A DNA stretch of 64,000 nt. It comes from Candidatus Marinacidobacterium sp. GTDB taxonomy: Bacteria; Acidobacteriota; Vicinamibacteria; Marinacidobacterales; Marinacidobacteraceae. Numbering within the stretch: position 1 is the stretch's first letter; every line of letters begins with the position of its first letter. A program made the position numbers and the translations under genes. Of this stretch, positions 1 to 64,000 are shown piece by piece. Location of the stretch: positions 3,204,462-3,268,461 of the forward strand of contig OZ244986.1 of NCBI GenBank assembly GCA_965223075.1. The letters are read 5' to 3'. The notes beneath the pieces are model-generated. The model did no database searches, was not told the DNA's origin, and saw only the letters and a list, made by a program, of their open reading frames with translations.

Positions 1-66
1 GTTGAGGAAGTCATCGACCATGCTTGGTTCCGGCCTGATCTTCCAGTGTATGAGCACGACAACCAT
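1..66 (-). CDS. Partial CDS, 5' end only (continues beyond the window start); N-terminus MVVVLIHWKIRPEPSMVDDFLN resembles an ABM-type small monooxygenase
   Basis: ATG on the minus strand at 64-66 is preceded by GGAGG 7 nt upstream; only 22 codons are visible; not in the ORF track because it is too short. Confidence 0.25.
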   Translation of the reverse strand, partial: MVVVLIHWKIRPEPSMVDDFLN

Positions 67-310
67 TTGATGACCTCCATAGGTTACGGCGTGTTGTTGC
101 CTGTCTAGTCTGACCTAACTGGACAGTTCGTGCGGGGCTACGGGAGGGGCGCCGGCGGGCCGGGTCGGCGAACTTCTTCACAAGGAGGGCAAGATCGTTG
201 GCGCCGCGGAAACCAGATGTCCGATGCCGGTCGTGCCGTAGGATGTGGCGACAGTCACGACTGCACACACAAAGCCGGACGAAGAGCGGTGCCGAGTCAC
301 TAGTTTTGGT

Positions 311-437
311 TTCGCGCTCCTGCGCGATGCCGACCGGAGGTCGGCGTTCCAAGCCGTCCCCGCGCTTCTTCGCGGTTGGCGATGCACGATCTCGCTGCGC
401 ATCGCGCAGCGGTGCCGGTCTGAAGACCGGCGTTCCC
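311..437. repeat. REP-like intergenic repeat unit with hairpins GCCGACCGGAGGTCGGC and GCCGGTCTGAAGACCGGC
   Basis: Same ~70-120 bp motif (AAGCGCGGGGACGGCTTGGAACGCCGACCTCCGGTCGGC...) recurs at more than 10 intergenic loci in both orientations. Confidence 0.8.
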
Positions 438-502
438 TTCTGGGCGGCTCCATTCGGGTGGCTGGCATCGCCGAAGGGCCGCGCCTATGCGGAATGTCCC
501 CG

Positions 503-1795
503 CTACCCGTCGCGGGCGATCCGGATCCCCGTCGCCTGCCAGCGGGCGTCGGGTCGGAGGACGTGACGGTAGGTAGCGCGCATGTGGGAAGCCGGCGTGA
601 AGCAGGACCCGCCGCGGAGCACCATCCGGCCGGACATGGACCTGCCGCTGGATTGGCCGAAGACCCCGGACGGGCGGAACCCCGGGTAGGGGAGATAGGC
701 GCTCGCCGTCCACTCCCAGGCGTCCCCGAAGAGCTGGGTCGGGCCGGATCCCCCGGGATGTGTCTCTTTCGGCGCGGGTGACGGCCACAGGCCGCCGTCT
801 TCGAGGAAATTCCCCTTGACCGGCCGGTCCACCGCCGCCGACTCCCACTCGAACTCGGTGGGCAGCCGGGCTTCCCGCCAGCGCGCGAAGGCGTCGGCTT
901 CGAAGTAGCTGATGTGGATGACCGGGGCGTCGGGCGCCAGCGGCGCCAGCCCGCCCAGGGAAAACTCGGCAAGACCGTTGCCCTGCCGGACCCAGTGGAG
1001 CGGCGCTTCCCAGCCTCCGGCGACCCTGGCGTCCCACCCGTCCGAAAGCCACAGCGAGGACTCGCGGTATCCGCCCTCCTCGATGAACTCGAGGTACTCG
1101 CCGTTCGTGATCAACCGCGAGGCGAGCTGGAACGGCTCGACGAGCCGCTCATGACGGGGCCTCTCGTCGTCGAAGGCGAACCCCGCTCCCCGGTGGCCGA
1201 AGGGCAGCGTTCCTCCGGCGAAGGCGACGAAGCGGAGCGGCGGGGGAACTCCTCCCCCCGCCCCGGTGGGGGCGTCGCGGTAGGCGGGATAGAGCGGGTT
1301 CCTCGAGAACATGTGTTTCAGGTCGGCGAGCAGCCGCTCCTGGTGCTGCTGCTCGTGGTGCAGCCCGAGCACCACCACTTCCCGGACGTCCTCGGGAAGC
1401 TCCCCGACAAGGCGTTCCTCCATCGCCTCATCCACCCGGCGCCGGTAGTCGAAGACCTCGGCCACTGTCGGCCGCGACAAGACGCCCCGGTCGCGGCTGA
1501 CCTCGACGCCGGCGGCGGAGACGCCAAAGATCTCCTGATACTCGGGGCGGGCCGGGGAATGCCCGAGCCCGTCCCGTTCCAGCACGCCCTCCCGGGTGAG
1601 CACGCCCTCCCGCGCGAGCACGAAGGTCTCGAAGAACCACGAAGTGTGGCCAAGGTGCCACTTCGCCGGACGCGCGTCCGGCATGGACTGCACCACGTAG
1701 TCCTCGATGGCGAGTGGCGCCACGAGTTCCGTGGTCTGCCGCCGGACCCGACGGAACGCGTCCCCCAAGGCGGAAGGAGCCTCGGCTGCGGTCAT
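503..1795 (-). CDS. egtB: EgtB-like sulfoxide synthase (DinB_2 N-domain plus FGE-sulfatase/SUMF1 C-domain)
   Basis: HLGHTSWFFE DinB-type metal-binding motif near the N-terminus; C-terminal FGE-like RGGSCFT...R motif; ATG at 1793-1795; only 20 bp downstream of the HlyD gene stop. Confidence 0.75.
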   Translation of the reverse strand: MTAAEAPSALGDAFRRVRRQTTELVAPLAIEDYVVQSMPDARPAKWHLGHTSWFFETFVLAREGVLTREGVLERDGLGHSPARPEYQEIFGVSAAGVEVSRDRGVLSRPTVAEVFDYRRRVDEAMEERLVGELPEDVREVVVLGLHHEQQHQERLLADLKHMFSRNPLYPAYRDAPTGAGGGVPPPLRFVAFAGGTLPFGHRGAGFAFDDERPRHERLVEPFQLASRLITNGEYLEFIEEGGYRESSLWLSDGWDARVAGGWEAPLHWVRQGNGLAEFSLGGLAPLAPDAPVIHISYFEADAFARWREARLPTEFEWESAAVDRPVKGNFLEDGGLWPSPAPKETHPGGSGPTQLFGDAWEWTASAYLPYPGFRPSGVFGQSSGRSMSGRMVLRGGSCFTPASHMRATYRHVLRPDARWQATGIRIARDG

Positions 1796-1814
1796 GCCGC
1801 CTGCGGCACTCGCA

Positions 1815-3044
1815 TCAGCCGGACGCCGCGCTCGCCGCCGCCGGCGCCACCCGGACCCCGTCGTCCACGCTGTCCCCGGGGTACACGATCACCTGCTCGC
1901 CGACCTCCAGCCCACCGAGCACCTGCGCCTCCTGCCGGTTGCGCTCCCCGATCTCCACCGCCCGCTCGCTGGCCATTTCGTCTTGCACGACGAAGACGGC
2001 CCAGTTCTCCCCCCGGCGGAAGAGCGCCCCGACGGGCACCTTGACCTGCTCCTCCTGCTCCCAGACCACCACCCGGGTCTCGACCCGGTAGGCGTCGCCC
2101 AGGCTGGCCCGCGCCTGGTAAGGCTCTTCGAGCTCCATGACCACGTTGACGCGCTGCTCCTCGACCCCGAGAGCCGAGATCTTGGTGAACCCGGAAGGCT
2201 CCACCCGCAGGACGCGGCCTCGCAAGGGCCGGTCGCCGCCCCAGCGGTCGATGAGTGCGGACTGTCCGGCGCGCATCCGCACCGCGTCGTTCGAGAGGTA
2301 GTCGGTCACGACTTCGAGTTCGCGCGGGTCCCCGACTTCGAGCAGCGGCTCGCCGGCGGGCACTACCGCCTCGCTTTCCCGGAGCCGCCGCAGCACCACG
2401 CCGTCCACCGGCGAGAAGATCTGGATCGCTTCCGGATTTCCCGTGCCGGCGTCACCGGGGCGGAAACGGAAGCGCTGCACCCGGGCCCGGGCGACAGCGA
2501 GGTTGCCGCGCGCATCGCGGACCGCGAATTCGGCCGCCTCCAGCGCCTCCTGGCGGGTGTCGAGCTCGAGTTGGGCGATCTCGAGCTGTTCTTCCGAGGT
2601 GACGCCCTCTTCCTGGAGGCGGCGCAGGCGGTTCAGCGTGGATTCAGCGAACGCGCGCTCCTGCACGGCCTGCTCATGGAGCGCCTCGGCTTGGCCAACC
2701 ATGGCTTCCGCGGCTTCGACCGCGGCCTGGGCTTCCGCCCGCTGGCGGGGGTCGAGAGGCACCGGGGACGCCGGCAGGAACGAGGCGAGCACGCTCTCGG
2801 CGGCCAGCACCGGATCGCCGGGTTCGAGCTCGATGCGGAGAACCCGCCCGGCCACCGGCGCCGAAATCTCGAACCGGTCCCGGACCCGGGTTTCGCCCTC
2901 TTCGTCGAGCGTCACCGAAAGCGTCCCGCGCACCACCGAGGCCATGTCCACCGGCACCGGGCGGGGGCGGGAGGCGAGGGCGATCAGCGCCGCCACCGCC
3001 ACCAGGGCGATGCCCCAGAGGATGAGCCGGCGTCTCTTCTTCAT
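1815..3044 (-). CDS. HlyD/MacA-family periplasmic adaptor subunit of an ABC-type efflux pump
   Basis: N-terminal TM anchor, biotin-lipoyl-like and coiled-coil segments (ELDTRQEALEAAEFAVRDARGNLAVARARV); ATG at 3042-3044; directly downstream of the permease gene. Confidence 0.85.
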   Translation of the reverse strand: MKKRRRLILWGIALVAVAALIALASRPRPVPVDMASVVRGTLSVTLDEEGETRVRDRFEISAPVAGRVLRIELEPGDPVLAAESVLASFLPASPVPLDPRQRAEAQAAVEAAEAMVGQAEALHEQAVQERAFAESTLNRLRRLQEEGVTSEEQLEIAQLELDTRQEALEAAEFAVRDARGNLAVARARVQRFRFRPGDAGTGNPEAIQIFSPVDGVVLRRLRESEAVVPAGEPLLEVGDPRELEVVTDYLSNDAVRMRAGQSALIDRWGGDRPLRGRVLRVEPSGFTKISALGVEEQRVNVVMELEEPYQARASLGDAYRVETRVVVWEQEEQVKVPVGALFRRGENWAVFVVQDEMASERAVEIGERNRQEAQVLGGLEVGEQVIVYPGDSVDDGVRVAPAAASAASG

Positions 3045-3048
3045 GCGT

Positions 3049-5415
3049 TTACTCCCGGGTCTTCAGTACTTCCACCAGATCGAGGCGGTTCAATTTATGG
3101 CGAACCACGAGCGCGGAGAGCCCCATGGCGACGACCACCGCGCCGGACGCCAGCGCGAAGGTGCTCGCCTCGGCGACCATCGGGAGCCGGAACAGTTCCG
3201 TTTCGAAGGAGGCCAGCATCCCGGCGAGCATCGAGTAGCCGAGCCCCAACCCGACCGGGATCGCCACCAGCGTCAGGATCCCCAGTTCCCCGAACAGCAC
3301 GACGCCGATCTCCGCGCGGGTGAAACCCATCACCCGCATGCTGGCGAGTTCGCGGCTGCTCTCCGACAAGGAGATGCGCGCGGTGTTGTAGATCACGCCG
3401 AACGCGATGATGAGTGCGAACACGAGGTTGACCGCCATCGTGGAGTTCATGTTTTCGGCCACGAAGGTGTTGAAGCTCTCGAGCATCGCGTGCCGGAGCG
3501 CCACCCCGGCCACCACCGGCATCCCCTTGAGCGTCTCGTAAACCGACTCGCGTTCCAGCGGATCGATGCCGAGCGCGGCCCCGCCCAGATTCGCCGAGTC
3601 GCCGAGGAAGCGCTGGAGCGCCTCGGGCTCGAGGTAGGCGGACACGCCCATCAGGTCGTCCACCAACCCGCTCACCACCATGTCCCGCTCGGGGCGCGTT
3701 CCCTGGAGGGCTTCCACCCGGATCGTCTCTCCGGGGTCTACGTCGAGGGCCTTGGCGAGCACCCGCGACAGGATGAGTCCGGCCCGGTCGAGCTGCAGGG
3801 GTTGGTAGTCGGTGCCCACCACCCGCTGGAGACGGGCGTCGGCCTGCAACGCCTGGATCGAAACCTGGCGGTGCCGGGCCCCGTTTCGCAGGCGGACCGC
3901 CGCTCCGCGCATCGGTTCGACTTCGAGGACACCGGGAACCGCGGCGAGTTCGTAGAACGCGGCGCGTCCCTCCGGTTCGACGAAGGTCACCGTGACGTCC
4001 TGACGCTGGACGACGTTGAACTGGAGATCCATGAGCTCGGCGAACGAGTCCATGGAGGCGCTCGCCATCACCATGATGGCGGCCGAAAACGCGATCCCCA
4101 CGATCGACATCGCCGCCCGGAACGGCCGGCGCGACAGGTTACGCAGGACCATGCGGAGCGGTTGGGAGAGGAAGCGCCGGAGTCCCAGGCGCTCGAGCAG
4201 GGATACCCGGAACTTTTCGGGTGCGGCGGGACGCATCGCCTCCGCGGGCGGCAGGCGCACCACGCTCCGCACCGCCGAAGCCGCGCCTAGCACGGCTGCC
4301 GCCCCACAGGCGAAGAGCGCCGCCAGGATGTTCGACCAGTTCCAATGGGCCACGAGCGCCGGAAAGGTGTAGTACTCGAGATAGAGCGTCAGCATCGCGT
4401 CGCTCATGAGCGCCCCCAGCCCGATCCCGAGCGCTCCTCCGATGACCGACACAAGCACCGCCCACTGGACGAAGTGCAGCCCGAGGCGCAGGTTGGAGTA
4501 GCCGAGGGCCTTGAGCACGGCGATCTGTTCCCGCTGGACCGCGATCATCCGCCGGAGCACCACGTTCAGCAGGAAGGCGGCGATTCCCAGGAAGATCATG
4601 GGCAGCAGCAGCGCCATGCCGCGGAGTCCCATCATCTCGTTCTGGAGGTACCAGTGGGAGGTCTGCAGGGCGCGGGGGATCGCTCCCAGGCCGCCGTAGG
4701 TCTCGAGAAGGCGGTCCAGTTCGGCGATCGCGGGTTCGGCGGGCGCGCCCTCCGCGAGGGAAAGCGAGATGTCGTTGAAACCACCTTCCATGTCGAAGGC
4801 GGTGGCGAGGTGACGCCGCGTCAGCCAGAACAGCCCGAAGCGCTTCGGGTCCGGCAACAGGTCGCCGCCCGAAATGGCGTAGACGTACTCCGGCGACAAA
4901 ACGGTGCCCACGATCTCCAGCGTTTGACGGCGCCCGTTGATGACCGCGGCGACCTCGTCACCGAGTTGGAGGCCGTGCGCCCTGGCGAACCGCTCGTTCA
5001 CGAGCGCTTCCTCGGCGCGCCCCGGATCGGGCCAGCGGCCGCTCCGCACGACCACATCGTTCAGCACCGGGCGGCCGGTGTCCGGCACCGAGATCAGGCG
5101 GCCGTTCACCGGCTCGGTCATCCCCGGCACATCGAGCGTGACGCCTACCACCACGCGAATGGACACCTTCTCCACGCCCGGCAGCTCTTCGAAGCTCTCG
5201 GCGAGCCACCGGGGAGCCCGCTTGGTGCCCGCGAACACGTCGGCGAACTCCGTCTGGGCGTAATAGCGGTCGCGGGTGGATTCCAGCGAATCGAAGCAGG
5301 TGAGCGACGCCACCAGGAGCGCGATGCCCGCCGCCACGACGACCGAGATGGCGAGCGCCATCGAACGGACCCGCCACAGGTCGCGCAGCAGCTTGCGGTC
5401 GAGCGCGCGGATCAT
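3049..5415 (-). CDS. ABC transporter permease, FtsX/MacB-like with duplicated FtsX domains
   Basis: 788 aa; N-terminal [15 protein letters not shown]... is typical of MacB/DevC permeases; large periplasmic domains flank 4+4 TM helices; ATG at 5413-5415. Confidence 0.85.
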
Positions 5416-5436
5416 CGGATGTCCTTCAAATCGGCC

Positions 5437-6123
<687 letters not shown>

Positions 6124-6254
6124 GGAGACGGCCAGGGAGCCGTTCGACGCGGCGGCGGTTCCGTTGCTGCTTCCGTTCAATTCGGTGTCCCGTTCGTTCG
6201 CCTACCTATACGGCGCGCAGCCTACCCTGTTCCGACACTTCGGTACCAGGGACG

Positions 6255-6455
6255 GAACGCCGACCTACAAAAAGCGCGGGAACGGCTTGGAACGCCGACC
6301 GGGAAGAAGCGCGGGGACGGCTTGGAACGCCGACCTCCGGTCGGCACCGCGGCCGAAGGCCGCGAACGGCGTGCGGCCGATCGACAAGCACCGCGGGGAC
6401 GGCTTGGAACGGCGACTTCAGATCGGCACCGCGGCCGAAGGCCGGGCACGGCGCA
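6255..6455. repeat. Cluster of 3 REP-like repeat units
   Basis: Three tandem copies of ...AAGCGCGGGGACGGCTTGGAACGCCGACC(TCCGGTCGGC)ACCGCGGCCGAAGGCC... Confidence 0.8.
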
Positions 6456-6500
6456 CTGCCGGCCCGGCTGAAACGCGCGCCGGGTCTCGCTCGCGCTGAC

Positions 6501-6833
6501 TCAGGCGGAGACTTGAGCCTGTTCTCCGTCGGTGCCGTCGGGGCGGTCCACCAATTCGATCCGGAGATCCTTGTCGAGGACCGCCGCCGCGCGGCTCATG
6601 GAGAGGAGGGTGACCGAGCGGTTCTTCGGATTGAGGAGGCGGTCGAGGGCCGCCCGGCTGGTCCTCATTCGGGCTGCCATTTCGGAGTTGGTGAATCCCT
6701 TCTGCTCAATGGCCCGCCTCATCTGAAACGCCAGGACCCGCTTGACTGCGGTGGCCCGGGCTTCCGCGAGCGTGTCGTCTTCTTCGAGGAGCCCATCGAG
6801 TGAAGAGCCGATGTGGGGGTTGTTCTTGGACAT
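6501..6833 (-). CDS. XRE-family HTH antitoxin (HigA-like)
   Basis: 110 aa; HTH segment FTNSEMAARMRTSRAALDRLL; sits immediately downstream of the Gp49-like toxin gene; ATG at 6831-6833. Confidence 0.7.
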   Translation of the reverse strand: MSKNNPHIGSSLDGLLEEDDTLAEARATAVKRVLAFQMRRAIEQKGFTNSEMAARMRTSRAALDRLLNPKNRSVTLLSMSRAAAVLDKDLRIELVDRPDGTDGEQAQVSA

Positions 6834-6878
6834 TTGTAGAGGAGTATTAGGTTCAGTATCTTGAGAGCTGAGTAAACG

Positions 6879-7253
6879 TTACGCCATGTCAGCCCTCCGA
6901 GTCCGAGCGAGATCGAGATCGCGCTTGGGTATTTGATCGGCTTTCTTGAAGAAGCCATGCAGAAGGATCATTTGGGTCTCGTGAACGCAGAACAGGACTC
7001 GGGCGATCCGGTTTCGCAGGCTGCTTCGCGTTTCGAAGAGCCCGTCGCCGAGCGGTCTGCAGACGGGCATTCCGATTGGCCAGCCGTACTCCACGGTCTT
7101 GATGTCGGTGCCGATGACCACGCGATCGTGCTTGTCCAGCCCTCGCAGCCATTCCCGAACCGGTTCGATCCCGTTTGGGGACCGGTAGAACCGTGCCGGG
7201 ACTCGTTTCGAGGGACCATCGACCAACGACCGTATCATAAATGATACACTCAT
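6879..7253 (-). CDS. Gp49-like/RelE-ParE superfamily toxin (HigB-like; DUF891/PF05973-type)
   Basis: 124 aa; paired head-to-tail with the XRE antitoxin; HGFFKK motif typical of Gp49-like toxins; ATG at 7251-7253. Confidence 0.65.
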   Translation of the reverse strand: MSVSFMIRSLVDGPSKRVPARFYRSPNGIEPVREWLRGLDKHDRVVIGTDIKTVEYGWPIGMPVCRPLGDGLFETRSSLRNRIARVLFCVHETQMILLHGFFKKADQIPKRDLDLARTRRADMA

Positions 7254-7785
7254 CGCCCGCCGGCGGTGGGCGACACCGCGTGCGGCTGCTTGCTGGGATG
7301 GTGCGCCGGCACGGTACCGCCGACCTCCGGGTCAACGTCGGGCGGCTTGCGCGCGGCCTCTGCCTCGGTGTGGGCAGCGTGCGGCATGGGGAACTCCTCC
7401 GTGGAGATGTGGTCAGCGGAAGACCCGATGTCTTCCCCTATCCCCATAGACGAAATTCCGGCTCGTTTCTTCTCACCTGTCACGCGTGATGTGGAAAACT
7501 CGGCGTGAGACCGCCGCACGCCGGCGGGCGAGACGCACGGGCTCCATGCATCGAATAGCGCCCCGTCGGCACGGAGCGCCGGACCTAGGGTCGCCAGTCC
7601 GCGTCGGGAATAAACCGGGTCATGAAGTCCTCGAAGAGCGGGACGGTGAAGGCGGTGTCTCCGTGGCTGGGACTCCAGACCATTCCCTGCGCGATCAGCT
7701 TGCTTCGGGTCGGACCGAGGGCGGTGACCGGCCTGTCGAGGACTTGGGATGTCACCCGGCCGATGCGGCCGGGCGCCGAACTCAG

Positions 7786-7856
7786 TTATAACGATCTTAG
7801 AAGTTTTGTCAGATTTCGATAACCTCCAAATATCGCTATAAACCTCCACCGGGGTG
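7786..7856 (+). promoter_or_regulatory. AT-rich (~35% GC) segment about 210 bp upstream of the defence operon; putative promoter region
   Basis: The only strongly AT-rich stretch in the 7.2-8.1 kb non-coding gap: agttataacgatcttagaagttttgtcagatttcgataacctccaaatatcgctataaacc. Confidence 0.3.
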
Positions 7857-8064
7857 CGGCGCTGGCGCTTGTCGGAGTGGCCCGGCACCTCGGGCCGGAG
7901 GCAGGGAGTGACGGCATGCACACCGGCCTCGTAACGTGCGACCTGAGATGGCAAGGGACGCACGAGTAGCGGGTACCTAACCGTCGCAGATTGCCCGGCG
8001 CAAGCGACCGTGACCCCTTCGCGGTCCACTACGATCCCGTCCGCCTCGCGAGGCACTCATTCCA

Positions 8065-11000
8065 TTGAAATTCGAAGACCTTCACCTCGGCACGCGTTTG
8101 CGCGGAGTCACCCCCGGCGTGGTAACGGTCGTCCAGGCCGAGCTGCGTGGGGACACCGCTCTCAGCCTCACCTATAAGGACGAAGCCGGCGCCCTCCACG
8201 AGGTCCTGCTCTTCCGGGACGACGAATCACGCCTCGAACTCGCCGGTCCCTGCCCGATCCGTTCCTTCGCCGCCGACCCGAAACAGTTCCTCCTCGCGGC
8301 GGAGGCCGAGCGGATTCGCCTTGCCCATCTCTTCGATCCGTACCTCGCCGTCCACACCTCGAAGATCGAACCCCTGCCCCATCAGATCACTGCCGTCTAT
8401 GGCGCGATGCTCGACCGTCACCCTCTGCGCTTCCTCCTCGCTGACGACCCCGGCGCAGGAAAGACGATCATGGCCGGGCTTCTCATCAAGGAACTCGTGC
8501 TGCGGGGCGATCTGGAGCGCTGCCTGGTCGTCGCGCCGGGTTCGCTCGTCGAACAGTGGCAGGACGAACTCGGCGAGAAGTTCGATCTCGACTTTGCGAT
8601 CCTCAGTCGGGATCTGCTCGCCGCGTCTCGGAGCGGCGACCCCTTCTCCGAGCATCCCCGACTGATTGCCCGGCTCGACATGCTGAGCCGCGGCGAGGAT
8701 CTGCAGGACCTGATCCGAAGCGCCGAGGAATGGGACCTCGTGGTCTGCGACGAGGCGCACCGGATGTCGGCAAGTTTCTTCGGCGCCGAGGCGAAGTACA
8801 CGAAGCGGTACCAGCTCGGGCGTCTGCTCCGGGACCGGGCGCGCCACTTCCTGTTGATGACCGCAACGCCGCACAACGGCAAGGAAGAGGACTTCCAGCT
8901 TTTCCTCGCTCTCCTCGATCCGGATCGCTTCGAGGGCCGTTTCCGTCCCGGCGTGCACTCGAAGGATGCAAGCGACACGCTGCGTCGGCTGACCAAGGAA
9001 GAGCTCCGCCGCTTCGACGGGACCGCGCTCTTCCCCGAGCGCCGCGCCTACACCGCCCAGTACGAATTGAGTGAGCCGGAGACCACGCTCTACGAGGCGG
9101 TCACGCAGTACGTCCGTGAGGAGATGAACCGCGCCGAGCGGTTCGCCGCGACCGACGACCGCCGCCGGGTGAACGTGGGCTTCGCCCTGACGGTGCTGCA
9201 ACGCCGGCTCGCGTCTTCGCCGGCCGCGATCCACGAGAGCCTGAAGCGGCGGCTCGCGCGCATGGAGGATCGGTTGACGGCGATGCGGGAAGGTGTTCCG
9301 GCGCCGGCCCCCGCTCCCACTCTCGATCCGGATGACCTTGAGGAGGCGACAGAAGAGGAGATCGAGACAACCGAGGAGCGCGTGCTCGACCAGGCGACCG
9401 CCGCGGCCACCATGGAGGAGCTGGAGACGGAGATCGAGACGCTCCGGCGCCTGGAGAAACAGGCGCGGGCTCTGCGCCTCCGCAACACGGACACCAAGTG
9501 GCGCGAGTTGAACACCGTCCTCGACCACCCGCTGATGACCGCCGGGAACGGCCACCGGCGCAAGCTCATTGTCTTCACCGAACCCCGGGACACTCTCGAA
9601 TACCTCGCCGACCGGATTCGCACCCGGCTCGGAAGGCAGGATGCGGTGGTGGTGATCCACGGCGGCGTGTCGCGCGAGGCCCGGCGCGACGCGGTGGAAG
9701 CGTTCATGAACGACCCCGAGGTGGTCGTCATGGTGGCGAACGACGCGGCGGGCGAGGGCGTGAACCTGCAGCGCGCTCATCTGATGGTGAACTACGACTT
9801 GCCCTGGAACCCGAATCGGCTGGAACAGCGTTTCGGGCGCATCCACCGGATCGGCCAGACCGAGGTCTGTCACCTCTGGAATCTGGTGGCGAAGGACACT
9901 CGTGAAGGCGAGGTCTATGGGCGTCTGCTGGAGAAGCTCGATGTGGCGCGAAAGGCGCTCGGCGGCCGGGTGTATGACGTTCTCGGCCGCCTGTTCGAGG
10001 GCAAGGCCATGCGGGACCTGCTCCTCGACGCGATCCGCTACGGGGAGAGTCCGGAAGCCCGGAACCGTCTCTTCGAGAAGGTGGATCAGGCCGCCGCCAC
10101 GGAGCGGATCGGAGAGTTGCTCGCCGAACGCGCGCTGGTCCGCGAGCACCTGAGCCCGGCGACCGTCGCCGAGATCCGTGACCAGATGGCTCGGGCGAGT
10201 GCCCGGCGGCTGCAGCCGCACTTCATCCGCCGGTTCTTCCTGGAAGCCTTCCGGGCGCTTGGCGGCAGCGTCCATAGGCGCGAGAGCGGGCGGTTCGAGA
10301 TCGCGCGCGTCCCGACCGACATCCGCGACCGGCTGCCCAGGAACCTTCGTCCGGCGGTGCAGCCTCGTTACGAGCGGATCTGCTTCGAGCGGAAAGACGC
10401 GGCCGGTCCGCCGTTCGCGGCCTTCGTGTGCCCCGGCCATCCGCTGCTCGACCGGACGCTCGGTGCGATCCTCGACCGATCGAGGTCGGCCCTCGCCGAG
10501 GGCGCGGTGCTGGTGAACGAAACGGACGACCGTCCGGAGATACGCGCCGAATTTGCGGTGCGAACCGCCGTCACGGATGGCCGAAAGACGCGCTCGGGCT
10601 CGCGGCGCACCATCTCCGAGCGGCTCGCCTTCGTCGAACTGGACGCGAGTGGCCGGGTGGGGAACGGCGGCCCGGCGCCGCACCTCGATTGCCGGCCGAT
10701 CCGGGACGAGGAGCGGGCTCTCCTCGGAGACCGGTTGAGCGCGGAGTGGCTGGGCGGCGACGACGCGATCATGGACCATGCGGTCGGTGCGCTCGTGCCG
10801 GAACACCTCGGCGAAGTCCGGATGCGCCGGGTCGCCGAGATCGAAAAGACGCAACAACAGGTGTTCGAGCGTCTCTCCCGGGAACGGACCCACTGGGACA
10901 ACCGCGCCAACCAGCTCCGGGCGCGGGAGCGCGCGGGGAAGCAGGGCCGCATCGCAGCAGCGCAAGCAGCTCGACGCGCCGAGGAGCTCGACGCCCGCCT

Positions 11001-11532
11001 GGAGCGGAGGATGGCGGAACTGGACCGGGAGGGAGACATTGCAGCCGCGCCCCCGCAGGTCATCGGAGCCTCGCTCGTCGTCCCGGGTGGTCTGCTCCGC
11101 CGGCTCTCGGGTCCCGCGCCCTCCGAGGTCGCGAGCCCCGAGGGTCGGGCCGCCGTGGAGCAGATCGGGATGGCGGCTGTCATGGAGGCGGAACGCGGGC
11201 TCCGGCGGGAGCCGCGTGACGTGAGCGCCGAGAACCGGGGCTACGACATCGAGAGCCGCGACCCGGCGACCGGGCGGCTGCGCTTCATCGAGGTCAAGGG
11301 GAGGCGCGCCGACGCGACCACGGTCACGGTGACCCGCAACGAGACCGCTGTCGCCCTGAACTCACTCGACCAGTCCCACGACTACATCCTCGCCATTGTG
11401 CTCGTCGAGCAGGGGTACGCCCGGCGCACCGCCTACGTAACCGACCCGTTCCGCGCCGGCGTGGACGACACCACCGAAGCAGTCACCCACAACCTGAAGA
11501 GGCTGTTGGCGCGTTCGCAGCAACCGACCTGA
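8065..11532 (+). CDS. SNF2-family helicase with C-terminal DUF3883 (restriction-endonuclease-like) domain
   Basis: ATP-binding DDPGAGKT, DEAH box VVCDEAHRM, helicase-C motif RFGRIHRIGQ, C-terminal GYDIESRD...RFIEVKGR...HDYILAIVLV (DUF3883 pattern); TTG start at 8065 with no in-frame ATG upstream. Confidence 0.9.
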   Translation: MKFEDLHLGTRLRGVTPGVVTVVQAELRGDTALSLTYKDEAGALHEVLLFRDDESRLELAGPCPIRSFAADPKQFLLAAEAERIRLAHLFDPYLAVHTSKIEPLPHQITAVYGAMLDRHPLRFLLADDPGAGKTIMAGLLIKELVLRGDLERCLVVAPGSLVEQWQDELGEKFDLDFAILSRDLLAASRSGDPFSEHPRLIARLDMLSRGEDLQDLIRSAEEWDLVVCDEAHRMSASFFGAEAKYTKRYQLGRLLRDRARHFLLMTATPHNGKEEDFQLFLALLDPDRFEGRFRPGVHSKDASDTLRRLTKEELRRFDGTALFPERRAYTAQYELSEPETTLYEAVTQYVREEMNRAERFAATDDRRRVNVGFALTVLQRRLASSPAAIHESLKRRLARMEDRLTAMREGVPAPAPAPTLDPDDLEEATEEEIETTEERVLDQATAAATMEELETEIETLRRLEKQARALRLRNTDTKWRELNTVLDHPLMTAGNGHRRKLIVFTEPRDTLEYLADRIRTRLGRQDAVVVIHGGVSREARRDAVEAFMNDPEVVVMVANDAAGEGVNLQRAHLMVNYDLPWNPNRLEQRFGRIHRIGQTEVCHLWNLVAKDTREGEVYGRLLEKLDVARKALGGRVYDVLGRLFEGKAMRDLLLDAIRYGESPEARNRLFEKVDQAAATERIGELLAERALVREHLSPATVAEIRDQMARASARRLQPHFIRRFFLEAFRALGGSVHRRESGRFEIARVPTDIRDRLPRNLRPAVQPRYERICFERKDAAGPPFAAFVCPGHPLLDRTLGAILDRSRSALAEGAVLVNETDDRPEIRAEFAVRTAVTDGRKTRSGSRRTISERLAFVELDASGRVGNGGPAPHLDCRPIRDEERALLGDRLSAEWLGGDDAIMDHAVGALVPEHLGEVRMRRVAEIEKTQQQVFERLSRERTHWDNRANQLRARERAGKQGRIAAAQAARRAEELDARLERRMAELDREGDIAAAPPQVIGASLVVPGGLLRRLSGPAPSEVASPEGRAAVEQIGMAAVMEAERGLRREPRDVSAENRGYDIESRDPATGRLRFIEVKGRRADATTVTVTRNETAVALNSLDQSHDYILAIVLVEQGYARRTAYVTDPFRAGVDDTTEAVTHNLKRLLARSQQPT

Positions 11533-11666
11533 GTGACAGGCATCGAACGCCCGAACCTCCCAATCCACGCCCGAAAACCGCCCGGGAGCGCCTTTTGCCG
11601 GAGATATACTGCCGATCCGATGAGGACTTGGCCCTCCTGAGTTCAGCCCTGACGGAAGGGAGATCC

Positions 11667-12314
11667 ATGACGCGCGCCGAAATCGTCCTGGCGGCTATGG
11701 CTGCGGGGGGACGGGGCGTGTCCTATGACGGTCTCCGCATTCAGAAACTCCTGTTCCTGATTGATGTCGAGATATCGGACTTGTTGGAAGGACCGTATTT
11801 CGACTTCGCAGCCTACAACTATGGTCCGTTCGACAAGAGCCTCTACGAAGTACTTGGGGACCTGGAGCGTCGCGGAAACGTTGCGCAGGGACACGAGAAC
11901 GGTTATGCGGACTATTCCCTGACCTCGGAGGGCAGCGTGGAGGGCGGGCGCGTCCTGGGGACGCTTTCCCCAGAGGCGCGTCAGTTCATGGAGAGCGCGG
12001 CGAAGTGGCTCCGGCTGAGCACATTTCGTCGTATCCTGACCGTGATTTATCTCAAGTACCCCGAGATGGCCCGAAACAGCGTCGTGCCTGAACTCAAGGC
12101 TCCTTCGTTCCGGGCGGCGCACCGTTTCGTCCTCCCGTCATTCCTTTCAGGCGTCTCGCGCATCTTCGATTTCACCGGCAGCCTCGATCCACCCATCTAC
12201 CAGGAGCCGCCTGAGCAGGCGGATGCGATGGCCATTCGTCAGGATTGGGAGGCGGTCGGGGACGATCTCGAGCACGCGCTCGCGGCCTTCGGTCCGCCAG
12301 AGCCTGCACGGTGA
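11667..12314 (+). CDS. Panacea (DUF4065)-domain protein, putative antitoxin-type partner
   Basis: LRIQKLLFLIDVE...YNYGPFDKSLYEVL matches the Panacea KLQKLLYxAQ...YGPVxxxVY pattern; ATG at 11667 with AAGGGAG SD; GC ~58%, lower than flanks. Confidence 0.6.
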   Translation: MTRAEIVLAAMAAGGRGVSYDGLRIQKLLFLIDVEISDLLEGPYFDFAAYNYGPFDKSLYEVLGDLERRGNVAQGHENGYADYSLTSEGSVEGGRVLGTLSPEARQFMESAAKWLRLSTFRRILTVIYLKYPEMARNSVVPELKAPSFRAAHRFVLPSFLSGVSRIFDFTGSLDPPIYQEPPEQADAMAIRQDWEAVGDDLEHALAAFGPPEPAR

Positions 12315-12423
12315 CGAAGCGCCGGAACTCGCGCGCGAAGTCGCCTCCCGTCCGGAGATCGGTGGCGGCTGTTGTGGACCTGCCGCGTCCATCCAGCCAT
12401 CGGGCGAATGGAGAGATCGGAGC

Positions 12424-13272
12424 ATGAAGGCAAGTAACGGAATTGCCCGAAGTGCCCGAGCAGTATTCGTGGTTCACGGGCGCAATACCGAGGTGCGCGA
12501 CGCGATGTTCGAGTTTCTTCGCGCCGTTGATTTGCGTCCGATTGAGTGGTCAGAGGCGATCACGGGTACTGGCAGGCCGACCCCATCAATCCCTGAGATT
12601 CTGAGAGCCGCGTTTGCTCGGGCACGAGCCGTGGTCGTCCTGTTGACACCAGACGACAAGGCGGTGCTGAGAGAGCGATACTGGAAGGAAGGTGACCCGG
12701 ACGGCGAGCGCCGACCGTCAGGGCAAGCACGACCCAATGTGCTGTTCGAAGCCGGGATGGCCATGGCCTTCAAGCCAGAACGCACGATTCTCGTGCAGTT
12801 TGGAAGTTTGAGACCCTTTAGCGATATTGGCGGACTTCATGTCGTTCGCTTTCGTAATGACAGCCAGACGCGCCAGAACATCGCATCGAGGCTGGAGACG
12901 GCAGGTTGCCCGGTGAATCTGGCTGGTACGGATTGGCACACCGCGGGTGACTTCAATGATGCCGTGATGGACGACGACGAGGAGTCGTTCGACGAACAAG
13001 CGCCACAAGCCACTGGATGGCGGGAAGTTTCTGACTTCTCGGAACTCTCTGAGAACGCCAGGAGTGCGCTGCAGACAATGGCTGGTACGGATGCACCCTT
13101 AGTCAAATTCGCAAGTCTTGCTGATACTCGATTCCTCGTTGGCAGACGGTCCTTCTCCCCTCGAGTGTTTGAAGAGATGCTGGAAGCAAACTTGATTCGC
13201 GATGAGTCCGGAGAGGGAAAACGGTTCATATTGACCCACGCTGGATATCAGGCTGCCGATGGCCTCCAATAG
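12424..13272 (+). CDS. TIR-like domain protein (PF10137 'predicted nucleotide-binding protein containing TIR-like domain') with ~130-aa C-terminal extension
   Basis: AVFVVHGRN...AVVVLLTPDD...ARPNVLFEAGMAMA...RTILVQFG matches the PF10137 motif order (VFIVHGhD / LLTPDD / RPNVxFExGyf); ATG at 12424 with GGAGAG SD; GC ~55%. Confidence 0.6.
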   Translation: MKASNGIARSARAVFVVHGRNTEVRDAMFEFLRAVDLRPIEWSEAITGTGRPTPSIPEILRAAFARARAVVVLLTPDDKAVLRERYWKEGDPDGERRPSGQARPNVLFEAGMAMAFKPERTILVQFGSLRPFSDIGGLHVVRFRNDSQTRQNIASRLETAGCPVNLAGTDWHTAGDFNDAVMDDDEESFDEQAPQATGWREVSDFSELSENARSALQTMAGTDAPLVKFASLADTRFLVGRRSFSPRVFEEMLEANLIRDESGEGKRFILTHAGYQAADGLQ

Positions 13273-13292
13273 CTGTCAGGTGTGACGCGCTG

Positions 13293-16169
13293 GTGACAAC
13301 AGCCGAGCTCCGGACCGTCCCGAAGCTCATCGAGGTGGCGCTGCCGCTTGATGACATCAACCGGGCGGCGGCGCGGGAGAAGTCCATCCGACACGGCCAC
13401 CCGAGTACGCTGCATCTCTGGTGGGCGCGGCGTCCCCTGGCGGCGGCGCGAGCGGTGCTGTTCGCGCAACTGGTGGACGATCCGTCGGGGCGGCCGGAAC
13501 TCTTCCCGACCGAGGCGGAGCAGGACCGCGAGCGCGAGCGGCTATTCGGGATCCTGCGGAAGCTGGTGCTCTGGGAGAACACCACGAACGAGGAGGTCCT
13601 CGAAGCGGCGCGGGCGGAGATCCGGGAGTCGTGGCGCCGGACGTGCGCCGACAACGCGGACCACCCGCGGGCGGTGGAGCTCTTCGACCCGGAGAAGCTG
13701 CCGGCGTTCCATGACCCGTTTGCCGGGGGCGGCGCCATCCCGCTCGAGGCGCAGCGGCTCGGGCTGGAGGCGCACGCGAGCGACCTGAACCCGGTCGCGG
13801 TGCTCATCAACAAGGCGATGATCGAAATTCCGCCCCGGTTCGCGGGAAGGCCGCCGGTGAACCCGGAGGCGCGGGCGCGGAAGTCGGTGGCCGGACGGGA
13901 GTGGCGCGGGGCGGCGGGGCTCGCCGAGGACGTGCGCTACTACGGGAAGTGGATGCGGGACGAGGCGGAACGGCGGATCGGGCATCTCTACCCGAAGGCG
14001 CGCATCACGCCGGAGATGGTGGCGGACCGGCCGGACCTGGAGCGCTACAAGGGTCGGGACCTGACCGTGATCGCGTGGCTCTGGGCGCGGACGGTGCCGA
14101 GCCCCAACCCGGCGTTTTCGCACGTCCAGGTTCCGCTGGTTTCGACGTTCATGCTCTCGACGAAGAAGGGGAAGGAGGCGTACGTGGAGCCGGTGGTGGA
14201 GGGCGACTCTTTCCGGTTCGAGGTCCGGGTGGGAACGCCGCCGGATTTCGGAGCCTCGGAAAGAGGTACGAGCGCTGGAAAACGCAGTGGATTCCGATGT
14301 CTGATGTCCGGCTCGCCGATTACCTTCAATCACGTTCGCGTTGAGGGACGGGAGGGGCGGATCGGACAGCGACTCATGGCAGTCGTCGCGGCAGGCGATC
14401 GAAGTCGAATCTATCTGCCCCCCGCGGTGGTGCAACAAACGACGGTCAGCGAAACACCTTGGAATCCCGACGTTCGCTTGGAAGGCAAGTGTCGAGTCAA
14501 CGTCTCGAACTATGGCTTCGACGTTTACAGAGACCTCTTTACGTCGCGGCAGCTCGTCGCTCTGACGAATTTGTCTGACCTTGTCAGTGAGGCGGTGAAG
14601 CGAGCGCGTGCGGACGCGGCACAATCTTATCTGCCCGCCGACGACCGACCACTGGCCGAAGGCGGCACCGGCCCCTGCGCCTATGCCGAGGCGGTTGGGG
14701 TGTATCTCGGTTTGTCTGTCAGCCGGACGACCAACACCATCAATGCCCATACAGTTTGGTCTAAGGGTAGAGGACAGACCGTGAATCTGTTCAGCCGGCA
14801 GGCTATACCAATGACTTGGGATTTCCCCGAGGCGAGTCCCTTCTCGCGAGCGGCGGGTGACTTCGCCATGACTACGGATTCGGTAAGTAAAGTGCTCACT
14901 TACGTCTCAAGAGGCTTTGGAACTGCGGCGCAAGAAGACGCGCAGACACAAGTCAGATCGGTCTTGCGGATCGTCTCAACGGACCCGCCGTACTACGACA
15001 ACGTTGCCTATGCGGACCTGTCAGATTTCTTCTATGTGTGGCAACGGAGGACTCTTCGTCAGACTTACCCTGACATATTCGCCACGGTGTCAGTGCCCAA
15101 AGCCGACGAGCTAGTGGCGACCCCGTACCGTCACGCCAGCAAGCAAGCTGCAGAGACATTCTTCCTTAGGGGAATGACTCGGGCACTCCGGCGACTCTCA
15201 GAACAACCTCATGGTGCATTTCCGATCACCGTCTACTACGCGTTCAAACAGTCAGAAACGAAAACCGGAACCAGAACGGTGAGCACGGGTTGGGAGACGT
15301 TCTTGGACGCCGTTATCCGATCCGGATTCGCGATCTCCGGAACATGGCCAATGCGTACTGAAAGGCCGACGGGCGTAAAGGTTGCTTTCAACGCACTCGC
15401 GTCAAGCATCGTTCTCGCGTGTCGAAGACGACTCCCCAATGCGCCCTCGACTACCCGGCGCAGTTTCCTGGCTGCTCTCCACACGGAACTTCCAGAAGCC
15501 ATCACTCGCCTCCAGGACGAAAACATCGCGCCGGTAGATCTCGCGCAGGCCGCCATCGGCCCCGGCATGGCGATCTTCACCCGCTACTCGCGCGTCCTCG
15601 AAGCCGACGACTCCCCGATGACCGTTCGCATGGCCCTCGCCCTCATCAATGCGGAACTCGACCAGATCCTCTCCGCTCAGGACGCCGACTACGATCCCTG
15701 GACCCGCTTCGCGGTCACCTGGTTCGAGACGAAGGGCATGGACCCCGGCCCCTACGGTGACGCTGAGACCCTCGCCACCGCCCGCGGCGTGGCGGTCGAA
15801 GGCGTCGTCCACGCTGGCATCCTGAAGGCGACCGCCGGCCAGGCCCGCCTACTCCGCCGGGACGAACTCGATCCCGGCTGGTCCCCCGAAACCGACGACC
15901 GCCTCACTGTCTGGGAGTGCGCACAGCACGTCGCCCGCCGCCACGAAGACGGCGGCGAGATGTCCGCCGCCGCGCTGGTCGCCCGCCTCGGCGACCGCGC
16001 CGCCGCCGCCCACGCCCTCGCCTATCGCCTCTACGGCATCTGCGACCGGAAGAAACTCGCCGAAGAAGCCCTCGTCTGGAACGAACTCGTCCAACTCTGG
16101 CCCCGCCTCACTGAACTAGCCCCTACCGCCACCGCCCCGCGCCCCCAAGACCTTCTCAGCAGTAAATGA
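13293..16169 (+). CDS. DUF1156 (COG1743) Zn-ribbon-type adenine-specific DNA methyltransferase
   Basis: N-terminal LIEVALPLDDINRAAAREKSIRHGHPSTLHLWWARRP is the DUF1156 signature; DPPY catalytic motif (STDPPYYDNVAY); GTG start; the central ~1.2 kb has distinctly lower GC. Confidence 0.85.
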   Translation: MTTAELRTVPKLIEVALPLDDINRAAAREKSIRHGHPSTLHLWWARRPLAAARAVLFAQLVDDPSGRPELFPTEAEQDRERERLFGILRKLVLWENTTNEEVLEAARAEIRESWRRTCADNADHPRAVELFDPEKLPAFHDPFAGGGAIPLEAQRLGLEAHASDLNPVAVLINKAMIEIPPRFAGRPPVNPEARARKSVAGREWRGAAGLAEDVRYYGKWMRDEAERRIGHLYPKARITPEMVADRPDLERYKGRDLTVIAWLWARTVPSPNPAFSHVQVPLVSTFMLSTKKGKEAYVEPVVEGDSFRFEVRVGTPPDFGASERGTSAGKRSGFRCLMSGSPITFNHVRVEGREGRIGQRLMAVVAAGDRSRIYLPPAVVQQTTVSETPWNPDVRLEGKCRVNVSNYGFDVYRDLFTSRQLVALTNLSDLVSEAVKRARADAAQSYLPADDRPLAEGGTGPCAYAEAVGVYLGLSVSRTTNTINAHTVWSKGRGQTVNLFSRQAIPMTWDFPEASPFSRAAGDFAMTTDSVSKVLTYVSRGFGTAAQEDAQTQVRSVLRIVSTDPPYYDNVAYADLSDFFYVWQRRTLRQTYPDIFATVSVPKADELVATPYRHASKQAAETFFLRGMTRALRRLSEQPHGAFPITVYYAFKQSETKTGTRTVSTGWETFLDAVIRSGFAISGTWPMRTERPTGVKVAFNALASSIVLACRRRLPNAPSTTRRSFLAALHTELPEAITRLQDENIAPVDLAQAAIGPGMAIFTRYSRVLEADDSPMTVRMALALINAELDQILSAQDADYDPWTRFAVTWFETKGMDPGPYGDAETLATARGVAVEGVVHAGILKATAGQARLLRRDELDPGWSPETDDRLTVWECAQHVARRHEDGGEMSAAALVARLGDRAAAAHALAYRLYGICDRKKLAEEALVWNELVQLWPRLTELAPTATAPRPQDLLSSK

Positions 16170-16350
16170 GGATCCGGTTCTTGAACCCACCACCCGCTGA
16201 TCCGGCATTCTGGTGGGCCTCCGGACGCCGCGGCGCGGCGGAGTCCGTCCGGCCGAAGGGCGACTTGAGATCGCTTTTTTCGTCCATGGCTGCTGCGAGC
16301 GGTCGTTGAACGCCACGTCCTTAAATCATCAGACCATGGCCTAATGATCA

Positions 16351-17577
16351 ATGAGGGTCTCTCACGCAGTGAACACGACAGAAAAACGAGACGGTTTCTT
16401 CGCTCGCAGAGTCGCAGCGCTCTGTCAGGAAATAGAGAAGTGGGCACGCGCAAATGACCTATGGCATGACTGTGGGTTCTTCGACTATCTGGAGCGAGTA
16501 GATCCACTTCGGTGGGACGACACCGCGTACGCGGTGGTTTTGGCTGCAGAAGGCGACTTTGCCCGAGTGATCTTTGCCCGTGATTACTGGGCCGCAGATG
16601 GAGAGCGTGACTTACCGGAAGAGTTTGACCAAATCTTGCAAAGACACGGCTTTTGGTATGAACAATACGATCACACAGAAATGTGGATCTACCCTAACGG
16701 AAACTCGCTAGAGGCGGAATTCAGAGAGCACTTACGTTGGAAGTGGATATGCAATCTGATAAAACCCGACTTCGACTTGCTGAATGAGGAGCTATACGAT
16801 CACTTCGGAAAGACGCCTGATCGGCTACAGGCGTTGGACTGGCGAGACTTCGAGAAACTCGTTGCTGCCTTGTTGGAGTCTCAAGGGTACGAAGTGGAAC
16901 TTGGCCCAGGGAGCAACGATGGGGGCGTAGACATAAGGCTTCTTCAGAGGGATCCAGTTGGGGATATTCTGACTTTGGTTCAGGTCAAGCGGTACAGAAC
17001 TGATCGGCGAATACGGCTTGATGCTGTGCAGGCCCTACACGGAGCTATGACGGCGGAAGGTGCCCCCCGGAGCATGTTCGTTACAACATCCGAATATGCG
17101 GTGAGTGCACGAAAATTCGCGAATCGACACAATGTACCGATGACGTTCCATACGTCGGATGATGTTCAGCAGTGGTGCAGGGATGCCCATAACGGCATCG
17201 TGGAGGACAAGAGGACCCTCGTGTCCGAAAAAAATATCGCCAAGATTATCGAGAAAGCGCAGACAGACCACCGGCAAGTGCTTCACAGTCAAGGTGGCTA
17301 CAGTATGACAATGAACACGTTTGCCGTAGTACTAAAGGCGACGCGTACCTCCGCGCTGCTGTTGGAACTTCCGACACGGACGACCGAACATGACGGGTAC
17401 GGACAGCGAGGCCGCGAAGTGCCTGACTTGGGTCCAGCGCTGCCGCTTTCGCACCTTCGTGGAAACGAGATACGGAGGGCAAGAAGGACACCAGGCAGTG
17501 CTGGGACGTTCTGGGATGGTCATAGACGGTATGCGCCTTGGGGTGGCAAGCCCGTCCATTTCGACTACATGGATTGA
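16351..17577 (+). CDS. Mrr-like restriction endonuclease (Mrr_cat PD-(D/E)xK domain) with ~150-aa unknown N-domain
   Basis: FEKLVAALLESQGYEVELGPGSNDGGVDIRLL...LVQVKRY matches the Mrr catalytic core; GC ~52% versus ~70% flanks; AT-rich upstream (ttaaatcatcagacc); the 3' ~280 nt return to high GC and low-complexity translation, so the true stop is uncertain. Confidence 0.6.
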   Translation: MRVSHAVNTTEKRDGFFARRVAALCQEIEKWARANDLWHDCGFFDYLERVDPLRWDDTAYAVVLAAEGDFARVIFARDYWAADGERDLPEEFDQILQRHGFWYEQYDHTEMWIYPNGNSLEAEFREHLRWKWICNLIKPDFDLLNEELYDHFGKTPDRLQALDWRDFEKLVAALLESQGYEVELGPGSNDGGVDIRLLQRDPVGDILTLVQVKRYRTDRRIRLDAVQALHGAMTAEGAPRSMFVTTSEYAVSARKFANRHNVPMTFHTSDDVQQWCRDAHNGIVEDKRTLVSEKNIAKIIEKAQTDHRQVLHSQGGYSMTMNTFAVVLKATRTSALLLELPTRTTEHDGYGQRGREVPDLGPALPLSHLRGNEIRRARRTPGSAGTFWDGHRRYAPWGGKPVHFDYMD

Positions 17578-17750
17578 CTTGCGGATTCAGCGTCCGGACC
17601 TGGGCGCGGTTTTCGCCCTTTGCGATGCTGGCGATGCCGAGCTGGAGGTCGGCGGTCTCTTGGCTGTCCCGTCACCCTCGTTGACCGGCGTTCCCCCCTC
17701 GAGCATGCCCGGCTTGGCCGGGGTACCGGGAGCGGGTACGCTGGCGTGAA

Positions 17751-21032
<3,282 letters not shown>

Positions 21033-21045
21033 GGGAGGAAAACCG

Positions 21046-21321
21046 ATGCGCGGTGTGCTGATCGAGATTGGCCAGAGGGCCGCCGATTTCGTCCGGATGG
21101 CGCTGCGCCAGGTCCTCCTTCGGCGGCGGGAGCCGTCCGCGGTGCGGCTCCCGAATGCGGAAACCATTGCGGCGTTGAACGAGCCTACGCACAGCCTGAA
21201 GCGGTTCGATTCGGTGGAGGATCTGTTCGCGGACATCAAGGCCGGTACGTCCGGTTCGCGGGCCGGAGCGGGGAGAACTGCGCGAAACCCCCACGGGAAA
21301 AACATCTGTGGTGGGTGCTGA
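21046..21321 (+). CDS. DinJ/RelB-like antitoxin-fold small protein
   Basis: ADFVRMALRQVLL...PNAETIAALNE...DSVEDLFADI parallels E. coli DinJ (SDLVRITLTKV...PNQLTIQSIKN...DADDLFDKL); GGGAGG SD 8 nt upstream of the ATG; begins 14 nt after the DUF499 stop. Confidence 0.5.
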   Translation: MRGVLIEIGQRAADFVRMALRQVLLRRREPSAVRLPNAETIAALNEPTHSLKRFDSVEDLFADIKAGTSGSRAGAGRTARNPHGKNICGGC

Positions 21322-21787
21322 ACGGGCCAGCCTGATTCTGGTGGGATGCGTCAAACGCAAGCGCAGTCAGTCATGTGCCGCCCGGGACCTTTACGATGAG
21401 TCGCCGCTCTGGCGCGGCCGACGGGCATACGCCGAACGCTCCGGCGCGCCCTGGTACATCCTGAGCGCCAAACACGGTCTGTTGGCCCCGAACGCCTGGA
21501 TCGGACCGTATGACCTGGCGCTGAAGCACCTCAAGCGGGAAGAACGCCGAGACTGGTCGCGGAACGTGCTCGACGAACTCCGCGCCCGGTTCCCGACGCT
21601 CACTGGCAAGATGGTGGAGTGCCACGCAGGCAAGGACTATTTGGAAAACGGGCTGGAGGAGGGGCTGCGGAAAGCGGGCGCCGTCGTCCGCCGACCCCTG
21701 GCAGGTGTGGGAATCGGCGTCCAACTCCGTTGGTACCGCGTGCAGTCAGACGCATCCGGCGCCGGAGGGAGAAAGAGAGATGGCTGA
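21308..21787 (+). CDS. Small conserved protein, DUF6884-like (tentative)
   Basis: LILVGCVKRKR...ARDLY...WYILSAKHGLL...PYDL resembles the SCSxxK / ILSAKYGL pattern of DUF6884-type proteins; GTG start overlapping the DinJ-like stop by 14 nt. Confidence 0.45.
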   Translation: MVGAERASLILVGCVKRKRSQSCAARDLYDESPLWRGRRAYAERSGAPWYILSAKHGLLAPNAWIGPYDLALKHLKREERRDWSRNVLDELRARFPTLTGKMVECHAGKDYLENGLEEGLRKAGAVVRRPLAGVGIGVQLRWYRVQSDASGAGGRKRDG

Positions 21788-22682
21788 TGCGGCCCGGCTG
21801 GCGGAGTTGATCAGCGAGGACTTCTACGGAGGTAACCTGGACTTCAACACGAGGAAGCCCGGGAGCGATGACTGGTCGAACCTGCCGGAAGTCGAGGCGA
21901 CGGACAGGATGCCGCCGACGGACGCGGCAGTCGCCACCGATGGGCTCCGCGATGACCATGTGACCGGACGGACAGTGCGTTTGTTCCTGACCTTTGTCGC
22001 GGCGGTGGACAAGATGCGGGATGCGACGCAACTGTGGCGCGCGGCGGGCAATCTGTTCCGGACGAACCCGGAAGTCTTCGACCCTGCGGTCGTGTCCTCC
22101 ATGTCGTTGGAGACGCTGCGGAAACTGCTCTCCAACAGCCGCGTGACCCGGTACCCCGATCGGCAAGCCCGGGCTTGGCGGACGATTGCCGCGAGTCTCT
22201 CCGCACGGAACGGTCCGGTGTGCCGGGTGGTGGATTCGGGCTATGGAGATGCCGCGGAATTGCTCAAGGACGTCCGGAGCCGCGACCGACACGGCCAGAC
22301 GCGATTCCCGGAGCTTCGCGGCGACAAGATCAGACTGATGTGGATTCGGATGATGGCGGAGCCGGGCAAAGCGCGCATTCGCCGTCTGGACACCGTTCCG
22401 GTCGCGGTGGATGTGCAGGTTCGCCGCGTGACCGAGAACTTGGGCGTGACCGATACCCGCGGCCCGGCACTCAACAACAGGATCAAGAAGGAGATTCAGA
22501 ACGCTTGGTCTGCCGCCGTCGCCAATGCCCGGATCGGCGGTCCAGAACGCATCGCCGGGACCTGCTCGGCGCTCGATCCGGCGCTCTGGTTCTACGGCAA
22601 ACACGGCTGCAGCCACTGCGAAAGCGCGAAACGACAGGTCCGCTTTGGCCGGGCCTGCGACTCTTGCCGGTTTCAGATTTAG
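21780..22682 (+). CDS. HhH-GPD (endonuclease III-like) DNA glycosylase-like protein with C-terminal Cys4 cluster
   Basis: VAVDVQVRRVTENLG parallels EndoIII VDTHVFRV around the catalytic Asp; C-terminal C-x2-C-x12-C-x2-C; ATG at 21780 overlapping the upstream stop by 8 nt, with SD GGAGGGAG. Confidence 0.45.
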   Translation: MADAARLAELISEDFYGGNLDFNTRKPGSDDWSNLPEVEATDRMPPTDAAVATDGLRDDHVTGRTVRLFLTFVAAVDKMRDATQLWRAAGNLFRTNPEVFDPAVVSSMSLETLRKLLSNSRVTRYPDRQARAWRTIAASLSARNGPVCRVVDSGYGDAAELLKDVRSRDRHGQTRFPELRGDKIRLMWIRMMAEPGKARIRRLDTVPVAVDVQVRRVTENLGVTDTRGPALNNRIKKEIQNAWSAAVANARIGGPERIAGTCSALDPALWFYGKHGCSHCESAKRQVRFGRACDSCRFQI

Positions 22683-22740
22683 GTGCCATCGGGGTGGGCG
22701 CGATACGCCCCGATCCCGGCTGATGCGCCATCCATTCCAG

Positions 22741-22887
22741 TAGCGATTCGCGGTTTCGCCCGCCTTCGGCGCGCGATGCCGGCCGGAGGCCGGCGTTCCA
22801 AGCCGTCCCCGCGCTTCTTCACAATCGGGGGGACGCGGTTTCGCGGCCCTCCGGGCCGCGGTGCCGGTGTGAACACCGGCGTTCCCT
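22741..22887. repeat. REP-like repeat units in minus orientation
   Basis: GCCGGCCGGAGGCCGGCGTTCCAAGCCGTCCCCGCGCTTCTTC and GCCGGTGTGAACACCGGCGTTCCC hairpins. Confidence 0.8.
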
Positions 22888-22925
22888 GAACGGCGGCGCT
22901 GCCTTGCTGGGTCTCTTTCCCGGGG

Positions 22926-25900
22926 TCAGGGGACCGTCACTAGTTCGGTCGTGGGTGGCGCGGGCGCCGCCTCACCGCTCAGGCGCCAGACCCGGCGCGC
23001 CCGCACGGCGAGGTCGTCCAGCAGCGTGTAGAAGAAGGGGAGGATGACCAGGGTGAGGACGGTGGAGGCGGCGAGTCCGCCGATCACCGCCCGCGCCAGC
23101 GGGAAGTAGTAGAGGCCGTCGAGCCCGGTCCGCCCGATCGCCATCGGGAGGAGGGCGAGCATGGTGGCGCCCGCGGTCATCAGGATCGGCCGCAGCCGGT
23201 CGCGCCCGCCGACAAGCAGCGCCTCGGAGCGGTCCATCCCGCCCCGGCGCAATTTGTTCACGTGGTCGATCAGCACGATCCCGTTCTTGACCACGATCCC
23301 CATCAGGATGAGCATCCCGATCTGGGCCATCAGGTTGAAGGGGCTGTCCGTGAAGAGCAGCGTCCAGCTCGCACCCCAGAGCGCGTAGGGGATCGAGATC
23401 AGGATCGCGAGGGGGTGGATCAGCGATTCGAACTGGGCGGCCATCACGATGTAGATGAGGAGCAGCGCGAGCAGGTAGTTCACGGCCATGTTCTGGAGGT
23501 CGGTGTCCTGCCGGCTGATCCGGTCGCCGAACGACCACGAATAGCCCGCGGGGAGGGCCATGGCGTCGAGCTCCTCCTCGATCGCGGTGCGGGCGTCGTC
23601 CCACGCCTCGCCCTCGTAGGCGGCGCGAAGCGTCGCCACCGCCTTCCGGTCCACCCGCCGGATTGCTCGGCTCCTTTCGACGATCTCGAAGTCGGCGAGA
23701 TCGCCCAGCAGGATCGGGACGCCGCCGTCGGACATCAGGGTGAAGTTCTCGAGGTCTTCCACCCGGGAAACGTCCTTTTGGGACATGGTGAGGAGCACCT
23801 CGGCCTCGCGGTCCTCGGTCTGGAAGCGCCGGAGCGGGCGCCCCCCGAGCGTGAAGCCGAAGATCTCGGCGAGGTCCTGCGGGCTGATGCCGAGCCGGGC
23901 GGCCTCCTCGACCCGCGGCCGCACCACGACTTCCTTCCGCAGGGTGTCCTCGGTGCTCCGGATGTCCGCGACGCCCCCGACGCCCGCTATCCGCGTCTCG
24001 GCGCTCTTCGCGAACTCCGCGAGCCTTTCGGAGTCCTCCCCGTAGAACCGGACCCGGAAGAACATGCTGTCCCCGCCGGTTGCCTGATCGTCGTCGCCGA
24101 ACACGATCCGGGTGCCGGGAAGGATCGGGAGGGCCTCCTTGACCCGTTCCTTCATTTTCTTCCCTTCGGCGTCCGAGATGTGCTCCTTCCCGAACGAGAT
24201 CACGGTCTGCGCCTCGTTCTCCGCGAAGAAGCTGTACACCGATTCGATCCCGAGCTCCTCCCGGAGTCCGGCGAGTTCGCGTTCGACGGCCAGCACCGCG
24301 ATCCGGGCGTCCTCCTTGTAGTGGAAGTCCGAGAACTCGTAGGCGAGCCAGATCCGGTTGCGGTTGAGCCCGGAGAACATCGCGGTGGAGAGTCCGAGGA
24401 AGAACGGCAGGATCGCGGTGACCAGGAAGGCGGCCGCGATTCCCGCGGTGACCCAGCGGCGGCGCAGGGTGAACCGCAGGACGCCCTGGTAGAGATCGCC
24501 GAGGCGTTCCGTCCACTGCGGCGCCACCGACGGCTTTCTGGCGAGCAGTCGCGAGCTCACCAGCGGAATCAGGGTCAGCGAGATGAACAGCGAGCAGAAG
24601 ATGGTCAGCGAGATGGCGAGGCCGATCTCCCCGAGCCAGATGGACATCTCGTTCTTCGATCCCAGGACAGCCGGCAGGAACACCACCGCGGTGGTGACCG
24701 TGGAGGCGATCACGGCGCCGGAGACCGCCTGGGCGCCGGAGATGGCGGCAACCTTCGCCGGGATGCCGCGGCCGTGCTCCCGGACCACGGACTCGAGGAC
24801 CACGATGGCATCGTCCACGAGGAGCCCGATCCCGAGCATCATCCCCATCATCGAGAGCACGTTCAGCGACCGGCCGGCGAAGTAGAGGACGATCGCGGTT
24901 GCGATGATGGACATCGGGATCGTCAGGCTGACGATCGAGGTGGTGTCCACCCGCCGGAGGAACAAGAACAGGACCAAAACCGCGAGGAGCGCGCCCAGCA
25001 GTCCCTCGGTGCGGATGCCCGAGAGCCCCGAGGTGATCTCCTCCGCCTGGTCCTCCCAGACGAAGAGGTTGATGCCGCTGAGCGCCGGATCGGCGGCGAT
25101 CTCCGCCTCGATCAGCTCGGTGACCGCGGTGGCCACCTCGACCGTGTTGGCTTCCGCGCTCTTGTAGACGGTCAACCCGATGGCCGTTTCGTCGTCCAGA
25201 TGCCGTCCGAACGGAATCGGGGGCTCCTGGTAGGTCACCTCGGCGATGTCCGCGACAGTGAGCCCCCGGTCGTTCAGGGGAAGGCTGCCGATCTCGTCGA
25301 TCGCGGACAGCGCACCGAACCCGCGCACCGGCGTTACCACGCCATCCGTCCGGATGCGTCCGAGCGACACGTTGCGGTTCATGCCCGAAACACGCTCCGT
25401 GACCTCGCCGAGGTCCACCCGGTGGGCCGCGAGCCGGTCGAGGCGCAGGTTGATCCGCACCTCGCGCGGCTCGACGCCGTCGAGGTCCACGCGGGCGACC
25501 CCCGGAACCCGGCGGATCGGGTCGGCGATCCGCCGCTCCAAACGGTCGTAGTTCGCGGACAGATCCATCCCGGGGGCGGAAATCCGCGCCTCGACGATGG
25601 GGATCTGCGTCGTCGAGAAGGTGTTGACGTAGATCTCCTTCACGTCGGAAGGAAGATCCCGGCGGGCGTCCTCGACGGCCTCGAACACCTTCGCCCGCGC
25701 GACGTCCACCGTTTCGCCCCAGGTGAACTCGAGCTGGAGCTCGGCGCTGTCGGCGTTCGCGGTGGAGTGGATCCGGCGAGCGCCGGGAATGGTGGCGAGC
25801 GCCTCTTCGAGCGGTTGGACGATCTCCCGCTCGATCTGCCGGGGGCTCGCGTTCGGATAGGGAACGTTGACGAAGACTCCCGGGAAGTCCACGTCCGGCA

Positions 25901-26009
25901 GGTAGGCGAGGGGGATCCGGGTGAACGAGATGCCGCCGAGCACCAGCAGGCTCAGCAGCACCATCGCGGTGGTGACCGGCCTGTTTACCGCAAGGCGAGG
26001 AAGACTCAT
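22926..26009 (-). CDS. RND efflux permease (AcrB/CzcA/MdtC-like), second of a tandem pair
   Basis: About 1027 aa with 12 TM helices and two large periplasmic loops; start trimmed to ATG 26007-26009 (MSLPRLAVNRP...) because the 5' extension in the track overlaps a REP hairpin. Confidence 0.9.
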   Translation of the reverse strand: MSLPRLAVNRPVTTAMVLLSLLVLGGISFTRIPLAYLPDVDFPGVFVNVPYPNASPRQIEREIVQPLEEALATIPGARRIHSTANADSAELQLEFTWGETVDVARAKVFEAVEDARRDLPSDVKEIYVNTFSTTQIPIVEARISAPGMDLSANYDRLERRIADPIRRVPGVARVDLDGVEPREVRINLRLDRLAAHRVDLGEVTERVSGMNRNVSLGRIRTDGVVTPVRGFGALSAIDEIGSLPLNDRGLTVADIAEVTYQEPPIPFGRHLDDETAIGLTVYKSAEANTVEVATAVTELIEAEIAADPALSGINLFVWEDQAEEITSGLSGIRTEGLLGALLAVLVLFLFLRRVDTTSIVSLTIPMSIIATAIVLYFAGRSLNVLSMMGMMLGIGLLVDDAIVVLESVVREHGRGIPAKVAAISGAQAVSGAVIASTVTTAVVFLPAVLGSKNEMSIWLGEIGLAISLTIFCSLFISLTLIPLVSSRLLARKPSVAPQWTERLGDLYQGVLRFTLRRRWVTAGIAAAFLVTAILPFFLGLSTAMFSGLNRNRIWLAYEFSDFHYKEDARIAVLAVERELAGLREELGIESVYSFFAENEAQTVISFGKEHISDAEGKKMKERVKEALPILPGTRIVFGDDDQATGGDSMFFRVRFYGEDSERLAEFAKSAETRIAGVGGVADIRSTEDTLRKEVVVRPRVEEAARLGISPQDLAEIFGFTLGGRPLRRFQTEDREAEVLLTMSQKDVSRVEDLENFTLMSDGGVPILLGDLADFEIVERSRAIRRVDRKAVATLRAAYEGEAWDDARTAIEEELDAMALPAGYSWSFGDRISRQDTDLQNMAVNYLLALLLIYIVMAAQFESLIHPLAILISIPYALWGASWTLLFTDSPFNLMAQIGMLILMGIVVKNGIVLIDHVNKLRRGGMDRSEALLVGGRDRLRPILMTAGATMLALLPMAIGRTGLDGLYYFPLARAVIGGLAASTVLTLVILPFFYTLLDDLAVRARRVWRLSGEAAPAPPTTELVTVP

Positions 26010-26029
26010 GCTGCGCTCAAAGGAGCGCC

Positions 26030-26075
26030 GGTCTCCAGACCGGCATCGCCCGCCGGAGGCGGGTGAAACTCCCCG
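26030..26075. repeat. Type-B REP-like element (GGAGCGCCGGTCTCCAGACCGGCATCGCCCGCCGGAGGCGGGTGAAACTC)
   Basis: Near-identical copies lie directly after stop codons at 36365 and 41296, and partially at 61548. Confidence 0.7.
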
Positions 26076-26127
26076 ACCCCCGAAAGCTGCATGACCCATA
26101 TCACCCCGTGGTTCCTCCCTTCCCGCC

Positions 26128-29100
26128 TCACGCCGCAAACCTCTTTCGATCGAACACCGCGTACGCCGTCGGGATGACCACCAGCGTCAGCAGGGTCGAG
26201 ACCGCCAGTCCCCCGATGACCGTGATCGCCATCGGGCCCCGGATCTCGGCCCCCTCGCCGAGGCCGAGCGCCATCGGGGTCAGAGCGAGGATGGTCGTCA
26301 GGGTGGTCATCAGGATCGGCCGCAGCCGGATCTGCCCGGCGGCGACGATCGCCTCCGCCTTCGCCATGCCGTCGCGGCGCAGCCGGTTGATGCAGTCCAC
26401 CAGCACGATGGCGTTCTTGACCACGATCCCGGCCAGCATGACCACCCCGATGAGCACGATCACGCTGATCGTGGATCCCGAGAGCAGCAGCGCCCACACC
26501 ACCCCGATGGCCCCGAGCGGGATCGTGAACAGGATCAGGAAGGGGTGGAGCAGCGACTCGAACTGGCTCGCCATCACGAAATAGACGAGGAAGATGGCGA
26601 GGCCGATGGCGAGCGCCAGGCTCGCGAAGGAACGCTCCATCTCCTCGCGCTGTCCCCCGAAGCGGGTGGAGACGCCCGGCGCGAGTCCGAGCCCGGCGAT
26701 GCGGGTCCCGATGGCCTCGGTGGCTCCGGCCAGATCCACGCCGTCGAGGTTGCCCGAGACCACCACCGCCGGACGCTGGCCCACCCGGCGGAGTTCGGCC
26801 GGTCCCTCGCTGACCTCGGCGTTCCCGAGCGCCCGGAGCGGCACGGCGCGCGCCTCCTCGGAGTGCACGATCAGTTCCGGCACCGCGGCGGTGCGGGAGC
26901 GGAGGTTCTCGCTGCCCCGCACCACGATGTCGATCCGCCGGTCGCCCTCGTCGAGCCGGGTGGCGACCTCGCCGCGGAGCTTGGAGCGAAGCCCTTCGGA
27001 CGCCTGGTCCACGGTGAGGCCGAGGCTCGCCAGCCGGTCGGCGGCGAATCGGACCCGGATCTCCGGACTCCCCGCTTCGGCGGTCGAACGCACGTCGGCC
27101 AGCCCGGGAACCTCGGCGACGGCCGCCTGCACCCGGCGGGCGCTCGGCACCAGCAGCGAGCGGTCCTCGGAAAAGACCTCGACCTCGACGGGCTGGCGCA
27201 CGCTGAAGTAGGACGGCCGGCCGAACTCGTAGCGGATCCCCGGCCGCTCCGCGAGGCCGGCCCGGACCCTCTCGATCGCGGCCACCTCGGCCTCCTTGTC
27301 TCCGCGATCGGCCATCACCACCTGGACCCGGCCCTGGTGCTCGGCGCGGCCCGAGCCGCCCGCGAAGCCTCCCCCCGCGGCGGTGCCCGCTTCGGTGGTC
27401 ACCCGGAGCACCGCCGGATCGTCGAGCGCGGCAGTGCCCACACCGTCCACCACCGTGTCGGTCGCCGTCACCGCGGACCCCTCCGGGAGGTGGACGTCGA
27501 AGTGGAACTCGCCCTGGGAGAGCGCCGGGATGAGTTCGACGCCGATGGCGGCTCTGCCGACAGCAAGCGATCCGGCGAAGAGCCCGGCCGCCAGCGCGAA
27601 GACGATCACCGGGTGGCCGAGAGCGGCGCGCAGCACCGGCGGGTAGGCGTCCGCCACCGCGGTCTCGGCCGCGCGGAAAGCCCAGAACACCGGCCGCAGC
27701 GGAAAGATGAGCACGCGCCCGACCTTGCGCAAACCCGTGCGGACCGCACGGAGCACCCGGACCGTGATCGTCGGCTTCGCCTCCCCGGTGGAACCGGAAA
27801 CGGCCCCGCCCCGGCTGGCGAGAACCGGGATCAGCGCCAGCGAAAAGCCCAGCGAGGCAAGGATGGAGATGGAGACCGTGAGCGCCTGGTCGCGGAAGAG
27901 CTGTCCGGCGACTCCCTCCACGAAGACGATGGGCAGGAACACGGCGACGGTGGTCAGGGTCGAGGCGATCACCGGACCCGCGACCTCCACCGTTCCGGCG
28001 ACCGCCGCATCCCGCGCGGGCTCGCCCCCGTGGCGCCGGCGGTGGATCGCCTCCAGCACCACGATGGAGTCGTCGAGCAGCATGCCGACCCCGAGCGCGA
28101 GCCCGCCGATCGACATGATGTTCAAGGAAAGCCCCATCTGCTGCATCACGAAGAAGGTGGCGATCACCGAGACGGGAATGGCCATCGCGACCACCGCCGT
28201 CGCCCGCCGGTCGCGGAGAAACAGCGCGATCACCAGGATGGCGAGCAGGCCCCCCTCCCAGGCGTTCCGCACGACCTCCGAGATCGCGCCTTCGATGAAC
28301 TGCGACTGATCGAAGAGGACGGCCAGCGACACCCCGGCGGGAACCGAGTCCTCCACCGCTTCGAGCTGCGCCCGGATGCCTTCGGCCACCCGCACCGTGT
28401 TCGCGTCTCCCTCCTTGAAGATCCTCACCTCGACGCCCTCGGCGCCGCCCTGCCGCAGGATCACTTCCTGATCCTTGAACCCGGAGCGGACTTCCGCCAC
28501 GTCGCCGAGCCTCACGAGCCGCCCGCTGGCCTCCTTCACGATCACCGCACCGATGCGGTCCAGCGTGTCCAGCTCGTTCAGCGTCCGGACCAGATAGCGG
28601 GCCTCGTCCTCGTACACGCTGCCGCCGGCGAGGTTCACGTTGTTCTCCGCCAGCGCCGTCCGGACCTCCGCGACGGTGATGCCGTAGGCGGCCAGCCGCC
28701 CCTCGTCCACATCCACCTGGATCTCGCGGACCAGTCCGCCCTCGATCCGGACCGCGGCGACCCCGTCCACCGCGTCGAGGTCCTTCTTGAGGTCCTCTTC
28801 GGTCCATTGCCGGACGCCGGAGAGCGGGAGTTCCCCGGAGACGCCGATTCGGAAGATGGCGTCCGAAGCCGGGTCGAAGCGCAATAGCCGGGGCCGCTCC
28901 GCGTCTTCCGGAAGGAGGACGCCGTCGAGCTTTTCCCGTACGTCGAGCCCGGCGAAGTCCATGTTCGTGTCCCAGACAAACTCCAGGGTGACTTCGGACA
29001 CCCCGGCGCGGGAGCGGGAAGTGACCCGGCGGAGCCCGGGGACGACCGAGGCCGCCTCCTCGATGGGGCGGGTGACCAGCGTTTCGACCTCGATGGGCGC

Positions 29101-29265
29101 AGCGCCCGTCATCCGGGTCTCGACCGTCAGGGTGGGATAGGAGATCTCCGGCAGCAGATTGACCGGCAGCCGGCCGAGGGCCACGAATCCGAAGACGCAG
29201 GCGGCCACGGTGAACATGGCGACGCTCACCGGCCGCCGAATGCAGGCGGCGATCAGGGACTTCAC
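26128..29265 (-). CDS. RND efflux permease (AcrB/MdtB-like), first of a tandem pair
   Basis: 1045 aa; MKSLIAACIRRPVSVAMFTVAACVFG... is a typical RND TM1; conserved AcrB-family architecture. Confidence 0.9.
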   Translation of the reverse strand: MKSLIAACIRRPVSVAMFTVAACVFGFVALGRLPVNLLPEISYPTLTVETRMTGAAPIEVETLVTRPIEEAASVVPGLRRVTSRSRAGVSEVTLEFVWDTNMDFAGLDVREKLDGVLLPEDAERPRLLRFDPASDAIFRIGVSGELPLSGVRQWTEEDLKKDLDAVDGVAAVRIEGGLVREIQVDVDEGRLAAYGITVAEVRTALAENNVNLAGGSVYEDEARYLVRTLNELDTLDRIGAVIVKEASGRLVRLGDVAEVRSGFKDQEVILRQGGAEGVEVRIFKEGDANTVRVAEGIRAQLEAVEDSVPAGVSLAVLFDQSQFIEGAISEVVRNAWEGGLLAILVIALFLRDRRATAVVAMAIPVSVIATFFVMQQMGLSLNIMSIGGLALGVGMLLDDSIVVLEAIHRRRHGGEPARDAAVAGTVEVAGPVIASTLTTVAVFLPIVFVEGVAGQLFRDQALTVSISILASLGFSLALIPVLASRGGAVSGSTGEAKPTITVRVLRAVRTGLRKVGRVLIFPLRPVFWAFRAAETAVADAYPPVLRAALGHPVIVFALAAGLFAGSLAVGRAAIGVELIPALSQGEFHFDVHLPEGSAVTATDTVVDGVGTAALDDPAVLRVTTEAGTAAGGGFAGGSGRAEHQGRVQVVMADRGDKEAEVAAIERVRAGLAERPGIRYEFGRPSYFSVRQPVEVEVFSEDRSLLVPSARRVQAAVAEVPGLADVRSTAEAGSPEIRVRFAADRLASLGLTVDQASEGLRSKLRGEVATRLDEGDRRIDIVVRGSENLRSRTAAVPELIVHSEEARAVPLRALGNAEVSEGPAELRRVGQRPAVVVSGNLDGVDLAGATEAIGTRIAGLGLAPGVSTRFGGQREEMERSFASLALAIGLAIFLVYFVMASQFESLLHPFLILFTIPLGAIGVVWALLLSGSTISVIVLIGVVMLAGIVVKNAIVLVDCINRLRRDGMAKAEAIVAAGQIRLRPILMTTLTTILALTPMALGLGEGAEIRGPMAITVIGGLAVSTLLTLVVIPTAYAVFDRKRFAA

Positions 29266-29296
29266 GGGGCGGTTCGCAGTCCGGAATCCGGGTGGA

Positions 29297-30391
29297 TCAG
29301 TTGCCGTTCAGGATCTCGACCGGGTCGCCCGGGGTGAGCGCGCCGTGGCCGGCAACCACCACTCGCGCTCCCGGCTCGAGCCCGTCCGGCAGTTCGATGA
29401 GCGCCCCCTCGGGGCTCTCCATCTCCACCCCGACCGTCACCTCCCGACGTACCGCCTTGCCTTCCTCGACCACGAAGACGTGGGCGCCTCCGTCGCTCTG
29501 GATGATCGCCCGCTTCGGGACCAGCACCGCGTTCTCACGCCGGCCGGTCTCGATGACCACGCGGGCGAAGGAGCCGGGACGGACGACCGCCCCCGCCGGG
29601 CGCGGAAGCGCGACGGTCACCTTCACGGTGCCCGTCGTGCGATCCACCACCGGACTGACCTCCCGGATGCGTCCGGTGATTCCGCTCCCGCTCGCATCCG
29701 ACTCCGGGCGGACCACCGCCGGCAGACCCGGTGTGAGGCCGATCACGTCCCGCTCCGGGACATAGAGCCGCGCCACCAGCGTGTCGAAATCGGCGAGGGT
29801 AAGCAGGTGCTGCGCGGGCTCCAGCCGGCCGCCCTGGACCAGCATGACCTCGGTGACCTTGCCCGCGAAGGGAGCCCGGATCTCGGTCCGCTCCAGCTCC
29901 AGCCGGGCCGTTTCGAGTTCGGAGGCGGCGAGGTCCCGATCGAAGCGGGCTTTCTCGTAGTCCCACTCGGAAACCAGGTCTTGTTCGAACGCTCGCTGCT
30001 GCCGGGAGAGCTCCGCATCGGCCCGTGACAGCCGGAGTTCGGCCTGCTGGAAGGAAAGCCGGCGCTCGCGGGCGTCCACCCGGGCCAGCACGTCCCCGGC
30101 GGCGACGGAATGGCCCTCCCGGACCCGGATCTCGGTGAGGACGCCCGACGTTTCGGACAACACCTGCGCCGTGCGCTCGGCCTCCACCGCGGAGGTGGTG
30201 GTGAGGTGAAGAGCGACCGGCCCGAGCCGCGCTTCGGTGACGCTCACCGGCGTCGGGGCCGCTTCTTCAGCGCCCGCGTCGATCTCGCTCGCCTCACTCG
30301 TTTCGGTCCCGGACAGCAGTAGCGGGACGACGACGGCCGCGCTGCCCAGTACCGCGGCTGCCGCCAGCACGACAAATAGTGTTCGCTTCAT
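29297..30391 (-). CDS. RND efflux periplasmic adaptor (membrane fusion protein)
   Basis: Signal/anchor MKRTLFVVLAAAAVLG; biotin-lipoyl and coiled-coil segments (RAPFAGKVTEV). Confidence 0.85.
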   Translation of the reverse strand: MKRTLFVVLAAAAVLGSAAVVVPLLLSGTETSEASEIDAGAEEAAPTPVSVTEARLGPVALHLTTTSAVEAERTAQVLSETSGVLTEIRVREGHSVAAGDVLARVDARERRLSFQQAELRLSRADAELSRQQRAFEQDLVSEWDYEKARFDRDLAASELETARLELERTEIRAPFAGKVTEVMLVQGGRLEPAQHLLTLADFDTLVARLYVPERDVIGLTPGLPAVVRPESDASGSGITGRIREVSPVVDRTTGTVKVTVALPRPAGAVVRPGSFARVVIETGRRENAVLVPKRAIIQSDGGAHVFVVEEGKAVRREVTVGVEMESPEGALIELPDGLEPGARVVVAGHGALTPGDPVEILNGN

Positions 30392-30553
30392 GGCTTCTCC
30401 TAACGGATCACCCGGGCCTGTGGTTCCGGACTTCGGGCTCTCACAAGGGAATTACGCAGCCGCGCCCCAAACTCTTCATCGCCGAACCTGCCCGGAACCG
30501 GGGCCCGACCCGCATGGACCTCCATCCCCATTGCTGCGACAATGGGTCCGAAT

Positions 30554-30625
30554 GCGCGGTTAGCTCAGTGGGAGAGCGCCTGCCTTACACGCAGGTGGTC
30601 GCAGGTTCAAATCCTGCACCGCGCA
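30554..30625 (+). tRNA. tRNA-Val(UAC): tRNA-Val (anticodon TAC)
   Basis: Folded manually: acceptor stem GCGCGGT/ACCGCGC, D-stem GCTC/GAGC, anticodon stem CCTGC/GCAGG with loop CTTACAC, T-arm GCAGG-TTCAAAT-CCTGC, discriminator A; CCA not encoded. Confidence 0.85.
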
Positions 30626-30630
30626 CTGAG

Positions 30631-30710
30631 CGGTCCGGAAAGGGGGCGCGCAGATCGGGCCGGGTGGCGGGGTTACTACAGGCTCGATCGGAGCGCCCCC
30701 TTTCCGGACC
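30631..30710. other. Long hairpin directly after the tRNA (19-bp arms CGGTCCGGAAAGGGGGCGC / GCGCCCCCTTTCCGGACCG, 42-nt loop)
   Basis: Perfect inverted repeat read directly from the sequence. Confidence 0.6.
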
Positions 30711-30797
30711 GCCCGGCGCTTCGCGCCGGGCATCGAAACTCCCTTGCGCGCCGGAGGCGCGCTACGGCGAGTTCCGATGCATCAGTGCCTTCTTTTT

Positions 30798-30840
30798 GTG
30801 AAAGGGGGGGCTCGCCCCGGGGCGAGCCCCCCCTTTCACA
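30798..30840. other. Perfect 43-nt palindrome TGTGAAAGGGGGGGCTCGCCCCGGGGCGAGCCCCCCCTTTCACA, preceded by a T-run
   Basis: About 20-bp stem with no mismatches; could be a terminator or insulator but no U-tract follows on either strand. Confidence 0.5.
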
Positions 30841-30924
30841 CTTTCCCCCCGGTCAGGCGGGCGCCGAACCTCCGGTTCGCCGCCATTTGTTTTCTCGCGC
30901 TCGGCGGTACGCAGGCGGGCCTAA

Positions 30925-31165
30925 CGCACATCGCCGACCGAGAAGAAGCGCGGGAACGGCTTGGAACGCCGACTTCCGGTCGGCACCGCGGCCCGCAGGG
31001 CCGCGAACCGCACATCGCCGACCGAGAAAAAGCGCGGCCGGGCCAGGGAACGCCGACCTCCGGTCGGCACGCGCGCTGCCGATGGAGAAGGAGCGCGGCC
31101 GGGCACGGGAACGCCGGTCTTCAGACCGGCACCGCGGCCCGCAGGGCCGCGAACGGCGCGCTGCT
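30925..31165. repeat. Cluster of 3 REP-like units in plus orientation
   Basis: Three tandem copies of CATCGCCGACCGAGAAGAAGCGCGG...GGAACGCCGAC(C/T)TCCGGTCGGCAC... Confidence 0.8.
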
Positions 31166-31308
31166 GAACATCCTTCAAGGCGCGCAACACCGAAAAACCG
31201 GGCTGTCCAAACCCCATCCGCACCCCCGGAATGCGTTGGGAATGAGCGGAACCCTCCCGGTACACTGACCGTTGGTCTTCCTTTCTGAACACTAGGCCGC
31301 CGAGCGCC

Positions 31309-33729
31309 TTGCCTCGTCATCCCCTGACATCCCGCAAAGCGTTCCGGATGATCGCCCTGGTGGGGTTTGCCGTGCTGGTCGGTGTTTCCCTGGCCTCTGG
31401 CAGTCAGCCCCCCATCCACGACGGACCGGCCCCTCCTCTCGCGGATAGCCGGGCGCAGGACGATTCCGACGACCTCGGACTCGCGGACCGCGGGGCCGGC
31501 AGGCTCGCCGACAGCCAGCAAGACCTCAGTTCGGACATAAGGGGCCGGATCCTCGGGCCGCCCGCCCCCGCGGCCGGGGAGGCCGTCCGCCGCGACGCCG
31601 ACGGCCGGGTAACGCTCCGCGCCTTCCGGCTCGCCGAACCGATCACCGTGGACGGGGTTCTCGACGACCCGGTCTACGAACAGGTGCCGGCGGCCGAGGG
31701 GTTTGTCCAGCAGGAGCCCAGCGAAGGCGCGCCCGCCTCGGAGGGCACCCGTGTCTGGGTGCTCTACGACGCGGACAGCCTCTACATCAGCGCGGAACTC
31801 GAAGAAGAGCACCCGGAGCGCCTGATGGCCAACGAGATGCGCCGCGACCAGCGGAACATCGACTGGGGCGACAGCTTCTCGGTCATCATCGACACCTTCT
31901 ACGACCGCCGGAACGGCTTCTTGTTCCACACGAACGCGCTGGGCGCCCTGTTCGACGCGCAGGTGACCGACGAACGGAACACGAACAGCGACTGGAACAC
32001 GGTCTGGTGGGTGAAGAGCCATCTGCTCGAAGACAGGTACACCGTGGAGATCCGGATCCCGTTCCGCTCGCTCCGTTACACCGCCGGCGGACCCCAGATC
32101 TGGGGGATCAACTTCCGCCGCCGCATCAAACACCGAAACGAACAGGTGTTCTTCACCCCGACGCCCCAGTCGTACAGCCGCGACGGATTGACCCGTCTCT
32201 CCAACGCGGCGACGCTCGTCGGCGTCGAGGCGCCCCCCGGCTCGAGACGAATGGAACTGAAGCCCTACGCGATCGGTTCCCAGAGCCACGTTCCCCTGCG
32301 GGACATCAACAACGAGTGGGCCGGCGACGTGGGCGCGGACTTCAAGTTCGGCGTCACCGACGGGCTCACCGCCGACGTGACCTGGAACACCGATTTCGCG
32401 CAGGTGGAAGACGACGAGACCCAGGTCAACCTGAGCCGCTTCAGCCTGTTCTACCCGGAAAAGCGCGAGTTTTTCCTCGAGGGACAGGGGGTCTTCGACT
32501 TCGGCGGCCGGCAAACCCGCGTCCGCCCGTTCGGAGGCGACTCTTCCGACGCTCCGATCCCGTTCTTCAGCCGGTCCATCGGCATTGCGGGCGGCAGCGT
32601 GGTACCGATCCTGGGTGGTGCGCGGCTCCACGGCCGCGCCGGCGCCTACCAGATGGGCCTCATGAACATCCAGACCGGCGCGGTGGGGGGGCTCGACGTG
32701 GAGAGCACGAACTTCAGCGCTTTCCGGATCAAGCGCGACATCTTTTCCCGGTCGAATATCGGAGTCATCGTCACCCATCGGAATGTGAGCGCCGACGGCT
32801 CCGGGGCGAATTCGCTCTACGGAATGGACGGGAACTTCGCCCCGACCGACAACGTCCGCATCAACACCTTCTACATGGCAACGAGCGAGCCCGGAGTCGA
32901 GACCGGGCACCAGGCCGCCACTTACATGGGCCAGTTCCGCTACGAGACCGACCTGATCGATGTCACCGCCGAGCGGCTCTATCTCGGTGAGGACTTCAAC
33001 CCCGGGATGGGTTTCGTCCGCCGCCGGGATTTCACCAAGAACGGCGGAAGCCTCCAGTTCTCGCCGCGCCCCCGCGGCATCAAAGCGATCCGCCAGTTCG
33101 AGTTCAAGGTGGACGCGAACAACTACGACCGTCCCGACGGCGAGATGGAGACCCGGGAATACAAGTTCGAGGCGCGGGCCATCCTGGAGAGCAGCGACCG
33201 CATCTTCCTCGATCACACCGTGACCGAGGAGCGTCTGCTCGAGGGGTTCGACCTTTCAGGCGAGGTCGGGGTGCCCGCCGGCAACTACCGTTTTGCCCGC
33301 ACCGGGGTGCGGTTGCGGATGGGATCCCACCGCCGGCTCTCGGGCTTCCTGCGCTACGAGTTCGGCGATTTCTTCGAGGGCACCCGGCAGGAAGTGAGTT
33401 ACATGGGACGCGCCGAGGTCAGCCAGCGCTTTTCCCTCGAGCCGAACATCAGCTTCAACTGGATCGAGGTGCCGGAGGGCGAGGTACGGGCGCAGGTCAG
33501 CCGGCTCCGCGCCACCTACACCGTCTCGCCCCGCAGCTTCCTGGGCGCGCTCGTCCAGTACAACTCGGCGGCGCAACTGATGTCCGCGAACATTCGCTTC
33601 CGCTGGGAGTACTCGCCGGGCAGCGACCTGTTCGTGGTCTTCAGCACGAACCGCGACGGGGACGACGGGCTCTCCGGGCTCAGCGACCGGACACTCGTCA
33701 TCAAGTTCACCCGCCTGTTCCGGTTCTAG
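31309..33729 (+). CDS. CBM9-like/DUF5916 family outer-membrane beta-barrel protein, paralogue 1 (subfamily A)
   Basis: Signal peptide; ~800 aa; C-terminal ...VKFTRLFRF with terminal Phe (OMP beta-signal); TTG start as in the paralogues; ECF-type promoter GGAAC-N17-CGTT about 35 nt upstream. Confidence 0.8.
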   Translation: MPRHPLTSRKAFRMIALVGFAVLVGVSLASGSQPPIHDGPAPPLADSRAQDDSDDLGLADRGAGRLADSQQDLSSDIRGRILGPPAPAAGEAVRRDADGRVTLRAFRLAEPITVDGVLDDPVYEQVPAAEGFVQQEPSEGAPASEGTRVWVLYDADSLYISAELEEEHPERLMANEMRRDQRNIDWGDSFSVIIDTFYDRRNGFLFHTNALGALFDAQVTDERNTNSDWNTVWWVKSHLLEDRYTVEIRIPFRSLRYTAGGPQIWGINFRRRIKHRNEQVFFTPTPQSYSRDGLTRLSNAATLVGVEAPPGSRRMELKPYAIGSQSHVPLRDINNEWAGDVGADFKFGVTDGLTADVTWNTDFAQVEDDETQVNLSRFSLFYPEKREFFLEGQGVFDFGGRQTRVRPFGGDSSDAPIPFFSRSIGIAGGSVVPILGGARLHGRAGAYQMGLMNIQTGAVGGLDVESTNFSAFRIKRDIFSRSNIGVIVTHRNVSADGSGANSLYGMDGNFAPTDNVRINTFYMATSEPGVETGHQAATYMGQFRYETDLIDVTAERLYLGEDFNPGMGFVRRRDFTKNGGSLQFSPRPRGIKAIRQFEFKVDANNYDRPDGEMETREYKFEARAILESSDRIFLDHTVTEERLLEGFDLSGEVGVPAGNYRFARTGVRLRMGSHRRLSGFLRYEFGDFFEGTRQEVSYMGRAEVSQRFSLEPNISFNWIEVPEGEVRAQVSRLRATYTVSPRSFLGALVQYNSAAQLMSANIRFRWEYSPGSDLFVVFSTNRDGDDGLSGLSDRTLVIKFTRLFRF

Positions 33730-33933
33730 CAGCCCTCCGACGAGCTCCCGGATTCCGCCGACCCCGCGTCTCTCGCCGGGTTCCGCGGCGCGCTTCGTTC
33801 ATGCGAAGGACCCGTTTTGCGGCAACCGCGAGACCTCCGCCCAGCCCCCGGAAGACGCTCGAAAGGGACGGAACCTTTCCGGTAATCTGTTCGTTGGTTT
33901 TTTGAATTCCCATCGGTCTGATCGCCGGCTCCC

Positions 33934-36363
33934 GTGATTCGCTTTTCCCCGAGTTCCCGCAGGGCGTGGCGAGGTTCCGCCGCAGGGTTTTTCTTCCTGC
34001 TGGCCGGCGGTTCGCTCGTTGCCGCGGCCGCTGAACGCATACCGGCGGAACCCGCCCCGCCCTCCTCGGACCGGCGGGTTCAGGACACTCAGGACGATCA
34101 GGATGACCTCGCCCTAACGTCCCGCGGCGCGGGCCGGCTAGCCGTTGACCAGCAAGCGCCGGTCAACTCGGGGATGGCCGGCCGCATCCTCGGGCCGCCT
34201 GCGCCCGCGGCTGGGGAAGCCGTCAGCCGCGACGCCGAAGGCGGGGTGACCCTCCGCGCCTTCCGGCTGGCCGAACCGCTCACTGTGGACGGCGTGCTCG
34301 ATGACCCGGTCTACGACCAGGTGCCGGCGGCGGAAGGATTCCTGCAGCAGGAGCCCGACGAGGGCGCCCCGGTGTCGGAGTCCACGCGCGTCTGGGTGCT
34401 CTACGACGCGGACAGCCTCTACGTCGCCGCCGAGCTGGAAGAGGACCACCCGGAGCGGCTGACGGCCGGCGAGATGCGCCGGGACCACCGGAACGTCGGC
34501 TGGAACGACAGCTTCTCGGTCATCCTCGACACCTTCTACGACCGCCGGAACGGCTTCTTGTTCCACACGAACTCCCTCGGCGCCCTGTTCGACGGCCAGG
34601 TGACCGACGAGCGGAACACGAACAGCGACTGGAACACCGTGTGGTGGGTGAAGACTCGTCAACTGGAGGATGGGTGGACGGTGGAGATCCGGATCCCGTT
34701 CCGCTCGCTCCGCTACGCGGCCGGCGGACCCCAGCTCTGGGGGATCAACTTCCGCCGCCTCATCAAGCACAAGAACGAACGGGTGTTCTTCAGCCCGACG
34801 CCCCAGTCTTACAGCCATAACGGGCTGCTGCGGCTCTCCAACGCCGCGACGCTCGTCGGTCTCGAGGCGCCCGCCGGATCGAGGCGGATGGAACTGAAGC
34901 CGTACGCGATCGGCTCGCAGAGCCACGTCCCCCTGAACGACATCCACAACGAGTGGTCGGGCGACGTCGGCGGCGACTTCAAGTTCGGCGTCACCGACGG
35001 GCTCACCGCGGACGTGACCTGGAACACCGACTTCGCGCAGGTCGAAGACGACGAGACCCAGGTCAACCTGAGCCGCTTCAGCCTGTTCTACCCGGAAAAG
35101 CGCGAGTTCTTCCTCGAGGGGCAGGGAGTTTTCGACTTCGGTGGCCGGCAGACCCGCGCCTTCGGAGGAGGCGGCTCCTCCGACGCTCCCATCCCGTTCT
35201 TCAGCCGGTCCATCGGCATTGCGGGACGCAGCGCGGTGCCGATCCTGGGTGGGGCGCGTCTCCACGGCCGCGCTGGCGCTTACACGATGGGGCTCATGAA
35301 CATCCAGACCGGCGAGGTGGCGGGCCTCGACGTGGACAGCACGAACTTCAGCGCCTTCCGGATGAAGCGCGACATCTTCGCGCGCTCCAACATCGGGGTC
35401 ATCGCCACCCACCGGAATCTGAGCGCCGACGGCTCCGGGGCGAATTCGCTCTACGGCGTGGACGGGAACTTCGCCCCGACCGACAACATCCGCATCAACA
35501 CGTTCTACATGGCGACGGCCGAGCCCGGAGTCGAGAGCGGGCACCAGGCCGCCACCTACATGGGCCAGTTCCGCTACAACACCGATCTGATCGATGTCAC
35601 CGCCGAACGCCTCTATCTCGGCGAGGACTTCAACCCGGGGATGGGCTTCGTCCGCCGCCGGGATTTCACCAAGAACGCCGGAAGCCTCCAGTTCTCGCCG
35701 CGCCCCCGCGGCATCGAGGCGATCCGCCAGTTCGAGTTCAAGGTGCAAGCGAAGAACTACGACCGTCCCGACGGCGAGATGGAGACCCGCGAATACCAGT
35801 TCGACGCGCGAGCCATCTTCGAGAGCAGCGATCGCCTCATGTTCGATCACAGCGTGACCGAAGAGCGTCTCCTCGAGGGTTTCAACCTCTCGAGTGATGT
35901 CGGGATCCCCGCCGGCAACTATCGGTTCTCCCGGACCGGGGTAAGGGTGCGGATGGGATCCCATCGCTCCTTCTCGGGCATGTTCCGCTACGAGTTCGGT
36001 GACTTCTTCGGGGGCACCCGGCAACAGGTCAGTTATTGGGGACGCGCCGAGATGAACCAGCGCTTTTCCATCGAGCCGAACATCAGCCTCAACTGGATCG
36101 AGGTGCCCGAGGGTGAGGTGCGGGCGCAGGTCAGCCGGCTGCGCGCCACCTACACCGTCTCCCCGCGGAGCTTTCTTGGCGCGCTCGTCCAGTACAACTC
36201 GGCGGCGCAACTGTTTTCCGCGAACGTGCGTTTCCGCTGGGAGTACTCACCGGGCAGCGATCTCTTCGTCGTCTTCAGCACGAACCGCGACGGGGATGAC
36301 GGGCTCTCCGGGCTCAGCGACCGGGCGCTCGTCGTCAAGTTCACGCGCCTGTTCCGGTTCTAA
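33934..36363 (+). CDS. DUF5916 family OM protein, paralogue 2 (subfamily A)
   Basis: Near-identical to paralogue 1 over long stretches (RILGPPAPAAGEAV..RDA.G.VTLRAFRLAEP); GTG start; GGAAC-N17-CGTT upstream. Confidence 0.8.
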   Translation: MIRFSPSSRRAWRGSAAGFFFLLAGGSLVAAAAERIPAEPAPPSSDRRVQDTQDDQDDLALTSRGAGRLAVDQQAPVNSGMAGRILGPPAPAAGEAVSRDAEGGVTLRAFRLAEPLTVDGVLDDPVYDQVPAAEGFLQQEPDEGAPVSESTRVWVLYDADSLYVAAELEEDHPERLTAGEMRRDHRNVGWNDSFSVILDTFYDRRNGFLFHTNSLGALFDGQVTDERNTNSDWNTVWWVKTRQLEDGWTVEIRIPFRSLRYAAGGPQLWGINFRRLIKHKNERVFFSPTPQSYSHNGLLRLSNAATLVGLEAPAGSRRMELKPYAIGSQSHVPLNDIHNEWSGDVGGDFKFGVTDGLTADVTWNTDFAQVEDDETQVNLSRFSLFYPEKREFFLEGQGVFDFGGRQTRAFGGGGSSDAPIPFFSRSIGIAGRSAVPILGGARLHGRAGAYTMGLMNIQTGEVAGLDVDSTNFSAFRMKRDIFARSNIGVIATHRNLSADGSGANSLYGVDGNFAPTDNIRINTFYMATAEPGVESGHQAATYMGQFRYNTDLIDVTAERLYLGEDFNPGMGFVRRRDFTKNAGSLQFSPRPRGIEAIRQFEFKVQAKNYDRPDGEMETREYQFDARAIFESSDRLMFDHSVTEERLLEGFNLSSDVGIPAGNYRFSRTGVRVRMGSHRSFSGMFRYEFGDFFGGTRQQVSYWGRAEMNQRFSIEPNISLNWIEVPEGEVRAQVSRLRATYTVSPRSFLGALVQYNSAAQLFSANVRFRWEYSPGSDLFVVFSTNRDGDDGLSGLSDRALVVKFTRLFRF

Positions 36364-36364
36364 C

Positions 36365-36415
36365 GGGAGCGCCGGACTTCAGGCCGGCATCGACCGCCGG
36401 AGGCGGGCGAAACTC
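36365..36415. repeat. Type-B REP-like element
   Basis: GGGAGCGCCGGACTTCAGGCCGGCATCGACCGCCGGAGGCGGGCGAAACTC directly after the stop codon. Confidence 0.7.
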
Positions 36416-36569
36416 ACGCCGCTATCCAGCCCTGAAAGCGGAACGAGGCAGTTTCGGACCCCCGGCGTCCGCCGTTCCGGCGCCCCCCGAAACGCGTTGG
36501 GAAGGGGGGCAAAATTCCGGTAAACTGGCCGTTGGTCTTCGAGTCTCCTCGCGCCGAGCGCCGGCTGCC

Positions 36570-38981
36570 GTGTATCGCCTTTTCCCGACTTCCCGCAGCG
36601 TTTGGGGAGTTTCCGCCCTCGGGTTTTCCATCCTGCTGGCCGGCGCCGCTCCCGGCGCCACGGGGCCGCCCGGCCTCGACGGACCCGGCCCCCCGCCGCC
36701 CGACCGGCGAGTCCAGGACGATCAGGACGGCTTCGCGATACCGGGCCGGGGCGCGGGCCGGCTTGCCGCCGGCCAGCAGGCGTCCGTCAGCTCGGCGATG
36801 GCCAGCCGCATCCTCGGCCCGCCGGCCCCGGAGGCCGGGGAAGCTGTCAGCCGCGACGCTGACGGCCGGGTAACGCTTCGGGCCTTCCGGCTCTCGGAAC
36901 CCATCACCGTGGACGGAGTGCTCGACGACCCGGTGTACGAACAGGTGCCGGCGGCGGACGGGTTCCTCCAGCAGGAGCCCGACGAGGGCGCTCCGGCCTC
37001 GGAGTCAACCCGCGTCTGGGTGTTTTACGACGCGGACAGCCTCTACATCGCCGCCGACCTGGAAGAAGAGCACCCGGAGCGGCTGATGGCCAGCGAGATG
37101 CGCCGCGACCACCGGAGCATCGGCTGGAACGACAGCTTCCAGTTCGTCCTCGACACCTTCTACGACCGCCGGAACGGCTTCTTGTTCCACACGAATGCGC
37201 TGGGCGCCCTCTTCGACGCCCAGGTGACCGACGAGCGCAACACGAACAGCGACTGGAACACCGTCTGGTGGGTGAAGACCCGAATTGTGGAAGACGGGTG
37301 GACGATGGAGATCCGGATTCCGTTCCGCTCCCTGCGTTACGCGGCCGGCGGAGCTCAGCTCTGGGGAATCAACTTCCAGCGCAACATCAAACACAAGAAC
37401 GAGAAAGTGTTCTTCACCGCCACGCCCCAGGCGTACAACCGGGAGGCGCTCATCCGCTTGTCCAACGCGGCGACGCTCGTGGGTCTCGAAGCGCCACCCG
37501 GGTCGCGGCGGATGGAGTTGAAGCCGTATGCGATCGGCTCGCAGTACCACGCTCCTCTACGCGACACCCTGAACGAATGGTCCGGCGACGTCGGGGCTGA
37601 CTTCAAGTTCGGCGTCACCGACGGGCTCACCGCCGACGTCACCTGGAACACCGACTTCGCACAGGTGGAAGACGACGAGACCCAGATCAACCTGAGCCGC
37701 TTCAGCCTCTTCTTCCCGGAAAAGCGCGAGTTCTTCCTCGAAGGGCAGGGGGTCTTCGACTTCGGCGGCCGCCAGACCCACCTGTTTCGGGGTCCGACCG
37801 ATGTTCCCATCCCGTTCTTCAGCCGGTCCATCGGCATCTCCGGCGGCAGCGCGGTACCGATCCTCGGGGGCGCCCGCCTCCACGGGCGAAGCGGCGCTTA
37901 CACGATGGGGCTCATGAACATCCAGACCGGGGACGTGCCGGGCATCGACGCGCAGAGCACGAATTTCAGCGCCTTCCGGCTGAAGCGCGACATCTTCTCG
38001 CGGTCCAACATCGGGGTCATCGCCACCCACCGGAACCTGAACGCCGACGGCTCCGGGGCCAACTCCCTCTACGGCGTGGACGGGAACTTCAACCCGACGG
38101 AACACCTCCGCATCAACACCTTCTACATGGCTACGACCGAGCCTGGGGTTGACACCGGACACCAGGCCGCCAGCTACATGGGCCAGTTCCGCTACGACAC
38201 CGACCTGTTCGACGTCTCCGCCGAGCGCCTCTATCTGGGCGAGGATTTCAACCCGGGGATGGGATTCGTCCGCCGCCGGGATTTCACGAAGGACGGTGCC
38301 TCCGTCCAGTTCTCACCACGCCCTCGCGGCATCAAGGCGATCCGGCAGTTCGAGTTCAAGGCGCAGGTGGACAACTACGATCGTCTCGACGGAGAGATGG
38401 AGACTCGCGAGTACCGGTTCGAAGGCAGGGCCATCCTCGAGAGCAGCGACCGTCTGGTCATGGACTACTCCAGGACCGAGGAGCGCCTGCTCGACGGGTT
38501 CAACCTCTCCAGCGAGGTCACGGTTCCGGCTGGCGATTACCGCTTCTCCCGTACCGGCGTCCGTTTCTGGCTGGGAACCCACCGCGCGGTTTCGGGATAT
38601 TTGCGCTACGAGTTCGGCGACTTCTTCGGAGGCAGCCGGCGGGAAGTGAGTTACTGGGGCCGCGCCGAGGTCAACCAGCGTTTCTCCATGGAGCCGAACA
38701 TCAGCCTCAACTGGATCACGGTTCCCCAGGGCGAGGTGCGGGCGCAGGTCAGCCGCCTGCGGGCGACCTACACCGTCTCCCCGCGCAGCTTCGTGGGCGC
38801 CCTCGTCCAGTACAACTCGGCGGCGCAGCTCGTTTCCGCGAACGTGCGGTTCCGCTGGGAATATTCGCCGGGCAGCGACGTGTTCGTCGTCTTCAGCACG
38901 AACCGTGACGGGGACGACGGGCTCAGCGGGCTGACCGATCGGGCGCTGGTCGTCAAGTTCACCCGCCTGTTCCGATTCTGA
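36570..38981 (+). CDS. DUF5916 family OM protein, paralogue 3 (subfamily A)
   Basis: GTG start; same domain order and C-terminal FRF; upstream CGTT -10 element conserved but -35 degenerate. Confidence 0.8.
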   Translation: MYRLFPTSRSVWGVSALGFSILLAGAAPGATGPPGLDGPGPPPPDRRVQDDQDGFAIPGRGAGRLAAGQQASVSSAMASRILGPPAPEAGEAVSRDADGRVTLRAFRLSEPITVDGVLDDPVYEQVPAADGFLQQEPDEGAPASESTRVWVFYDADSLYIAADLEEEHPERLMASEMRRDHRSIGWNDSFQFVLDTFYDRRNGFLFHTNALGALFDAQVTDERNTNSDWNTVWWVKTRIVEDGWTMEIRIPFRSLRYAAGGAQLWGINFQRNIKHKNEKVFFTATPQAYNREALIRLSNAATLVGLEAPPGSRRMELKPYAIGSQYHAPLRDTLNEWSGDVGADFKFGVTDGLTADVTWNTDFAQVEDDETQINLSRFSLFFPEKREFFLEGQGVFDFGGRQTHLFRGPTDVPIPFFSRSIGISGGSAVPILGGARLHGRSGAYTMGLMNIQTGDVPGIDAQSTNFSAFRLKRDIFSRSNIGVIATHRNLNADGSGANSLYGVDGNFNPTEHLRINTFYMATTEPGVDTGHQAASYMGQFRYDTDLFDVSAERLYLGEDFNPGMGFVRRRDFTKDGASVQFSPRPRGIKAIRQFEFKAQVDNYDRLDGEMETREYRFEGRAILESSDRLVMDYSRTEERLLDGFNLSSEVTVPAGDYRFSRTGVRFWLGTHRAVSGYLRYEFGDFFGGSRREVSYWGRAEVNQRFSMEPNISLNWITVPQGEVRAQVSRLRATYTVSPRSFVGALVQYNSAAQLVSANVRFRWEYSPGSDVFVVFSTNRDGDDGLSGLTDRALVVKFTRLFRF

Positions 38982-39058
38982 CGCGGAGCTCCGCACCGCC
39001 GTACGGGTGGTGTTTCGGCGCGCTCGCCGCCTGTCTGATCTGGGTCCCGGCCGCCGCT

Positions 39059-41287
39059 ATGCCGGCGCCGGGGCAGCCCCCGCCGGCCCCCGTGATCCAC
39101 GGTCCCGCGCCGCCGGATCCCCCGGCGATGATCCGGCGGGACGACCAGGGTGGCGCCACCATTCGGGCCGTCCGCCTCCAAGAGCCGCTCGACTTCGACG
39201 GCCGCCTCGATGAAGCCATCTACGAGCAGGTTCCCGGAATCAGCGATTTCATCCAGACCGAGCCGCTCGAAGGAGCACCGGCCACCGAAAAGACCGAGGT
39301 CTGGGTCTTTTTCGACGACGAGGCGATCTACATCGCCGGACGCTGCTGGGACACCCAGCCCCACCGGATCGTGGCCACCGAACTCCGGCGCGACCACGGG
39401 AGCATCTGGCTCAACCAGCACCTGGCCGTCACCTTCGACACCTTCTACGACCGCCGGAACGCCTTCATCTTTTACCTGAACCCCCTGGGCGGGTTCTTCG
39501 ACGGCCTCATCACGGACGAACGGAACTTCAACCGCGACTGGACCGCGGTATGGGATTCCCGGACCGCGCGTTTCGAGGGCGGCTGGACGACCGAACTGCG
39601 GTTTCCGTTCAAGACCCTCCGCTACCCCGCCGCGGGCCCACAGGTCTGGGGCATCAACTTCCGCCGGGTCGTCCGCTGGAAGAACGAAATCTCCTACCTG
39701 ACCCGGCTCCCGGCCGCCCTCGGGATCTGGTCGATCACCAAGGTGAGTTCCTATGCGACCCTGGTCGGCCTCGAGGCGCCGCCCAGCTCCCGGACCATAG
39801 AGGTGAAGCCGTACCTCACGGGTGACGCCGCCGGGGCCCAGGTCGAGAGCGGCGCCCTCGACCGGGACTTCGGGGGCGATTTCGGGGTGGACGCCAAGGT
39901 CGGGATCACCAGTGGGCTGACTGCCGATCTGACCTGGAACACCGACTTCGCGCAGGTCGAGGCGGACGCCCAACAGATCAACCTGACCCGTTTCAGCCTG
40001 TTCTTCCCCGAAAAGCGCGAGTTCTTTCTCGAAGGGCAGGGGCTCTTCGCCTTCGGGACCTCGGAGCGCACCCCGCGCGCCTCGAGCCGCAGGTTCGGGG
40101 CGCCGAGCAGCGTCCCGCTCCTCTTCTTCAGCCGCCGGATCGGAATCGCCGGAAACCAGGTGGCGCCGATCCGTGGCGGCGCCCGGGTGACGGGAAAACT
40201 CGGCGACTTCGGCGTCGGTGCGCTCGCGGTCCGTAGCGGCGAGAGCGTCGCCGCGGGCGCCCCGGAAACCGACTTCTCGGTATTCCGGCTGAAGCGGGAC
40301 ATCCTGGGCCGCAGCACCGTCGGGGTGATGGGCACCTACCGCTCGGGCACCGGAGACGGCCGGGGGAGCAACGCCGCCTACGGGATGGACGCGCGTTTCG
40401 GGTTCTACGAGAACCTCGACATCCGCAGCTACGCGGCCTGGACGCAGAACGAACACGACGACCGGACCGGCATGAGCTACCGGGGCCAGCTCGACTACCA
40501 GGCCGACCGTTACGGACTCCAATTCGAGCGGCTGGTGGTCGGCGAGGGCTTCGATCCCGGGCTCGGCTTCCTGCGCCGCCGGGACTTCCAGCGCAACTAC
40601 GCGGAGGCGCGCTTCAGTCCCCGGCCGCGCTCGATCTCCTGGCTGCGGAAGATCGGTGGGACCGGCAGTCTCGACTACACCACGGACAACGACGGGAATC
40701 TGGAAACCCGGATCTTCGCGCTCCGGTCCGACGTCGAGTTGGAGAACGGGGACAGCGCCCAGTTCCAGTTGGCCCGGAACCGGGAGGTGCTTCACGAGGA
40801 ATTCGGGCTGGCCGGCGACCTTGCGGTGGCCGCCGGCGCCCACGACTTCGACTACGCCCGCCTCAGCTACCGGGCCGGGCCCCAGCGGCCGATCTCGGGG
40901 ACCTTCGCCTATCAGCAGGGCGGGTTCTTCTCGGGGACCCGGCGCGAACTCGCCTGGCGCGGCCGGCTCGAGGTCGTTCCCCACCTCATCGTCGAGCCCA
41001 TCATCTCTCTGAACTGGATCGCCCTTCCGGACGGCGAGTACGACACCCGGCTGGTCGCTTCGAGAATCAACTACAACCTGTCTCCCCGCAGCTTTCTTGC
41101 CGCGTTCCTCCAGTACAACAGCGCCGCGAACAGCCTTTCGACGAATATCAGGTTCCGCTGGGAGTATCAGCCGGGCAGCGACATCTATCTCGTCTACAAC
41201 TCGGTCCGCGACACCCTGATGCCCGGCTATCCCGAACTCGACACGCAGGCGTTCATCGTCAAGTTCACGCGTCTCTTCCGCTTCTGA
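39059..41287 (+). CDS. DUF5916 family OM protein, paralogue 4 (divergent subfamily B); 5' end uncertain, possible start-codon loss
   Basis: The in-frame upstream codons encode a signal-like segment (WCFGALAACLIWVPAAA) but contain no ATG/GTG/TTG; the position equivalent to the TTG start of paralogues 5-7 reads TTC; the first ATG (39059) lies after the signal region. Confidence 0.6.
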   Translation: MPAPGQPPPAPVIHGPAPPDPPAMIRRDDQGGATIRAVRLQEPLDFDGRLDEAIYEQVPGISDFIQTEPLEGAPATEKTEVWVFFDDEAIYIAGRCWDTQPHRIVATELRRDHGSIWLNQHLAVTFDTFYDRRNAFIFYLNPLGGFFDGLITDERNFNRDWTAVWDSRTARFEGGWTTELRFPFKTLRYPAAGPQVWGINFRRVVRWKNEISYLTRLPAALGIWSITKVSSYATLVGLEAPPSSRTIEVKPYLTGDAAGAQVESGALDRDFGGDFGVDAKVGITSGLTADLTWNTDFAQVEADAQQINLTRFSLFFPEKREFFLEGQGLFAFGTSERTPRASSRRFGAPSSVPLLFFSRRIGIAGNQVAPIRGGARVTGKLGDFGVGALAVRSGESVAAGAPETDFSVFRLKRDILGRSTVGVMGTYRSGTGDGRGSNAAYGMDARFGFYENLDIRSYAAWTQNEHDDRTGMSYRGQLDYQADRYGLQFERLVVGEGFDPGLGFLRRRDFQRNYAEARFSPRPRSISWLRKIGGTGSLDYTTDNDGNLETRIFALRSDVELENGDSAQFQLARNREVLHEEFGLAGDLAVAAGAHDFDYARLSYRAGPQRPISGTFAYQQGGFFSGTRRELAWRGRLEVVPHLIVEPIISLNWIALPDGEYDTRLVASRINYNLSPRSFLAAFLQYNSAANSLSTNIRFRWEYQPGSDIYLVYNSVRDTLMPGYPELDTQAFIVKFTRLFRF

Positions 41288-41295
41288 CCCGCTTG

Positions 41296-41420
41296 GGAGC
41301 GCCGGCCAGTCCTCCTGATGGGAACCTCAGGCCGCGAAACCCGCGCGTAGCCGATCTGCGTAGAGCGCGCGGATGCCCGGGAACGCCGGTGTTTACACCG
41401 GCACGCGGCCCGCAGGGCCG
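41296..41420. repeat. REP-like elements (type B start plus GCCGGTGTTTACACCGGC hairpin)
   Basis: GGGAGCGCCGGCC... and GGGAACGCCGGTGTTTACACCGGCACGCGGCCCGCAGGGCCGC. Confidence 0.7.
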
Positions 41421-41745
41421 CAGAGCGCGTAGACCTGCCCAGCCGCTTGGCGTGGATGCCGGGAACGTCGCACTGACCTGCCAAGGACGGAGCCCGATCC
41501 GCGATGGCTTCGTCACGTTCGGTTCGCGGCGGTGGCGCGTCCGGCTGGCTGGACCAAAGCGATGCAAGTTGCGAAACTTGACTGGTCGGCGTTGCGCCGG
41601 AGGAGGAAGACGAGGACTTCGACTTCAAGCAGACAATGCGGGCCATCCACTCGGAGCTCGACGAACTCAACGCCGAGTCCGTCCGGCTCGCGGCGACCAT
41701 CAAGCGGAACTTCGAGGCTCTGGAACTGTGACTGAACGAAAGTCC

Positions 41746-42825
41746 ATGGGACGCCGCCGCGCGGACGCTTCGATCCCTACGCCGCCGGGCAGGGGATCCT
41801 TGCCTGCGGACTACGCCGCCCTGCTCGGTGAACTCAAGGAGCGCATCCGCGCGGAACGTGTGCGCGTCGTGCTGGCCGCCAACGAGGCGATGGTGCTGCT
41901 CTACTGGGATATCGGCAGGGCGATCCTCGCGCGCCAGAAGCGGGAAGGCTGGGGCGCCGGGATCATCGACCGCCTTTCGCACGATCTCCGCGAGGAGTTT
42001 CCGGACATGCTGGGATTCTCGCCCCGTAACCTGAGGTACATGCGCGCCTTCGCCGCTGCCTGGCCCGAACGTGAAATCGTGCAACGCACCGTTGCACAAA
42101 TCCCCTGGCGCAGCAATCTGGCGCTGCTGCACAAACTGGACGCCCCGGAGACGCGCATCTGGTACGCGCGCAAGGCCATTGAGCAGGGCTGGAGCCGGGA
42201 GCTACTCGAGTTGCAGATCGGCGCGCAACTGCACGAGCGTCAGGGCAGCGCCGTCACCAACTTCCCCCGGACGCTGCCGCCTGACGAGTCCGATCTGGCC
42301 ACGCAGGCGTTCAAGGACCCGTACCTGTTCGACTTCCTCGGAACCGCGAAGCCGCGCACGGAACGGGAGCTCGAGCAGGGTCTCGTGGACCATATCCAGC
42401 GCTTCCTGCTGGAAATGGGGGCCGGATTCGCCTTTGTGGGCCGTCAGGTGCTTCTGGAGGTCGGCGACAGCGACTTTCGCGTGGACCTGCTCTTCTACCA
42501 CCTGCAACTGCGCCGGTACGTCGTGATCGAGCTCAAGGCAGCCCCGTTCAGCCCCGCCTTCGTTGGCCAGATGAACCTGTACCTCTCCGCTGTCGACGAC
42601 CTGATGCGCCACCCGGACGACGCGCCCACCATTGGCCTGCTGCTCTGCAAGGGCAAGGACCGGTTGGTCGTGGAGTACGCCCTGCGCGATCTCGCCAAAC
42701 CTCTTGGCGTCGCGGATTGGGAGACCCGCCTGGTCAAGATCCTTCCGGACGATCTGAAGGGAAGTCTGCCGACCATTGATGAAATCGAGGCGGAACTCAA
42801 AGAGTCGGATGGAGAAGATCGATGA
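41746..42825 (+). CDS. DUF1016/YhcG-family PD-(D/E)xK nuclease
   Basis: YhcG N-domain (ERVRVVLAANEAMVLLYWDIGRAI...GFSPRNLRYMRAF...IPWRSNLALL) plus C-terminal PDDEXK core (DLLFYH...YVVIELK); start trimmed to ATG 41746 because the upstream track extension is Arg-rich and overlaps REP DNA. Confidence 0.8.
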   Translation: MGRRRADASIPTPPGRGSLPADYAALLGELKERIRAERVRVVLAANEAMVLLYWDIGRAILARQKREGWGAGIIDRLSHDLREEFPDMLGFSPRNLRYMRAFAAAWPEREIVQRTVAQIPWRSNLALLHKLDAPETRIWYARKAIEQGWSRELLELQIGAQLHERQGSAVTNFPRTLPPDESDLATQAFKDPYLFDFLGTAKPRTERELEQGLVDHIQRFLLEMGAGFAFVGRQVLLEVGDSDFRVDLLFYHLQLRRYVVIELKAAPFSPAFVGQMNLYLSAVDDLMRHPDDAPTIGLLLCKGKDRLVVEYALRDLAKPLGVADWETRLVKILPDDLKGSLPTIDEIEAELKESDGEDR

Positions 42826-42868
42826 GACCAATGTGGTCGAGCTAGTTCCGGCATCCCGGTTTCGCGCC

Positions 42869-45202
42869 TTGTCCCGCCCTGCGCATCGTGCCGTTTTCGC
42901 CGGCGCCGCCCTGATCGTTCCGGCCTTGCTGTGGGGGCAATCCGGAGACCCCGGGGAGCGCCAGGACGGGCAGGGCTCGGCGCCGGCGCCCACCTTCGCG
43001 GTGCGCGGACCCGCTCCCCCCGACCTCCCCGAGATGGTCCGCCGCGACGAGGCCGGCGGGGCCACCATGCGCGCCACCCGTCTCACCGAGCCGTTCGAAC
43101 TGGACGGCCGCCTTGACGACGCCATCTACGACCGGGTGCCCGGGGTGGGCGGTTTCATCCAGGCGCTGCCCCTCGAAGGCGAACCGGCCACCGAGCCGAC
43201 CGACGTCTGGGTCTTCTACGACGACGAAGCGGTGTACATCGCCGGCAGGTGCTGGGACAGCCAGCCCCACCGCATGGTGGCGAGCGAGATGCGGCGGGAC
43301 AACTTCGGCATCTTCAACAACGAGAACCTCGCGGTCATCCTGGACACCTTCTACGACCGCCGGAACGCCTTCTTCTTCTACATGAACCCGATCGGCGGGT
43401 TCTTCGACGGCCTCATCGCGGACGAGAACCCCCCCAACCGCGACTGGACCGCGGTCTGGGACTCCCGGGCGGCCCGGTTCGAAGACGGCTGGACCATGGA
43501 GATGCGGATCCCGTTCAAGACGCTGCGCTACGCGAGCGGAGGCCCCCAGGTCTGGGGGATCAACTTCCGCCGCATCGTGCGCTGGAAGAACGAGCTGTCC
43601 TTCCTCACCCGGGTCCCCGCGGCCCTCGGACCCCGCGCCATCACCAAGATCAGTTCGGCAGGAACGCTCGTGGGCCTGGAGGCGCCCACCAGTTCCCGGA
43701 CCGTCGAGGTGAAGCCCTACCTCATCGGGGACGCCGCCGGAATCCGCACGGGCGCCGGCGGGCTGGAACGGGACTACGGCGGCGACTTCGGGGTGGACGC
43801 CAAGGTCGGGATCACCAGCGGCCTCATCGCCGACCTCACCTGGAATACCGACTTCGCCCAGGTGGAGGCCGACGCCCAACAGATCAACCTCACCCGCTTC
43901 AGCCTCTTCTTTCCCGAGAAGCGGGAGTTCTTCCTCGAAGGGCAGGGGACCTTCAGCTTCGGCACTTCGAGCCGCAGCCCTCCGGCGGGATCGACGCGTA
44001 GCTTCGGCCCGCCCAGCAGCACCCCGGTGCTCTTCTTCAGCCGCCAGATCGGGATCGCCGACGGCCAGATCGTGCCGATCCTCGGCGGCGGACGGGTGAC
44101 CGGCAAGCTCGGCGACTTCGGGGTCGGGGCGCTTGCCATCCGCACCGGAGGGAACAACGCTGCGGGCGCCCCGGAGACCGACTTCTTGGTCCTGCGGCTG
44201 AAGCGGGACATCCTGAACCGCAGCACCGTGGGCGTCATGGGCACCTACCGCTCCCACACCGCCAGCGGGCGGGGACACAACTTCGCCTATGGGATGGACG
44301 CCCGCTTCGGGTTCTTCGAAAACCTCACCATCCAGTCCTACGCCGCCTGGACCCGGAACGAACTCGAGGACGGGACCGGGATGAGCTACCTGGGCCAGCT
44401 CGAATACAACGGCGACCGGTACGGGCTGAAGACGGAACGGCTCGTGGTCGGAGACGGCTTCGATCCCGGCATCGGGTTCCTGCGCCGCCGGGATTTCCAG
44501 CGCAACTACGCCGAGGCGCGCTTCAGCCCCCGGCCGCATTCGATCTCCTGGCTGCGCCAGATCGGCTGGACCGGCAGCATCGACCACACCACCGACAACG
44601 AGGCGGTCCTCGAGACCCGGATCCTCCAACTGCGGACGGAGGTCGAACTCGAAAACGGGGACCGGCTGAACGTGGACGCCGCCCGGAACCACGAGGTTCT
44701 CAGCGAAGAGTTCGTCCTGGACGCTGACGAAGGGATCGGCGTGGGGGTGGGTCCTTACGACTTCGACCACCTCAGGGTCGCCTACCAGGCGGGGCCGCAG
44801 CGTCCCATCTCGGGAAACTTCGCCTTCCAGCAGGGGGGCTTCTTCTCCGGGACGCGCCGCGAGGCAGTGTGGCGCGGACGGGTCGAGGTGACGACGCGCT
44901 TCTCCCTCGAGCCCACCCTCTCGATGAACTGGATCGACCTCCCGACCGGCGAGTACGACACCAACCTGATCGCGTCCCGGGTCAACTACACGCTCTCGCC
45001 GCGCAGCTTTCTCGCAGCGTTCCTCCAGTACAACACCTCCGCGAACAACCTCTCGACGAACGTCCGCTTCCGTTGGGAGTACGAACCGGGCAGCGACCTC
45101 TACGTCGTCTACAACTCGCTGCGGGACACCCTGGCGCCGGGCTACCCCGAACTGAACACCCAGTCGTTCATCGTCAAGTTCACGCGTCTCTTCCGGTTCT
45201 GA
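42869..45202 (+). CDS. DUF5916 family OM protein, paralogue 5 (subfamily B)
   Basis: Start reassigned to in-frame TTG 42869 (MSRPAHRAVFAGAALIVPALLWGQS), matching the TTG-MSRS... starts of paralogues 6 and 7 and removing the overlap with the YhcG gene; the track ORF begins at 42776. Confidence 0.75.
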   Translation: MSRPAHRAVFAGAALIVPALLWGQSGDPGERQDGQGSAPAPTFAVRGPAPPDLPEMVRRDEAGGATMRATRLTEPFELDGRLDDAIYDRVPGVGGFIQALPLEGEPATEPTDVWVFYDDEAVYIAGRCWDSQPHRMVASEMRRDNFGIFNNENLAVILDTFYDRRNAFFFYMNPIGGFFDGLIADENPPNRDWTAVWDSRAARFEDGWTMEMRIPFKTLRYASGGPQVWGINFRRIVRWKNELSFLTRVPAALGPRAITKISSAGTLVGLEAPTSSRTVEVKPYLIGDAAGIRTGAGGLERDYGGDFGVDAKVGITSGLIADLTWNTDFAQVEADAQQINLTRFSLFFPEKREFFLEGQGTFSFGTSSRSPPAGSTRSFGPPSSTPVLFFSRQIGIADGQIVPILGGGRVTGKLGDFGVGALAIRTGGNNAAGAPETDFLVLRLKRDILNRSTVGVMGTYRSHTASGRGHNFAYGMDARFGFFENLTIQSYAAWTRNELEDGTGMSYLGQLEYNGDRYGLKTERLVVGDGFDPGIGFLRRRDFQRNYAEARFSPRPHSISWLRQIGWTGSIDHTTDNEAVLETRILQLRTEVELENGDRLNVDAARNHEVLSEEFVLDADEGIGVGVGPYDFDHLRVAYQAGPQRPISGNFAFQQGGFFSGTRREAVWRGRVEVTTRFSLEPTLSMNWIDLPTGEYDTNLIASRVNYTLSPRSFLAAFLQYNTSANNLSTNVRFRWEYEPGSDLYVVYNSLRDTLAPGYPELNTQSFIVKFTRLFRF

Positions 45203-45214
45203 CGGCGCCGCGAA

Positions 45215-45300
45215 ACCGCGTATCGCCGACAGAGAAGAAGCGCGGGGACCGCCGGGAACGCCAGTCTTCAGACTGGCACAGCGGGCCGTAGGCCCGCGGC
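45215..45300. repeat. REP-like unit
   Basis: GAGAAGAAGCGCGGGGACCGCCGGGAACGCCAGTCTTCAGACTGGCAC... Confidence 0.75.
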
Positions 45301-45389
45301 GGCGAAGAAGCCAACCGTCGAAGTGGTTCTGAAGCCGCTTCTGACCCGGGCTCCGGCGTAGAGTTCCGGCGACCCCAGAGCCCTCTCCG

Positions 45390-47717
45390 TTGTCCCGTTC
45401 CGCGTTCCCGTTCGCACTCCTGGCGCTGATCGTTCCGGCCGCCGGGTGGGGTCAGCCCGGAGAGCTCGGCGAACGGCAGGACGGCCAGGGGGCGGCGCCC
45501 GAACCGGCATTCGTGGTGCGCGGCCCCGCGCCGCCCGAACTGCCCGAGATGGTGCGCCGGGACGATCTCGGCGGGGCCACGATGCGCGCCACCCGCATCG
45601 ACGAGCCGTTCGAACTCGACGGCCGTCTCGACGACGCGATCTACGACCGCGTGCCCGGGGTGGGCGGGTTCATCCAGGCGCTGCCGCTCGAGGGCGAACC
45701 CGCCACCGAGCCGACTGAGGTCTGGGTCTTCTACGACGACGACACCCTCTACGTCGCCGGCCGCTGCTGGGACAGCCAGCCCGACCGGATGCTGGCTACG
45801 GAAATGCGGCGCGACCACTTCGGCATCCACAACAACGAGAACCTGGCCGTCATCCTGGACACCTTCTACGACCGCCGAAACGCCTTCTTCTTCTACCTGA
45901 ACCCGATCGGCGGGTTCTTCGATGGCCTCATCGTGGACGAGCGGAACGTGAACCGCGACTGGACCGCGGTCTGGGACTCGCGGGCGGCCCGTTTCGAAAA
46001 CGGCTGGACCATGGAGATGGCGATCCCGTTCAAGACACTGCGCTACGCCGGCGGTGGTCCCCAGGTCTGGGGGATCAACTTCCGCCGCATCGTGCGCTGG
46101 AAGAACGAATATTCCTATCTGACCCGGCTTCCCGCCGCCCTGGGGCCGCGCGCGATCACCAAGATCAGCTCGGCGGGCACCCTGGTGGGCCTCGAGGCGC
46201 CGGCCAGCTCCCGCACCGTCGAGGTGAAGCCGTACCTCATCGGCGACGCCGCCGGGATCCGCTCGGCCGCCGGCACGCTGGAGCGGGACTACGGCAATGA
46301 TTTCGGGGTGGACGCCAAGGTCGGGATCACCAACGCACTCACCGCCGACCTCACCTGGAACACCGACTTCGCCCAGGTGGAGGCGGACGCCCAGCAGATC
46401 AACCTCACCCGGTTCAGCCTCTTCTTTCCCGAAAAGCGGGAGTTCTTTCTGGAAGGGCAGGGGATCTTCAGCTTCGGCACGGCGTCGCGGGCGCCTCCGT
46501 CCGGGTCCACGCGCAGCTTTGGCCAGCCGAGCAGCACTCCGGTGCTCTTCTTCAGCCGCCAGATCGGGATCGCCGGCGGTCAGGTTGTGCCGATCCTCGG
46601 CGGGGGACGGGTGACCGGGAAGCTCGGTGACTTTGGCGTCGGGGCGCTCGCGATCCGCAGCGGCGCGAACAGCGCCGCGGGCGCTCCGGAGACCGACTTC
46701 TCGGCCCTGCGGCTGAAGCGCGACATTCTGAACCGCAGCACGGTGGGCGCCATGGGCACCTATCGCTCCCACACCACTAGCGGGCTGGGGCGGAACTTTG
46801 CCTGGGGGATCGACGCCCGGTTCGGGTTTTTCGAGCATCTCGACATCCAGACCTACGCTGCCTGGACGCAGAACGAACTCGAAGACGAGACCGGAATGAG
46901 CTATCTGGGCCAGCTCGATTACAACGGCGACCGCTACGGGCTCAAGACCGAACGGCTGGTCGTCGGGGACGGATTCGATCCGGGAATCGGGTTCCTGCGC
47001 CGCCGGGACTTTCAGCGGAACTACGCCGAGGCGCGCTTCAGCCCCCGGCCGCACTCGATCTCCTGGCTCCGCAAGATCGGCTGGACCGGCAGTCTCGACT
47101 ACACCACCGATAACGAATCGGTCCTGGAAACCCGGATCTTCTCGCTGCGCACCGAGGTCGAACTCGAGAACGGGGACCGGCTGAACCTGAACGCCGCCCG
47201 GAACCACGAAGTACTGAGCGAAGCGTTCACGCTGGATGCGGACGAAGGAATCGGCGTGGGGGTGGGTCCGTACGACTTCGACCACGTCCGAGTCAGCTAC
47301 CAGGGCGGGCCGCAGCGTCCGGTCTCGGGTAACTTCGCCTACCAGCAGGGAGGATTCTTCTCCGGGACCCGTCGCGAGTTCGCTTGGCGCGGACGCGTGG
47401 AGATGACGACGCGTTTCTCCCTCGAGCCCATCCTCTCGCTGAACCGGATCGCGCTTCCGACGGGCGACTACGACACCAGCCTGCTCGCGTCCCGGATCAC
47501 CTACACGCTCTCGCCCCGCAGCTTCCTTGCAGCCTTTCTCCAGTACAACACCACCGCAAACAGCCTTTCGACGAACGTCCGTTTCCGCTGGGAGTACGAA
47601 CCGGGAAGCGATTTCTACATGGTCTACAACTCGCTGCGCGACACGTTGATGCCCGGCTATCCCGAGTTGAACACCCAATCCTTCATCGTCAAGTTCACTC
47701 GCCTCTTCCGCTTCTAA
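45390..47717 (+). CDS. DUF5916 family OM protein, paralogue 6 (subfamily B)
   Basis: TTG start; signal MSRSAFPFALLALIVPAAGWGQP; ends ...VKFTRLFRF; conserved upstream GGCGTAGAGTTCCGG motif. Confidence 0.8.
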   Translation: MSRSAFPFALLALIVPAAGWGQPGELGERQDGQGAAPEPAFVVRGPAPPELPEMVRRDDLGGATMRATRIDEPFELDGRLDDAIYDRVPGVGGFIQALPLEGEPATEPTEVWVFYDDDTLYVAGRCWDSQPDRMLATEMRRDHFGIHNNENLAVILDTFYDRRNAFFFYLNPIGGFFDGLIVDERNVNRDWTAVWDSRAARFENGWTMEMAIPFKTLRYAGGGPQVWGINFRRIVRWKNEYSYLTRLPAALGPRAITKISSAGTLVGLEAPASSRTVEVKPYLIGDAAGIRSAAGTLERDYGNDFGVDAKVGITNALTADLTWNTDFAQVEADAQQINLTRFSLFFPEKREFFLEGQGIFSFGTASRAPPSGSTRSFGQPSSTPVLFFSRQIGIAGGQVVPILGGGRVTGKLGDFGVGALAIRSGANSAAGAPETDFSALRLKRDILNRSTVGAMGTYRSHTTSGLGRNFAWGIDARFGFFEHLDIQTYAAWTQNELEDETGMSYLGQLDYNGDRYGLKTERLVVGDGFDPGIGFLRRRDFQRNYAEARFSPRPHSISWLRKIGWTGSLDYTTDNESVLETRIFSLRTEVELENGDRLNLNAARNHEVLSEAFTLDADEGIGVGVGPYDFDHVRVSYQGGPQRPVSGNFAYQQGGFFSGTRREFAWRGRVEMTTRFSLEPILSLNRIALPTGDYDTSLLASRITYTLSPRSFLAAFLQYNTTANSLSTNVRFRWEYEPGSDFYMVYNSLRDTLMPGYPELNTQSFIVKFTRLFRF

Positions 47718-47842
47718 CCCGCATTCTTCGGCCGGCCCGGTCGCGCGTCCGACAGCCATGGCCGACATCGTCCCCCGAGGGCGGACGATCCGGTTCGCCC
47801 ACTCCGCCCGTGCGTTGCGCATCCGGCGAATCGGGTCGCCAC

Positions 47843-47871
47843 TTGTCGCCTGACAGGCGACGGCCTACAAT
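47843..47871 (+). promoter_or_regulatory. Putative higBA promoter/operator: TTGTCG-N17-TACAAT with embedded perfect palindrome GTCGCCTG-A-CAGGCGAC
   Basis: Sigma70-like spacing; 8-bp inverted repeat overlapping the spacer, typical of autoregulated TA operators; immediately upstream of the higB start. Confidence 0.4.
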
Positions 47872-47877
47872 CAGCCG

Positions 47878-48156
47878 TTGATCGCATCGTTCCGCCACCG
47901 CGGCCTGCAGGCGCTCTACGAGGGCAGGACCGCGCGGCGGGTCGGACCGGAGCATGTGCGCAAACTACGGGACATCCTGGCGGCGCTCGATCGTAGTCGC
48001 GGGCTGGAGAGCATGAATCTGCCCGGGTTCCGGTTGCACGCGCTCAAGGGACCCCTGAAAGGACACCACGCGGTGTCGGTGTCCGGCAACTGGCGGGTGA
48101 CCTTCCGATTCGAGGACGGCGCGGCGGTCGATGTGGACTACGTGGACTATCACTGA
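47878..48156 (+). CDS. higB: HigB toxin (RelE/ParE superfamily, 'killer protein')
   Basis: MIASFRHRGLQALYEG...LHALKGPLKGHHAVSVSGNWRVTFRFEDGAAVDVDYVDYH aligns with the canonical HigB (MIKSFKHKGLE...LKGDRAGQHSIRIN.QWRICF...VDYH) pattern; TTG start. Confidence 0.8.
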   Translation: MIASFRHRGLQALYEGRTARRVGPEHVRKLRDILAALDRSRGLESMNLPGFRLHALKGPLKGHHAVSVSGNWRVTFRFEDGAAVDVDYVDYH

Positions 48157-48169
48157 GGAGAAGACGATC

Positions 48170-48457
48170 ATGGCCATGCACAATCCGCCGCATCCGGGCG
48201 GCATCGTGAAGAGGCAGTGTCTCGAACCCTTGGGTCTGACCGTGACCCGCGCCGCCGAGGGTCTGGGCGTCACCCGGCAGGCGCTCTCGGAGTTGCTGAA
48301 CGGGCGAACGGGAATCTCGGTGGAGATGGCGATCCGCCTTTCGAAAGCCTTTGGTTCGACACCCGAGACCTGGCTGGGGATGCAGATGGCCTACGATCTG
48401 TGGCAGGCCCGGGGCCGCGCCGGAGAGATCGCGGTCGAGCGCTTCGTGGCAGCCTGA
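48170..48457 (+). CDS. higA: HigA antitoxin (XRE-family HTH)
   Basis: MAMHNPPHPGGIVKRQCLEPLGLTVTRAAEGLGVTRQALSELLNGR; GAGGAG SD upstream of ATG 48170; follows higB directly. Confidence 0.8.
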   Translation: MAMHNPPHPGGIVKRQCLEPLGLTVTRAAEGLGVTRQALSELLNGRTGISVEMAIRLSKAFGSTPETWLGMQMAYDLWQARGRAGEIAVERFVAA

Positions 48458-48578
48458 TCCGACCGGCACGCGGCCCGCAGGACCGCTGCGGTGACATCGT
48501 AAGTCATTGAATGTTTTGATTGTTGTACGCGATCTACAACAGTGGACAGCACATGCCGAAGCGCGCGGAACGGCACAC

Positions 48579-48830
48579 CTAACGTCGCCAGCGCTTTAGG
48601 CGTTCCGGCTTCACCTCAACGTAGTCAGCCAGATTCTGACCGTCGTTGATCCCCCCGCTCCAGTTCTCGTTCCCCGCCTCCTTTGCGATCTGGGGTGGGG
48701 TGGTCCCGCTTTTTCGGATGTCCTCGACAAAAATGATCCCGAACAGGTGAGTCATAGCCGAAACGCGGTCGTCAGGCTCCCCCGCTCGCCTCATCTCCAG
48801 CAGTTTGTCAACAAGATGACGCTTCTCCAT
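48579..48830 (-). CDS. Small hypothetical protein (83 aa), possibly DNA-binding
   Basis: Perfect AGGAGG SD 6 nt upstream of ATG (plus-strand 48828-48830); locally lower GC; the track embeds it as the C-terminus of an implausible Gly/Arg-rich 313-aa ORF. Confidence 0.45.
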   Translation of the reverse strand: MEKRHLVDKLLEMRRAGEPDDRVSAMTHLFGIIFVEDIRKSGTTPPQIAKEAGNENWSGGINDGQNLADYVEVKPERLKRWRR

Positions 48831-49012
48831 GGCTGCTCCTCCTTTGCCTTGCTTCGCATGTTCCTCACTGTCACGATCCATCCTTGGCTTCACCAAGGCG
48901 ACGCGCAGAATATTCAGGTTCGACTCAAGCCATGCGGCTAGCGTTGTTCGCGAGGATTTGACATCGGCGGCCAGTGGCCGGCGAAACACACTTCGCAATC
49001 TCCTGCGTGCGC

Positions 49013-49783
49013 TCATTCCACCGCTCGGCGCGCCGGGTCCCACGCCGCGAATTCCACGGGTGCCGCCGCCTGTAGCCTTTCCAGCGCCCGCTTCCGCGCC
49101 TCCCAGAGCGTGTCCCGCTTCGCACGCGCCTCCCCAACCGTGTCCCGCTCCGCCCCCGTCGTCCTCAACGCTGCCCCAATCGCCACCCGCACCATTTCCC
49201 CGGCGGCCTCCAGCGCCGCGTCTAGCCCCTCCAGAGCTGCGAATTCCGCTGGAGCCGACGCGCGAAGTGCCTCCACAGTAGCGCGGAGTGCTGCTGCGCG
49301 CATCTCTGCATCGGCCGCTTGGAACGCCGCAAACTCGACGGGAGCCGACTCCTGGAGCCACTCCTCGGCCGCCTCCAACGCCGCATCCGTGATCTTGATT
49401 CGTTCGGCCGCTTTCTCCCACGCCCGGCGTCCCACCGCGTCCTCGGGGTCCGCCCATCCCGCGTCCGCCACCCCCAACTCCACGTTCGCCGAAACGGCCT
49501 CCCCTTCCGCCGCTCGCCACGCCGCGAACTCTGCCGGTACCGCGGCGCGAAGCCGGTCCCTCGCCGCCTTATGCGCCGCGATGGCCGCCTCCCACGCCTC
49601 GAATTCCTCGGGGGCCGCCGTCCGAATTCGATCTTCTGCAGTCGGTGCTGCCTCGAATCCCCTCGGGGCCTTCGTCGGATGCCCATCTTCCGCGGCTGGC
49701 GGGACACAAGAAACCAGCGAACCCGCCAGCAGGAGAACGAGCACCGCACCCAGAACTCCGGCCGGAAGTATGGGGCCGCTCAT
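49013..49783 (-). CDS. Repeat-containing lipoprotein (5 copies of an ~40-aa AP.EFAAW... repeat)
   Basis: Signal peptide plus lipobox LVSC; repeats APEEFEAWEAA / VPAEFAAWRAA / APVEFAAFQAA / APAEFAALEGL / APVEFAAWDPA; start taken at the internal Met (MSGPILPAG...). Confidence 0.5.
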   Translation of the reverse strand: MSGPILPAGVLGAVLVLLLAGSLVSCVPPAAEDGHPTKAPRGFEAAPTAEDRIRTAAPEEFEAWEAAIAAHKAARDRLRAAVPAEFAAWRAAEGEAVSANVELGVADAGWADPEDAVGRRAWEKAAERIKITDAALEAAEEWLQESAPVEFAAFQAADAEMRAAALRATVEALRASAPAEFAALEGLDAALEAAGEMVRVAIGAALRTTGAERDTVGEARAKRDTLWEARKRALERLQAAAPVEFAAWDPARRAVE

Positions 49784-50121
49784 TTGCCTTTCTGCGGGAG
49801 CAAGCGAAGGCAGGCCAAGAGTGAAGACAGTCCGTTTTCCGGTCATGGACAACTTCCCTCGGTGCGGGATAAATCGGTGACACGGAGCCTGCCACCAGCC
49901 GCCAACAACTCCAGAAGCCGGAGACGCGTGGCCGGAGATGGACTCTCTCGCTTCGGTGAGCGTATCAAGGTCCGCCCGCGCGAACGGCGTGCATGGTCTT
50001 CACGGAATATGGCGTGATCGACGGTGCGGTGCCCCAAAACCCCGTCCAGCAGCGAGCCCGAGGGCTCCCGGACCGGCCGCGGCTCTCGGCGTAGAGTTCC
50101 GCCGCCGCCCGAGTTCCGCTC

Positions 50122-52449
50122 TTGTCCCGCTCCGCGTATCGCTTCGTTCTCGTCGGCATTGCCCTGATCGTTCCGGGCTTGCTGTGGGGACAGTCCGCAG
50201 AACTCGCCGACCGGCAGGACGGCCAGGGCTCGGCGCCGGAGCCGGCATTCGTGGTGCGGGGTCCCGCGCCTCCCGAGCTGCCCGAGATGGTGCGCCGCGA
50301 TGATCTCGGCGGGGCCACCATGCGCGCCACCCGGCTCACCGAACCGATCGAACTCGACGGCCGACTCGACGACGGAATCTACGACCGCGTTCCGGGAGTC
50401 GGCGGCTTCATCCAGGCGCTCCCGCTGGAAGGAGAACCGGCCACCGAAGACACCGAGGTCTGGGTCTTCTTCGACGACGACGCGGTGTACATCGCCGGGA
50501 GGTCCTGGGACTCGCAGCCGGACCGGATCGTGGCCACCGAAATGCGGCGGGACCACTTCGGCATCTTCAACAACGCGAACCTCGCGGTCATCCTGGACAC
50601 CTTCTACGACCGGCGGAACGCCTTCTTCTTCTACCTGAACCCGATCGGCGGTTTCTTCGACGGGCTCATCGTGGACGAGCGGAGCGTGAACCGCGACTGG
50701 ACGGCGGTCTGGGATTCGCGGGCGGCGCGGTTCGAGAACGGTTGGACCATGGAGATGCGCATCCCGTTCAAGACCCTTCGCTACGACCGGGGAGGCCCGC
50801 AGGTCTGGGGCATCAACTTCCGACGGGTGGTTCGCTGGAAGAACGAGATGTCGTACCTGACGCAGGTGCCGGCGGCGCTCGGGCCGCGGGCGATCACCAA
50901 GATCAGCTCGGCGGGCACCCTGGTGGGACTCGAAGCGCCGGCGAGTTCCCGGACCGTCGAGGTGAAGCCGTACCTGATCGGGGACGCCGCCGGCGCCCGG
51001 ATCGAGAGCGGGTCGCTCGAGCGCGATTTCGGCGGGGACTTCGGGGTGGACGCCAAGGTAGGGATCACCAGCGGGCTCACCGCCGACCTCACCTACAACA
51101 CCGACTTCGCCCAGGTCGAGGCCGACGCGCAACAGGTCAACCTCACCAGGTTCAGCCTCTTCTTCCCGGAAAAGCGCGAGTTCTTCCTGGAGGGGCAGGG
51201 GATCTTCGACTTCGGCAGTTCGAGCCGCGGTGCGCCTCCGGGGTCCACGCGCAGCTTCGGCCCACCGAGCAGCACGCCGGTGCTCTTCTTCAGCCGCCGC
51301 GTTGGCATCGAAAACGGCAGCGCGGTCCCCATTCGGGGCGGCGCCCGGGTCACGGGGAGGCTCGGAGACTACAACGTGGGCGCGATCGCCATGCGCAGCG
51401 GGGAGAGCACGGCCGCCGGCTCCCCGGAGACGGACTTCTCGGTATTCCGGCTGAAGCGCGACATCCTGAACCGCAGCACCGTCGGGGTGATGGGGACGTA
51501 CCGCTCCCACACCGCAAACGGCCTGGGGCGGAACTTCGCCTACGGGATGGACGCCCGGTTCGGCTTCTTCGAAAACCTGGACATCCGCAGCTACGCGGCC
51601 TGGACCCAGAACGAACTCGAGGACGAGACCGGGCTGAGCTATCTCGGCCAGCTCGACTACAACGGCGACCGCTACGGGCTGCAGGCGGAACGGCTGGTGG
51701 TCGGGGACGAATTCGACCCGGGGATCGGGTTCCTGCACCGCCTGGACTTCCAGCGGAACTACGCGGAGGCCCGGTTCAGTCCCCGGCCGCATTCGATCTC
51801 CTGGCTTCGCAAGGTGGGCTGGACCGGCAGTGTGGACTACACGACGGACAACGAGGGGGAGCTCGAGACCCGCATCTTCGGTTTCCGCTACGACATGGAG
51901 TTCGAGAACGGGGATCAGTTCAACCTGAACGCGACCCGGAACCGCGAGGTGCTGGGCGAATCGTTTTCCCTGAGCGACGACCTCGGCGTGGAGCCCGGCA
52001 GCTACGACTTCGACTACGTGCGGTTCAGCTACCAGGCGGGTCCCCAGCGTCCGGTGTCGGGCGGCTTCGCCTACCAGCAGGGCGGATTCTTTTCCGGGAC
52101 TCGCCGGGAGGCTGCCTGGCGCGGCCGGGTCGAAGTCATGCCCCGCCTGACGTTCGAGCCCTTGGTTTCCCTGAACTGGATCTCACTTCCCGAGGGCGAC
52201 TACGACACCAACCTGCTCGCGTCCCGGATCAACTACACGCTCTCGCCCCGCAGCTTCCTCGCGGCGTTCCTCCAGTACAACACCGCCGCGAACAGCCTTT
52301 CGACGAACGTCCGCTTCCGCTGGGAGTACGAGCCGGGCAGCGACCTCTACATCGTCTACAACTCGCTCCGCGACACCCTGGTCCCCGACTATCCCGAACT
52401 GAACGCCCAGTCGTTCATCGTCAAGTTCACCCGGCTCTTCCGGTTCTGA
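50122..52449 (+). CDS. DUF5916 family OM protein, paralogue 7 (subfamily B)
   Basis: TTG start; MSRSAYRFVLVGIALIVPGLLWGQS; very close to paralogue 6; ends ...VKFTRLFRF. Confidence 0.8.
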   Translation: MSRSAYRFVLVGIALIVPGLLWGQSAELADRQDGQGSAPEPAFVVRGPAPPELPEMVRRDDLGGATMRATRLTEPIELDGRLDDGIYDRVPGVGGFIQALPLEGEPATEDTEVWVFFDDDAVYIAGRSWDSQPDRIVATEMRRDHFGIFNNANLAVILDTFYDRRNAFFFYLNPIGGFFDGLIVDERSVNRDWTAVWDSRAARFENGWTMEMRIPFKTLRYDRGGPQVWGINFRRVVRWKNEMSYLTQVPAALGPRAITKISSAGTLVGLEAPASSRTVEVKPYLIGDAAGARIESGSLERDFGGDFGVDAKVGITSGLTADLTYNTDFAQVEADAQQVNLTRFSLFFPEKREFFLEGQGIFDFGSSSRGAPPGSTRSFGPPSSTPVLFFSRRVGIENGSAVPIRGGARVTGRLGDYNVGAIAMRSGESTAAGSPETDFSVFRLKRDILNRSTVGVMGTYRSHTANGLGRNFAYGMDARFGFFENLDIRSYAAWTQNELEDETGLSYLGQLDYNGDRYGLQAERLVVGDEFDPGIGFLHRLDFQRNYAEARFSPRPHSISWLRKVGWTGSVDYTTDNEGELETRIFGFRYDMEFENGDQFNLNATRNREVLGESFSLSDDLGVEPGSYDFDYVRFSYQAGPQRPVSGGFAYQQGGFFSGTRREAAWRGRVEVMPRLTFEPLVSLNWISLPEGDYDTNLLASRINYTLSPRSFLAAFLQYNTAANSLSTNVRFRWEYEPGSDLYIVYNSLRDTLVPDYPELNAQSFIVKFTRLFRF

Positions 52450-52464
52450 CGCGGCCGGCGCGGA

Positions 52465-52525
52465 TCAGGCGCCCGCGAACGGATTGACCACCCGGACGCC
52501 CGACGCAGTCCTGATCCCGCGTTCT
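52465..52525 (-). pseudogene. Remnant of a vapC-like 3' end (encodes ...GVRVVNPFAGA*)
   Basis: About 55 bp that align (imperfectly) with the 3' end of the intact vapC at 56408-56470, in the same orientation. Confidence 0.4.
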
Positions 52526-52532
52526 CGGATCA

Positions 52533-55500
52533 TCACAGATCTTCGCCACAACGCTTGAGATACTCCCTCAGCTTCAGGAATTCCCGATCGTCGCCGAGAG
52601 CCGGTTCGGCGGTGCGAATGCCACGTAGGCACTCTCGAAGTTCGTCGGATGGCCAAGGGTCTTCTTCGCCGATAACGCGAACCAGGAGTTCTAGCGCTTC
52701 ACGCGGAAACTTCTTACACAGGCCAGCCTCATGGAGTGAATGCACGAGTCGATCAGCGTAACTTACCGGTTGTAGCCAGGGCCGGAGTGTTTTCAGTGCC
52801 TCCGGGAATGCGTCTCCCGCAGCGATGCAGACGCGGGCGAAGGACTCCGCGATCGACGAAGAGGCCTTATCCCGTGTTCTCGGCCAAATCTTGCGTACGT
52901 ACGGCTCAACCCTATTCGTCCAATAGGGGACGCGCTGATCGCCCGCGCCGTCGATGGCGCGGACCAATGCGTCTGCAGCTTCCTCAAGCCCGTCCTGTGG
53001 CAGTGCGCGAGTGGCTGCCGCCAACTCCGCGTTCGTAAAGACATCGCTAGGGTCAAGCGCAGCGAATGTCAGGAGTGAAGCATATTGGCCCTTGAACTGT
53101 CCGAGCGCTTCATAGTGAGACGCCGTATCCAGGAATTCCGGTTTGACCTCCTCAACCAGCGGTCGATACAACTGCGGCGACCACAGAAACCCTCCCCACA
53201 CGGAGCGTGCCTCGCACTCGGAGCGCGACCAGTCAAATAGCGGCAGAAGATGTTCAGCTGTCCATTTCCGGTCAACTCGGAACAACGCGATGACGTGAGC
53301 AGCGAGAAGCACGCGTCCGTGGCCAAAACTAGGGACCCCTGTCTTGCAGAGCAGGGAAAAGCGTTCCCGTAGCCCGTCATGCAACCCCTGTTCATCTTCC
53401 AAAGACCCGCGATACCAGTATTCAAGTAGTGCCTCGGTCACTTTGCCCACTGGATGATTGATTGCACGACCGACCACATCCTCCGCGTCGCCGCCGTCCT
53501 CGTAGTCCAGCGCCAGAACACGGTCACATAGCTCGAAAAATGTCGACTCGTGCCCCTCAAAGGTCTTAGCAGTCTTTTCTAGCCACCAACTAATGTCGTG
53601 CGCGAGGTTCTTGAGGGGCGTTTCCGGCGCACTCACCAAGACAGGCATCACAAGGCGCCAAGACGGCCGTATTAGTGTGTCCTCCGACCACACATGCAAC
53701 GCTTTACCCCATCGGCTGGTGGGCCATATGTTCTCCTTCGCCAGTGCAGATAATGCGGACGCGGCAACGGAAAGATCTTCTCGGCAACGAACAGCCCAGT
53801 CGTCCTCGTGCCAAGGATCAGTCCCTTGATTCTCCCTGAGCCAGTTCGTGAGTTCGGGAAGATCGCGTGGTGTCGTGACGGACTCTCGCCAGTCACCAGA
53901 ATCGCTCATCCAAGTGGAGAACTCGTCGCGTTCATTCTCGGCAGGTTTCCAGTCGGGGTGGTGGGCCGAAAGCTCCGTCAGTCTCTGCCGCGTGGTCTTG
54001 CTCAACTTCGCGCCGGACGAGACGACTTTGCTCAGGCGCAGCCAAATGTCTCTCTCCTGGATCCGAGTCCATCGTTCGGGCTCTATTTCGGGCCTGAACA
54101 TTTCACGGGGCGGTCCGGCCTCAATGGCCTGCTCGAGTTGAGCCAACTGTGTATCATCGAGCCGTGGCGCTAGGGAAACTAGTAGCCGTATGCTCTCGCG
54201 CGAGGTTTCCGAGGACCAAAGCCACCAACAGCCATCAGCAAGCAACCACTCAAGCCCGCGGTTAGGGGGAATGATCCCGCTCTGAGTGGCGGCGAACAAC
54301 GCCAAACGACGGAACAGGGGATAGGGAGTTTGCCACCAAATCTCCGCAACGATCCTTGCCCTGTCGGGCGAACTCATGCATGTGGCAAGCCACGCGTCGC
54401 GCGTCCATTCGATCAGCGCGGTCCAGTCATGAAAGCCTCTGTTTTGCGGGTGATCGCTGATGGATGGTTGATGTACGTAGGAAAGATCACTCTTATCGGT
54501 GGCGCCACCGAGCTCGCGCATTAGGTCGAGAGCGTCGTGTAGGAGTCCGTTGAAATCCTGCAACAGCTCTGGAAGCACTGCCGTCCAGCGATCGTCGGTT
54601 GTTAGCTTGCCCAGGCGTGCACGGACCATGTCCGTCGACAGCACAACCTTCCATTCGACCAAGTCTCGGATGCGGTCTGATTCTTCGCTCTCGCGCTCTT
54701 CGGAAGGCAACCGGAATGGCTCGCTCAATGACACGCGAGGAGTAAGCAGTTCGCGCAGTTCCAGACGTAGGCTGGCGGTTATACCATCGCGCTCAAATCG
54801 GTTCGTCCAGGCGTGCAGACGGCGGTCGGGATCCTCACCTCTCACACGGTCTGTCAGCAACAAACGCCAGAGCGTCCGCATTGACGCACGAGGAATTGCG
54901 TTTCGCGCGTTCGCTCGAATGCGGTCCAGTTCTGCACTGTTGCCATTGCGCTCCAGCGTTGTGATTTGGCGGATACGGTTCTCGATCATCCATGCCAGCT
55001 TTTCGTGCACTCGTCCACCGAGCTTGGTGAGCCGCAACAACAATGCGGGGTCGTCGAGATGACGAGTCAACCATCGCCCCAGCTGCCACATTACTTCGTC
55101 CCAGCGCGCGGCCCGCAGATCGGTGTCCGCAAGTGTCATCCACGGAGCGAGTGTGTACGGTGGCGGTCTGTACGTCAGACTGAATGCGAGGTCGGAATCT
55201 GGCGCTGCGTTGGGCGTCACGCTAAAACGGTCCAGGTCGCTATGCCCGAACCGCGCTTCGCTCAACGGCTCATACCAATCGAGAGGAGGTACCGGGTCGA
55301 GTTCTGCAAAGCGCTTCGCTGGCAATCCACTGGGATCTGACAATGCCCACAACATGCGAGTGGCGAAATCGTCCTGTTTCGTGCTCGTTGGCGGGTGCCC
55401 AATGGCACAGTCAACGACGATTCTCTCTTTTCCACGTGCCCCGTCGCGGTAGGTGTCGGCCCACACGCGAAACGTCTCATGCAAGTACGTGTGCTGTGGG

Positions 55501-56318
55501 TCTTCCGCATAGAGGATAGGTGTGACGTTCTTGGCCTTCCACTCTCCTTCTCGTTCGGCCTCCTTGCCCTTGGAGAATGCTCCGAAAACGAACATCTCTG
55601 GCGCCGACTCTCCGAACCGACGGTCTGCAGCGAGAGCATCGGCCATATAGCGCAGAACTGGGTCGGTGAGGCTATAGCCGACGAAGCACACGGTATAGGT
55701 GCGAAACAGCTCGCTAACAAATCGCGCTGCCCAGCGCTCCGTAAGATAGGCGAGGCCAAAGTCGCCGCTAGTCAGGACAAGTCGTTCGAGATCGTTTAGC
55801 GAGGGTTTTTCGGTCAGCAAGCCGTGGAGATAGACCAAGCCGTTCCAGCGACGCTTGGGAATCGGGAGGAGGGGGGCTCGGAAACAGTCCACTGAGGATC
55901 CCGTGCTAGCAATGACTTCATGAAAGAGTCGGTCGAAATTGGTGGTAATAAGTCGAGTGCGGCCATCGCGGGTCTCGCCTAATGTCAACAGGGCGTGATG
56001 GGTAGCCGTTGCACTTGGTGCCGTCAGGTCAGGAGTCAGGATGTTGACCAGTACGTCACCCACAGCCTGACGGCCACCGAGCAGTTTCTCCTCAAGCAGC
56101 CCGATTGCTGTGTCGTACCGGCCCTCCCCTATGGCGGCCGCCTGCTCAGGAGTTGGATCAGTATGCAGATCCTCGTAGAGTCTCTCTACAAGGCCTTTGA
56201 ATCCTGGCAAGCGCGCCGGGTAAGAAATACCCGCGCCGCAGAAGAACACAACGCGCCCGTCTTCGTGCGCCTGCAAGAGCCGTTCAGGGACGTCTGGACC
56301 GCCCGTGGTGAACTGCAT
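52533..56318 (-). CDS. Large SIR2-like (PF13289-type, DHS-like NAD-binding) domain protein, 1261 aa; defence-associated-sirtuin (DSR)-like candidate
   Basis: N-terminal VVFFCGAGISYPARLPGFKGL matches the SIR2_2 signature; long alpha-helical C-terminal region without NTPase motifs; GC ~56% versus ~70% genome; ATG at 56316-56318. Confidence 0.8.
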   Translation of the reverse strand: MQFTTGGPDVPERLLQAHEDGRVVFFCGAGISYPARLPGFKGLVERLYEDLHTDPTPEQAAAIGEGRYDTAIGLLEEKLLGGRQAVGDVLVNILTPDLTAPSATATHHALLTLGETRDGRTRLITTNFDRLFHEVIASTGSSVDCFRAPLLPIPKRRWNGLVYLHGLLTEKPSLNDLERLVLTSGDFGLAYLTERWAARFVSELFRTYTVCFVGYSLTDPVLRYMADALAADRRFGESAPEMFVFGAFSKGKEAEREGEWKAKNVTPILYAEDPQHTYLHETFRVWADTYRDGARGKERIVVDCAIGHPPTSTKQDDFATRMLWALSDPSGLPAKRFAELDPVPPLDWYEPLSEARFGHSDLDRFSVTPNAAPDSDLAFSLTYRPPPYTLAPWMTLADTDLRAARWDEVMWQLGRWLTRHLDDPALLLRLTKLGGRVHEKLAWMIENRIRQITTLERNGNSAELDRIRANARNAIPRASMRTLWRLLLTDRVRGEDPDRRLHAWTNRFERDGITASLRLELRELLTPRVSLSEPFRLPSEERESEESDRIRDLVEWKVVLSTDMVRARLGKLTTDDRWTAVLPELLQDFNGLLHDALDLMRELGGATDKSDLSYVHQPSISDHPQNRGFHDWTALIEWTRDAWLATCMSSPDRARIVAEIWWQTPYPLFRRLALFAATQSGIIPPNRGLEWLLADGCWWLWSSETSRESIRLLVSLAPRLDDTQLAQLEQAIEAGPPREMFRPEIEPERWTRIQERDIWLRLSKVVSSGAKLSKTTRQRLTELSAHHPDWKPAENERDEFSTWMSDSGDWRESVTTPRDLPELTNWLRENQGTDPWHEDDWAVRCREDLSVAASALSALAKENIWPTSRWGKALHVWSEDTLIRPSWRLVMPVLVSAPETPLKNLAHDISWWLEKTAKTFEGHESTFFELCDRVLALDYEDGGDAEDVVGRAINHPVGKVTEALLEYWYRGSLEDEQGLHDGLRERFSLLCKTGVPSFGHGRVLLAAHVIALFRVDRKWTAEHLLPLFDWSRSECEARSVWGGFLWSPQLYRPLVEEVKPEFLDTASHYEALGQFKGQYASLLTFAALDPSDVFTNAELAAATRALPQDGLEEAADALVRAIDGAGDQRVPYWTNRVEPYVRKIWPRTRDKASSSIAESFARVCIAAGDAFPEALKTLRPWLQPVSYADRLVHSLHEAGLCKKFPREALELLVRVIGEEDPWPSDELRECLRGIRTAEPALGDDREFLKLREYLKRCGEDL

Positions 56319-56406
56319 GTGACCTTACGCCCGGTGCACGGTGATCACCGGTTCTTTGACATCCGAATCGGGCTCAACCTGGTTTAAGGAGGCCCGCCTG
56401 GTTGCC

Positions 56407-56826
56407 TCAGACGGTGGCGCCCGCGAACGGGTTGACCACCCGGACGCCGTCGTAGTCCTGGTCGGGGTTCAGGTCCTCGGTGTAAACCGTCCGGCACCCG
56501 GCAGCGCGCGCCGCTGCGAGGATGGCGGCATCCCAGTAGGCAACGCGAAACCGTTCCGTGAGATCGAGGGCGTCATGGATCACTCCCAGGGTGAGCGGCT
56601 GCACCGGGAAACGTTCGAGGCTTCGGACGAAGGCCACGGCTTCCTGGTGGCTGAGGCTCCACGGCCTCGTCGGGCGCGTTGCCTGCCAGTAGAACTCCTG
56701 AAACACCTGGACCGACAAGGCGAGATCGGTTGCATCGAGAAGCTCCAGCGCGCGCCTTTTCTTTCCCGTTTCTTCAGCGACGGGGCTGATCGCGTAGAGC
56801 AGAACGTTCGTGTCAACGAAGCGCAT
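56407..56826 (-). CDS. vapC: VapC PIN-domain toxin
   Basis: MRFVDTNVLLYA...; PIN acidic residues (D5, E41-like, D-T region); overlaps vapB by 14 nt. Confidence 0.85.
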   Translation of the reverse strand: MRFVDTNVLLYAISPVAEETGKKRRALELLDATDLALSVQVFQEFYWQATRPTRPWSLSHQEAVAFVRSLERFPVQPLTLGVIHDALDLTERFRVAYWDAAILAAARAAGCRTVYTEDLNPDQDYDGVRVVNPFAGATV

Positions 56827-57115
56827 CGCGCCTCAGGTGTTCTTCGTGTTCCCGACGAAGGGCATCCCGGTCGTAGAGGGCTTCCCGAGGGAGCCTGTCG
56901 GCGGGCTTCAGCCCGCCACCGCGCGCGCGGATGGCCTCCAGCACTTCGTCCTGAAGCCGCCGCAAACGCTGGAAGCGCTCCTCGGAAGTCCGTGATTGGG
57001 CAATGATCTTCAAACACTCCCGCGTCAGAGCGGAGACCGAGGTTCCCGCCTCTGCCGCCAGGATGCGCGCCGCGCGGTGCGTCTCTTCGTCCACGGATAC
57101 GGTGATGTTCCTCAT
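56813..57115 (-). CDS. vapB: VapB-type (ribbon-helix-helix) antitoxin
   Basis: MRNITVSVDEETHRAARILAAEAGTSVSAL is an RHH fold signature; start taken at ATG 57113-57115. Confidence 0.7.
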   Translation of the reverse strand: MRNITVSVDEETHRAARILAAEAGTSVSALTRECLKIIAQSRTSEERFQRLRRLQDEVLEAIRARGGGLKPADRLPREALYDRDALRREHEEHLRRDALR

Positions 57116-57120
57116 GGACA

Positions 57121-57152
57121 CAGTCTAACAGTCTCACAGTTTCACAGTCTCC
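57121..57152. promoter_or_regulatory. 4 tandem 8-bp repeats CAGTCTNA upstream of vapB; putative antitoxin operator
   Basis: cagtctaa cagtctca cagtttca cagtctcc immediately 5' of the vapB start on the minus strand. Confidence 0.35.
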
Positions 57153-57194
57153 ATCAGGACACTGTGCGGGAGGGCACGCGGCCGCGGCGGTGGT

Positions 57195-57758
57195 TTACCA
57201 GACGGTGACGTCCACCCTGGAGTTGCCGTCCCGGACTTCGATTTCGGTACCGCGCAGCACCGGGATAAGCGAGCGCGCCATCCGGCCGGGGCTGCAACGG
57301 AACGAGGTCTCCCGTTCCTCGCAGGCGTCCTGAACCGCCTCGGAAAGCGCGCGGAGCGGCGTCCTGACGAAGACGCGGGCGCCCTCGGTCCCTGCTTCCC
57401 GCACCCGGATCACGAGGTCTCCGCCCTCCTTGGCGATGATCACCTCGTTGTCCGGCTCGGTGACTCTCACGAGTACGGCGTCTTCGGCTTCCTCCAGGGC
57501 TCCAAGGAACCCACCGAGACCCACGAGCGCCGGACCGCCGAACTCGTCCATTTCTTCGTGCATCGCATCGTCCATCAGGTGGTCGGGAACGAAATGGAGC
57601 GCGGCGAGAGGGAGCATCAGTGGTATCGGGGCCACGAAGTTCGGTCCTTCCTCGGCGACCACCGAGACCACGGCGACGCCGCAGGCCGAGACGCAGGCCC
57701 CGAAGAGGAGCGCGGAGATGAGCGCCGCCGCCAGCAGGATTCCAAGCAGTCGGAACAT
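57195..57758 (-). CDS. Hypothetical secreted/membrane-anchored protein
   Basis: N-terminal hydrophobic MFRLLGILLAAALISALLFGACVSAC; no recognisable domain. Confidence 0.4.
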   Translation of the reverse strand: MFRLLGILLAAALISALLFGACVSACGVAVVSVVAEEGPNFVAPIPLMLPLAALHFVPDHLMDDAMHEEMDEFGGPALVGLGGFLGALEEAEDAVLVRVTEPDNEVIIAKEGGDLVIRVREAGTEGARVFVRTPLRALSEAVQDACEERETSFRCSPGRMARSLIPVLRGTEIEVRDGNSRVDVTVW

Positions 57759-57764
57759 GGCCGA

Positions 57765-58337
57765 TTACCGGGGTTCGATCCAGACGCGGACGCGGCCGTC
57801 GTTCCCGTCCAGCGAGATCAGAACGTCTTCGTGATTCGCGAGGCTCCGGATCGCCGCCCCGAGATCGGGGTCTTCGCCGGCCTCACCGAAGAGCGCATCT
57901 CCGAAAGCCACCGGGAAACGGATGTTCAGGGAGCCGTCGTCGCCGCCTCCCTCGATCCGGATCTCGTCGCCGTCCATCCGCGCACGGAGGTTGCCTCCGT
58001 CCTCTTCGTCAATCTGGACCCACGCGCCCGGGTTCTCCCGGAGCGCACGCCACAAGGCGCGCAGGTCTTCAGAGTCCATGTCGACGTCGGAGTCGTGTTC
58101 CCACTCTTCGGCCATCTCGTTGAAGATGTGTTCCCCGAGCGATCCGCCGAGAGCCTCCACGGCCGCGAGCGGCAGGTTCATCTCGACCTTGGTGTTGTCG
58201 TCGTCGCCCTGGACCTCGAGGTGGAGCCAGGGTTTTTGCTGCGTGAATGCCGGCGTCGCGGCAAACGCGAAGATCAGCGCCAGCGGGATCACCGCGGTAA
58301 CACGGGACAGGAAGGGAATGTGTGAAAGCCTCATCAT
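57765..58337 (-). CDS. Hypothetical secreted acidic protein
   Basis: Signal-like MMRLSHIPFLSRVTAVIPLALIFAFAATPAFTQQ; start trimmed to ATG 58335-58337 because the 5' extension is REP-derived. Confidence 0.4.
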   Translation of the reverse strand: MMRLSHIPFLSRVTAVIPLALIFAFAATPAFTQQKPWLHLEVQGDDDNTKVEMNLPLAAVEALGGSLGEHIFNEMAEEWEHDSDVDMDSEDLRALWRALRENPGAWVQIDEEDGGNLRARMDGDEIRIEGGGDDGSLNIRFPVAFGDALFGEAGEDPDLGAAIRSLANHEDVLISLDGNDGRVRVWIEPR

Positions 58338-58382
58338 GTCCACCCAAACGAAAGGGGCGTCCCCACGGTTCCCGCTCAGGAG

Positions 58383-58500
58383 CTCCGGTCGGCACCCGCG
58401 GCCTGCAGGGCCGCGGAACCGCGCCTCGCTGACCGAGCAGAAGCGCGGGGACGGCTTGGAACGCCGACCTCCGGTCGGCACAGCCCGCCGCAGGCGGGCG
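58383..58500. repeat. REP-like units
   Basis: ...AAGCGCGGGGACGGCTTGGAACGCCGACCTCCGGTCGGCAC... Confidence 0.8.
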
Positions 58501-58681
58501 GACGGTGTAACGCTCGTCATTGGAATGGCTCCGCCGGGAAGGGAACGCCGCCAGTGCTCCCGGTGGGGCCTGGCAGCGCGGCGCGACAGCGCACCGACCC
58601 CCCCCTCGCCACTCCCTGCATGACCCGGAAGGGGGAAGCAACCCGGCCACCCACCACGTCAGGAATGGAATACTCGACCGC

Positions 58682-59515
58682 GTGAACCCCCGGCCCCGGC
58701 GCCCCCGCCGCTCGCTCCTCTACGTCCCCGCATCCAGCGAGCGGATGGTCGCCAAAGCCGCCACCCGCGGCGCCGACGTCCTGATTCTGGACCTCGAAGA
58801 CGGCGTTCACCCCTCCCAAAAGGACGCGGCCCGCGAGCGGCTCCGGAAATCCCGGGCCGCGGCGGCCGCCGCCCGGGCGCTGGTCGCTCTACGGATCAAC
58901 CCCCCAGCCGGCGCCATCGGACGCGCTGATCTCGAAGCCGCCGCGGACGCCGGCTTCGACGCCGTGCTCCTCCCCAAAGCGGAGACGGCGGAAGCCGCCT
59001 CCGAAGCGCGCCGAGCCCTCGGAGAAGCAACGCCGCTCTGGTTGATGATCGAGACCGCGCGCGGCGCGGCGAACGGCTTCGAACTCGCCCGTCAGCCGGG
59101 CGTGGAGGGATTGGTCTTCGGATCCGCCGACTACCGGCTCAGCATGGGCGCCCGGATGCGGCAGGACGAGTCCGAACTCGATTTCGCACGCCAGCGGATC
59201 CTGCTTGCCGCCCGCGCCGCCGGAATCCACTGTTGGGATGCGCCGTGGTTCGCCTTCCGGGACCTCGACGGTTTGTACCGGAGCTCCCGGCGCGCTGCCC
59301 AATCGGGTTTCGACGGCAAATCCGCCGTCCACCCGCTCCAGATCCCCGTCATCCACCAAGCCTTCGAGCCCACCCCGGCGGAGCGCGCTTGGGCGGAAAA
59401 GGTGGTTCACGCGATGGAGGACGCCGAAACCCGCGGCGTCGCGGTCGTCGAACTCGATGGCGAACTCCTCGAGGAACTCCACCTCCGCCAGGCGAGGCGG
59501 TTGCTCGCCAGGTAG
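58682..59515 (+). CDS. HpcH/HpaI aldolase/citrate lyase beta-subunit (CitE)-like protein
   Basis: RRSLLYVPASSERMVAKAATRGADVLILDLEDGV is the CitE N-terminal signature; start uncertain (GTG 58682 proposed; the track ORF starts at 58520 within REP-derived sequence). Confidence 0.7.
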   Translation: MNPRPRRPRRSLLYVPASSERMVAKAATRGADVLILDLEDGVHPSQKDAARERLRKSRAAAAAARALVALRINPPAGAIGRADLEAAADAGFDAVLLPKAETAEAASEARRALGEATPLWLMIETARGAANGFELARQPGVEGLVFGSADYRLSMGARMRQDESELDFARQRILLAARAAGIHCWDAPWFAFRDLDGLYRSSRRAAQSGFDGKSAVHPLQIPVIHQAFEPTPAERAWAEKVVHAMEDAETRGVAVVELDGELLEELHLRQARRLLAR

Positions 59516-59654
59516 CGCAGGCTGCCTGGGCCAAGTGACGTGAGCGCCGAGGCACCCACCGGGAGGAACCCTCGCGATCGGGTCCTCTTGCGCAGCTTCA
59601 CCCGTCGCGAAAGGAATGGCGCTGCACGCACGTTGGCGTAGCGCAGCGTCATCG

Positions 59655-60050
59655 GCGCTGGTTTCGCGCTCCCGCGCGATGCCGGTCTGAAGGCCCCCAC
59701 CGGGAGAAACCTTCATGATCGGTCCGCCTGCACACCCCGCCGGGCATGAAAAGGCGCGGACGCGGAACGCCGAAGGTGCAAGGTGGTGACGGCCGCACGG
59801 GAACGCCGGCCTCCGGCCGGCACAGCCCGCCGAAGGCGGGCGGCGGGAAGGATCCCCAGTTCCGAGGTGGTCCCTTCTCGGCGGGAATCCCAGCGTTCGG
59901 CGTAATCCGTACATGGGAGGGGCAGACACCGTTCGCAGCGCTGCGGGTCCCATGTCTGCGCCCCGTCAAGGCGGACGGCCAGGAACCGCCCGCGGCCCTG
60001 CGGGCCGCTGTGCCGGCCGGAGGCCGGCGTTCCAAGCCGTCCCCGCCAAT
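59655..60050. repeat. Cluster of REP-like units in both orientations
   Basis: GGGAACGCCGGCCTCCGGCCGGCAC... and the reverse-orientation GCCGGCCGGAGGCCGGCGTTCCAAGCCGTCCCCGCC... Confidence 0.75.
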
Positions 60051-60191
60051 TGCGCCGTCGGCTATTCGCGCTCTCAGGCCCATCCGCACTGTCGGCTTCC
60101 GGTCGCGGCTGCATTTTCACAGCAACTGGCGGCGTTCCCTGACCCGGCCGCCCTTCACGCACGACGGATGAACACGATTTCGCCCACTTGG

Positions 60192-61442
60192 TCAGCCCGT
60201 CGCCGCCGGCGTTCCGGAGCCGGATGACTGCGGCATCGGTTTCCGAGTCGCAAACGTGCTCCCTTCCCACCGCGCCACGACGGCCGGCGCGGCGCAGTGG
60301 CTCGCGACGTTCACGCTCGTCCGGATCGGATCAATCAGCGCGTCGATGCCGAGCAGGATGCCGAGTCCCTCCATTGGCAGGCCATGCCCCTGGAAGATGG
60401 CCGCGAGGATCACGAAGTTGGCGCGCGGAACGCCGGCCACACCCTTGCTCGTCACCTTCAGCGTCAGCAGGATGACCGCCTGCTGCTCCCACGAGAGCTC
60501 GATCCCGGCCGCCTGCGCGATGAACAGAGTCGCCATCCCCAGGTGAATCGTGCTGCCGTTCAGATTCAGGCTCAGGCTCAGCGGCGTAACCACTCCGAGG
60601 ATGCGTCGCGGCACCCCGAATCGCTGCAGGTTCTCGAGGGTCTGGGGTAAGGCGGCGGCGCTCGATGTGGTCGCGAAGCCCACAAGGAACGGCTCGCGCG
60701 CGAAATGCGCGAACCGCCGCAGCGGAATGCCGCACAAGAACAGCCCTCCCGCCAGCACTGCCCCGAGGAAGAGCCCCTGCGCAAGCCAGGCGACGGCCGC
60801 GAACTCGGCCAGGCCCTCCAGGCCGGCGGAACCGCCTCCCGCGACCGCATTGGCGGCCGCTGCAAACACTGCCAGGGGCGCCAGGTACATGACGTAGTCG
60901 GTGTAGCGGAACGCGACTTCCGCGAGCGCATCGGCGAAATCCACCACCGGCCGGGCTCTGCTGCCCACCGAGAGGCAGGCAATCCCGAACACGAAACAGA
61001 ACACGACGATCTGCAGCACGTCGCCCCTTGCCAGGGCGTCCACGATGCTCGTCGGAACGGCGTTTTGGAGGGCTTCGATGAAACCGGCCGCTTCCGGGAG
61101 TTCCATGCCGGGGGCCGCATCCAGCGACAGGCCGTCGCCCGGCCTGGTCAGCATCACGCTGAACCAGCCGAGCAGCAGAGCGATCGTCGTGGCGATTTCG
61201 AAGCAGACCACCGACTTCCAGCCCAACCGCCCCAGCGCGCCCATGGACCCGGCGCCGGCGATCGCCCGGATCAACACGCCCACCAGCACCGGGGCGATGA
61301 TCGACCGGATCAGCCGCAGGAACAGGTCGCTCAGGAACTCGATCCGCTCCGCCAAGTGCGGCGCCCAGAGGCCGAGGCACACGCCCGCGGCCATCCCGAT
61401 GAGGATCCACCAGGCAAGCGAGACTCTGGGGAGGCGGGGCAC
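60192..61442 (-). CDS. Dicarboxylate/amino-acid:cation symporter (DAACS, GltP/DctA-like)
   Basis: 416 aa polytopic; typical DAACS TM1 (VSLAWWILIGMAAGVCLG) and conserved C-terminal half; GTG start. Confidence 0.8.
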   Translation of the reverse strand: MPRLPRVSLAWWILIGMAAGVCLGLWAPHLAERIEFLSDLFLRLIRSIIAPVLVGVLIRAIAGAGSMGALGRLGWKSVVCFEIATTIALLLGWFSVMLTRPGDGLSLDAAPGMELPEAAGFIEALQNAVPTSIVDALARGDVLQIVVFCFVFGIACLSVGSRARPVVDFADALAEVAFRYTDYVMYLAPLAVFAAAANAVAGGGSAGLEGLAEFAAVAWLAQGLFLGAVLAGGLFLCGIPLRRFAHFAREPFLVGFATTSSAAALPQTLENLQRFGVPRRILGVVTPLSLSLNLNGSTIHLGMATLFIAQAAGIELSWEQQAVILLTLKVTSKGVAGVPRANFVILAAIFQGHGLPMEGLGILLGIDALIDPIRTSVNVASHCAAPAVVARWEGSTFATRKPMPQSSGSGTPAATG

Positions 61443-61549
61443 CGGGCGGGTCCGGCGCCCCAGCGTACCAGCGGTGACTCCCCGCCGACCCGCTCCCTGG
61501 GGCTCCGAGCATCGCGTAGCGGAAAGCTGTTGGGTTCGATGGCGCTGCC

Positions 61550-61695
61550 GGGAAGGGAGCGCCGGTCTTCAGACCGGCATAGCCCCGCATAGCGGGGCGG
61601 ATCACGTACCGCCGACCGCGAAAAAGCGCGGGGACGGCTTGGAACGCCGACCTCCGGTCGGCACCGCGGCCCGACAGGGCCGCGACGGGCGCCTT
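61550..61695. repeat. REP-like units (type B start plus type A unit)
   Basis: GGGAGCGCCGGTCTTCAGACCGGCAT... then AAAAAGCGCGGGGACGGCTTGGAACGCCGACCTCCGGTCGGCACCGCGGCC. Confidence 0.8.
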
Positions 61696-61838
61696 GTGCG
61701 CTGCAAGGATGGCGCTACCCCTTTGCGCCGCTCATCGTTGCGGTTCGGTCGAAATACACCGGGTATTCCTCCCTCGCGCGTCTTGTCAGCCGGGCGCCTC
61801 TCCGCTCTCGGCGCGCACGCCACTTTATCCACCGGCTG

Positions 61839-63044
61839 CTAGCGAAGCGCTGCCACCACCTGTCCGAGCGCCGTCAACGACAGCTCCGAGAGGTTCAACC
61901 CGTCACCCCCCACGTTCCGTAGCAGGACCACCGCGGCGTCGGTCTCCGGTTCGATCCAGGCGGCGGCCCGGTAGCCGGCCACGCTTCCCCCGTGGCCATA
62001 GGCGGTGAACGAATTGCCGTCCGCGTCGTCAAGGCGACGGGCCATGAACCCGAAGCCGTAACCGCTTGCCAGATCCCCGGTGGCGAACGCCTTCGTCAGG
62101 TTTTCCTGACGGACGGACGACGGAATCACGTCGTCGAACGGTTCCCCCTCGACCCCGGTCAGAAACCGCAGGAACACTCCCAGGTCTTCGACCGTCGAGT
62201 AGAGCGCGCCGTTCGGCACCTTGTAGCCGCGCCCCGCGTGTTCCCGCGCCGGCGTTTCCGCATCGAGGCTGCCGTCGTCTTCCACCGTGAGTCCTTCCGC
62301 GATGCGGTCCTCAAGCTCCGGCGTCGGGAAGAAGGCGCTCGAGTCCATCCCGAGCGGGGCGAGGAGGTTCTCCGCGACGTGCGCCATGAAGGGCTCACCG
62401 GCAGCCCGCTCCACGGCGGCCCCGAGCATTGCGTAGCCGATGTTCGAGTACTGGTAGCGGGTTCCGGGTTCGTACTCGAACGAGGTTGCTTCGAGAGCAC
62501 GGAGCGCCGTGTCGAGCCAGTCCTCCGGAGCCCCCACCAGGTAGCGCGGGAGGTCCTCCGGTTCGCGGGCGAGCCCGGCGGTCATGGTCGCGAGTTGGAA
62601 GATGCTCGGGCCGGGGGTCCAGGAAAAGGGATTCTGGACCTGCTCCAGCTCCGGCACGAACGTGGTCACCGGATCCCCGAACCGGGCCTTCCCGAGGTGG
62701 ACGAGCTGCAGCATCGCCATGGCGGTCACCGGTTTCGTGATCGACCCGATCCGGAACAGATGATCGGCCCGGGCGGGGACCTGACCCTCGGTGTCCGCGA
62801 ACCCGAACCCCTCCGCCACCAGCACGTCTCCGCCCACCACGATCCCGAACGCCGCCCCGCCGCGTCCGTCCTCCTCGATGATCCGGCGAACCTCTTCGGC
62901 GGCTGCAGCCGCCGCCTCCGGCGCGGAAGGCGGTTGCTCCGGCGCGGACTCGGGTCCGCAGGCTGCGATCGCCGCCCCGAACAGCACGAGAACCACCGCC
63001 CGCCGGCGGCTGGCCCGAAAGACGAAACGCGAGAGGAAGGACAT
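61839..63044 (-). CDS. Beta-lactamase-family serine hydrolase (class C/PBP-like) lipoprotein
   Basis: SxxK motif SITK, YSN motif, lipoprotein signal ...AAIAACG; start trimmed to ATG 63042-63044. Confidence 0.8.
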   Translation of the reverse strand: MSFLSRFVFRASRRRAVVLVLFGAAIAACGPESAPEQPPSAPEAAAAAAEEVRRIIEEDGRGGAAFGIVVGGDVLVAEGFGFADTEGQVPARADHLFRIGSITKPVTAMAMLQLVHLGKARFGDPVTTFVPELEQVQNPFSWTPGPSIFQLATMTAGLAREPEDLPRYLVGAPEDWLDTALRALEATSFEYEPGTRYQYSNIGYAMLGAAVERAAGEPFMAHVAENLLAPLGMDSSAFFPTPELEDRIAEGLTVEDDGSLDAETPAREHAGRGYKVPNGALYSTVEDLGVFLRFLTGVEGEPFDDVIPSSVRQENLTKAFATGDLASGYGFGFMARRLDDADGNSFTAYGHGGSVAGYRAAAWIEPETDAAVVLLRNVGGDGLNLSELSLTALGQVVAALR

Positions 63045-63082
63045 GCCGCTGGGAACGATACCCGGGGAGGTCGCGCCGCCTG

Positions 63083-63320
63083 TCAGTAATTCCAGTTTTC
63101 GTGGGCCAGCGGGGCGCGGTCGAGTTCCGCTCGCCGGATGCGCCACTGTGGCAGGTGGCGGTCCATCAGGGCGTGAAACCGCTCGTTGTGGTGGCTCTCG
63201 ACAAGATGCGCCATCTCGTGCACGAGGATGTATTCCAGGCAGGACGGCGGTTTCTTCGCCAGTTCGAGGTTCAGCCAGATCCGGCGCGCCCTCGGATTGC
63301 ACGAGCCCCAGCAGGTCTTC
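63083..63320 (-). pseudogene. C-terminal fragment of a YgjP/DUF45 (SprT-like, HExxH) metallo-hydrolase
   Basis: ...WGSCNPRARRIWLNLELAKKPPSCLEYILVHEMAHLVESHHNERFHALMDRHLPQWR parallels the YgjP C-terminus including HEMAH; no matching N-terminal half in frame. Confidence 0.5.
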
Positions 63321-63543
63321 ATCCGCCCTGATTCGCACCTCGGCGACCTTCGCTCAGAGCCTTGGCGAAGACCGCACTGTCGTTCTCCCGGCGTTCCAGC
63401 CAGCCGCGGAGCAGGTCCGCTCCGACATTCCGGTTGTTCGGGCGGCTGGTCCAGTCGCCGAGGTAGCGGTACCCGAGCGCGTCCCGGAAGAACGCGATGA
63501 CCCGCTCCTGGGTCCGCTTCTCCCGCTCGCCGACGGCGCTCAC
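63319..63543 (-). pseudogene. N-terminal fragment resembling a type I restriction enzyme HsdR N-terminus, fused or abutting the ygjP fragment
   Basis: EREKRTQERVIAFFRDALGYRYLGDW...NNRNVGADLLRGWL resembles the HsdR_N pattern (SE..E..I..L..LGY.Y...); ORF is only 74 aa and terminates where the ygjP fragment begins. Confidence 0.35.
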
Positions 63544-63962
63544 GCGGGCATCGCGGCGGGCTCGCCCCCATCCGGTGGCCGATACTCCACGAGCGCCGAC
63601 CGGCCCTGGATGTCGACGATGCGGATCACCCGTTCTTGCCCCTCCGCGTCCGTCAAGCGCAATTCGTCACCCGGATTGAATGGGACCGGTTGAGGCTTCC
63701 CACCGTCCACGGCGATGTTGAAGGTGTACAGATACGTGCGGTCCAGCGGGTCCCGGATGGGATTGATCCACCCGGTAAGCCCCGGAACGGGGCCCGTAGC
63801 GTCGAAGAAAATCACCGATCCCCCGCCGGGGAGGGCTTCCAACGCCAAATAGAGGGATCCGTCGTCGGGAATCCAGCCCTCCTGCATGCAGGCGCGGAAC
63901 CCGTCCCGCGCCGCGAACACCGTCATGGGAAGGTGTGTCGAGTGCAGTTCGATGCTCGCCAT
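63540..63962 (-). CDS. Hypothetical protein (140 aa)
   Basis: Clean ORF without recognisable motifs; stop overlaps the hsdR-like fragment start. Confidence 0.35.
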   Translation of the reverse strand: MASIELHSTHLPMTVFAARDGFRACMQEGWIPDDGSLYLALEALPGGGSVIFFDATGPVPGLTGWINPIRDPLDRTYLYTFNIAVDGGKPQPVPFNPGDELRLTDAEGQERVIRIVDIQGRSALVEYRPPDGGEPAAMPA

Positions 63963-64000
63963 GCCGTCTTCATCCGTGATCGCGCGCTTCCAGGTTTTGT

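What the first reader, a model, noticed from the sequence alone, without database searches (positions are those of the whole stretch)
31255..36545. ECF-sigma-type promoters (GGAAC-N17-CGTT) in front of subfamily-A paralogues 1 and 2; conserved GAGTTCCG motif before near-cognate TTG starts of subfamily B
Upstream of paralogues 1 and 2 the sequence reads GGAAC-17 nt-CGTT about 35 nt before the start codon. This is the classic ECF (SigE/SigH/SigW-like) architecture. Paralogue 3 keeps the CGTT -10 but its -35 is GGCAA. Subfamily-B genes 5, 6 and 7 all begin with TTG-TCC-CG (MSR...) about 20 nt after a conserved ..TAGAGTTCCG.. element. The whole array therefore seems to be under specialised, possibly envelope-stress-linked, regulation and uses non-ATG starts throughout (TTG, GTG, GTG, ?, TTG, TTG, TTG).
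Basis: seen in the sequence. Interest (0 to 1): 0.5.

Follow-up and report, generated by a model that had tools for sequence, protein, structure and literature searches.

The report
ECF-type promoter motif before two paralogues
Two of seven tandem outer-membrane-type genes in an uncultured marine acidobacterium carry a textbook alternative-sigma (ECF) promoter motif that also precedes a neighbouring efflux-pump operon and a secreted-protein operon, while the other copies have ordinary-looking promoters; this is a plausible small stress regulon of a well-known kind.

Summary
GGAAC-N17-CGTT sits at 31248-31273 and 33870-33895, 35 and 38 nt before the TTG and GTG starts of DUF5916 paralogues 1 and 2. 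Paralogue 3 has GGCAA-N17-CGTT. TAGAGTTCCG lies 20-21 nt before the TTG starts of paralogues 6 and 7.

The ECF reading is partly supported.
- The exact motif occurs 5 times in the window, against 0.66 expected. Four hits lie just upstream of genes on the right strand.
- It is conserved across related Vicinamibacteria genomes while its 17-nt spacer diverges. This holds for first-copy DUF5916 genes, an RND efflux operon and a secreted-protein operon.
- It matches the experimentally defined actinobacterial SigE/SigH consensus.

It does not cover the whole array.
- A TAnnnT hexamer about 45-50 nt before the start is the element shared by nearly all subfamily-A genes in about 15 genomes. It often follows a TTCGCA-like box 18-19 nt upstream. 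This looks like a housekeeping promoter that the ECF motif overlaps in paralogues 1 and 2.
- Subfamily B has a TAGAGT -10-like element.
- Paralogue 4 has no promoter and probably starts at a CTG overlapping paralogue 3's stop codon.

No ECF sigma gene was found. Non-ATG starts are supported by orthologues. This is a new member of a known kind, of modest interest.

The parts
31248..31273 (+). ECF-type promoter motif before paralogue 1. GGAAC is 31248-31252 and CGTT is 31270-31273. By analogy with SigE/SigH geometry the TSS would be near 31283, giving a 5'UTR of about 26 nt.
   Evidence: The motif is conserved in first-copy orthologues of 10 other loci.
33870..33895 (+). ECF-type promoter motif before paralogue 2. 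GGAAC is 33870-33874 and CGTT is 33892-33895.
   Evidence: It is conserved in L001/L061 and L003; L002 has CGTC.
36508..36533 (+). Degenerate version before paralogue 3 (GGCAA-N17-CGTT). The -35 is not conserved in orthologues.
   Evidence: L061 has GGCAC and L002 has AGAAC.
31233..31266 (+). Housekeeping-type reading for P1: box GCGTTGGGAA (TTGGGA 31236-31241), 19 nt, TACACT 31261-31266. It overlaps the ECF spacer.
   Evidence: Anchored comparison of 35 subfamily-A upstream regions.
33854..33888 (+). Housekeeping-type reading for P2: CTCGAA 33858-33863, 19 nt, TAATCT 33883-33888.
36494..36526 (+). Housekeeping-type reading for P3: GCGTTGGGAA (TTGGGA 36497-36502), 18 nt, TAAACT 36521-36526.
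30402..30427 (-). GGAAC-N17-CGTT 10 nt before the ATG (30391) of the RND membrane-fusion gene. This gene is first in the operon 22926-30391(-).
   Evidence: Conserved in L001 and L005; the L005 spacer is about 29% identical.
58347..58372 (-). GGAAC-N17-CGTT 9 nt before ATGATG (58337) of a secreted protein gene of unknown function (57765-58337). A second exported-protein gene follows at 57195-57758.
   Evidence: L038 has GGAAC and L075 has AGAAC, with divergent spacers.
45359..45368 (+). Subfamily-B element TAGAGTTCCG before P6. TAGAGT is read as a -10-like hexamer, 25 nt before TTG 45390.
50092..50101 (+). Subfamily-B element TAGAGTTCCG before P7, 24 nt from TAGAGT to TTG 50122.
42843..42850 (+). 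Degenerate subfamily-B element TAGTTCCG before P5. It lies 17 nt downstream of the stop of the inserted YhcG nuclease gene.
31309..33729 (+). Paralogue 1 (subfamily A; DUF5916 + CBM9-like; TTG start).
   Evidence: The TTG aligns with ATG in the L002, L008 and L009 orthologues.
33934..36363 (+). Paralogue 2 (subfamily A; GTG start; frame opens only 12 nt upstream).
36570..38981 (+). Paralogue 3 (subfamily A; GTG start).
38978..41287 (+). Paralogue 4 (subfamily B). The probable CTG start at 38978-38980 overlaps P3's TGA (CTGA). It has no promoter region of its own.
   Evidence: The same arrangement occurs in L061, L004, L008 and L039.
42869..45202 (+). Paralogue 5 (subfamily B). TTG start is assigned by homology; earlier in-frame starts exist from 42776.
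45390..47717 (+). Paralogue 6 (subfamily B; TTG start).
50122..52449 (+). Paralogue 7 (subfamily B; TTG start).

Best explanation
The window comes from a Vicinamibacteria acidobacterium close to 'Candidatus Marinacidobacterium'. It holds seven tandem DUF5916 genes, all with signal peptides.

Paralogues 1 and 2:
- Each carries a promoter of the ECF-sigma class, with -35 GGAAC, a 17-nt spacer and -10 CGTT.
- The sigma factor that reads it is encoded elsewhere and is unidentified.
- By analogy with SigE/SigH promoters, where the C of GGAAC is at -31, transcription would start about 10 nt after CGTT. That gives 5'UTRs of about 26-29 nt.
- The same motif precedes the adjacent RND efflux operon and a secreted-protein operon. 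There the predicted start falls on or 1 nt before the ATG, so those mRNAs would be leaderless.
- Together these genes look like a small envelope-related ECF regulon.

Overlap with an older promoter:
- In paralogues 1 and 2 the ECF motif lies over a housekeeping-type promoter, a TT(C/G)G(G/C)A box 18-19 nt before a TAnnnT hexamer.
- That housekeeping-type element is what is conserved before paralogue 3 and before most subfamily-A genes in related genomes.

Subfamily B:
- P6 and P7 carry a TAGAGT -10-like element without a recognisable -35. P5 has a degenerate TAGTTC variant.
- Paralogue 4 has no promoter. It is translationally coupled to paralogue 3 through a CTGA stop-start overlap.

Status of each step:
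- Shown: the motifs, their positions, their conservation and their enrichment.
- Inferred: sigma dependence, transcription start sites, leaderless transcripts and any stress link.
For: Enrichment:
- The exact N17 motif occurs 5 times against 0.66 expected.
- N17 is the only spacing enriched among 8-30, with 26 hits against about 8.5 over 663 kb.
- Four of the 5 window hits lie 9-38 nt upstream of start codons on the correct strand. Relaxed patterns add no further genes.

Conservation with divergent spacers:
- RND membrane-fusion gene: window, L001 and L005 keep CGGAAC and CCGTT. The L005 spacer matches at about 5 of 17 positions.
- Secreted-protein gene: window, L038 and L075 keep GAAC and CGTT with about 8 of 17 spacer matches.
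- First-copy DUF5916 genes keep GGAAC-N17-(C/T)GTT in 11 loci. In L009 the overlapping TACACT has become CCCACC but GGAAC and CGTT remain.

Match to a defined consensus:
- The motif is identical to the SigH/SigE-dependent consensus GGAAC-N17-18-cGTT, with C at -31. That study includes promoters whose TSS is 0-1 nt from the start codon and genes for membrane and secreted proteins (PMC10012870).
- That geometry places the TSS at the A of ATG 58337 and 1 nt before ATG 30391. Both genes start with ATG, as leaderless mRNAs generally require (established knowledge).

Housekeeping-type layer:
- A single TAnnnT sits about 40-50 nt (mostly 44-51) before the start in 35 of 38 subfamily-A upstream regions.
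- The A2' copies show TTCGCA-N18-TATAGT with non-conserved spacers.
- A canonical TTGTCG-N17-TACAAT before HigB shows that E. coli-like promoters occur in this genome.
Against: - No transcription data are available and no ECF sigma or anti-sigma gene was found in 64 kb or in the scanned flanks.
- In the efflux and secreted-protein genes the bases between CGTT and ATG look like Shine-Dalgarno sequences (AGGAGAAGCC, TGGGTGGAC) and are conserved. An ECF-initiated leaderless transcript would not include them.
- In P1 and P2 the spacer is itself well conserved among first-copy orthologues, so much of the box conservation could be shared ancestry.
- Within the window the promoter block is about as similar between paralogues (57-66%) as 4-fold synonymous sites (63-72%).
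- Related copies with intact genes have lost both boxes (L003 first copy, L079, A2', most A3), so the motif is dispensable.
- Intergenic DNA here is richer in GGAAC because of REP-like repeats. Whole-window shuffles therefore underestimate chance hits in intergenic DNA.
- One N17 hit (48581-48606, minus strand) has no obvious gene.
Confidence: 0.5

Rival explanations
1. Only the housekeeping-type promoter is functional, that is the TT(C/G)GnA box, 18-19 nt, then TAnnnT. The GGAAC in its spacer and the CGTT in its discriminator or start region are conserved for other reasons or by descent. The hits before the efflux and secreted-protein genes are then 5'UTR sequence next to their ribosome-binding sites.
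For: - TAnnnT is the one element shared by nearly all subfamily-A upstream regions across about 15 genomes. Its hexamers vary but always fit the pattern (TACACT, TAATCT, TAAACT, TAGAAT, TATAGT).
- The A2' copies show the classic signature of conserved -35 and -10 with a free spacer.
- GGAAC and CGTT are absent from most copies.
- SD-like sequences follow CGTT in the two non-DUF5916 cases.
- GC-rich bacteria such as mycobacteria commonly use TANNNT with weak -35 elements (established knowledge).
Against: - The spacer is 19 nt in P1 and P2, and the E. coli-type consensus scan finds nothing there.
- L009 lost TACACT but kept GGAAC-N17-CGTT before an intact gene.
- This reading does not explain why exactly N17 is enriched.
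- It does not explain why the boxes survive spacer turnover before two unrelated operons at 9-10 nt from the ATG.
- The secreted-protein gene has no TAnnnT upstream.
Confidence: 0.27
2. GGAAC-N17-CGTT is the operator of a DNA-binding regulator, either a repressor or an activator, rather than a sigma recognition motif. It overlaps or follows the real promoters of a few envelope genes.
For: - In P1 and P2 the motif brackets the TAnnnT hexamer.
- In the efflux gene it lies downstream of a conserved GCGTAATTCC element at -47.
- Both positions are typical for repressor sites. Efflux operons are often repressor-controlled (established knowledge).
Against: - The motif is asymmetric, neither a palindrome nor a direct repeat. 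A rigid 17-nt gap with free sequence is the hallmark of -35/-10 recognition rather than of a dimeric regulator.
- No regulator gene adjoins any of the loci.
- The motif is identical to a defined ECF consensus.
Confidence: 0.1
3. The shared upstream sequences are only leftovers of recent tandem duplication, and the other hits are chance. On this reading no specific regulatory element exists.
For: Within the window the promoter block is no more similar between paralogues than synonymous sites are. One of 100 shuffles reaches 5 hits.
Against: - The distal parts of the same intergenic regions no longer align, whereas the proximal 60-nt block does.
- The elements are retained across genomes whose proteins are only 70-80% identical, and across copies whose spacers differ.
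- The TAnnnT position is constant to within a few nucleotides.
Confidence: 0.05

Closest known systems
Actinobacterial SigE/SigH-dependent promoters (Corynebacterium glutamicum, Mycobacterium tuberculosis): GGAAC-N17-18-cGTT
   Same: - The -35 and -10 boxes and the spacing are identical (GGAAC, 17 nt, CGTT), including the C that corresponds to position -31.
- Targets there include membrane and secreted proteins.
- Some of those promoters give transcripts that start 0-1 nt from the start codon.
- Some genes combine a primary-sigma promoter with an ECF promoter (PMC10012870).
   Different: - The phylum differs (Acidobacteriota, and didermic judging by the RND and OMP-type genes).
- No sigma or anti-sigma partner has been identified.
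- There is no experimental TSS.
- The target set seen so far is only three transcription units.
E. coli sigma-E (RpoE) envelope-stress promoters (-35 GGAACTT, -10 TCnAA/GTC)
   Same: Both have a GGAAC -35 element recognised by ECF region 4 and a regulon centred on envelope components (established knowledge; structures cited in PMC10012870).
   Different: The -10 here is CGTT, not TCTGA-like. RpoE chiefly drives OMP-assembly factors and sRNAs that repress OMPs, rather than OMP genes themselves.
Primary-sigma promoters of GC-rich bacteria (TANNNT -10 with weak or absent -35, as in mycobacteria and corynebacteria)
   Same: - A TAnnnT hexamer sits at a fixed distance before nearly all subfamily-A genes, and TAGAGT before subfamily-B genes.
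- The -35 is weak or missing.
   Different: - The spacer to the TTCGCA-like box is 18-19 nt rather than 17.
- No TSS data exist for any Vicinamibacteria, so the clade's own consensus is unknown.
Translational coupling by overlapping stop and start codons (ATGA/GTGA type)
   Same: Paralogue 4's reading frame begins inside paralogue 3's TTCTGA, with a 4-nt overlap and no intergenic DNA. This is conserved in five genomes.
   Different: The overlapping codon is CTG, a rare near-cognate start in bacteria. Its use is inferred only from the in-frame signal peptide.

Membership tests
ECF-sigma-dependent promoter (GGAAC / CGTT class) | A bipartite motif with an AAC-containing -35 (GGAAC) and a CGT-containing -10, at a fixed spacing of 16-17 nt | tested here: met
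   P1, P2, the efflux operon and the secreted-protein gene all have GGAAC-N17-CGTT. The motif is identical to the published consensus.
ECF-sigma-dependent promoter (GGAAC / CGTT class) | Boxes conserved among orthologues while the spacer sequence is free and its length fixed | tested here: met
   Met for the efflux and secreted-protein genes. Only partly informative for P1 and P2, because their spacer is also conserved.
ECF-sigma-dependent promoter (GGAAC / CGTT class) | The motif recurs before several functionally related genes, forming a regulon | tested here: met
   Three independent transcription units in 64 kb, all encoding exported or envelope proteins. N17-specific enrichment is shown. 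The whole genome could not be scanned.
ECF-sigma-dependent promoter (GGAAC / CGTT class) | A cognate ECF sigma (usually with an anti-sigma) is present and typically autoregulated from the same motif | tested here: inconclusive
   There is no Sigma70_r2/r4 protein among the window's genes. Among the eight ORFs checked in the flanks upstream of first-copy genes, there was only a sub-threshold r4 hit in a small HTH protein of L080.
ECF-sigma-dependent promoter (GGAAC / CGTT class) | Transcription starts about 10 nt after the -10 box and depends on the ECF sigma | not testable with these tools
   This needs 5'-end mapping or in vitro transcription.
Primary-sigma (sigma-70 type) promoter | A -10 hexamer fitting TAnnnT at a constant position | tested here: met
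   35 of 38 subfamily-A upstream regions have one, mostly 44-51 nt (range -30 to -68, with approximate start coordinates) before the start. Subfamily B has TAGAGT in 9 of 13.
Primary-sigma (sigma-70 type) promoter | A TTGACA-like -35 placed 17 +/- 1 nt upstream | tested here: inconclusive
   TTCGCA-N18 in the A2' copies and TTGGGA-N18 before P3, but N19 before P1 and P2. No -35 exists for subfamily B or most A3 copies. The consensus scan finds no site at the E. coli threshold.
DUF5916 / CBM9-like exported proteins (the genes being regulated) | A Pfam DUF5916 match above the gathering score | tested here: met
   All seven paralogues score 46-63 bits against a cutoff of 22.6. CBM9_1 is at or just below its threshold (22.6-24.4 bits, cutoff 23.4) in subfamily A only. 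There is no NCBIfam or PDB relative.

The most novel reading that the evidence does not exclude
An uncharacterised ECF sigma factor of sponge- or marine-associated Vicinamibacteria controls a compact envelope regulon. It transcribes an RND efflux operon and a secreted-protein operon as leaderless mRNAs and switches on only the first one or two members of a seven-gene DUF5916 outer-membrane array. The remaining paralogues run on housekeeping promoters, and one is expressed by reinitiation at a CTG that overlaps the upstream stop codon. Promoter type, rather than protein sequence, would then be what differentiates the paralogues.
Probability: 0.3. Interest if true: 0.45.

Novelty: new member of a known kind. 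Interest (0 to 1): 0.3.

Why it matters
Nothing is known experimentally about promoters, sigma regulons or translation starts in Vicinamibacteria, or in the uncultured 'Marinacidobacterium' lineage. If the motif is a real ECF promoter, it gives a ready search pattern for defining one stress regulon in these genomes and for finding its sigma factor through autoregulation. It would also show that tandem outer-membrane paralogues have diverged in regulation. The consistent weak start codons (TTG, GTG, probably CTG) suggest that translation of these large exported proteins is kept low. These are useful annotations, but they fit established principles and would not surprise a specialist.

Tried and rejected
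- The E. coli-type sigma-70 and terminator scan of 30400-42900 found no promoter at the paralogue upstream regions and no excess of terminators.
- Rfam on the whole window found only tRNA-Val, with no riboswitch or leader RNA.
- I looked for an ECF sigma or anti-sigma gene in all sizeable window ORFs and in the flanks of the first-copy genes of seven related loci. None was found.
- Relaxed motifs (GAAC-N17-CGT, GGAAn-N17-nGTT) before the 31 window genes added no further members.
- I looked for a -35 box, a hairpin or an antisense ECF motif around the subfamily-B TAGAGTTCCG element and found nothing consistent (by eye). Searching the 10-mer with mismatches gave only noise.
- The metagenome scan for more orthologues gave only three usable loci.
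- Literature searches found nothing on DUF5916 and no TSS study in Acidobacteria.
- NCBIfam and PDB sequence searches of the proteins returned nothing.
- Sigma-54 and a LexA-type palindrome were considered and dropped, because the motif has neither GG-N10-GC nor dyad symmetry.
Full report
**What is there**

The window has about 67% G+C. Its closest relatives are metagenome-assembled genomes of Vicinamibacteria labelled 'Candidatus Marinacidobacterium'. The best match to paralogue 1 is 95% identical at the protein level (OZ252286.1).

Seven plus-strand genes between 31.3 and 52.4 kb all match Pfam DUF5916. The first three also match CBM9_1 at or just below its gathering threshold (22.6-24.4 bits against a cutoff of 23.4). 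They fall into two subfamilies:
- Subfamily A is P1-P3, 79-83% identical to each other.
- Subfamily B is P4-P7, about 45% identical to subfamily A.

Six of the seven have clear N-terminal signal peptides from their first canonical start. Mobile and defence genes interrupt the array:
- a YhcG/DUF1016 nuclease gene lies between P4 and P5;
- a HigBA module lies between P6 and P7;
- a large SIR2-domain gene follows P7.

The same A-A-A-B-B-B-B array occurs in many related genomes. That supplied 38 subfamily-A and about 13 subfamily-B upstream regions for comparison.

**Checking the observation**

- P1: GGAAC-17 nt-CGTT at 31248-31273, 35 nt before TTG 31309.
- P2: GGAAC-17 nt-CGTT at 33870-33895, 38 nt before GTG 33934.
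- P3: GGCAA-17 nt-CGTT at 36508-36533.
- P6 and P7: TAGAGTTCCG 21 and 20 nt before TTG-TCC-CG.
- P5: the variant TAGTTCCG, 18 nt before its TTG.

The exact N17 motif occurs five times in the window, against 0.66 expected from shuffles. I also scanned every spacing from 8 to 30. Seventeen was the only outlier, with 5 hits against about 0.8 in the window and 26 against about 8.5 over 663 kb of window plus related loci.

**Evidence that GGAAC-N17-CGTT is a real bipartite signal**

Four of the five window hits lie just upstream of a start codon on the correct strand. They precede:
- P1 and P2;
- the membrane-fusion gene that heads an RND efflux operon (30427-30402, minus strand, 10 nt before ATG 30391);
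- a gene for a secreted protein of unknown function (58372-58347, minus strand, 9 nt before ATGATG at 58337).

Both non-DUF5916 sites are conserved in related genomes while their spacers have turned over.
- The efflux site keeps CGGAAC and CCGTT in L001 and L005. The L005 spacer matches at about 5 of 17 positions.
- The secreted-protein site keeps (G/A)GAAC and CGTT in L038 and L075, with about 8 of 17 spacer matches.

Among first-copy DUF5916 genes, GGAAC-N17-(C/T)GTT is present in 11 loci. In L009 the hexamer TACACT inside the spacer has mutated to CCCACC, yet both boxes remain before an intact gene.

The motif equals the experimentally defined SigH/SigE consensus of Corynebacterium glutamicum, GGAAC-N17-18-cGTT, which that study says is identical to the mycobacterial SigE consensus. 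The C of GGAAC is at -31 there (PMC10012870). That geometry puts CGTT at -13 to -10.
- For the secreted-protein gene, the predicted start falls exactly on the A of the first ATG.
- For the efflux gene, it falls one base before the ATG.
- Both genes use ATG, which leaderless mRNAs generally need.
- The cited study lists SigH/SigE promoters whose start sites are 0-1 nt from the start codon.
- For P1 and P2 the same geometry predicts 5'UTRs of about 26 and 29 nt.

**Evidence that this is not the whole story**

I anchored 35 subfamily-A upstream regions from about 15 genomes on a common hexamer. The most widely shared feature is a single TAnnnT, which lies about 40-50 nt (mostly 44-51) before the start codon in 35 of 38 regions. 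The hexamers are TACACT, TAATCT, TAGTCT, TAAACT, TAGAAT and TATAGT.

A box GCGTT(C/G)G(G/C)AA lies 18-19 nt upstream of it in most lineages. The second copies of more distant genomes read TTCGCA-18 nt-TATAGT with unrelated spacers, which is the signature of a primary-sigma promoter.

GGAAC and CGTT are missing from those copies. They are also missing from most third copies, from the first copy of L003 and from L079. The -35 position before P3 varies among its orthologues (GGCAA, GGCAC, AGAAC).

So the ECF-type boxes are confined to the first copy, and to the second copy in the closest genomes. There they overlap an older housekeeping-type promoter whose spacer is a suboptimal 19 nt. An E. coli-threshold scan does not call these sites. 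A canonical TTGTCG-17 nt-TACAAT before HigB shows that such promoters exist in this genome.

**Subfamily B and paralogue 4**

The conserved core before B genes is (G/C)GTAGAGTTC, present in 9 of 13 orthologous regions. TAGAGT usually lies 22-25 nt before the TTG. It closely resembles the GCTAGAATTC element before third-copy A genes, so I read it as a -10-like hexamer. No -35 box or hairpin accompanies it. In two genomes it lies only 7-9 nt before the start, so this assignment is weak.

Paralogue 4 has no upstream region. Its frame, including a good signal peptide, opens at CTG 38978-38980, which overlaps P3's TGA. The same CTGA overlap with an in-frame signal peptide and no canonical start is found in L061, L004, L008 and L039. 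P4 is therefore most likely co-transcribed with P3 and initiated at CTG by coupling.

**Start codons**

- P1's TTG aligns with ATG in the L002, L008 and L009 orthologues, and the following residues are conserved as protein.
- P2's frame opens only 12 nt before its GTG. P3's GTG is the first canonical start in its frame and is conserved.
- The subfamily-B TTG is retained in 10 of 12 orthologues while the second codon varies (TCC, ACC, GCC, TTC, CCC).
- P5's TTG is assigned by homology only, because earlier in-frame starts overlap the inserted nuclease gene.
- The series is therefore TTG, GTG, GTG, probably CTG, TTG, TTG, TTG. Because of shared descent this represents about three or four independent events.

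**Weighing the explanations**

I put about 0.5 on the composite model: ECF-type promoters before P1 and P2 that form a small envelope regulon, layered on housekeeping-type promoters.

The main counter-arguments are:
- there are no transcription data and no sigma gene has been found;
- SD-like, conserved sequences lie between CGTT and the ATG of the two putative leaderless genes;
- the P1 and P2 spacers are themselves conserved;
- paralogue-to-paralogue similarity of the block within the window is no higher than at synonymous sites;
- REP-like repeats enrich intergenic DNA in GGAAC.

The rival explanations are:
- the housekeeping-only reading, at about 0.27;
- a regulator-operator reading, at about 0.1;
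- pure duplication residue, at about 0.05.

**Novelty**

The motif class, dual promoters, weak start codons and stop-start coupling are all known principles. What is new is their occurrence in an unstudied lineage and the apparent regulatory split within a paralogue array. I rate this as a new member of a known kind, with interest about 0.3.

Noticed in passing
window 38975-39061; also L061 6265-6360, L004 7821-7910, L008 7794-7890, L039 3271-3370: Paralogue 4 has no ATG, GTG or TTG before its signal peptide. Its frame opens at a CTG that overlaps paralogue 3's TGA (TTCTGA). The same layout is kept in five genomes, which suggests CTG initiation by termination-reinitiation.
   Followed up: partly
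window 350(-), 436(-), 6324, 22799(-), 22885(-), 30963, 31047, 31108, 41380, 45255, 58458, 59800, 60033(-), 61641: A REP-like intergenic repeat of about 80 nt has at least 14 copies. It contains two hairpins (GGAACGCC-stem-loop-stem-GGCA, then CCGCGGCCCGCAGGGCCGCG) with compensatory stem changes between copies. Three copies sit between tRNA-Val and paralogue 1.
   Followed up: partly
window 30402-30427(-) and 58347-58372(-): The same GGAAC-N17-CGTT motif lies 10 and 9 nt before the ATGs of an RND efflux operon and a secreted-protein operon. The predicted transcripts would be leaderless even though SD-like sequences lie in between.
   Followed up: yes
window 48581-48606(-): A fifth exact GGAAC-N17-CGTT lies at the 3' end of a dubious glycine-rich ORF, antisense to the HigBA module, with no obvious downstream gene.
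   Followed up: no
window 47830-47880: HigB is preceded by a near-consensus sigma-70 promoter (TTGTCG-17 nt-TACAAT) that ends 6 nt before its TTG. The HEPN/DUF499 gene has TACGCT 8 nt before its ATG. Both suggest leaderless transcripts in this organism.
   Followed up: no
window 8065-21032 and 52533-56826: A defence-island-like cluster includes an SNF2/NOV_C helicase, a TIR protein, a DUF1156 methyltransferase, an Mrr nuclease and a HEPN_Swt1/DUF499 protein. A separate 1261-aa SIR2_2 protein and a PIN protein flank the paralogue array.
   Followed up: no
window 41293-42825 and 47878-49520: The paralogue array is interrupted by a YhcG/DUF1016 PD-(D/E)XK nuclease gene and by a HigB/HigA module plus an HTH_73 ORF. 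Related genomes have short intergenic spacers at the corresponding junctions (about 25-30 nt in L037 and L054).
   Followed up: partly
L001 2700-3000 (OZ252286.1): In the closest genome the paralogue-1 orthologue aligns only from residue 37. Its upstream is replaced by a REP copy and a sequence that looks like a minus-strand tRNA 3' end. That copy has lost its signal peptide and promoter.
   Followed up: no
window 30428-30553: The divergent region between the efflux operon and tRNA-Val holds further conserved blocks (GGCGATGAAGAGTT and GCGTAATTCC on the minus strand) shared with L001 and L005. They may be the tRNA promoter or a housekeeping promoter for the efflux operon.
   Followed up: no

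What the first reader, a model, noticed from the sequence alone, without database searches (positions are those of the whole stretch)
31309..52449. Tandem array of seven CBM9-like/DUF5916 outer-membrane beta-barrel paralogues in two subfamilies
Seven 740-810-aa proteins are encoded head-to-tail. Each has a signal peptide and a C-terminal ...VKFTRLFRF beta-signal. Paralogues 1-3 are near-identical in long blocks (subfamily A). Paralogues 5-7 form subfamily B, and paralogue 4 is a divergent B member. Such a concentrated, recently duplicated array of large surface proteins suggests diversifying selection (phage or predator receptor variation, substrate specialisation) and ongoing gene conversion. 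The function of DUF5916 proteins is unknown.
Basis: partly seen in the sequence, partly recalled or inferred. Interest (0 to 1): 0.65.

Follow-up and report, generated by a model that had tools for sequence, protein, structure and literature searches.

The report
Old seven-gene outer-membrane protein array
Seven related genes for large outer-membrane barrel proteins of unknown function sit in a row in a sponge- or coral-associated acidobacterium, but the row is old, is inherited gene-for-gene by related species and is conserved by selection, so it is not a fast-evolving surface-variation locus.

Summary
There are seven same-strand paralogues: A = P1-P3 at 79-83% amino-acid identity, B = P5-P7 at 81-87%, P4 a divergent B at 74-76%, and A versus B about 45%. 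All seven end in KFTRLFRF. The array is interrupted twice by inserted defence or toxin-antitoxin genes. P4 has no canonical start codon in front of its signal peptide.

AlphaFold models of P6 and P1 (pTM 0.75 and 0.79) show a CBM9/DOMON-like beta-sandwich followed by about 24 barrel strands. The Pfam DUF5916 match is real but covers only profile positions 4-86 of 572.

At least 10 species-level relatives carry the array, with 1:1 orthologue clades (P4, P5 and P7 40/40 bootstraps; P6 36/40). Paralogue dS is 0.40-0.63 and dN/dS 0.18-0.29. The longest identical run is 65 nt. A permutation test found no conversion tract, loops are short and conserved, and there are no phase-variation repeats. Copy number rises from 1-2 to 3 to 6-8 copies across the clade, beside a conserved tRNA-Val.

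Extras: a conserved CUG overlapping the P3 stop probably starts P4, and a ~6-kb tract of about 99% identity over P4-P5 points to recombination between lineages.

Verdict: an ordinary lineage-specific expansion of a very large uncharacterised outer-membrane family.

The parts
30554..30626 (+). tRNA-Val(TAC). It marks the conserved chromosomal position of the locus.
   Evidence: ARAGORN and Rfam, 76 bits. The same tRNA lies immediately upstream of the first DUF5916 copy in the distant relatives L027-L030.
30630..31308 (.). Repeat-rich spacer with REP-like elements and palindromes, between the tRNA and P1.
   Evidence: Two 84-nt tandem units, a 22-nt perfect palindrome at 30797-30840 and a 39-nt inverted repeat at 30623-30719. 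The REP core recurs at 22839 and 59988.
31309..33729 (+). P1, subfamily A. 806 aa from the TTG at 31309; an alternative ATG at 31348 gives 793 aa.
   Evidence: AlphaFold model: pLDDT 78.8, pTM 0.79, signal helix 9-29, sandwich 93-308, 24 strands from 315 to 801. P0121, 100% identical, was called from the ATG.
33934..36363 (+). P2, subfamily A, 809 aa, GTG start.
   Evidence: The orthologue L004_1 is 94% identical, and this clade has 40/40 bootstraps.
36570..38981 (+). P3, subfamily A, 803 aa, GTG start. Its TTC-TGA end overlaps the P4 CTG.
   Evidence: The orthologue clade holds 13 genomes, with 23/40 bootstraps.
38978..41287 (+). P4, a divergent B member. It probably starts at the CTG at 38978, which overlaps the P3 stop (C-TGA). 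The first canonical start (ATG at 39059) would give a protein with no signal peptide.
   Evidence: the open, in-frame signal-peptide-like stretch has no ATG/GTG/TTG in 9 genomes; changes in that stretch are mainly synonymous; omega is 0.13-0.20 against orthologues. The clade has 40/40 bootstraps.
41746..42825 (+). Inserted YhcG/DUF1016 PD-(D/E)xK nuclease gene (PADLOC candidate PDC-S02). Not part of the family.
   Evidence: Pfam YhcG_C 207 bits and DUF1016_N 144 bits. PADLOC PDC-S02 488 bits. 99.9% nt identity to L003, L007 and L053, and absent between P4 and P5 in L004.
42869..45202 (+). P5, subfamily B. The homology-supported start is the TTG at 42869; the longest ORF runs from 42776.
   Evidence: The orthologue clade holds 17 sequences and has 40/40 bootstraps.
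45390..47717 (+). P6, subfamily B, 775 aa, TTG start.
   Evidence: AlphaFold model: pLDDT 77.9, pTM 0.75, sandwich 55-270, 24 strands from 277 to 770. The clade has 36/40 bootstraps.
47854..49852 (.). Inserted block: HigB (47854-48156, +), HigA (48131-48457, +), an HTH_73 gene (48579-48860, -) and a 279-aa repeat ORF (49013-49852, -).
   Evidence: Pfam; internal repeats. The block is present in L003 but absent in L004 and L007.
50122..52449 (+). P7, subfamily B, 775 aa, TTG start. It is the last array member.
   Evidence: The clade has 40/40 bootstraps.
52533..56318 (-). Dsr1 (SIR2_2) defence gene, inserted directly after the array. Specific to this genome.
   Evidence: Pfam SIR2_2. PADLOC Dsr1 1576 bits. 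GC is 0.58-0.60. In L002, L003, L004 and L007, P7 is followed directly by the equivalent of window 56416 onward.

Best explanation
The locus is an old, vertically inherited tandem family of seven outer-membrane proteins of the uncharacterised DUF5916 family. It lies in a marine Vicinamibacteria acidobacterium (the 'Ca. Marinacidobacterium' group).

How each protein is made and built:
- Each product is exported by a Sec-type signal peptide (inferred from sequence).
- Each is inserted into the outer membrane through a C-terminal ...KFTRLFRF beta-signal (inferred from sequence).
- The mature protein is a CBM9/DOMON-like beta-sandwich followed by a barrel of about 24 strands (shown by modelling).
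- Extracellular loops are short (from the models).
- An invariant 78-residue acidic and aromatic segment lies between strands 3 and 4: NTDFAQVExD...NLTRFxLFFPEKRxFFLEG.
- Because the sandwich precedes strand 1 and all long loops fall on the opposite parity, the sandwich most likely sits at the periplasmic mouth or inside the lumen (inferred).

How the array arose:
- It grew from an ancestral tandem pair, one A and one B, beside tRNA-Val, to 3 A + 4 B before the present species diverged.
- Each copy has since been kept by purifying selection, which implies seven non-redundant jobs.

Most likely function (inferred, not shown): gated outer-membrane channels or transporters with different substrate preferences.

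Expression:
- P4 is probably expressed by reinitiation at a CUG that overlaps the P3 stop codon.
- The other copies use weak TTG or GTG starts (P1 may instead start at an ATG, 31348).

The intergenic spacers have become landing sites for defence and toxin-antitoxin cargo.

The confidence of 0.7 applies to the structural and evolutionary account. The channel or transporter function alone is about 0.35-0.4.
For: Anatomy.

Family: Pfam DUF5916 scores 46-63 bits in all seven. A profile search finds 31,873 cluster representatives at E<=1e-3 and 19,274 at E<=1e-10, mostly covering the full length.

Fold:
- The two AlphaFold models have pTM 0.75 and 0.79, each with a sandwich plus 24 strands.
- Foldseek: 1i82 E 1.4e-7, TM 0.73.

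Age and stability:
- The same array occurs in L001, L002, L004, L006, L008, L010, L011, L012, L017 and L021.
- NJ tree orthologue clades are supported: P4, P5 and P7 40/40; P6 36/40.
- Orthologue omega is 0.12-0.35.
- Paralogue dS is 0.40-0.63 and omega is 0.18-0.29.
- tRNA-Val lies upstream in L027-L030.
- RND-efflux upstream and HpcH/CitE downstream synteny is kept in a relative at 54% identity that carries two copies.
- Copy number is 1-2 in L024-L030, 3 in L018 and L023, and 6-8 in close relatives.

P4 start.

Insertions.
Against: - No experiment, paper or genomic partner ties any DUF5916 protein to a function. Literature searches for DUF5916, PF19313 and 'carbohydrate binding family 9' returned nothing.
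- Model coordinates could not be inspected, so the position of the sandwich (plug, periplasmic or surface) is only a topological inference.
- The most conserved segment has pLDDT below 50 in both models.
- The Pfam profile covers only 15% of its length. CBM9_1 is at or below its threshold in A and gives no hit in P5-P7.
- Within subfamily A the orthology is weaker: P3 core 23/40 and A-first 24/40 bootstraps. P1 and P2 group together only weakly (19/40), so some turnover or old conversion there is possible.
- The conserved CTG is partly forced by P3's own TTC-TGA ending, so its conservation alone does not prove that it is used.
Confidence: 0.7

Rival explanations
1. One reading: the array is recently duplicated and rapidly diversifying. 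Surface-exposed variation is driven by phages or predators and shuffled by ongoing gene conversion between copies.
For: - Seven paralogues of a surface-membrane protein lie in tandem.
- One 40-codon window in the sandwich domain of subfamily A has pN/pS 2.8 for P1 versus P3.
- P1 and P2 are 89-94% identical in their 3' halves, against 80-88% to other A copies.
- The order of P5 and P6 differs between sub-lineages.
- Defence genes are inserted in and around the array.
Against: - There are 1:1 orthologues in at least 10 species-level genomes.
- Paralogue dS is 0.40-0.63 and omega is 0.18-0.29.
- The longest identical run is 65 nt.
- The permutation test's best tract is 36 nt at p = 0.0075, uncorrected for six pairs.
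- Loops are short and conserved, and the longest loop has mean conservation 0.91.
- There are no phase-variation repeats.
Confidence: 0.04
2. The proteins are lectin-like adhesins. They display the CBM9-like domain on the cell surface to bind host (sponge or coral) or particle glycans, with the barrel serving only as an anchor.
For: - The N-terminal domain has the CBM9 fold, which binds sugars in xylanases.
- The close relatives are MAGs whose record titles point to sponge and coral hosts (the host assignment is from memory of those bin names).
- The family is expanded in this clade.
Against: - The domain is N-terminal to strand 1. All long loops are on the opposite parity from it, which places it on the periplasmic or lumenal side by the usual rule that both barrel termini are periplasmic (inference).
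- A 24-strand barrel is far larger than an anchor needs.
- The domain is unusually conserved (mean conservation 0.88) and rich in invariant charged residues.
Confidence: 0.1
3. The barrel is not an uptake channel. It has another activity: an outer-membrane enzyme, a polymer-export pore, or a DOMON-type cofactor or electron-transfer module. The invariant acidic segment between strands 3 and 4 would be a catalytic or metal site.
For: - The invariant D/E/N/R-rich motif (N324-G358 in P6) is the most conserved part of the protein across 52 diverse sequences.
Against: - There are no adjacent polysaccharide-synthesis, cytochrome or enzyme partner genes, either in the window or in relatives.
- There is no sequence match to any solved structure.
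Confidence: 0.15
4. P4 is a decaying pseudogene that lost its start codon, so the array has only six functional members.
For: - No ATG, GTG or TTG precedes the signal-peptide-like stretch in the window or in 8 relatives.
- The CTG is partly explained by P3's own TTC-TGA ending.
Against: - P4 is intact over about 740 codons in at least 13 genomes, with omega 0.13-0.20 at dS up to 0.62.
- The upstream stretch stays open and in frame, and keeps a signal-peptide character despite sequence divergence.
- In the 17 codons from the CTG through the hydrophobic core (codons 0-16), 3 of 4 variable codons across 7 species change synonymously only.
- Indels in that stretch are multiples of three.
Confidence: 0.08

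Closest known systems
Pfam DUF5916 (PF19313) proteins. NCBI annotates them as 'DUF5916 domain-containing protein' or 'carbohydrate binding family 9 domain-containing protein'.
   Same: All seven pass the Pfam threshold. Close homologues carry PF19313, with or without PF06452, and bear these NCBI names. They share the length, the architecture and the C-terminal ending.
   Different: Only profile positions 4-86 of 572 align, so the barrel here is divergent from the Pfam seed. Nothing is known about the function of any family member. The 6-8-copy tandem expansion is specific to this clade.
CBM9 carbohydrate-binding modules (T. maritima Xyn10A CBM9-2, PDB 1i82; BACUNI_03838, PDB 4jpq) and the wider DOMON-like superfamily (ethylbenzene dehydrogenase gamma, 2ivf_C).
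   Different: Sequence identity is 9-16%. The CBM9_1 HMM scores at or below its threshold. The domain is not appended to a glycoside hydrolase; it is fused to a membrane barrel. The ligand is unknown, and conservation of the sugar-stacking residues was not tested.
Large plugged outer-membrane barrels: TonB-dependent transporters (22 strands), usher PapC/FimD (24 strands) and LptD (26 strands, with an N-terminal beta-jellyroll).
Tandem outer-membrane paralogue families that vary by gene conversion or phase variation (for example Neisseria opa and Helicobacter hop/bab; recalled from general knowledge).
   Same: There are several paralogous outer-membrane protein genes in one genome.
   Different: Here the copies have 1:1 orthologues across species, omega of about 0.2, no conversion tracts, no hypervariable loops and no simple-sequence repeats.

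Membership tests
Pfam DUF5916 (PF19313) | HMM score above the gathering threshold (22.6 bits). | tested here: met
   46.3-63.1 bits in all seven. PF19313 is precomputed on all close homologues.
Pfam DUF5916 (PF19313) | Alignment over most of the 572-position domain model. | tested here: not met
   The only matched stretch is profile positions 4-86 (or 22-86), which corresponds to strands 1-3 and the invariant motif. The rest of the barrel is too divergent for the Pfam model, although a profile built here recovers full-length relatives.
CBM9 (Pfam CBM9_1, PF06452 / CAZy CBM9) | HMM score above the gathering threshold (23.4 bits). | tested here: inconclusive
   P1 24.4 and P2 23.9 (just above); P3 22.6 and P4 17.8 (below); P5-P7 no hit at E<=0.01.
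CBM9 (Pfam CBM9_1, PF06452 / CAZy CBM9) | CBM9 beta-sandwich fold. | tested here: met
CBM9 (Pfam CBM9_1, PF06452 / CAZy CBM9) | Carbohydrate binding through the conserved aromatic clamp, and attachment to a carbohydrate-active enzyme. | not tested
   Residue-level superposition was not available. No catalytic CAZyme module is present in the proteins, which argues against a classical CBM role.
Gram-negative outer-membrane beta-barrel proteins (BAM substrates) | N-terminal Sec signal peptide. | tested here: met
   Six of the seven have a signal peptide behind a canonical TTG/GTG/ATG start, with a basic n-region and a hydrophobic core (predicted helix 9-29 in P1). P4 has one only if translation starts at the CTG at 38978. 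No dedicated signal-peptide predictor was available.
Gram-negative outer-membrane beta-barrel proteins (BAM substrates) | C-terminal beta-signal ending in an aromatic residue, and an even number of antiparallel transmembrane strands. | tested here: met
TonB-dependent transporters | Plug domain (PF07715) plus a 22-strand TonB_dep_Rec barrel and a TonB box. | tested here: not met
   No Plug or TonB_dep_Rec hit at E<=0.01. There are 24 strands rather than 22. The N-terminal domain is a CBM9-like sandwich, not a plug fold.
Contingency or diversifying outer-membrane paralogue arrays | Recent duplication or concerted evolution, conversion tracts, hypervariable exposed loops, or phase-variable repeats. 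| tested here: not met
   as detailed in the report.

The most novel reading that the evidence does not exclude
DUF5916 proteins are a distinct, very widespread class of outer-membrane translocon, with more than 19,000 50%-identity clusters at E<=1e-10. In this reading a 24-strand barrel is gated by a DOMON/CBM9-like domain and by the invariant segment between strands 3 and 4. The anciently paired A-type and B-type genes work together, and the clade's expansion to seven tuned copies underlies nutrient exchange in sponge or coral symbiosis. The natural CUGA stop-start overlap that drives P4 would be a conserved case of CUG reinitiation in bacteria.
Probability: 0.15. Interest if true: 0.6.

Novelty: new member of a known kind. 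Interest (0 to 1): 0.3.

Why it matters
The locus does not reveal a new mechanism of surface variation. Its value is as a clean natural experiment for a very large outer-membrane family with no characterised member. The profile search found 31,873 cluster representatives at E<=1e-3, and no paper in the held library mentions the family.

- The seven long-retained, selectively maintained paralogues give a ready-made comparison set for working out specificity determinants. The same holds for the older A+B pair.
- The stepwise copy-number series (1-2, then 3, then 6-8) across related marine Vicinamibacteria could be correlated with ecology.
- The P3/P4 junction is a testable example of conserved non-canonical (CUG) initiation coupled to an upstream stop.
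- The spacers show that a paralogue array can act as a landing pad for defence genes and toxin-antitoxin cargo.

Tried and rejected
- Exact-sequence look-ups for the source contig failed for P6, P0121 and P0019. Only the contig length, 4,195,189 bp, was recovered.
- The AFDB50 fold library was unavailable.
- A profile search against PDB sequences gave no hit at E<=1.
- NCBIfam has no model for these proteins.
- Literature searches for DUF5916, PF19313, 'carbohydrate binding family 9', Marinacidobacterium, and CBM9 + outer membrane + beta-barrel gave nothing relevant.
- The promoter and terminator scan was uninformative: counts were near shuffle expectation.
- Tandem Repeats Finder found no repeats in or before the paralogues.
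- A mobile genomic island at tRNA-Val was considered and rejected. The paralogues have host-like GC3 (0.85-0.90). The tRNA-to-DUF5916 arrangement and the flanking synteny are conserved in distant relatives. Only the YhcG, HigBA and Dsr1 genes are insertions.
- An assembly artefact was considered and rejected, because the same array appears in many independent assemblies, including complete chromosomes.
- A P3-P4 frameshift fusion was considered and rejected. There is no slippery heptamer, and the signal peptide would end up internal.
- The plug question could not be settled because model coordinates are not exposed by the tools.
Full report
**1. What is in the sequence**

Window 31309-52449 holds seven long + strand ORFs:

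| Copy | Coordinates |
|---|---|
| P1 | 31309-33729 |
| P2 | 33934-36363 |
| P3 | 36570-38981 |
| P4 | 39059-41287 |
| P5 | 42776-45202 |
| P6 | 45390-47717 |
| P7 | 50122-52449 |

- All seven have the codon-position GC pattern of real genes in this 67% GC genome, with GC3 of 0.85-0.90.
- The products align end to end, and all finish with (V/I)KFTRLFRF.
- Amino-acid identity is 79-83% among P1-P3 (subfamily A) and 81-87% among P5-P7 (subfamily B). P4 is 74-76% identical to B. A versus B is 44-47%.
- No other copy or fragment of the family lies in the window.

The array is interrupted twice:
- A YhcG/DUF1016 PD-(D/E)xK nuclease gene (41746-42825) lies between P4 and P5.
- A 2.4-kb block lies between P6 and P7. 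It holds HigB/HigA, an HTH_73 gene and a 279-aa repeat ORF.

A tRNA-Val(TAC) at 30554-30626 and a repeat-rich 680-bp spacer precede P1.

**2. Start codons and signal peptides**

By homology, B members start at a Leu-codon start followed by S/T-R:
- TTG at 42869 for P5
- TTG at 45390 for P6
- TTG at 50122 for P7

P2 and P3 start at GTG. P1 starts at the TTG at 31309 or the ATG at 31348. All six give plausible Sec signal peptides.

P4 is the exception.
- Its first ATG/GTG/TTG (39059) lies after an in-frame stretch, LTRSSAPPYGWCFGALAACLIWVPAAA, which is clearly homologous to the other signal peptides.
- The codon at the homologous start position is the CTG at 38978-38980. It overlaps the TGA of P3 (TTC-TGA read as C-TGA).
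- The same situation holds in eight other species-level genomes: L002, L004, L006, L008, L010, L011, L012 and L031. Each has an open frame, a signal-peptide character, no canonical start, and a CTG on the P3 stop.
- Across seven of these genomes, the 17 codons from the CTG through the hydrophobic core (codons 0-16) contain four variable codons. Three of them change synonymously only and one is a Leu/Val change.
- P4 as a whole is under purifying selection: omega is 0.13-0.20 at dS 0.19-0.62 against orthologues.

I infer that P4 is translated from the CUG, probably by termination-reinitiation after P3. One caveat applies: the CTG is partly imposed by P3's own Phe-stop ending.

**3. Family and fold**

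- Pfam DUF5916 hits all seven at 46-63 bits (cutoff 22.6). The match covers only profile positions 4-86 of 572.
- CBM9_1 is marginal in A (22.6-24.4 bits against a cutoff of 23.4), sub-threshold in P4, and absent in P5-P7.
- NCBIfam has no model for these proteins.

AlphaFold2 models with 52-56-sequence alignments gave the following:

| Model | pLDDT | pTM | Linker and sandwich | Barrel |
|---|---|---|---|---|
| P6 | 77.9 | 0.75 | disordered linker, then beta-sandwich 55-270 | 24 strands, 277-770 |
| P1 | 78.8 | 0.79 | disordered linker, then beta-sandwich 93-308 | 24 strands, 315-801 |

- Foldseek agrees.

The most conserved part of the protein is NTDFAQVExD..NLTRFxLFFPEKRxFFLEG. It lies in the 78-residue connection between strands 3 and 4, and it is modelled with low confidence in both models.

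All long connections fall on the loop parity opposite the N-terminal domain, and the other parity has 2-9-residue turns. By the usual topology rule, this places the sandwich at the periplasmic side or in the lumen. This is an inference, because coordinates could not be examined.

**4. Is the array recent, diversifying or converting? No.**

A scan of one genome per GTDB species returned 64 loci. The close ones (72-90% identity) are Vicinamibacteria / 'Ca. Marinacidobacterium' MAGs.

Copy number and arrangement in relatives:

| Loci | Copies | Arrangement |
|---|---|---|
| L001 | 8 | A-A-A-P3-P4-P6-P5-P7; the first A copy is frameshifted |
| L002, L006, L017 | 7 | A-A-P3-P4-P6-P5-P7 |
| L004 | 6 or more | P2-P3-P4-P5-P6-P7 |
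| L011, L012, L021 | 6 | |
| L013 | 4 | |
| L018, L023 | 3 | |
| L024-L029 | 2 | one A plus one B |
| L030 | 1 | one B |

Evidence for age and stability:
- An NJ tree of 124 sequences puts each window paralogue in its own orthologue clade, with one member per genome.
- Bootstrap support is 40/40 for P4, P5 and P7, 36/40 for P6, 23/40 for the P3 core, and 40/40 for all A and for all B.
- Orthologues are closer than paralogues. P4 is 90-98% identical to its orthologues, P5 91-96% and P7 90-92%, against at most 86.5% for any paralogue pair.
- Within the window, paralogue dS is 0.40-0.63 and omega is 0.18-0.29.
- Orthologue omega is 0.12-0.35.
- Windowed pN/pS is below 1 everywhere except one 40-codon window in the sandwich of subfamily A, where P1 versus P3 gives 2.8.
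- The longest identical nucleotide run between any two copies is 65 nt.
- In a Sawyer-type permutation test, the best tract is 36 nt at p = 0.0075, uncorrected for six pairs.
- Variable sites among 60 B sequences are not concentrated in long exposed loops. The longest loop has mean conservation 0.91, and the sandwich and strands 0.88.
- No simple-sequence repeats occur in or before the genes.

The only hints of turnover are these:
- Support for the P1/P2 placement is weak (19/40), and P1-P2 identity is somewhat raised (89-94%) in the 3' half.
- The P5/P6 order is swapped between sub-lineages.

**5. Locus history and surroundings**

- tRNA-Val(TAC) lies directly upstream of the first copy in L027-L030 as well.
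- A relative at 54% identity (L066) keeps the same synteny: RND efflux genes, then two DUF5916 genes, then small ORFs, then an HpcH/CitE-like gene. Its downstream copy is B-like: 54-55% identity to B against 47% to A.
- The locus is therefore a native chromosomal site. An old tandem pair there expanded to 3 A + 4 B before the 6-8-copy species diverged.

In L002, L003, L004 and L007, P7 is followed directly by the equivalent of window 56416 onward. The Dsr1 (SIR2) gene at 52533-56318 is therefore a genome-specific insertion. Its PADLOC score is 1576 bits and its GC is 0.58-0.60.

The YhcG gene is 99.9% identical to copies in L003, L007 and L053, and it is absent from L004. The HigBA block is shared only with L003.

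Against L004, nucleotide identity along the array is mosaic:

| Region | Identity to L004 |
|---|---|
| P2 | 87-97% |
| P3 | 81-92% |
| P4 | 99% |
| P5 | 96-99% |
| P6 | 86-93% |
| P7 | 84-94% |
| Flanks | 79-98% |

- The matching dS values are 0.02-0.07 for P4 and P5, against 0.25-0.51 for the rest.
- This indicates a recent homologous exchange of about 6 kb between lineages. It is allelic recombination, not conversion between paralogues.

**6. Mechanism**

- Shown by modelling or read from the sequence: exported proteins with a signal peptide and a beta-signal, built as a CBM9/DOMON-like sandwich plus a barrel of about 24 strands. They are old, orthologously conserved and under purifying selection.
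- Inferred: outer-membrane location, the sandwich on the periplasmic or lumenal side, and P4 initiation at CUG.
- Proposed (about 35-40% confidence): gated channels or transporters whose paralogues have diverged in substrate preference.
- Alternatives that cannot be excluded: an adhesin, an enzyme, an export pore or a cofactor module. No partner genes or literature exist for the family.

**7. Novelty and verdict**

The proteins are new members of a known but uncharacterised family. That family is very large: 31,873 representatives at E<=1e-3, 19,274 at E<=1e-10 and 7,243 at E<=1e-30. NCBI already annotates close homologues as DUF5916 or CBM9-domain proteins.

The seven-copy array is a lineage-specific but old expansion. 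What remains of interest is the conserved CUGA junction, the array's role as an insertion site for defence cargo, and the usefulness of seven conserved paralogues for working out the function of DUF5916.

Noticed in passing
window 8014-21032 (+): A complete Hma (helicase-methylase-ATPase) defence system. HmaA is at 8014-11532 (1462 bits; SNF2 + NOV_C). HmaB is at 13206-16169 (1402 bits; DUF1156 methylase). HmaC is at 17685-21032 (1010 bits) and carries an N-terminal HEPN_Swt1 domain. The region has a GC dip to 0.59-0.64.
   Followed up: partly
window 52533-56318 (-): A Dsr1 (SIR2_2) defence gene of 1261 aa, with GC 0.58-0.60. It is inserted directly after P7 and is absent from this site in L002, L003, L004 and L007.
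   Followed up: yes
window 41746-42825 (+): A YhcG/DUF1016 nuclease gene (PADLOC candidate PDC-S02) is inserted between P4 and P5. It is 99.9% identical in nucleotides to copies in L003, L007 and L053, while the flanks are about 88% identical, which suggests a recently mobile gene. In those relatives an extra ~4.4-4.8 kb lies upstream of it.
   Followed up: partly
window 47854-49852: A HigB/HigA toxin-antitoxin pair, an HTH_73 gene (-) and a 279-aa ORF (-). The ORF has a lipobox-like LVSC and four to six internal ~25-aa 'EFAAW' repeats. It matches no Pfam or NCBIfam model.
   Followed up: no
window 38975-39060, and the P3/P4 junctions of L002, L004, L006, L008, L010, L011, L012 and L031: A conserved CTGA stop-start overlap. 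The P4 signal-peptide ORF has no ATG, GTG or TTG in nine genomes. A synonymous TTC-to-TTT change in the last codon of P3 would create a canonical TTG start, yet it is never seen.
   Followed up: yes
window 39020-39035; L004 P4: The signal region of P4 contains a lipobox-like LAAC in the window and in L004 only. Other species have LAAG. P4 could therefore be lipidated in this sub-lineage.
   Followed up: no
window 38900-45000 versus L003, L004, L007 and L053: A tract of about 6 kb covering P4-P5 is 96-99% identical between species-level genomes whose other array genes and flanks are 79-94% identical. This points to recent recombination between lineages.
   Followed up: partly
L001, L002, L006, L009, L011, L015-L017 versus the window, L003, L004 and L007: The order of the P5 and P6 orthologues is swapped between sub-lineages (P4-P6-P5-P7 against P4-P5-P6-P7).
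   Followed up: partly
window 30899-31157, 22839-22864, 45200-45300, 59988-60013: REP-like intergenic repeats with the core GCACCGCGGCCCGCAGGGCCGCGAAC. There are 4 matches against 0 expected, plus a degenerate copy in the P5-P6 spacer. Similar elements appear in array spacers of L011, L012 and L017.
   Followed up: partly
window 30623-30840: A 39-nt inverted repeat (85% complementary) starts inside the 3' end of tRNA-Val. A perfect 22-nt palindrome lies at 30797-30840.
   Followed up: no
window alignment codons 200-240 of subfamily A (about 31800-31920 in P1): The single 40-codon window with pN/pS above 1 (2.8 for P1 versus P3; 0.92 for P1 versus P2). It lies in a loop of the CBM9-like domain (RRDQRNIDWGDSFSVII against RRDHRSIGWNDSFQFVL).
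   Followed up: no
window 22926-30451 (-) and 1815-6201 (-): Two adjacent AcrB-type RND pumps with a membrane-fusion protein lie directly upstream of the tRNA. This arrangement is also syntenic in the relative L066 at 54% identity. A MacAB-like ABC, FtsX and HlyD set lies further upstream.
   Followed up: no
L001 92-2544: The first A-type copy in L001 is split into two frames (92-1438 and 1414-2544). This is either a frameshifted pseudogene or a long-read assembly error. It would be an eighth copy.
   Followed up: no

What the first reader, a model, noticed from the sequence alone, without database searches (positions are those of the whole stretch)
52465..57152. Low-GC 1261-aa SIR2-like protein downstream of vapBC, bracketed by imperfect direct repeats of the vapC 3' end
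The SIR2 gene (GC ~56%) follows vapB-vapC in the same orientation with only an 88-bp gap. About 55 bp matching the 3' end of vapC (encoding ...GVRVVNPFAGA*) recur just beyond the SIR2 stop (52465-52525 versus 56408-56470, ~80% identity). Giant SIR2-domain proteins (DSR1/DSR2-like) are NAD+-depleting abortive-infection effectors. This one has a long uncharacterised C-terminal region and appears to have been inserted at, or recombined into, a vapC locus. It may form a functional unit with the TA pair, whose operator-like 4x8-bp repeat lies at 57121-57152.
Basis: partly seen in the sequence, partly recalled or inferred. Interest (0 to 1): 0.8.

Follow-up and report, generated by a model that had tools for sequence, protein, structure and literature searches.

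The report
Dsr1 defence gene inserted at vapC
The large gene is an ordinary member of the known anti-phage sirtuin family Dsr1, sitting as a 3.9-kb strain-variable cassette that was recombined into the last 55 bases of a toxin gene (vapC); related bacteria have an empty site, a very different Dsr1 version, or an extra nuclease gene there.

Summary
On the minus strand lie vapB (57115-56813), vapC (56826-56407), an 88-bp gap, and a 1261-aa ORF (56318-52533). A copy of the vapC 3' end follows (52516-52468 vs 56463-56416; 44/49 identical, core 32/33; none in shuffles).

The ORF is a bona fide Dsr1: NCBIfam equivalog NF041818 scores 1833 bits (cut-off 1400), the PADLOC Dsr1 model matches end to end, and GAGIS, N127, D129 and H165 are invariant.

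Four syntenic relatives have vapC abutting the DUF5916 gene with no Dsr1. Their single 55-bp vapC end matches both window repeats, so the gene is a 3.9-kb low-GC insertion.

One relative shares 95-100% identical vapBC and a 97% identical downstream flank, but its Dsr1 is only 65% identical. Another carries an extra HNH-like cassette behind a further vapC-end copy. The slot is therefore a recombination hotspot.

A functional vapBC-Dsr1 unit is not supported: 80 Dsr1 loci outside this lineage lack this vapBC, and vapBC occurs alone.

The C-terminal region is a conserved alpha-solenoid. A 2026 preprint reports that this sensor recognises phage major capsid protein.

Verdict: a known system in an ordinary, nicely documented hotspot. 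The insertion mechanism (homology-driven vs integrase) is unresolved.

The parts
57119..57152 (-). Four to five tandem 8-bp units (nACTGTGA) abutting the vapB start codon. Candidate operator for the RHH antitoxin. Part of the TA module, not of the Dsr1 cassette.
   Evidence: the repeat finder D3. The motif and its position are conserved upstream of vapB in L003, L005, L006, L008, L051, L062, L086 and L090. Binding has not been tested.
56813..57115 (-). vapB-like ribbon-helix-helix antitoxin gene (100 aa from ATG 57115; a GTG at 57121 gives 102 aa).
   Evidence: Pfam FitA-like_RHH E=9.6e-6, just below the curated cut-off. Overlaps vapC by 14 nt. Called as 100 aa in L001.
56407..56826 (-). vapC PIN-domain toxin gene (139 aa), intact. 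Its last two codons and stop (ACC GTC TGA, 56415-56407) come from the inserted DNA.
   Evidence: Pfam PIN E=3.2e-14. D5, E44, D99 and E117/D118 are invariant in 4 orthologues. Identity to the empty-site alleles L006/L008 ends right after ...GGGCGCC at 56416.
56416..56470 (-). Left copy of the direct repeat: the functional vapC 3' end.
   Evidence: L006:10357-10411 aligns both to this copy and to 52524-52470.
56319..56415 (-). 5' non-coding end of the cassette: the new vapC tail plus the 88-bp spacer upstream of dsr1. Any own dsr1 promoter would be here (not detected).
   Evidence: Absent from the empty sites. Conserved upstream of dsr1 in L003, where it follows a dead 120-bp vapC fragment. No sigma-70-like promoter or terminator-like site.
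52533..56318 (-). dsr1, the anti-phage defence-associated sirtuin (1261 aa). N-terminal SIR2-type NADase (about residues 1-295; GAGIS 28-32, N127, D129, H165) plus a roughly 960-aa alpha-solenoid sensor.
   Evidence: NCBIfam NF041818 Dsr1 equivalog, 1832.9 bits vs cut-off 1400, covering 1-1254. PADLOC Dsr1 PDLC02183, 1576 bits, covering 1-1256. Pfam SIR2_2 at 122-268. More than 4000 homologues, 62-64% identical over the full length to proteins named Dsr1. Invariant residues. Model of residues 300-1261 is all-alpha, pLDDT 74, with only generic HEAT/ARM/TPR solenoid matches.
52465..52524 (-). Right copy of the direct repeat: a frameshifted vapC 3'-end remnant including the ancestral TGA stop (52467-52465). 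This is the scar of the insertion.
   Evidence: It is followed by the same sequence that follows the intact vapC in the empty sites L006/L008 and in L003. Equivalent, more decayed remnants follow dsr1 in L004, L005, L086/L092, L090 and L091.
50122..52449 (+). Convergent DUF5916 gene (775 aa): the conserved right flank of the variable slot.
   Evidence: Pfam DUF5916. 89-98% identical in syntenic loci with and without dsr1.
57195..57758 (-). Conserved 187-aa gene of unknown function: the left flank of the vapBC slot.
   Evidence: Present upstream of vapBC in all syntenic loci. No Pfam or PADLOC hit.

Best explanation
**What it is.** The 1261-aa ORF is an orthologue of Dsr1, a known single-protein anti-phage system.

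**How it most likely works** (inferred from family membership, not shown for this protein).
- The C-terminal alpha-solenoid/TPR sensor binds a phage structural protein. Major capsid protein is the trigger reported for E. coli Dsr1.
- Binding activates the N-terminal SIR2 domain (N127, D129, H165) to hydrolyse NAD+.
- NAD+ loss starves the phage and halts its replication.

**How it got there** (the insertion is shown by comparison; the recombination route is inferred).
- dsr1 lies in a 3.9-kb low-GC cassette, 3948 bp counting one repeat copy.
- The cassette was recombined into the last ~55 bp of a chromosomal vapC gene in a marine Vicinamibacteria-like acidobacterium.
- The event duplicated that segment. 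The left copy completes an intact vapC, with a new 2-codon tail supplied by the insert. The right copy is a dead remnant next to the convergent DUF5916 gene.
- The most likely route is Campbell-type (homology-driven) integration, or the equivalent double crossover, of DNA carrying dsr1 next to a vapC 3' fragment.

**What the slot is.** The position between vapC and DUF5916 behaves as a defence hotspot, or 'minimal mobile element'. Close relatives carry nothing, a 65-89% identical Dsr1 allele, or an HNH-like nuclease cassette plus Dsr1. Breakpoints fall in the vapC 3' end.

**vapBC.** It is an independent, autoregulated TA module and serves as the landing site. It is not a required partner of Dsr1.
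For: **Identity**
- NF041818 Dsr1 equivalog scores 1833 bits, above the 1400 cut-off.
- The PADLOC Dsr1 model matches full length.
- There are more than 4000 full-length homologues.
- GAGIS, N127, D129 and H165 are invariant, and conservation runs to the C-terminus.
- The spacing N127 to H165 matches KomC (TTNYD ... H146) and DSR2 (H171).
- The C-terminal model is an alpha-solenoid.

**Mechanism in the literature**
- Dsr1 alone defends and lowers NAD+.
- The sensor is homologous to Avs7 and major capsid protein is the trigger.

**Insertion**
- Empty sites L006, L008, L051 and L062 have p187-vapB-vapC facing DUF5916 directly.
- L006:10357-10411 matches both window repeat copies, and the flanks are collinear.
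- GC is 58.6% and GC3 64%, against GC3 of 80-90% in the flanking genes.

**Hotspot and homologous recombination**
- L090 has vapBC 95-100% nt identical to the window up to 56437 and DUF5916 97.5% identical. Its Dsr1 is only 65% identical at the amino-acid level.
- L006, which has an empty site, shares the same near-identical vapBC.
- L003 has vapB 98-100% but vapC 63-77% identical, so the region is mosaic.
- L003 also carries an HNH-like cassette between vapC and a second vapC-end copy. The closest homologue of that cassette lies in a defence island.
- Every Dsr1 allele in the lineage is followed by a vapC remnant. The remnants appear more decayed in the loci with more divergent Dsr1 (judged by eye), which points to one old duplication event.
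- The junction positions differ between events. No integrase was detected in the window or in the syntenic loci.

**Independence from vapBC**
-.
Against: - No biochemical or phage data exist for this protein or organism, which is an uncultured MAG. The trigger specificity is extrapolated from E. coli Dsr1, which is only distantly related.
- The route of insertion is inferred from scars only. A tyrosine integrase acting in trans, or since lost, would leave the same attL/attR-like direct repeats. In an unrelated Dsr1 locus (L133) a 52-nt repeat of the umuC 3' end brackets Dsr1 next to a P4-type integrase.
- 55 bp is short for efficient RecA-dependent recombination.
- All Dsr1 alleles at this locus keep a low GC3 despite deep divergence. 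This is odd for a long-resident gene and may mean repeated import from elsewhere.
- The absence of a terminator between vapC and dsr1 leaves room for transcriptional coupling to the TA promoter.
- The integrase search was weak: one query by tblastn, plus Pfam labels on called genes.
Confidence: 0.75

Rival explanations
1. Site-specific integration. The vapC 3' end is an attB site. A tyrosine or serine recombinase, acting in trans or carried on a larger island that has since been deleted, integrated a circular element carrying dsr1 and an attP copy of the vapC end. The two repeats are attL and attR. The L003 arrangement is tandem accretion, with dsr1 now a cis-mobilisable remnant.
For: - Direct repeats made of the 3' end of the target gene, with the gene restored by element-borne sequence, are the classic signature of integrase-mediated islands (established knowledge).
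- L133 shows this with umuC, a 52-nt repeat, and a P4-type integrase just beyond the right repeat.
- L140 has a perfect 67-nt repeat of the 3' end of an ABC_trans_aux lipoprotein gene around Dsr1.
- L003 has a second cassette behind a second vapC-end copy.
Against: - No integrase was found in the 64-kb window or in any of the syntenic loci with 8-10 kb flanks.
- Junction positions differ between events. The Dsr1 event ends at ...GGGCGCC. The L003 HNH event uses 85 bp of the DUF5916 3' end and a 120-bp vapC fragment. The L090 allele swap breaks about 30 nt before the vapC stop and at the DUF5916 stop.
- Among 80 vapC-family loci, only this lineage (and one segmental duplication in L042) shows a second copy of the vapC end.
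Confidence: 0.2
2. vapBC-dsr1 is a three-gene functional unit. Dsr1 is transcribed from the VapB-autoregulated promoter, so that phage-induced loss of antitoxin de-represses the operon and boosts Dsr1. In addition or instead, the addictive TA stabilises the adjacent defence gene against deletion.
For: - Same orientation, an 88-bp gap, and no terminator-like or promoter-like site in between.
- The adjacency is kept in all nine Dsr1-bearing loci of the lineage.
- A conserved tandem operator-like repeat lies upstream of vapB.
- TA cassettes are known to stabilise integron arrays (recalled from the literature, not checked here).
Against: - 80 Dsr1 loci outside the lineage have no such vapBC.
- vapBC persists alone in 4 syntenic relatives, one with a nearly identical vapBC allele.
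- In L003 dsr1 is separated from vapC by 1.4 kb containing a DUF5916 fragment and another gene, yet it keeps its own upstream spacer.
- Dsr1 works alone with its native promoter in a heterologous host.
- The adjacency within the lineage is explained by a single insertion event.
Confidence: 0.1
3. The downstream vapC fragment is what remains of a second, tandem vapBC copy. A vapBC-dsr1 module landed upstream of a resident vapBC, which was then almost entirely deleted. It would not be a target duplication.
For: - The remnant differs from the intact copy: short A-type tail, frameshift, AAT vs AAC.
- vapBC alleles in the lineage are highly divergent and mosaic.
Against: - The intact vapBC of the window is 95-100% nt identical to the single vapBC of the empty-site relative L006, in a collinear flank.
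- The remnant's 3' part and its downstream sequence are identical to that same gene's end.
- This model needs an extra deletion with a breakpoint that happens to coincide exactly with the end of homology.
Confidence: 0.05

Closest known systems
Dsr1 (defence-associated sirtuin 1; Gao et al. 2020; Garb et al. 2022; NCBIfam NF041818, PADLOC Dsr1)
   Same: - Full-length collinear match above the curated equivalog cut-off.
- Same length, about 1260 aa.
- N-terminal SIR2_2 domain with the GAGIS, N and H motifs, and a conserved alpha-solenoid C-terminal sensor.
- Single-gene organisation elsewhere.
   Different: - The host is an uncultured Vicinamibacteria-like acidobacterium.
- It is 62-64% identical to proteobacterial Dsr1 proteins.
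- It sits in a core-genome slot next to a TA module rather than in a classical defence island.
- Activity and trigger are untested.
DSR2 (Bacillus subtilis; PDB 8k98 and others)
   Same: SIR2 NADase effector fused to a large helical sensor. It works by NAD+ depletion on recognising a phage structural protein.
   Different: - There is only weak N-terminal similarity (E=0.016 over residues 14-220).
- The sensor is different: DSR2 senses tail tube protein.
- The window protein is not a DSR2, because the PADLOC and NCBIfam best hits are Dsr1.
Avs7 sensor-domain family (preprint PMC12803255)
   Same: The Dsr1 sensor is reported to be homologous to the Avs7 TPR sensor, which recognises major capsid protein. 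The model here is a long helical repeat.
   Different: - There is no STAND NTPase module.
- Homology of this particular protein's sensor to Avs7 was not tested here, because no Avs7 profile was available.
Minimal mobile elements / core-gene defence hotspots (Saunders & Snyder 2002, as cited in PMC1797815)
   Same: Alternative small gene cassettes, or none, sit at one syntenic position between conserved flanking genes. They are exchanged by homologous recombination in the flanks, and restriction/defence genes are typical cargo.
   Different: Here one flank is a TA toxin gene. The cassette itself carries a duplicated copy of that gene's 3' end, which gives an att-like direct repeat not required by the minimal-mobile-element model.
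Integrase-mediated genomic islands and cis-mobilisable elements targeting the 3' end of a gene
   Same: Direct repeats of the target gene's 3' end flank the insert, and the target gene is restored by element DNA. L003 shows tandem accretion of a second cassette.
   Different: No integrase is present in or near the element, and the junctions are variable.

Membership tests
Dsr1 (defence-associated sirtuin 1) | Full-length match to the curated Dsr1 profile above its trusted cut-off | tested here: met
   NF041818.1 equivalog: 1832.9 bits vs cut-off 1400, residues 1-1254 on profile positions 1-1262 of 1263. PADLOC PDLC02183: 1576 bits, residues 1-1256.
Dsr1 (defence-associated sirtuin 1) | N-terminal SIR2-type NADase domain with a Rossmann GxGxS motif and catalytic Asn/Asp and His | tested here: met
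   Pfam SIR2_2, E=3.9e-24. G28-A-G-I-S32, N127, D129 and H165 are invariant in 16 homologues. TTNFD aligns with TTNYD of KomC, whose catalytic His is H146, at similar spacing.
Dsr1 (defence-associated sirtuin 1) | Large conserved C-terminal helical (TPR-like) sensor domain | tested here: met
   Invariant columns run through residue ~1250. The AlphaFold2 model of residues 300-1261 is almost all helix, pLDDT 74. Foldseek gives only alpha-solenoid proteins. Homology to the Avs7 sensor itself was not tested.
Dsr1 (defence-associated sirtuin 1) | Acts as a single-gene system with no obligatory partner gene | tested here: inconclusive
   No conserved vapBC next to Dsr1 in 80 loci outside the lineage. 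Other possible neighbours were not catalogued, and function was not assayed. Single-gene activity is shown in the literature.
Dsr1 (defence-associated sirtuin 1) | NAD+ depletion and phage protection on infection; activation by phage major capsid protein | not testable with these tools
   Known only for B. subtilis-expressed Dsr1 and for EcDsr1.
VapBC type II toxin-antitoxin | PIN-domain toxin with conserved acidic residues, preceded by and overlapping a small DNA-binding antitoxin gene | tested here: met
   Pfam PIN, E=3.2e-14. The RHH hit (FitA-like) is E=9.6e-6, slightly below cut-off. There is a 14-nt overlap. D5, E44, D99 and D118 are invariant. TIGR00028 is below cut-off, so subfamily assignment is open.
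Integrase-mediated integrative element (island / cis-mobilisable element) | Site-specific recombinase gene in the element or adjacent to it | tested here: not met
   The 3.9-kb insert holds only dsr1. No integrase-like match in the window (tblastn with a P4-type integrase, best E=0.06). None among the Pfam labels of syntenic loci.
Integrase-mediated integrative element (island / cis-mobilisable element) | Direct repeats (attL/attR) derived from the target gene's 3' end, with a fixed crossover core | tested here: inconclusive
   Direct repeats are present. However, boundaries differ between the Dsr1 event, the L003 HNH event and the L090 allele swap.
Minimal mobile element / core-gene hotspot | Alternative cassettes or an empty site at one syntenic position between conserved genes, with recombination breakpoints in the flanks | tested here: met
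   Empty: L006, L008, L051, L062. Dsr1 alleles at 65-89% identity: L003-L005, L086-L092. HNH plus Dsr1: L003. Flanks are 89-98% identical.
Integron gene cassette | attC imperfect palindrome at the cassette 3' end, with an intI/attI platform | not tested
   Not formally scanned. The repeat is a coding fragment of vapC, and no integrase gene is nearby.

The most novel reading that the evidence does not exclude
The vapC 3' end may act as a reusable, integrase-independent landing pad. Defence cassettes (Dsr1, the HNH-like nuclease) would travel with a copy of the vapC end as a portable homology arm. They could then loop out and re-integrate through host recombination into any genome with this vapC, while the addictive TA protects the slot from deletion. 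That would be an integron-like defence-cassette system without an integrase. Direct repeats of the upstream gene's 3' end around unrelated Dsr1 loci (L140, L133) hint that duplication of a gene's 3' end could be a general way Dsr1 cassettes move.
Probability: 0.12. Interest if true: 0.6.

Novelty: new member of a known kind. Interest (0 to 1): 0.3.

Why it matters
The finding adds no new biology about Dsr1 itself. Its value is as a clean natural example of how a single-gene defence system is gained, swapped and lost. The setting is a core-genome slot of uncultured, probably marine host-associated, Acidobacteria.

The example is unusually complete. It has filled, empty, allele-swapped and doubly filled states, and a preserved insertion scar inside a toxin gene.

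If the vapC-end repeat proved to be a working recombination substrate, it would show a route for defence-gene mobility that needs no dedicated recombinase.

The divergent Dsr1 alleles sit behind near-identical flanks. They could also help map which sensor residues evolve under phage pressure.

Tried and rejected
- **Is vapC-end duplication general to this vapC family?** No. Of 80 genome loci, only L003 shows it. L042 has a second vapC copy, but that is a 3.6-kb segmental duplication of the vapBC region and a different phenomenon.
- **A solved Dsr1 structure.** None was found by sequence. Only weak SIR2-domain hits came up: KomC 8zsf and DSR2 8k98. The Foldseek search with the C-terminal model gave only generic solenoids at TM about 0.2.
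- **Promoter/terminator scan of 52300-57400.** No promoter-like sites were found, and terminator-like sites were at chance level. This is uninformative for an acidobacterium.
- **Full-length structure prediction.** Only residues 300-1261 were modelled.
- **RNA folding of the repeat regions.** The call failed on the length limit and was not repeated.
- **Naming the source genome by cluster look-up.** No name or accession is recorded. Taxonomy is inferred from L006 and L051 (Vicinamibacteria MAGs) and L008 (Ca. Marinacidobacterium).
- **Homologues of the L003 HNH-like protein at the same locus.** None were found. The family is rare (65 hits), and its closest member lies in an unrelated defence island.
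- **L002 as a sign of an excised circle.** L002 is a 4050-bp contig equal to window 52418-56467. Its ends do not overlap, so it is just an assembly fragment.

Full report
**1. Observation**

On the minus strand the window carries, in order:
- a 187-aa gene of unknown function (57758-57195);
- a ribbon-helix-helix antitoxin gene (57115-56813);
- an overlapping PIN/VapC toxin gene (56826-56407);
- an 88-bp gap;
- a 1261-aa ORF (56318-52533);
- a convergent DUF5916 gene on the plus strand (50122-52449), 83 bp further on.

GC falls from 0.65-0.70 in the flanks to 0.57-0.60 across 52.5-56.2 kb. The ORF has 58.6% GC and 63.7% GC3. Neighbouring genes have GC3 of 80-90%.

The repeat is real:
- 52468-52500 and 56416-56448 are 32/33 identical.
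- The alignment extends to 44/49 with a single 1-nt gap. It scores 71 against a maximum of 31 in 2000 shuffles.
- The 33-mer occurs twice in the window and never in shuffles.
- The downstream copy reads ...DQDC-frameshift-GVRVVNPFAGA*, so it is a dead fragment of the VapC C-terminus.

**2. What the big protein is**

It is Dsr1.
- The NCBIfam equivalog NF041818 ('anti-phage defense-associated sirtuin Dsr1') scores 1832.9 bits against a cut-off of 1400, covering residues 1-1254.
- The PADLOC Dsr1 model matches residues 1-1256 with 1576 bits.
- More than 4000 homologues were found. Those named Dsr1 by NCBI, from Dokdonella, Parvibaculum, Stenotrophomonas, Stutzerimonas and Chromohalobacter, are 62-64% identical over the full length.
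- In a 16-sequence alignment, G28-A-G-I-S32, N127, D129 and H165 are invariant, and invariant positions continue to about residue 1250.
- The TTNFD motif aligns with TTNYD of the solved SIR2 NADase KomC. The N-to-H spacing matches KomC (H146) and DSR2 (H171).
- No Dsr1 structure is in the PDB copy by sequence.
- A model of residues 300-1261 is almost entirely helical (pLDDT 74). It resembles only generic HEAT/ARM/TPR solenoids.

The literature adds two points. Dsr1 alone protected B. subtilis from phi29, with a transient NAD+ drop and no culture collapse (bioRxiv 10.1101/2021.12.14.472415). A 2026 preprint (PMC12803255) reports that the Dsr1 sensor is a TPR domain homologous to the Avs7 sensor, and that phage major capsid protein triggers E. 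coli Dsr1. The 'uncharacterised C-terminus' is therefore the family's known sensor.

**3. The insertion**

A genome scan with a VapC alignment returned 80 loci. Four of them are syntenic with the window but have no dsr1. In these, vapC faces DUF5916 directly:
- L006, a Vicinamibacteria MAG;
- L008, Ca. Marinacidobacterium;
- L051, Vicinamibacteria;
- L062, Acidobacteria.

By blastn, L006:8455-10411 equals window 58375-56416, and L006:10357-12821 equals window 52524-50078. One 55-bp stretch of L006 therefore matches both window repeats, and the flanks are collinear. L008 gives the same result.

The multiple alignment shows three things:
- The window's intact vapC follows the empty-site allele up to ...GGGCGCC.
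- It then switches to foreign sequence (ACCGTCTGA plus the spacer).
- The remnant and everything after it are identical to the empty-site vapC end and its downstream sequence.

This is an insertion of 3891 bp, or 3948 bp counting one repeat copy. It duplicated the target.

**4. A variable slot, not a one-off**

All Dsr1 proteins at least 65% identical to the window's sit in this same synteny: L003 (89%), L004 (79%), L086-L089 and L092 (70%), L005 (67%), L091 (66%) and L090 (65%). Each is followed, directly after its stop codon, by a vapC-end remnant. By eye, the remnants look more decayed in the loci whose Dsr1 is more divergent. The duplication therefore appears to be a single old event, and the remnant travels with the cassette.

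Flanks and cargo are nevertheless uncoupled:
- L090 has vapBC 95-100% nt identical to the window up to position 56437, and DUF5916 97.5% identical. Its Dsr1 is 65% identical at the amino-acid level.
- L006 has the same near-identical vapBC and no Dsr1.
- L003 has vapB 98-100% but vapC 63-77% identical.

Recombination breakpoints thus cluster at the vapC 3' end.

The window's remnant is unusually well preserved in its last 36 nt. This fits a recent crossover, inside the remnant, with an empty-site allele.

L003 adds a second cargo. Its layout is as follows:
- an intact vapC with the short 'A-type' end;
- 85 bp of the DUF5916 3' end;
- a 52.6%-GC segment encoding an HNH-like protein of about 283 aa;
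- a dead 120-bp vapC fragment;
- the usual spacer and dsr1.

The HNH-like protein matches PADLOC PDC-M68A, SduA-like and CBASS-effector nuclease N-termini. It belongs to a rare family, and its nearest member lies in a defence island. The L003 contig stops 28 bp after dsr1, exactly where a repeated A-type end is expected.

**5. Mechanism of insertion**

Both the window and L003 layouts can be produced in one step. A circular or linear DNA carrying dsr1 plus a piece homologous to the vapC-3'/DUF5916-3' junction recombines with an empty site (Campbell-type integration or the equivalent double crossover).

Three observations favour homology-driven exchange:
- Junction positions differ between the three events.
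- No integrase is present.
- The vapC end is not duplicated in other vapC-family loci.

This resembles the 'minimal mobile elements' of Neisseria and core-gene defence hotspots.

A trans-acting or lost integrase is not excluded. Among 83 other Dsr1 loci, four are flanked by direct repeats:
- L140: 67 nt, 100% identical, from the 3' end of an ABC_trans_aux lipoprotein gene.
- L133: 52 nt, 88% identical, from the umuC 3' end, with a P4-type integrase just beyond the right repeat.
- L150: 43 nt.
- L146: about 400 nt.

**6. Relation to vapBC**

None of the 80 Dsr1 loci from the metagenome scan that fall outside this lineage has a vapB or vapC of this family within 6 kb. vapBC occurs alone in four syntenic genomes and about 75 other genomes. 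The adjacency is therefore historical, not a conserved functional unit.

Co-transcription remains possible, because no terminator-like site lies in the gap. The tandem nACTGTGA repeat abutting the vapB start is conserved across divergent alleles. It is a plausible VapB operator.

**7. Verdict**

The finding is accurate as an observation, and the Dsr1 and insertion readings are right. The system itself is known. The insertion is an instructive but ordinary hotspot event. The proposed TA-Dsr1 unit is unsupported. The only open and mildly novel point is whether the duplicated vapC end is an active recombination substrate.

Noticed in passing
window 31309-52449 (+ strand): Tandem array of seven DUF5916 paralogues of 742-809 aa, at 31309-33729, 33934-36363, 36570-38981, 39059-41287, 42776-45202, 45390-47717 and 50122-52449. 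They are 65-88% nt identical to each other. The array is conserved in relatives L005, L006, L008 and L051.
   Followed up: partly
window 47824-48486: By 94% nt identity to L005:16536-17196, this stretch holds a HigB-like toxin / HTH antitoxin pair between two DUF5916 paralogues. It is a second TA module in the array.
   Followed up: no
window 307-403, 6293-6351, 22751-22886, 31000-31151, 41331-41441, 58390-58484, 59985-60075, 61555-61843: Dispersed GC-rich intergenic repeat of about 60-120 nt with hairpin-forming cores (e.g. GCGGCCCTGCGGGCCGC and GCCGGCCGGAGGCCGGC). It looks like a REP/MITE-type element. It is also present in the related loci, including the spacer after dsr1 in L090.
   Followed up: partly
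L003:3905-5090: A low-GC (52.6%) cassette encodes a rare HNH-like protein with no Pfam hit. It matches PADLOC PDC-M68A, SduA-like and CBASS-effector nuclease N-termini. It is inserted between vapC and dsr1, bracketed by an 85-bp DUF5916 3' fragment and a 120-bp dead vapC fragment.
   Followed up: partly
L140:1191-1257 and 5437-5503; L133:5063-5114 and 9785-9834; L150:5643-5685 and 9964-10006; L146:2079-2602 and 7169-7581: Unrelated Dsr1 loci are also bracketed by direct repeats. In L140 the repeat is a perfect 67-nt copy of the 3' end of the upstream ABC_trans_aux lipoprotein gene. In L133 it is the umuC 3' end, with a P4-type integrase just beyond the right repeat. In L150 it is a hairpin-containing AT-rich repeat.
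   Followed up: partly
window 52533-56318 and dsr1 in L003, L004, L005, L086, L090, L091: All Dsr1 alleles at this locus keep 58-59% GC and GC3 of 62-65%, although they have diverged to 65% amino-acid identity inside hosts whose genes have GC3 of 80-90%. There is no sign of amelioration, and this is unexplained.
   Followed up: no
L002 (= window 52418-56467): A 4050-bp Logan contig from another run is 100% identical to the cassette. It starts 3 nt inside the left repeat. Many other Dsr1 contigs in the protein search are also about 4.0 kb. This suggests assemblies often break at the cassette borders because of strain heterogeneity.
   Followed up: partly
L042:1830-2129 and 5459-5758: A Prosthecobacter MAG carries a 3.6-kb segmental duplication that includes most of a vapC of the same family (300 nt at 94% identity, plus further repeat families). 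This is a different phenomenon from the window's repeat.
   Followed up: partly
window 57119-57152: The candidate operator is a head-to-tail array of 8-bp units directly abutting the start codon. This geometry recalls the tandem 8-bp boxes bound by the RHH repressor MetJ (a recollection, not tested). No Shine-Dalgarno-like sequence is evident between the repeat and the ATG.
   Followed up: no
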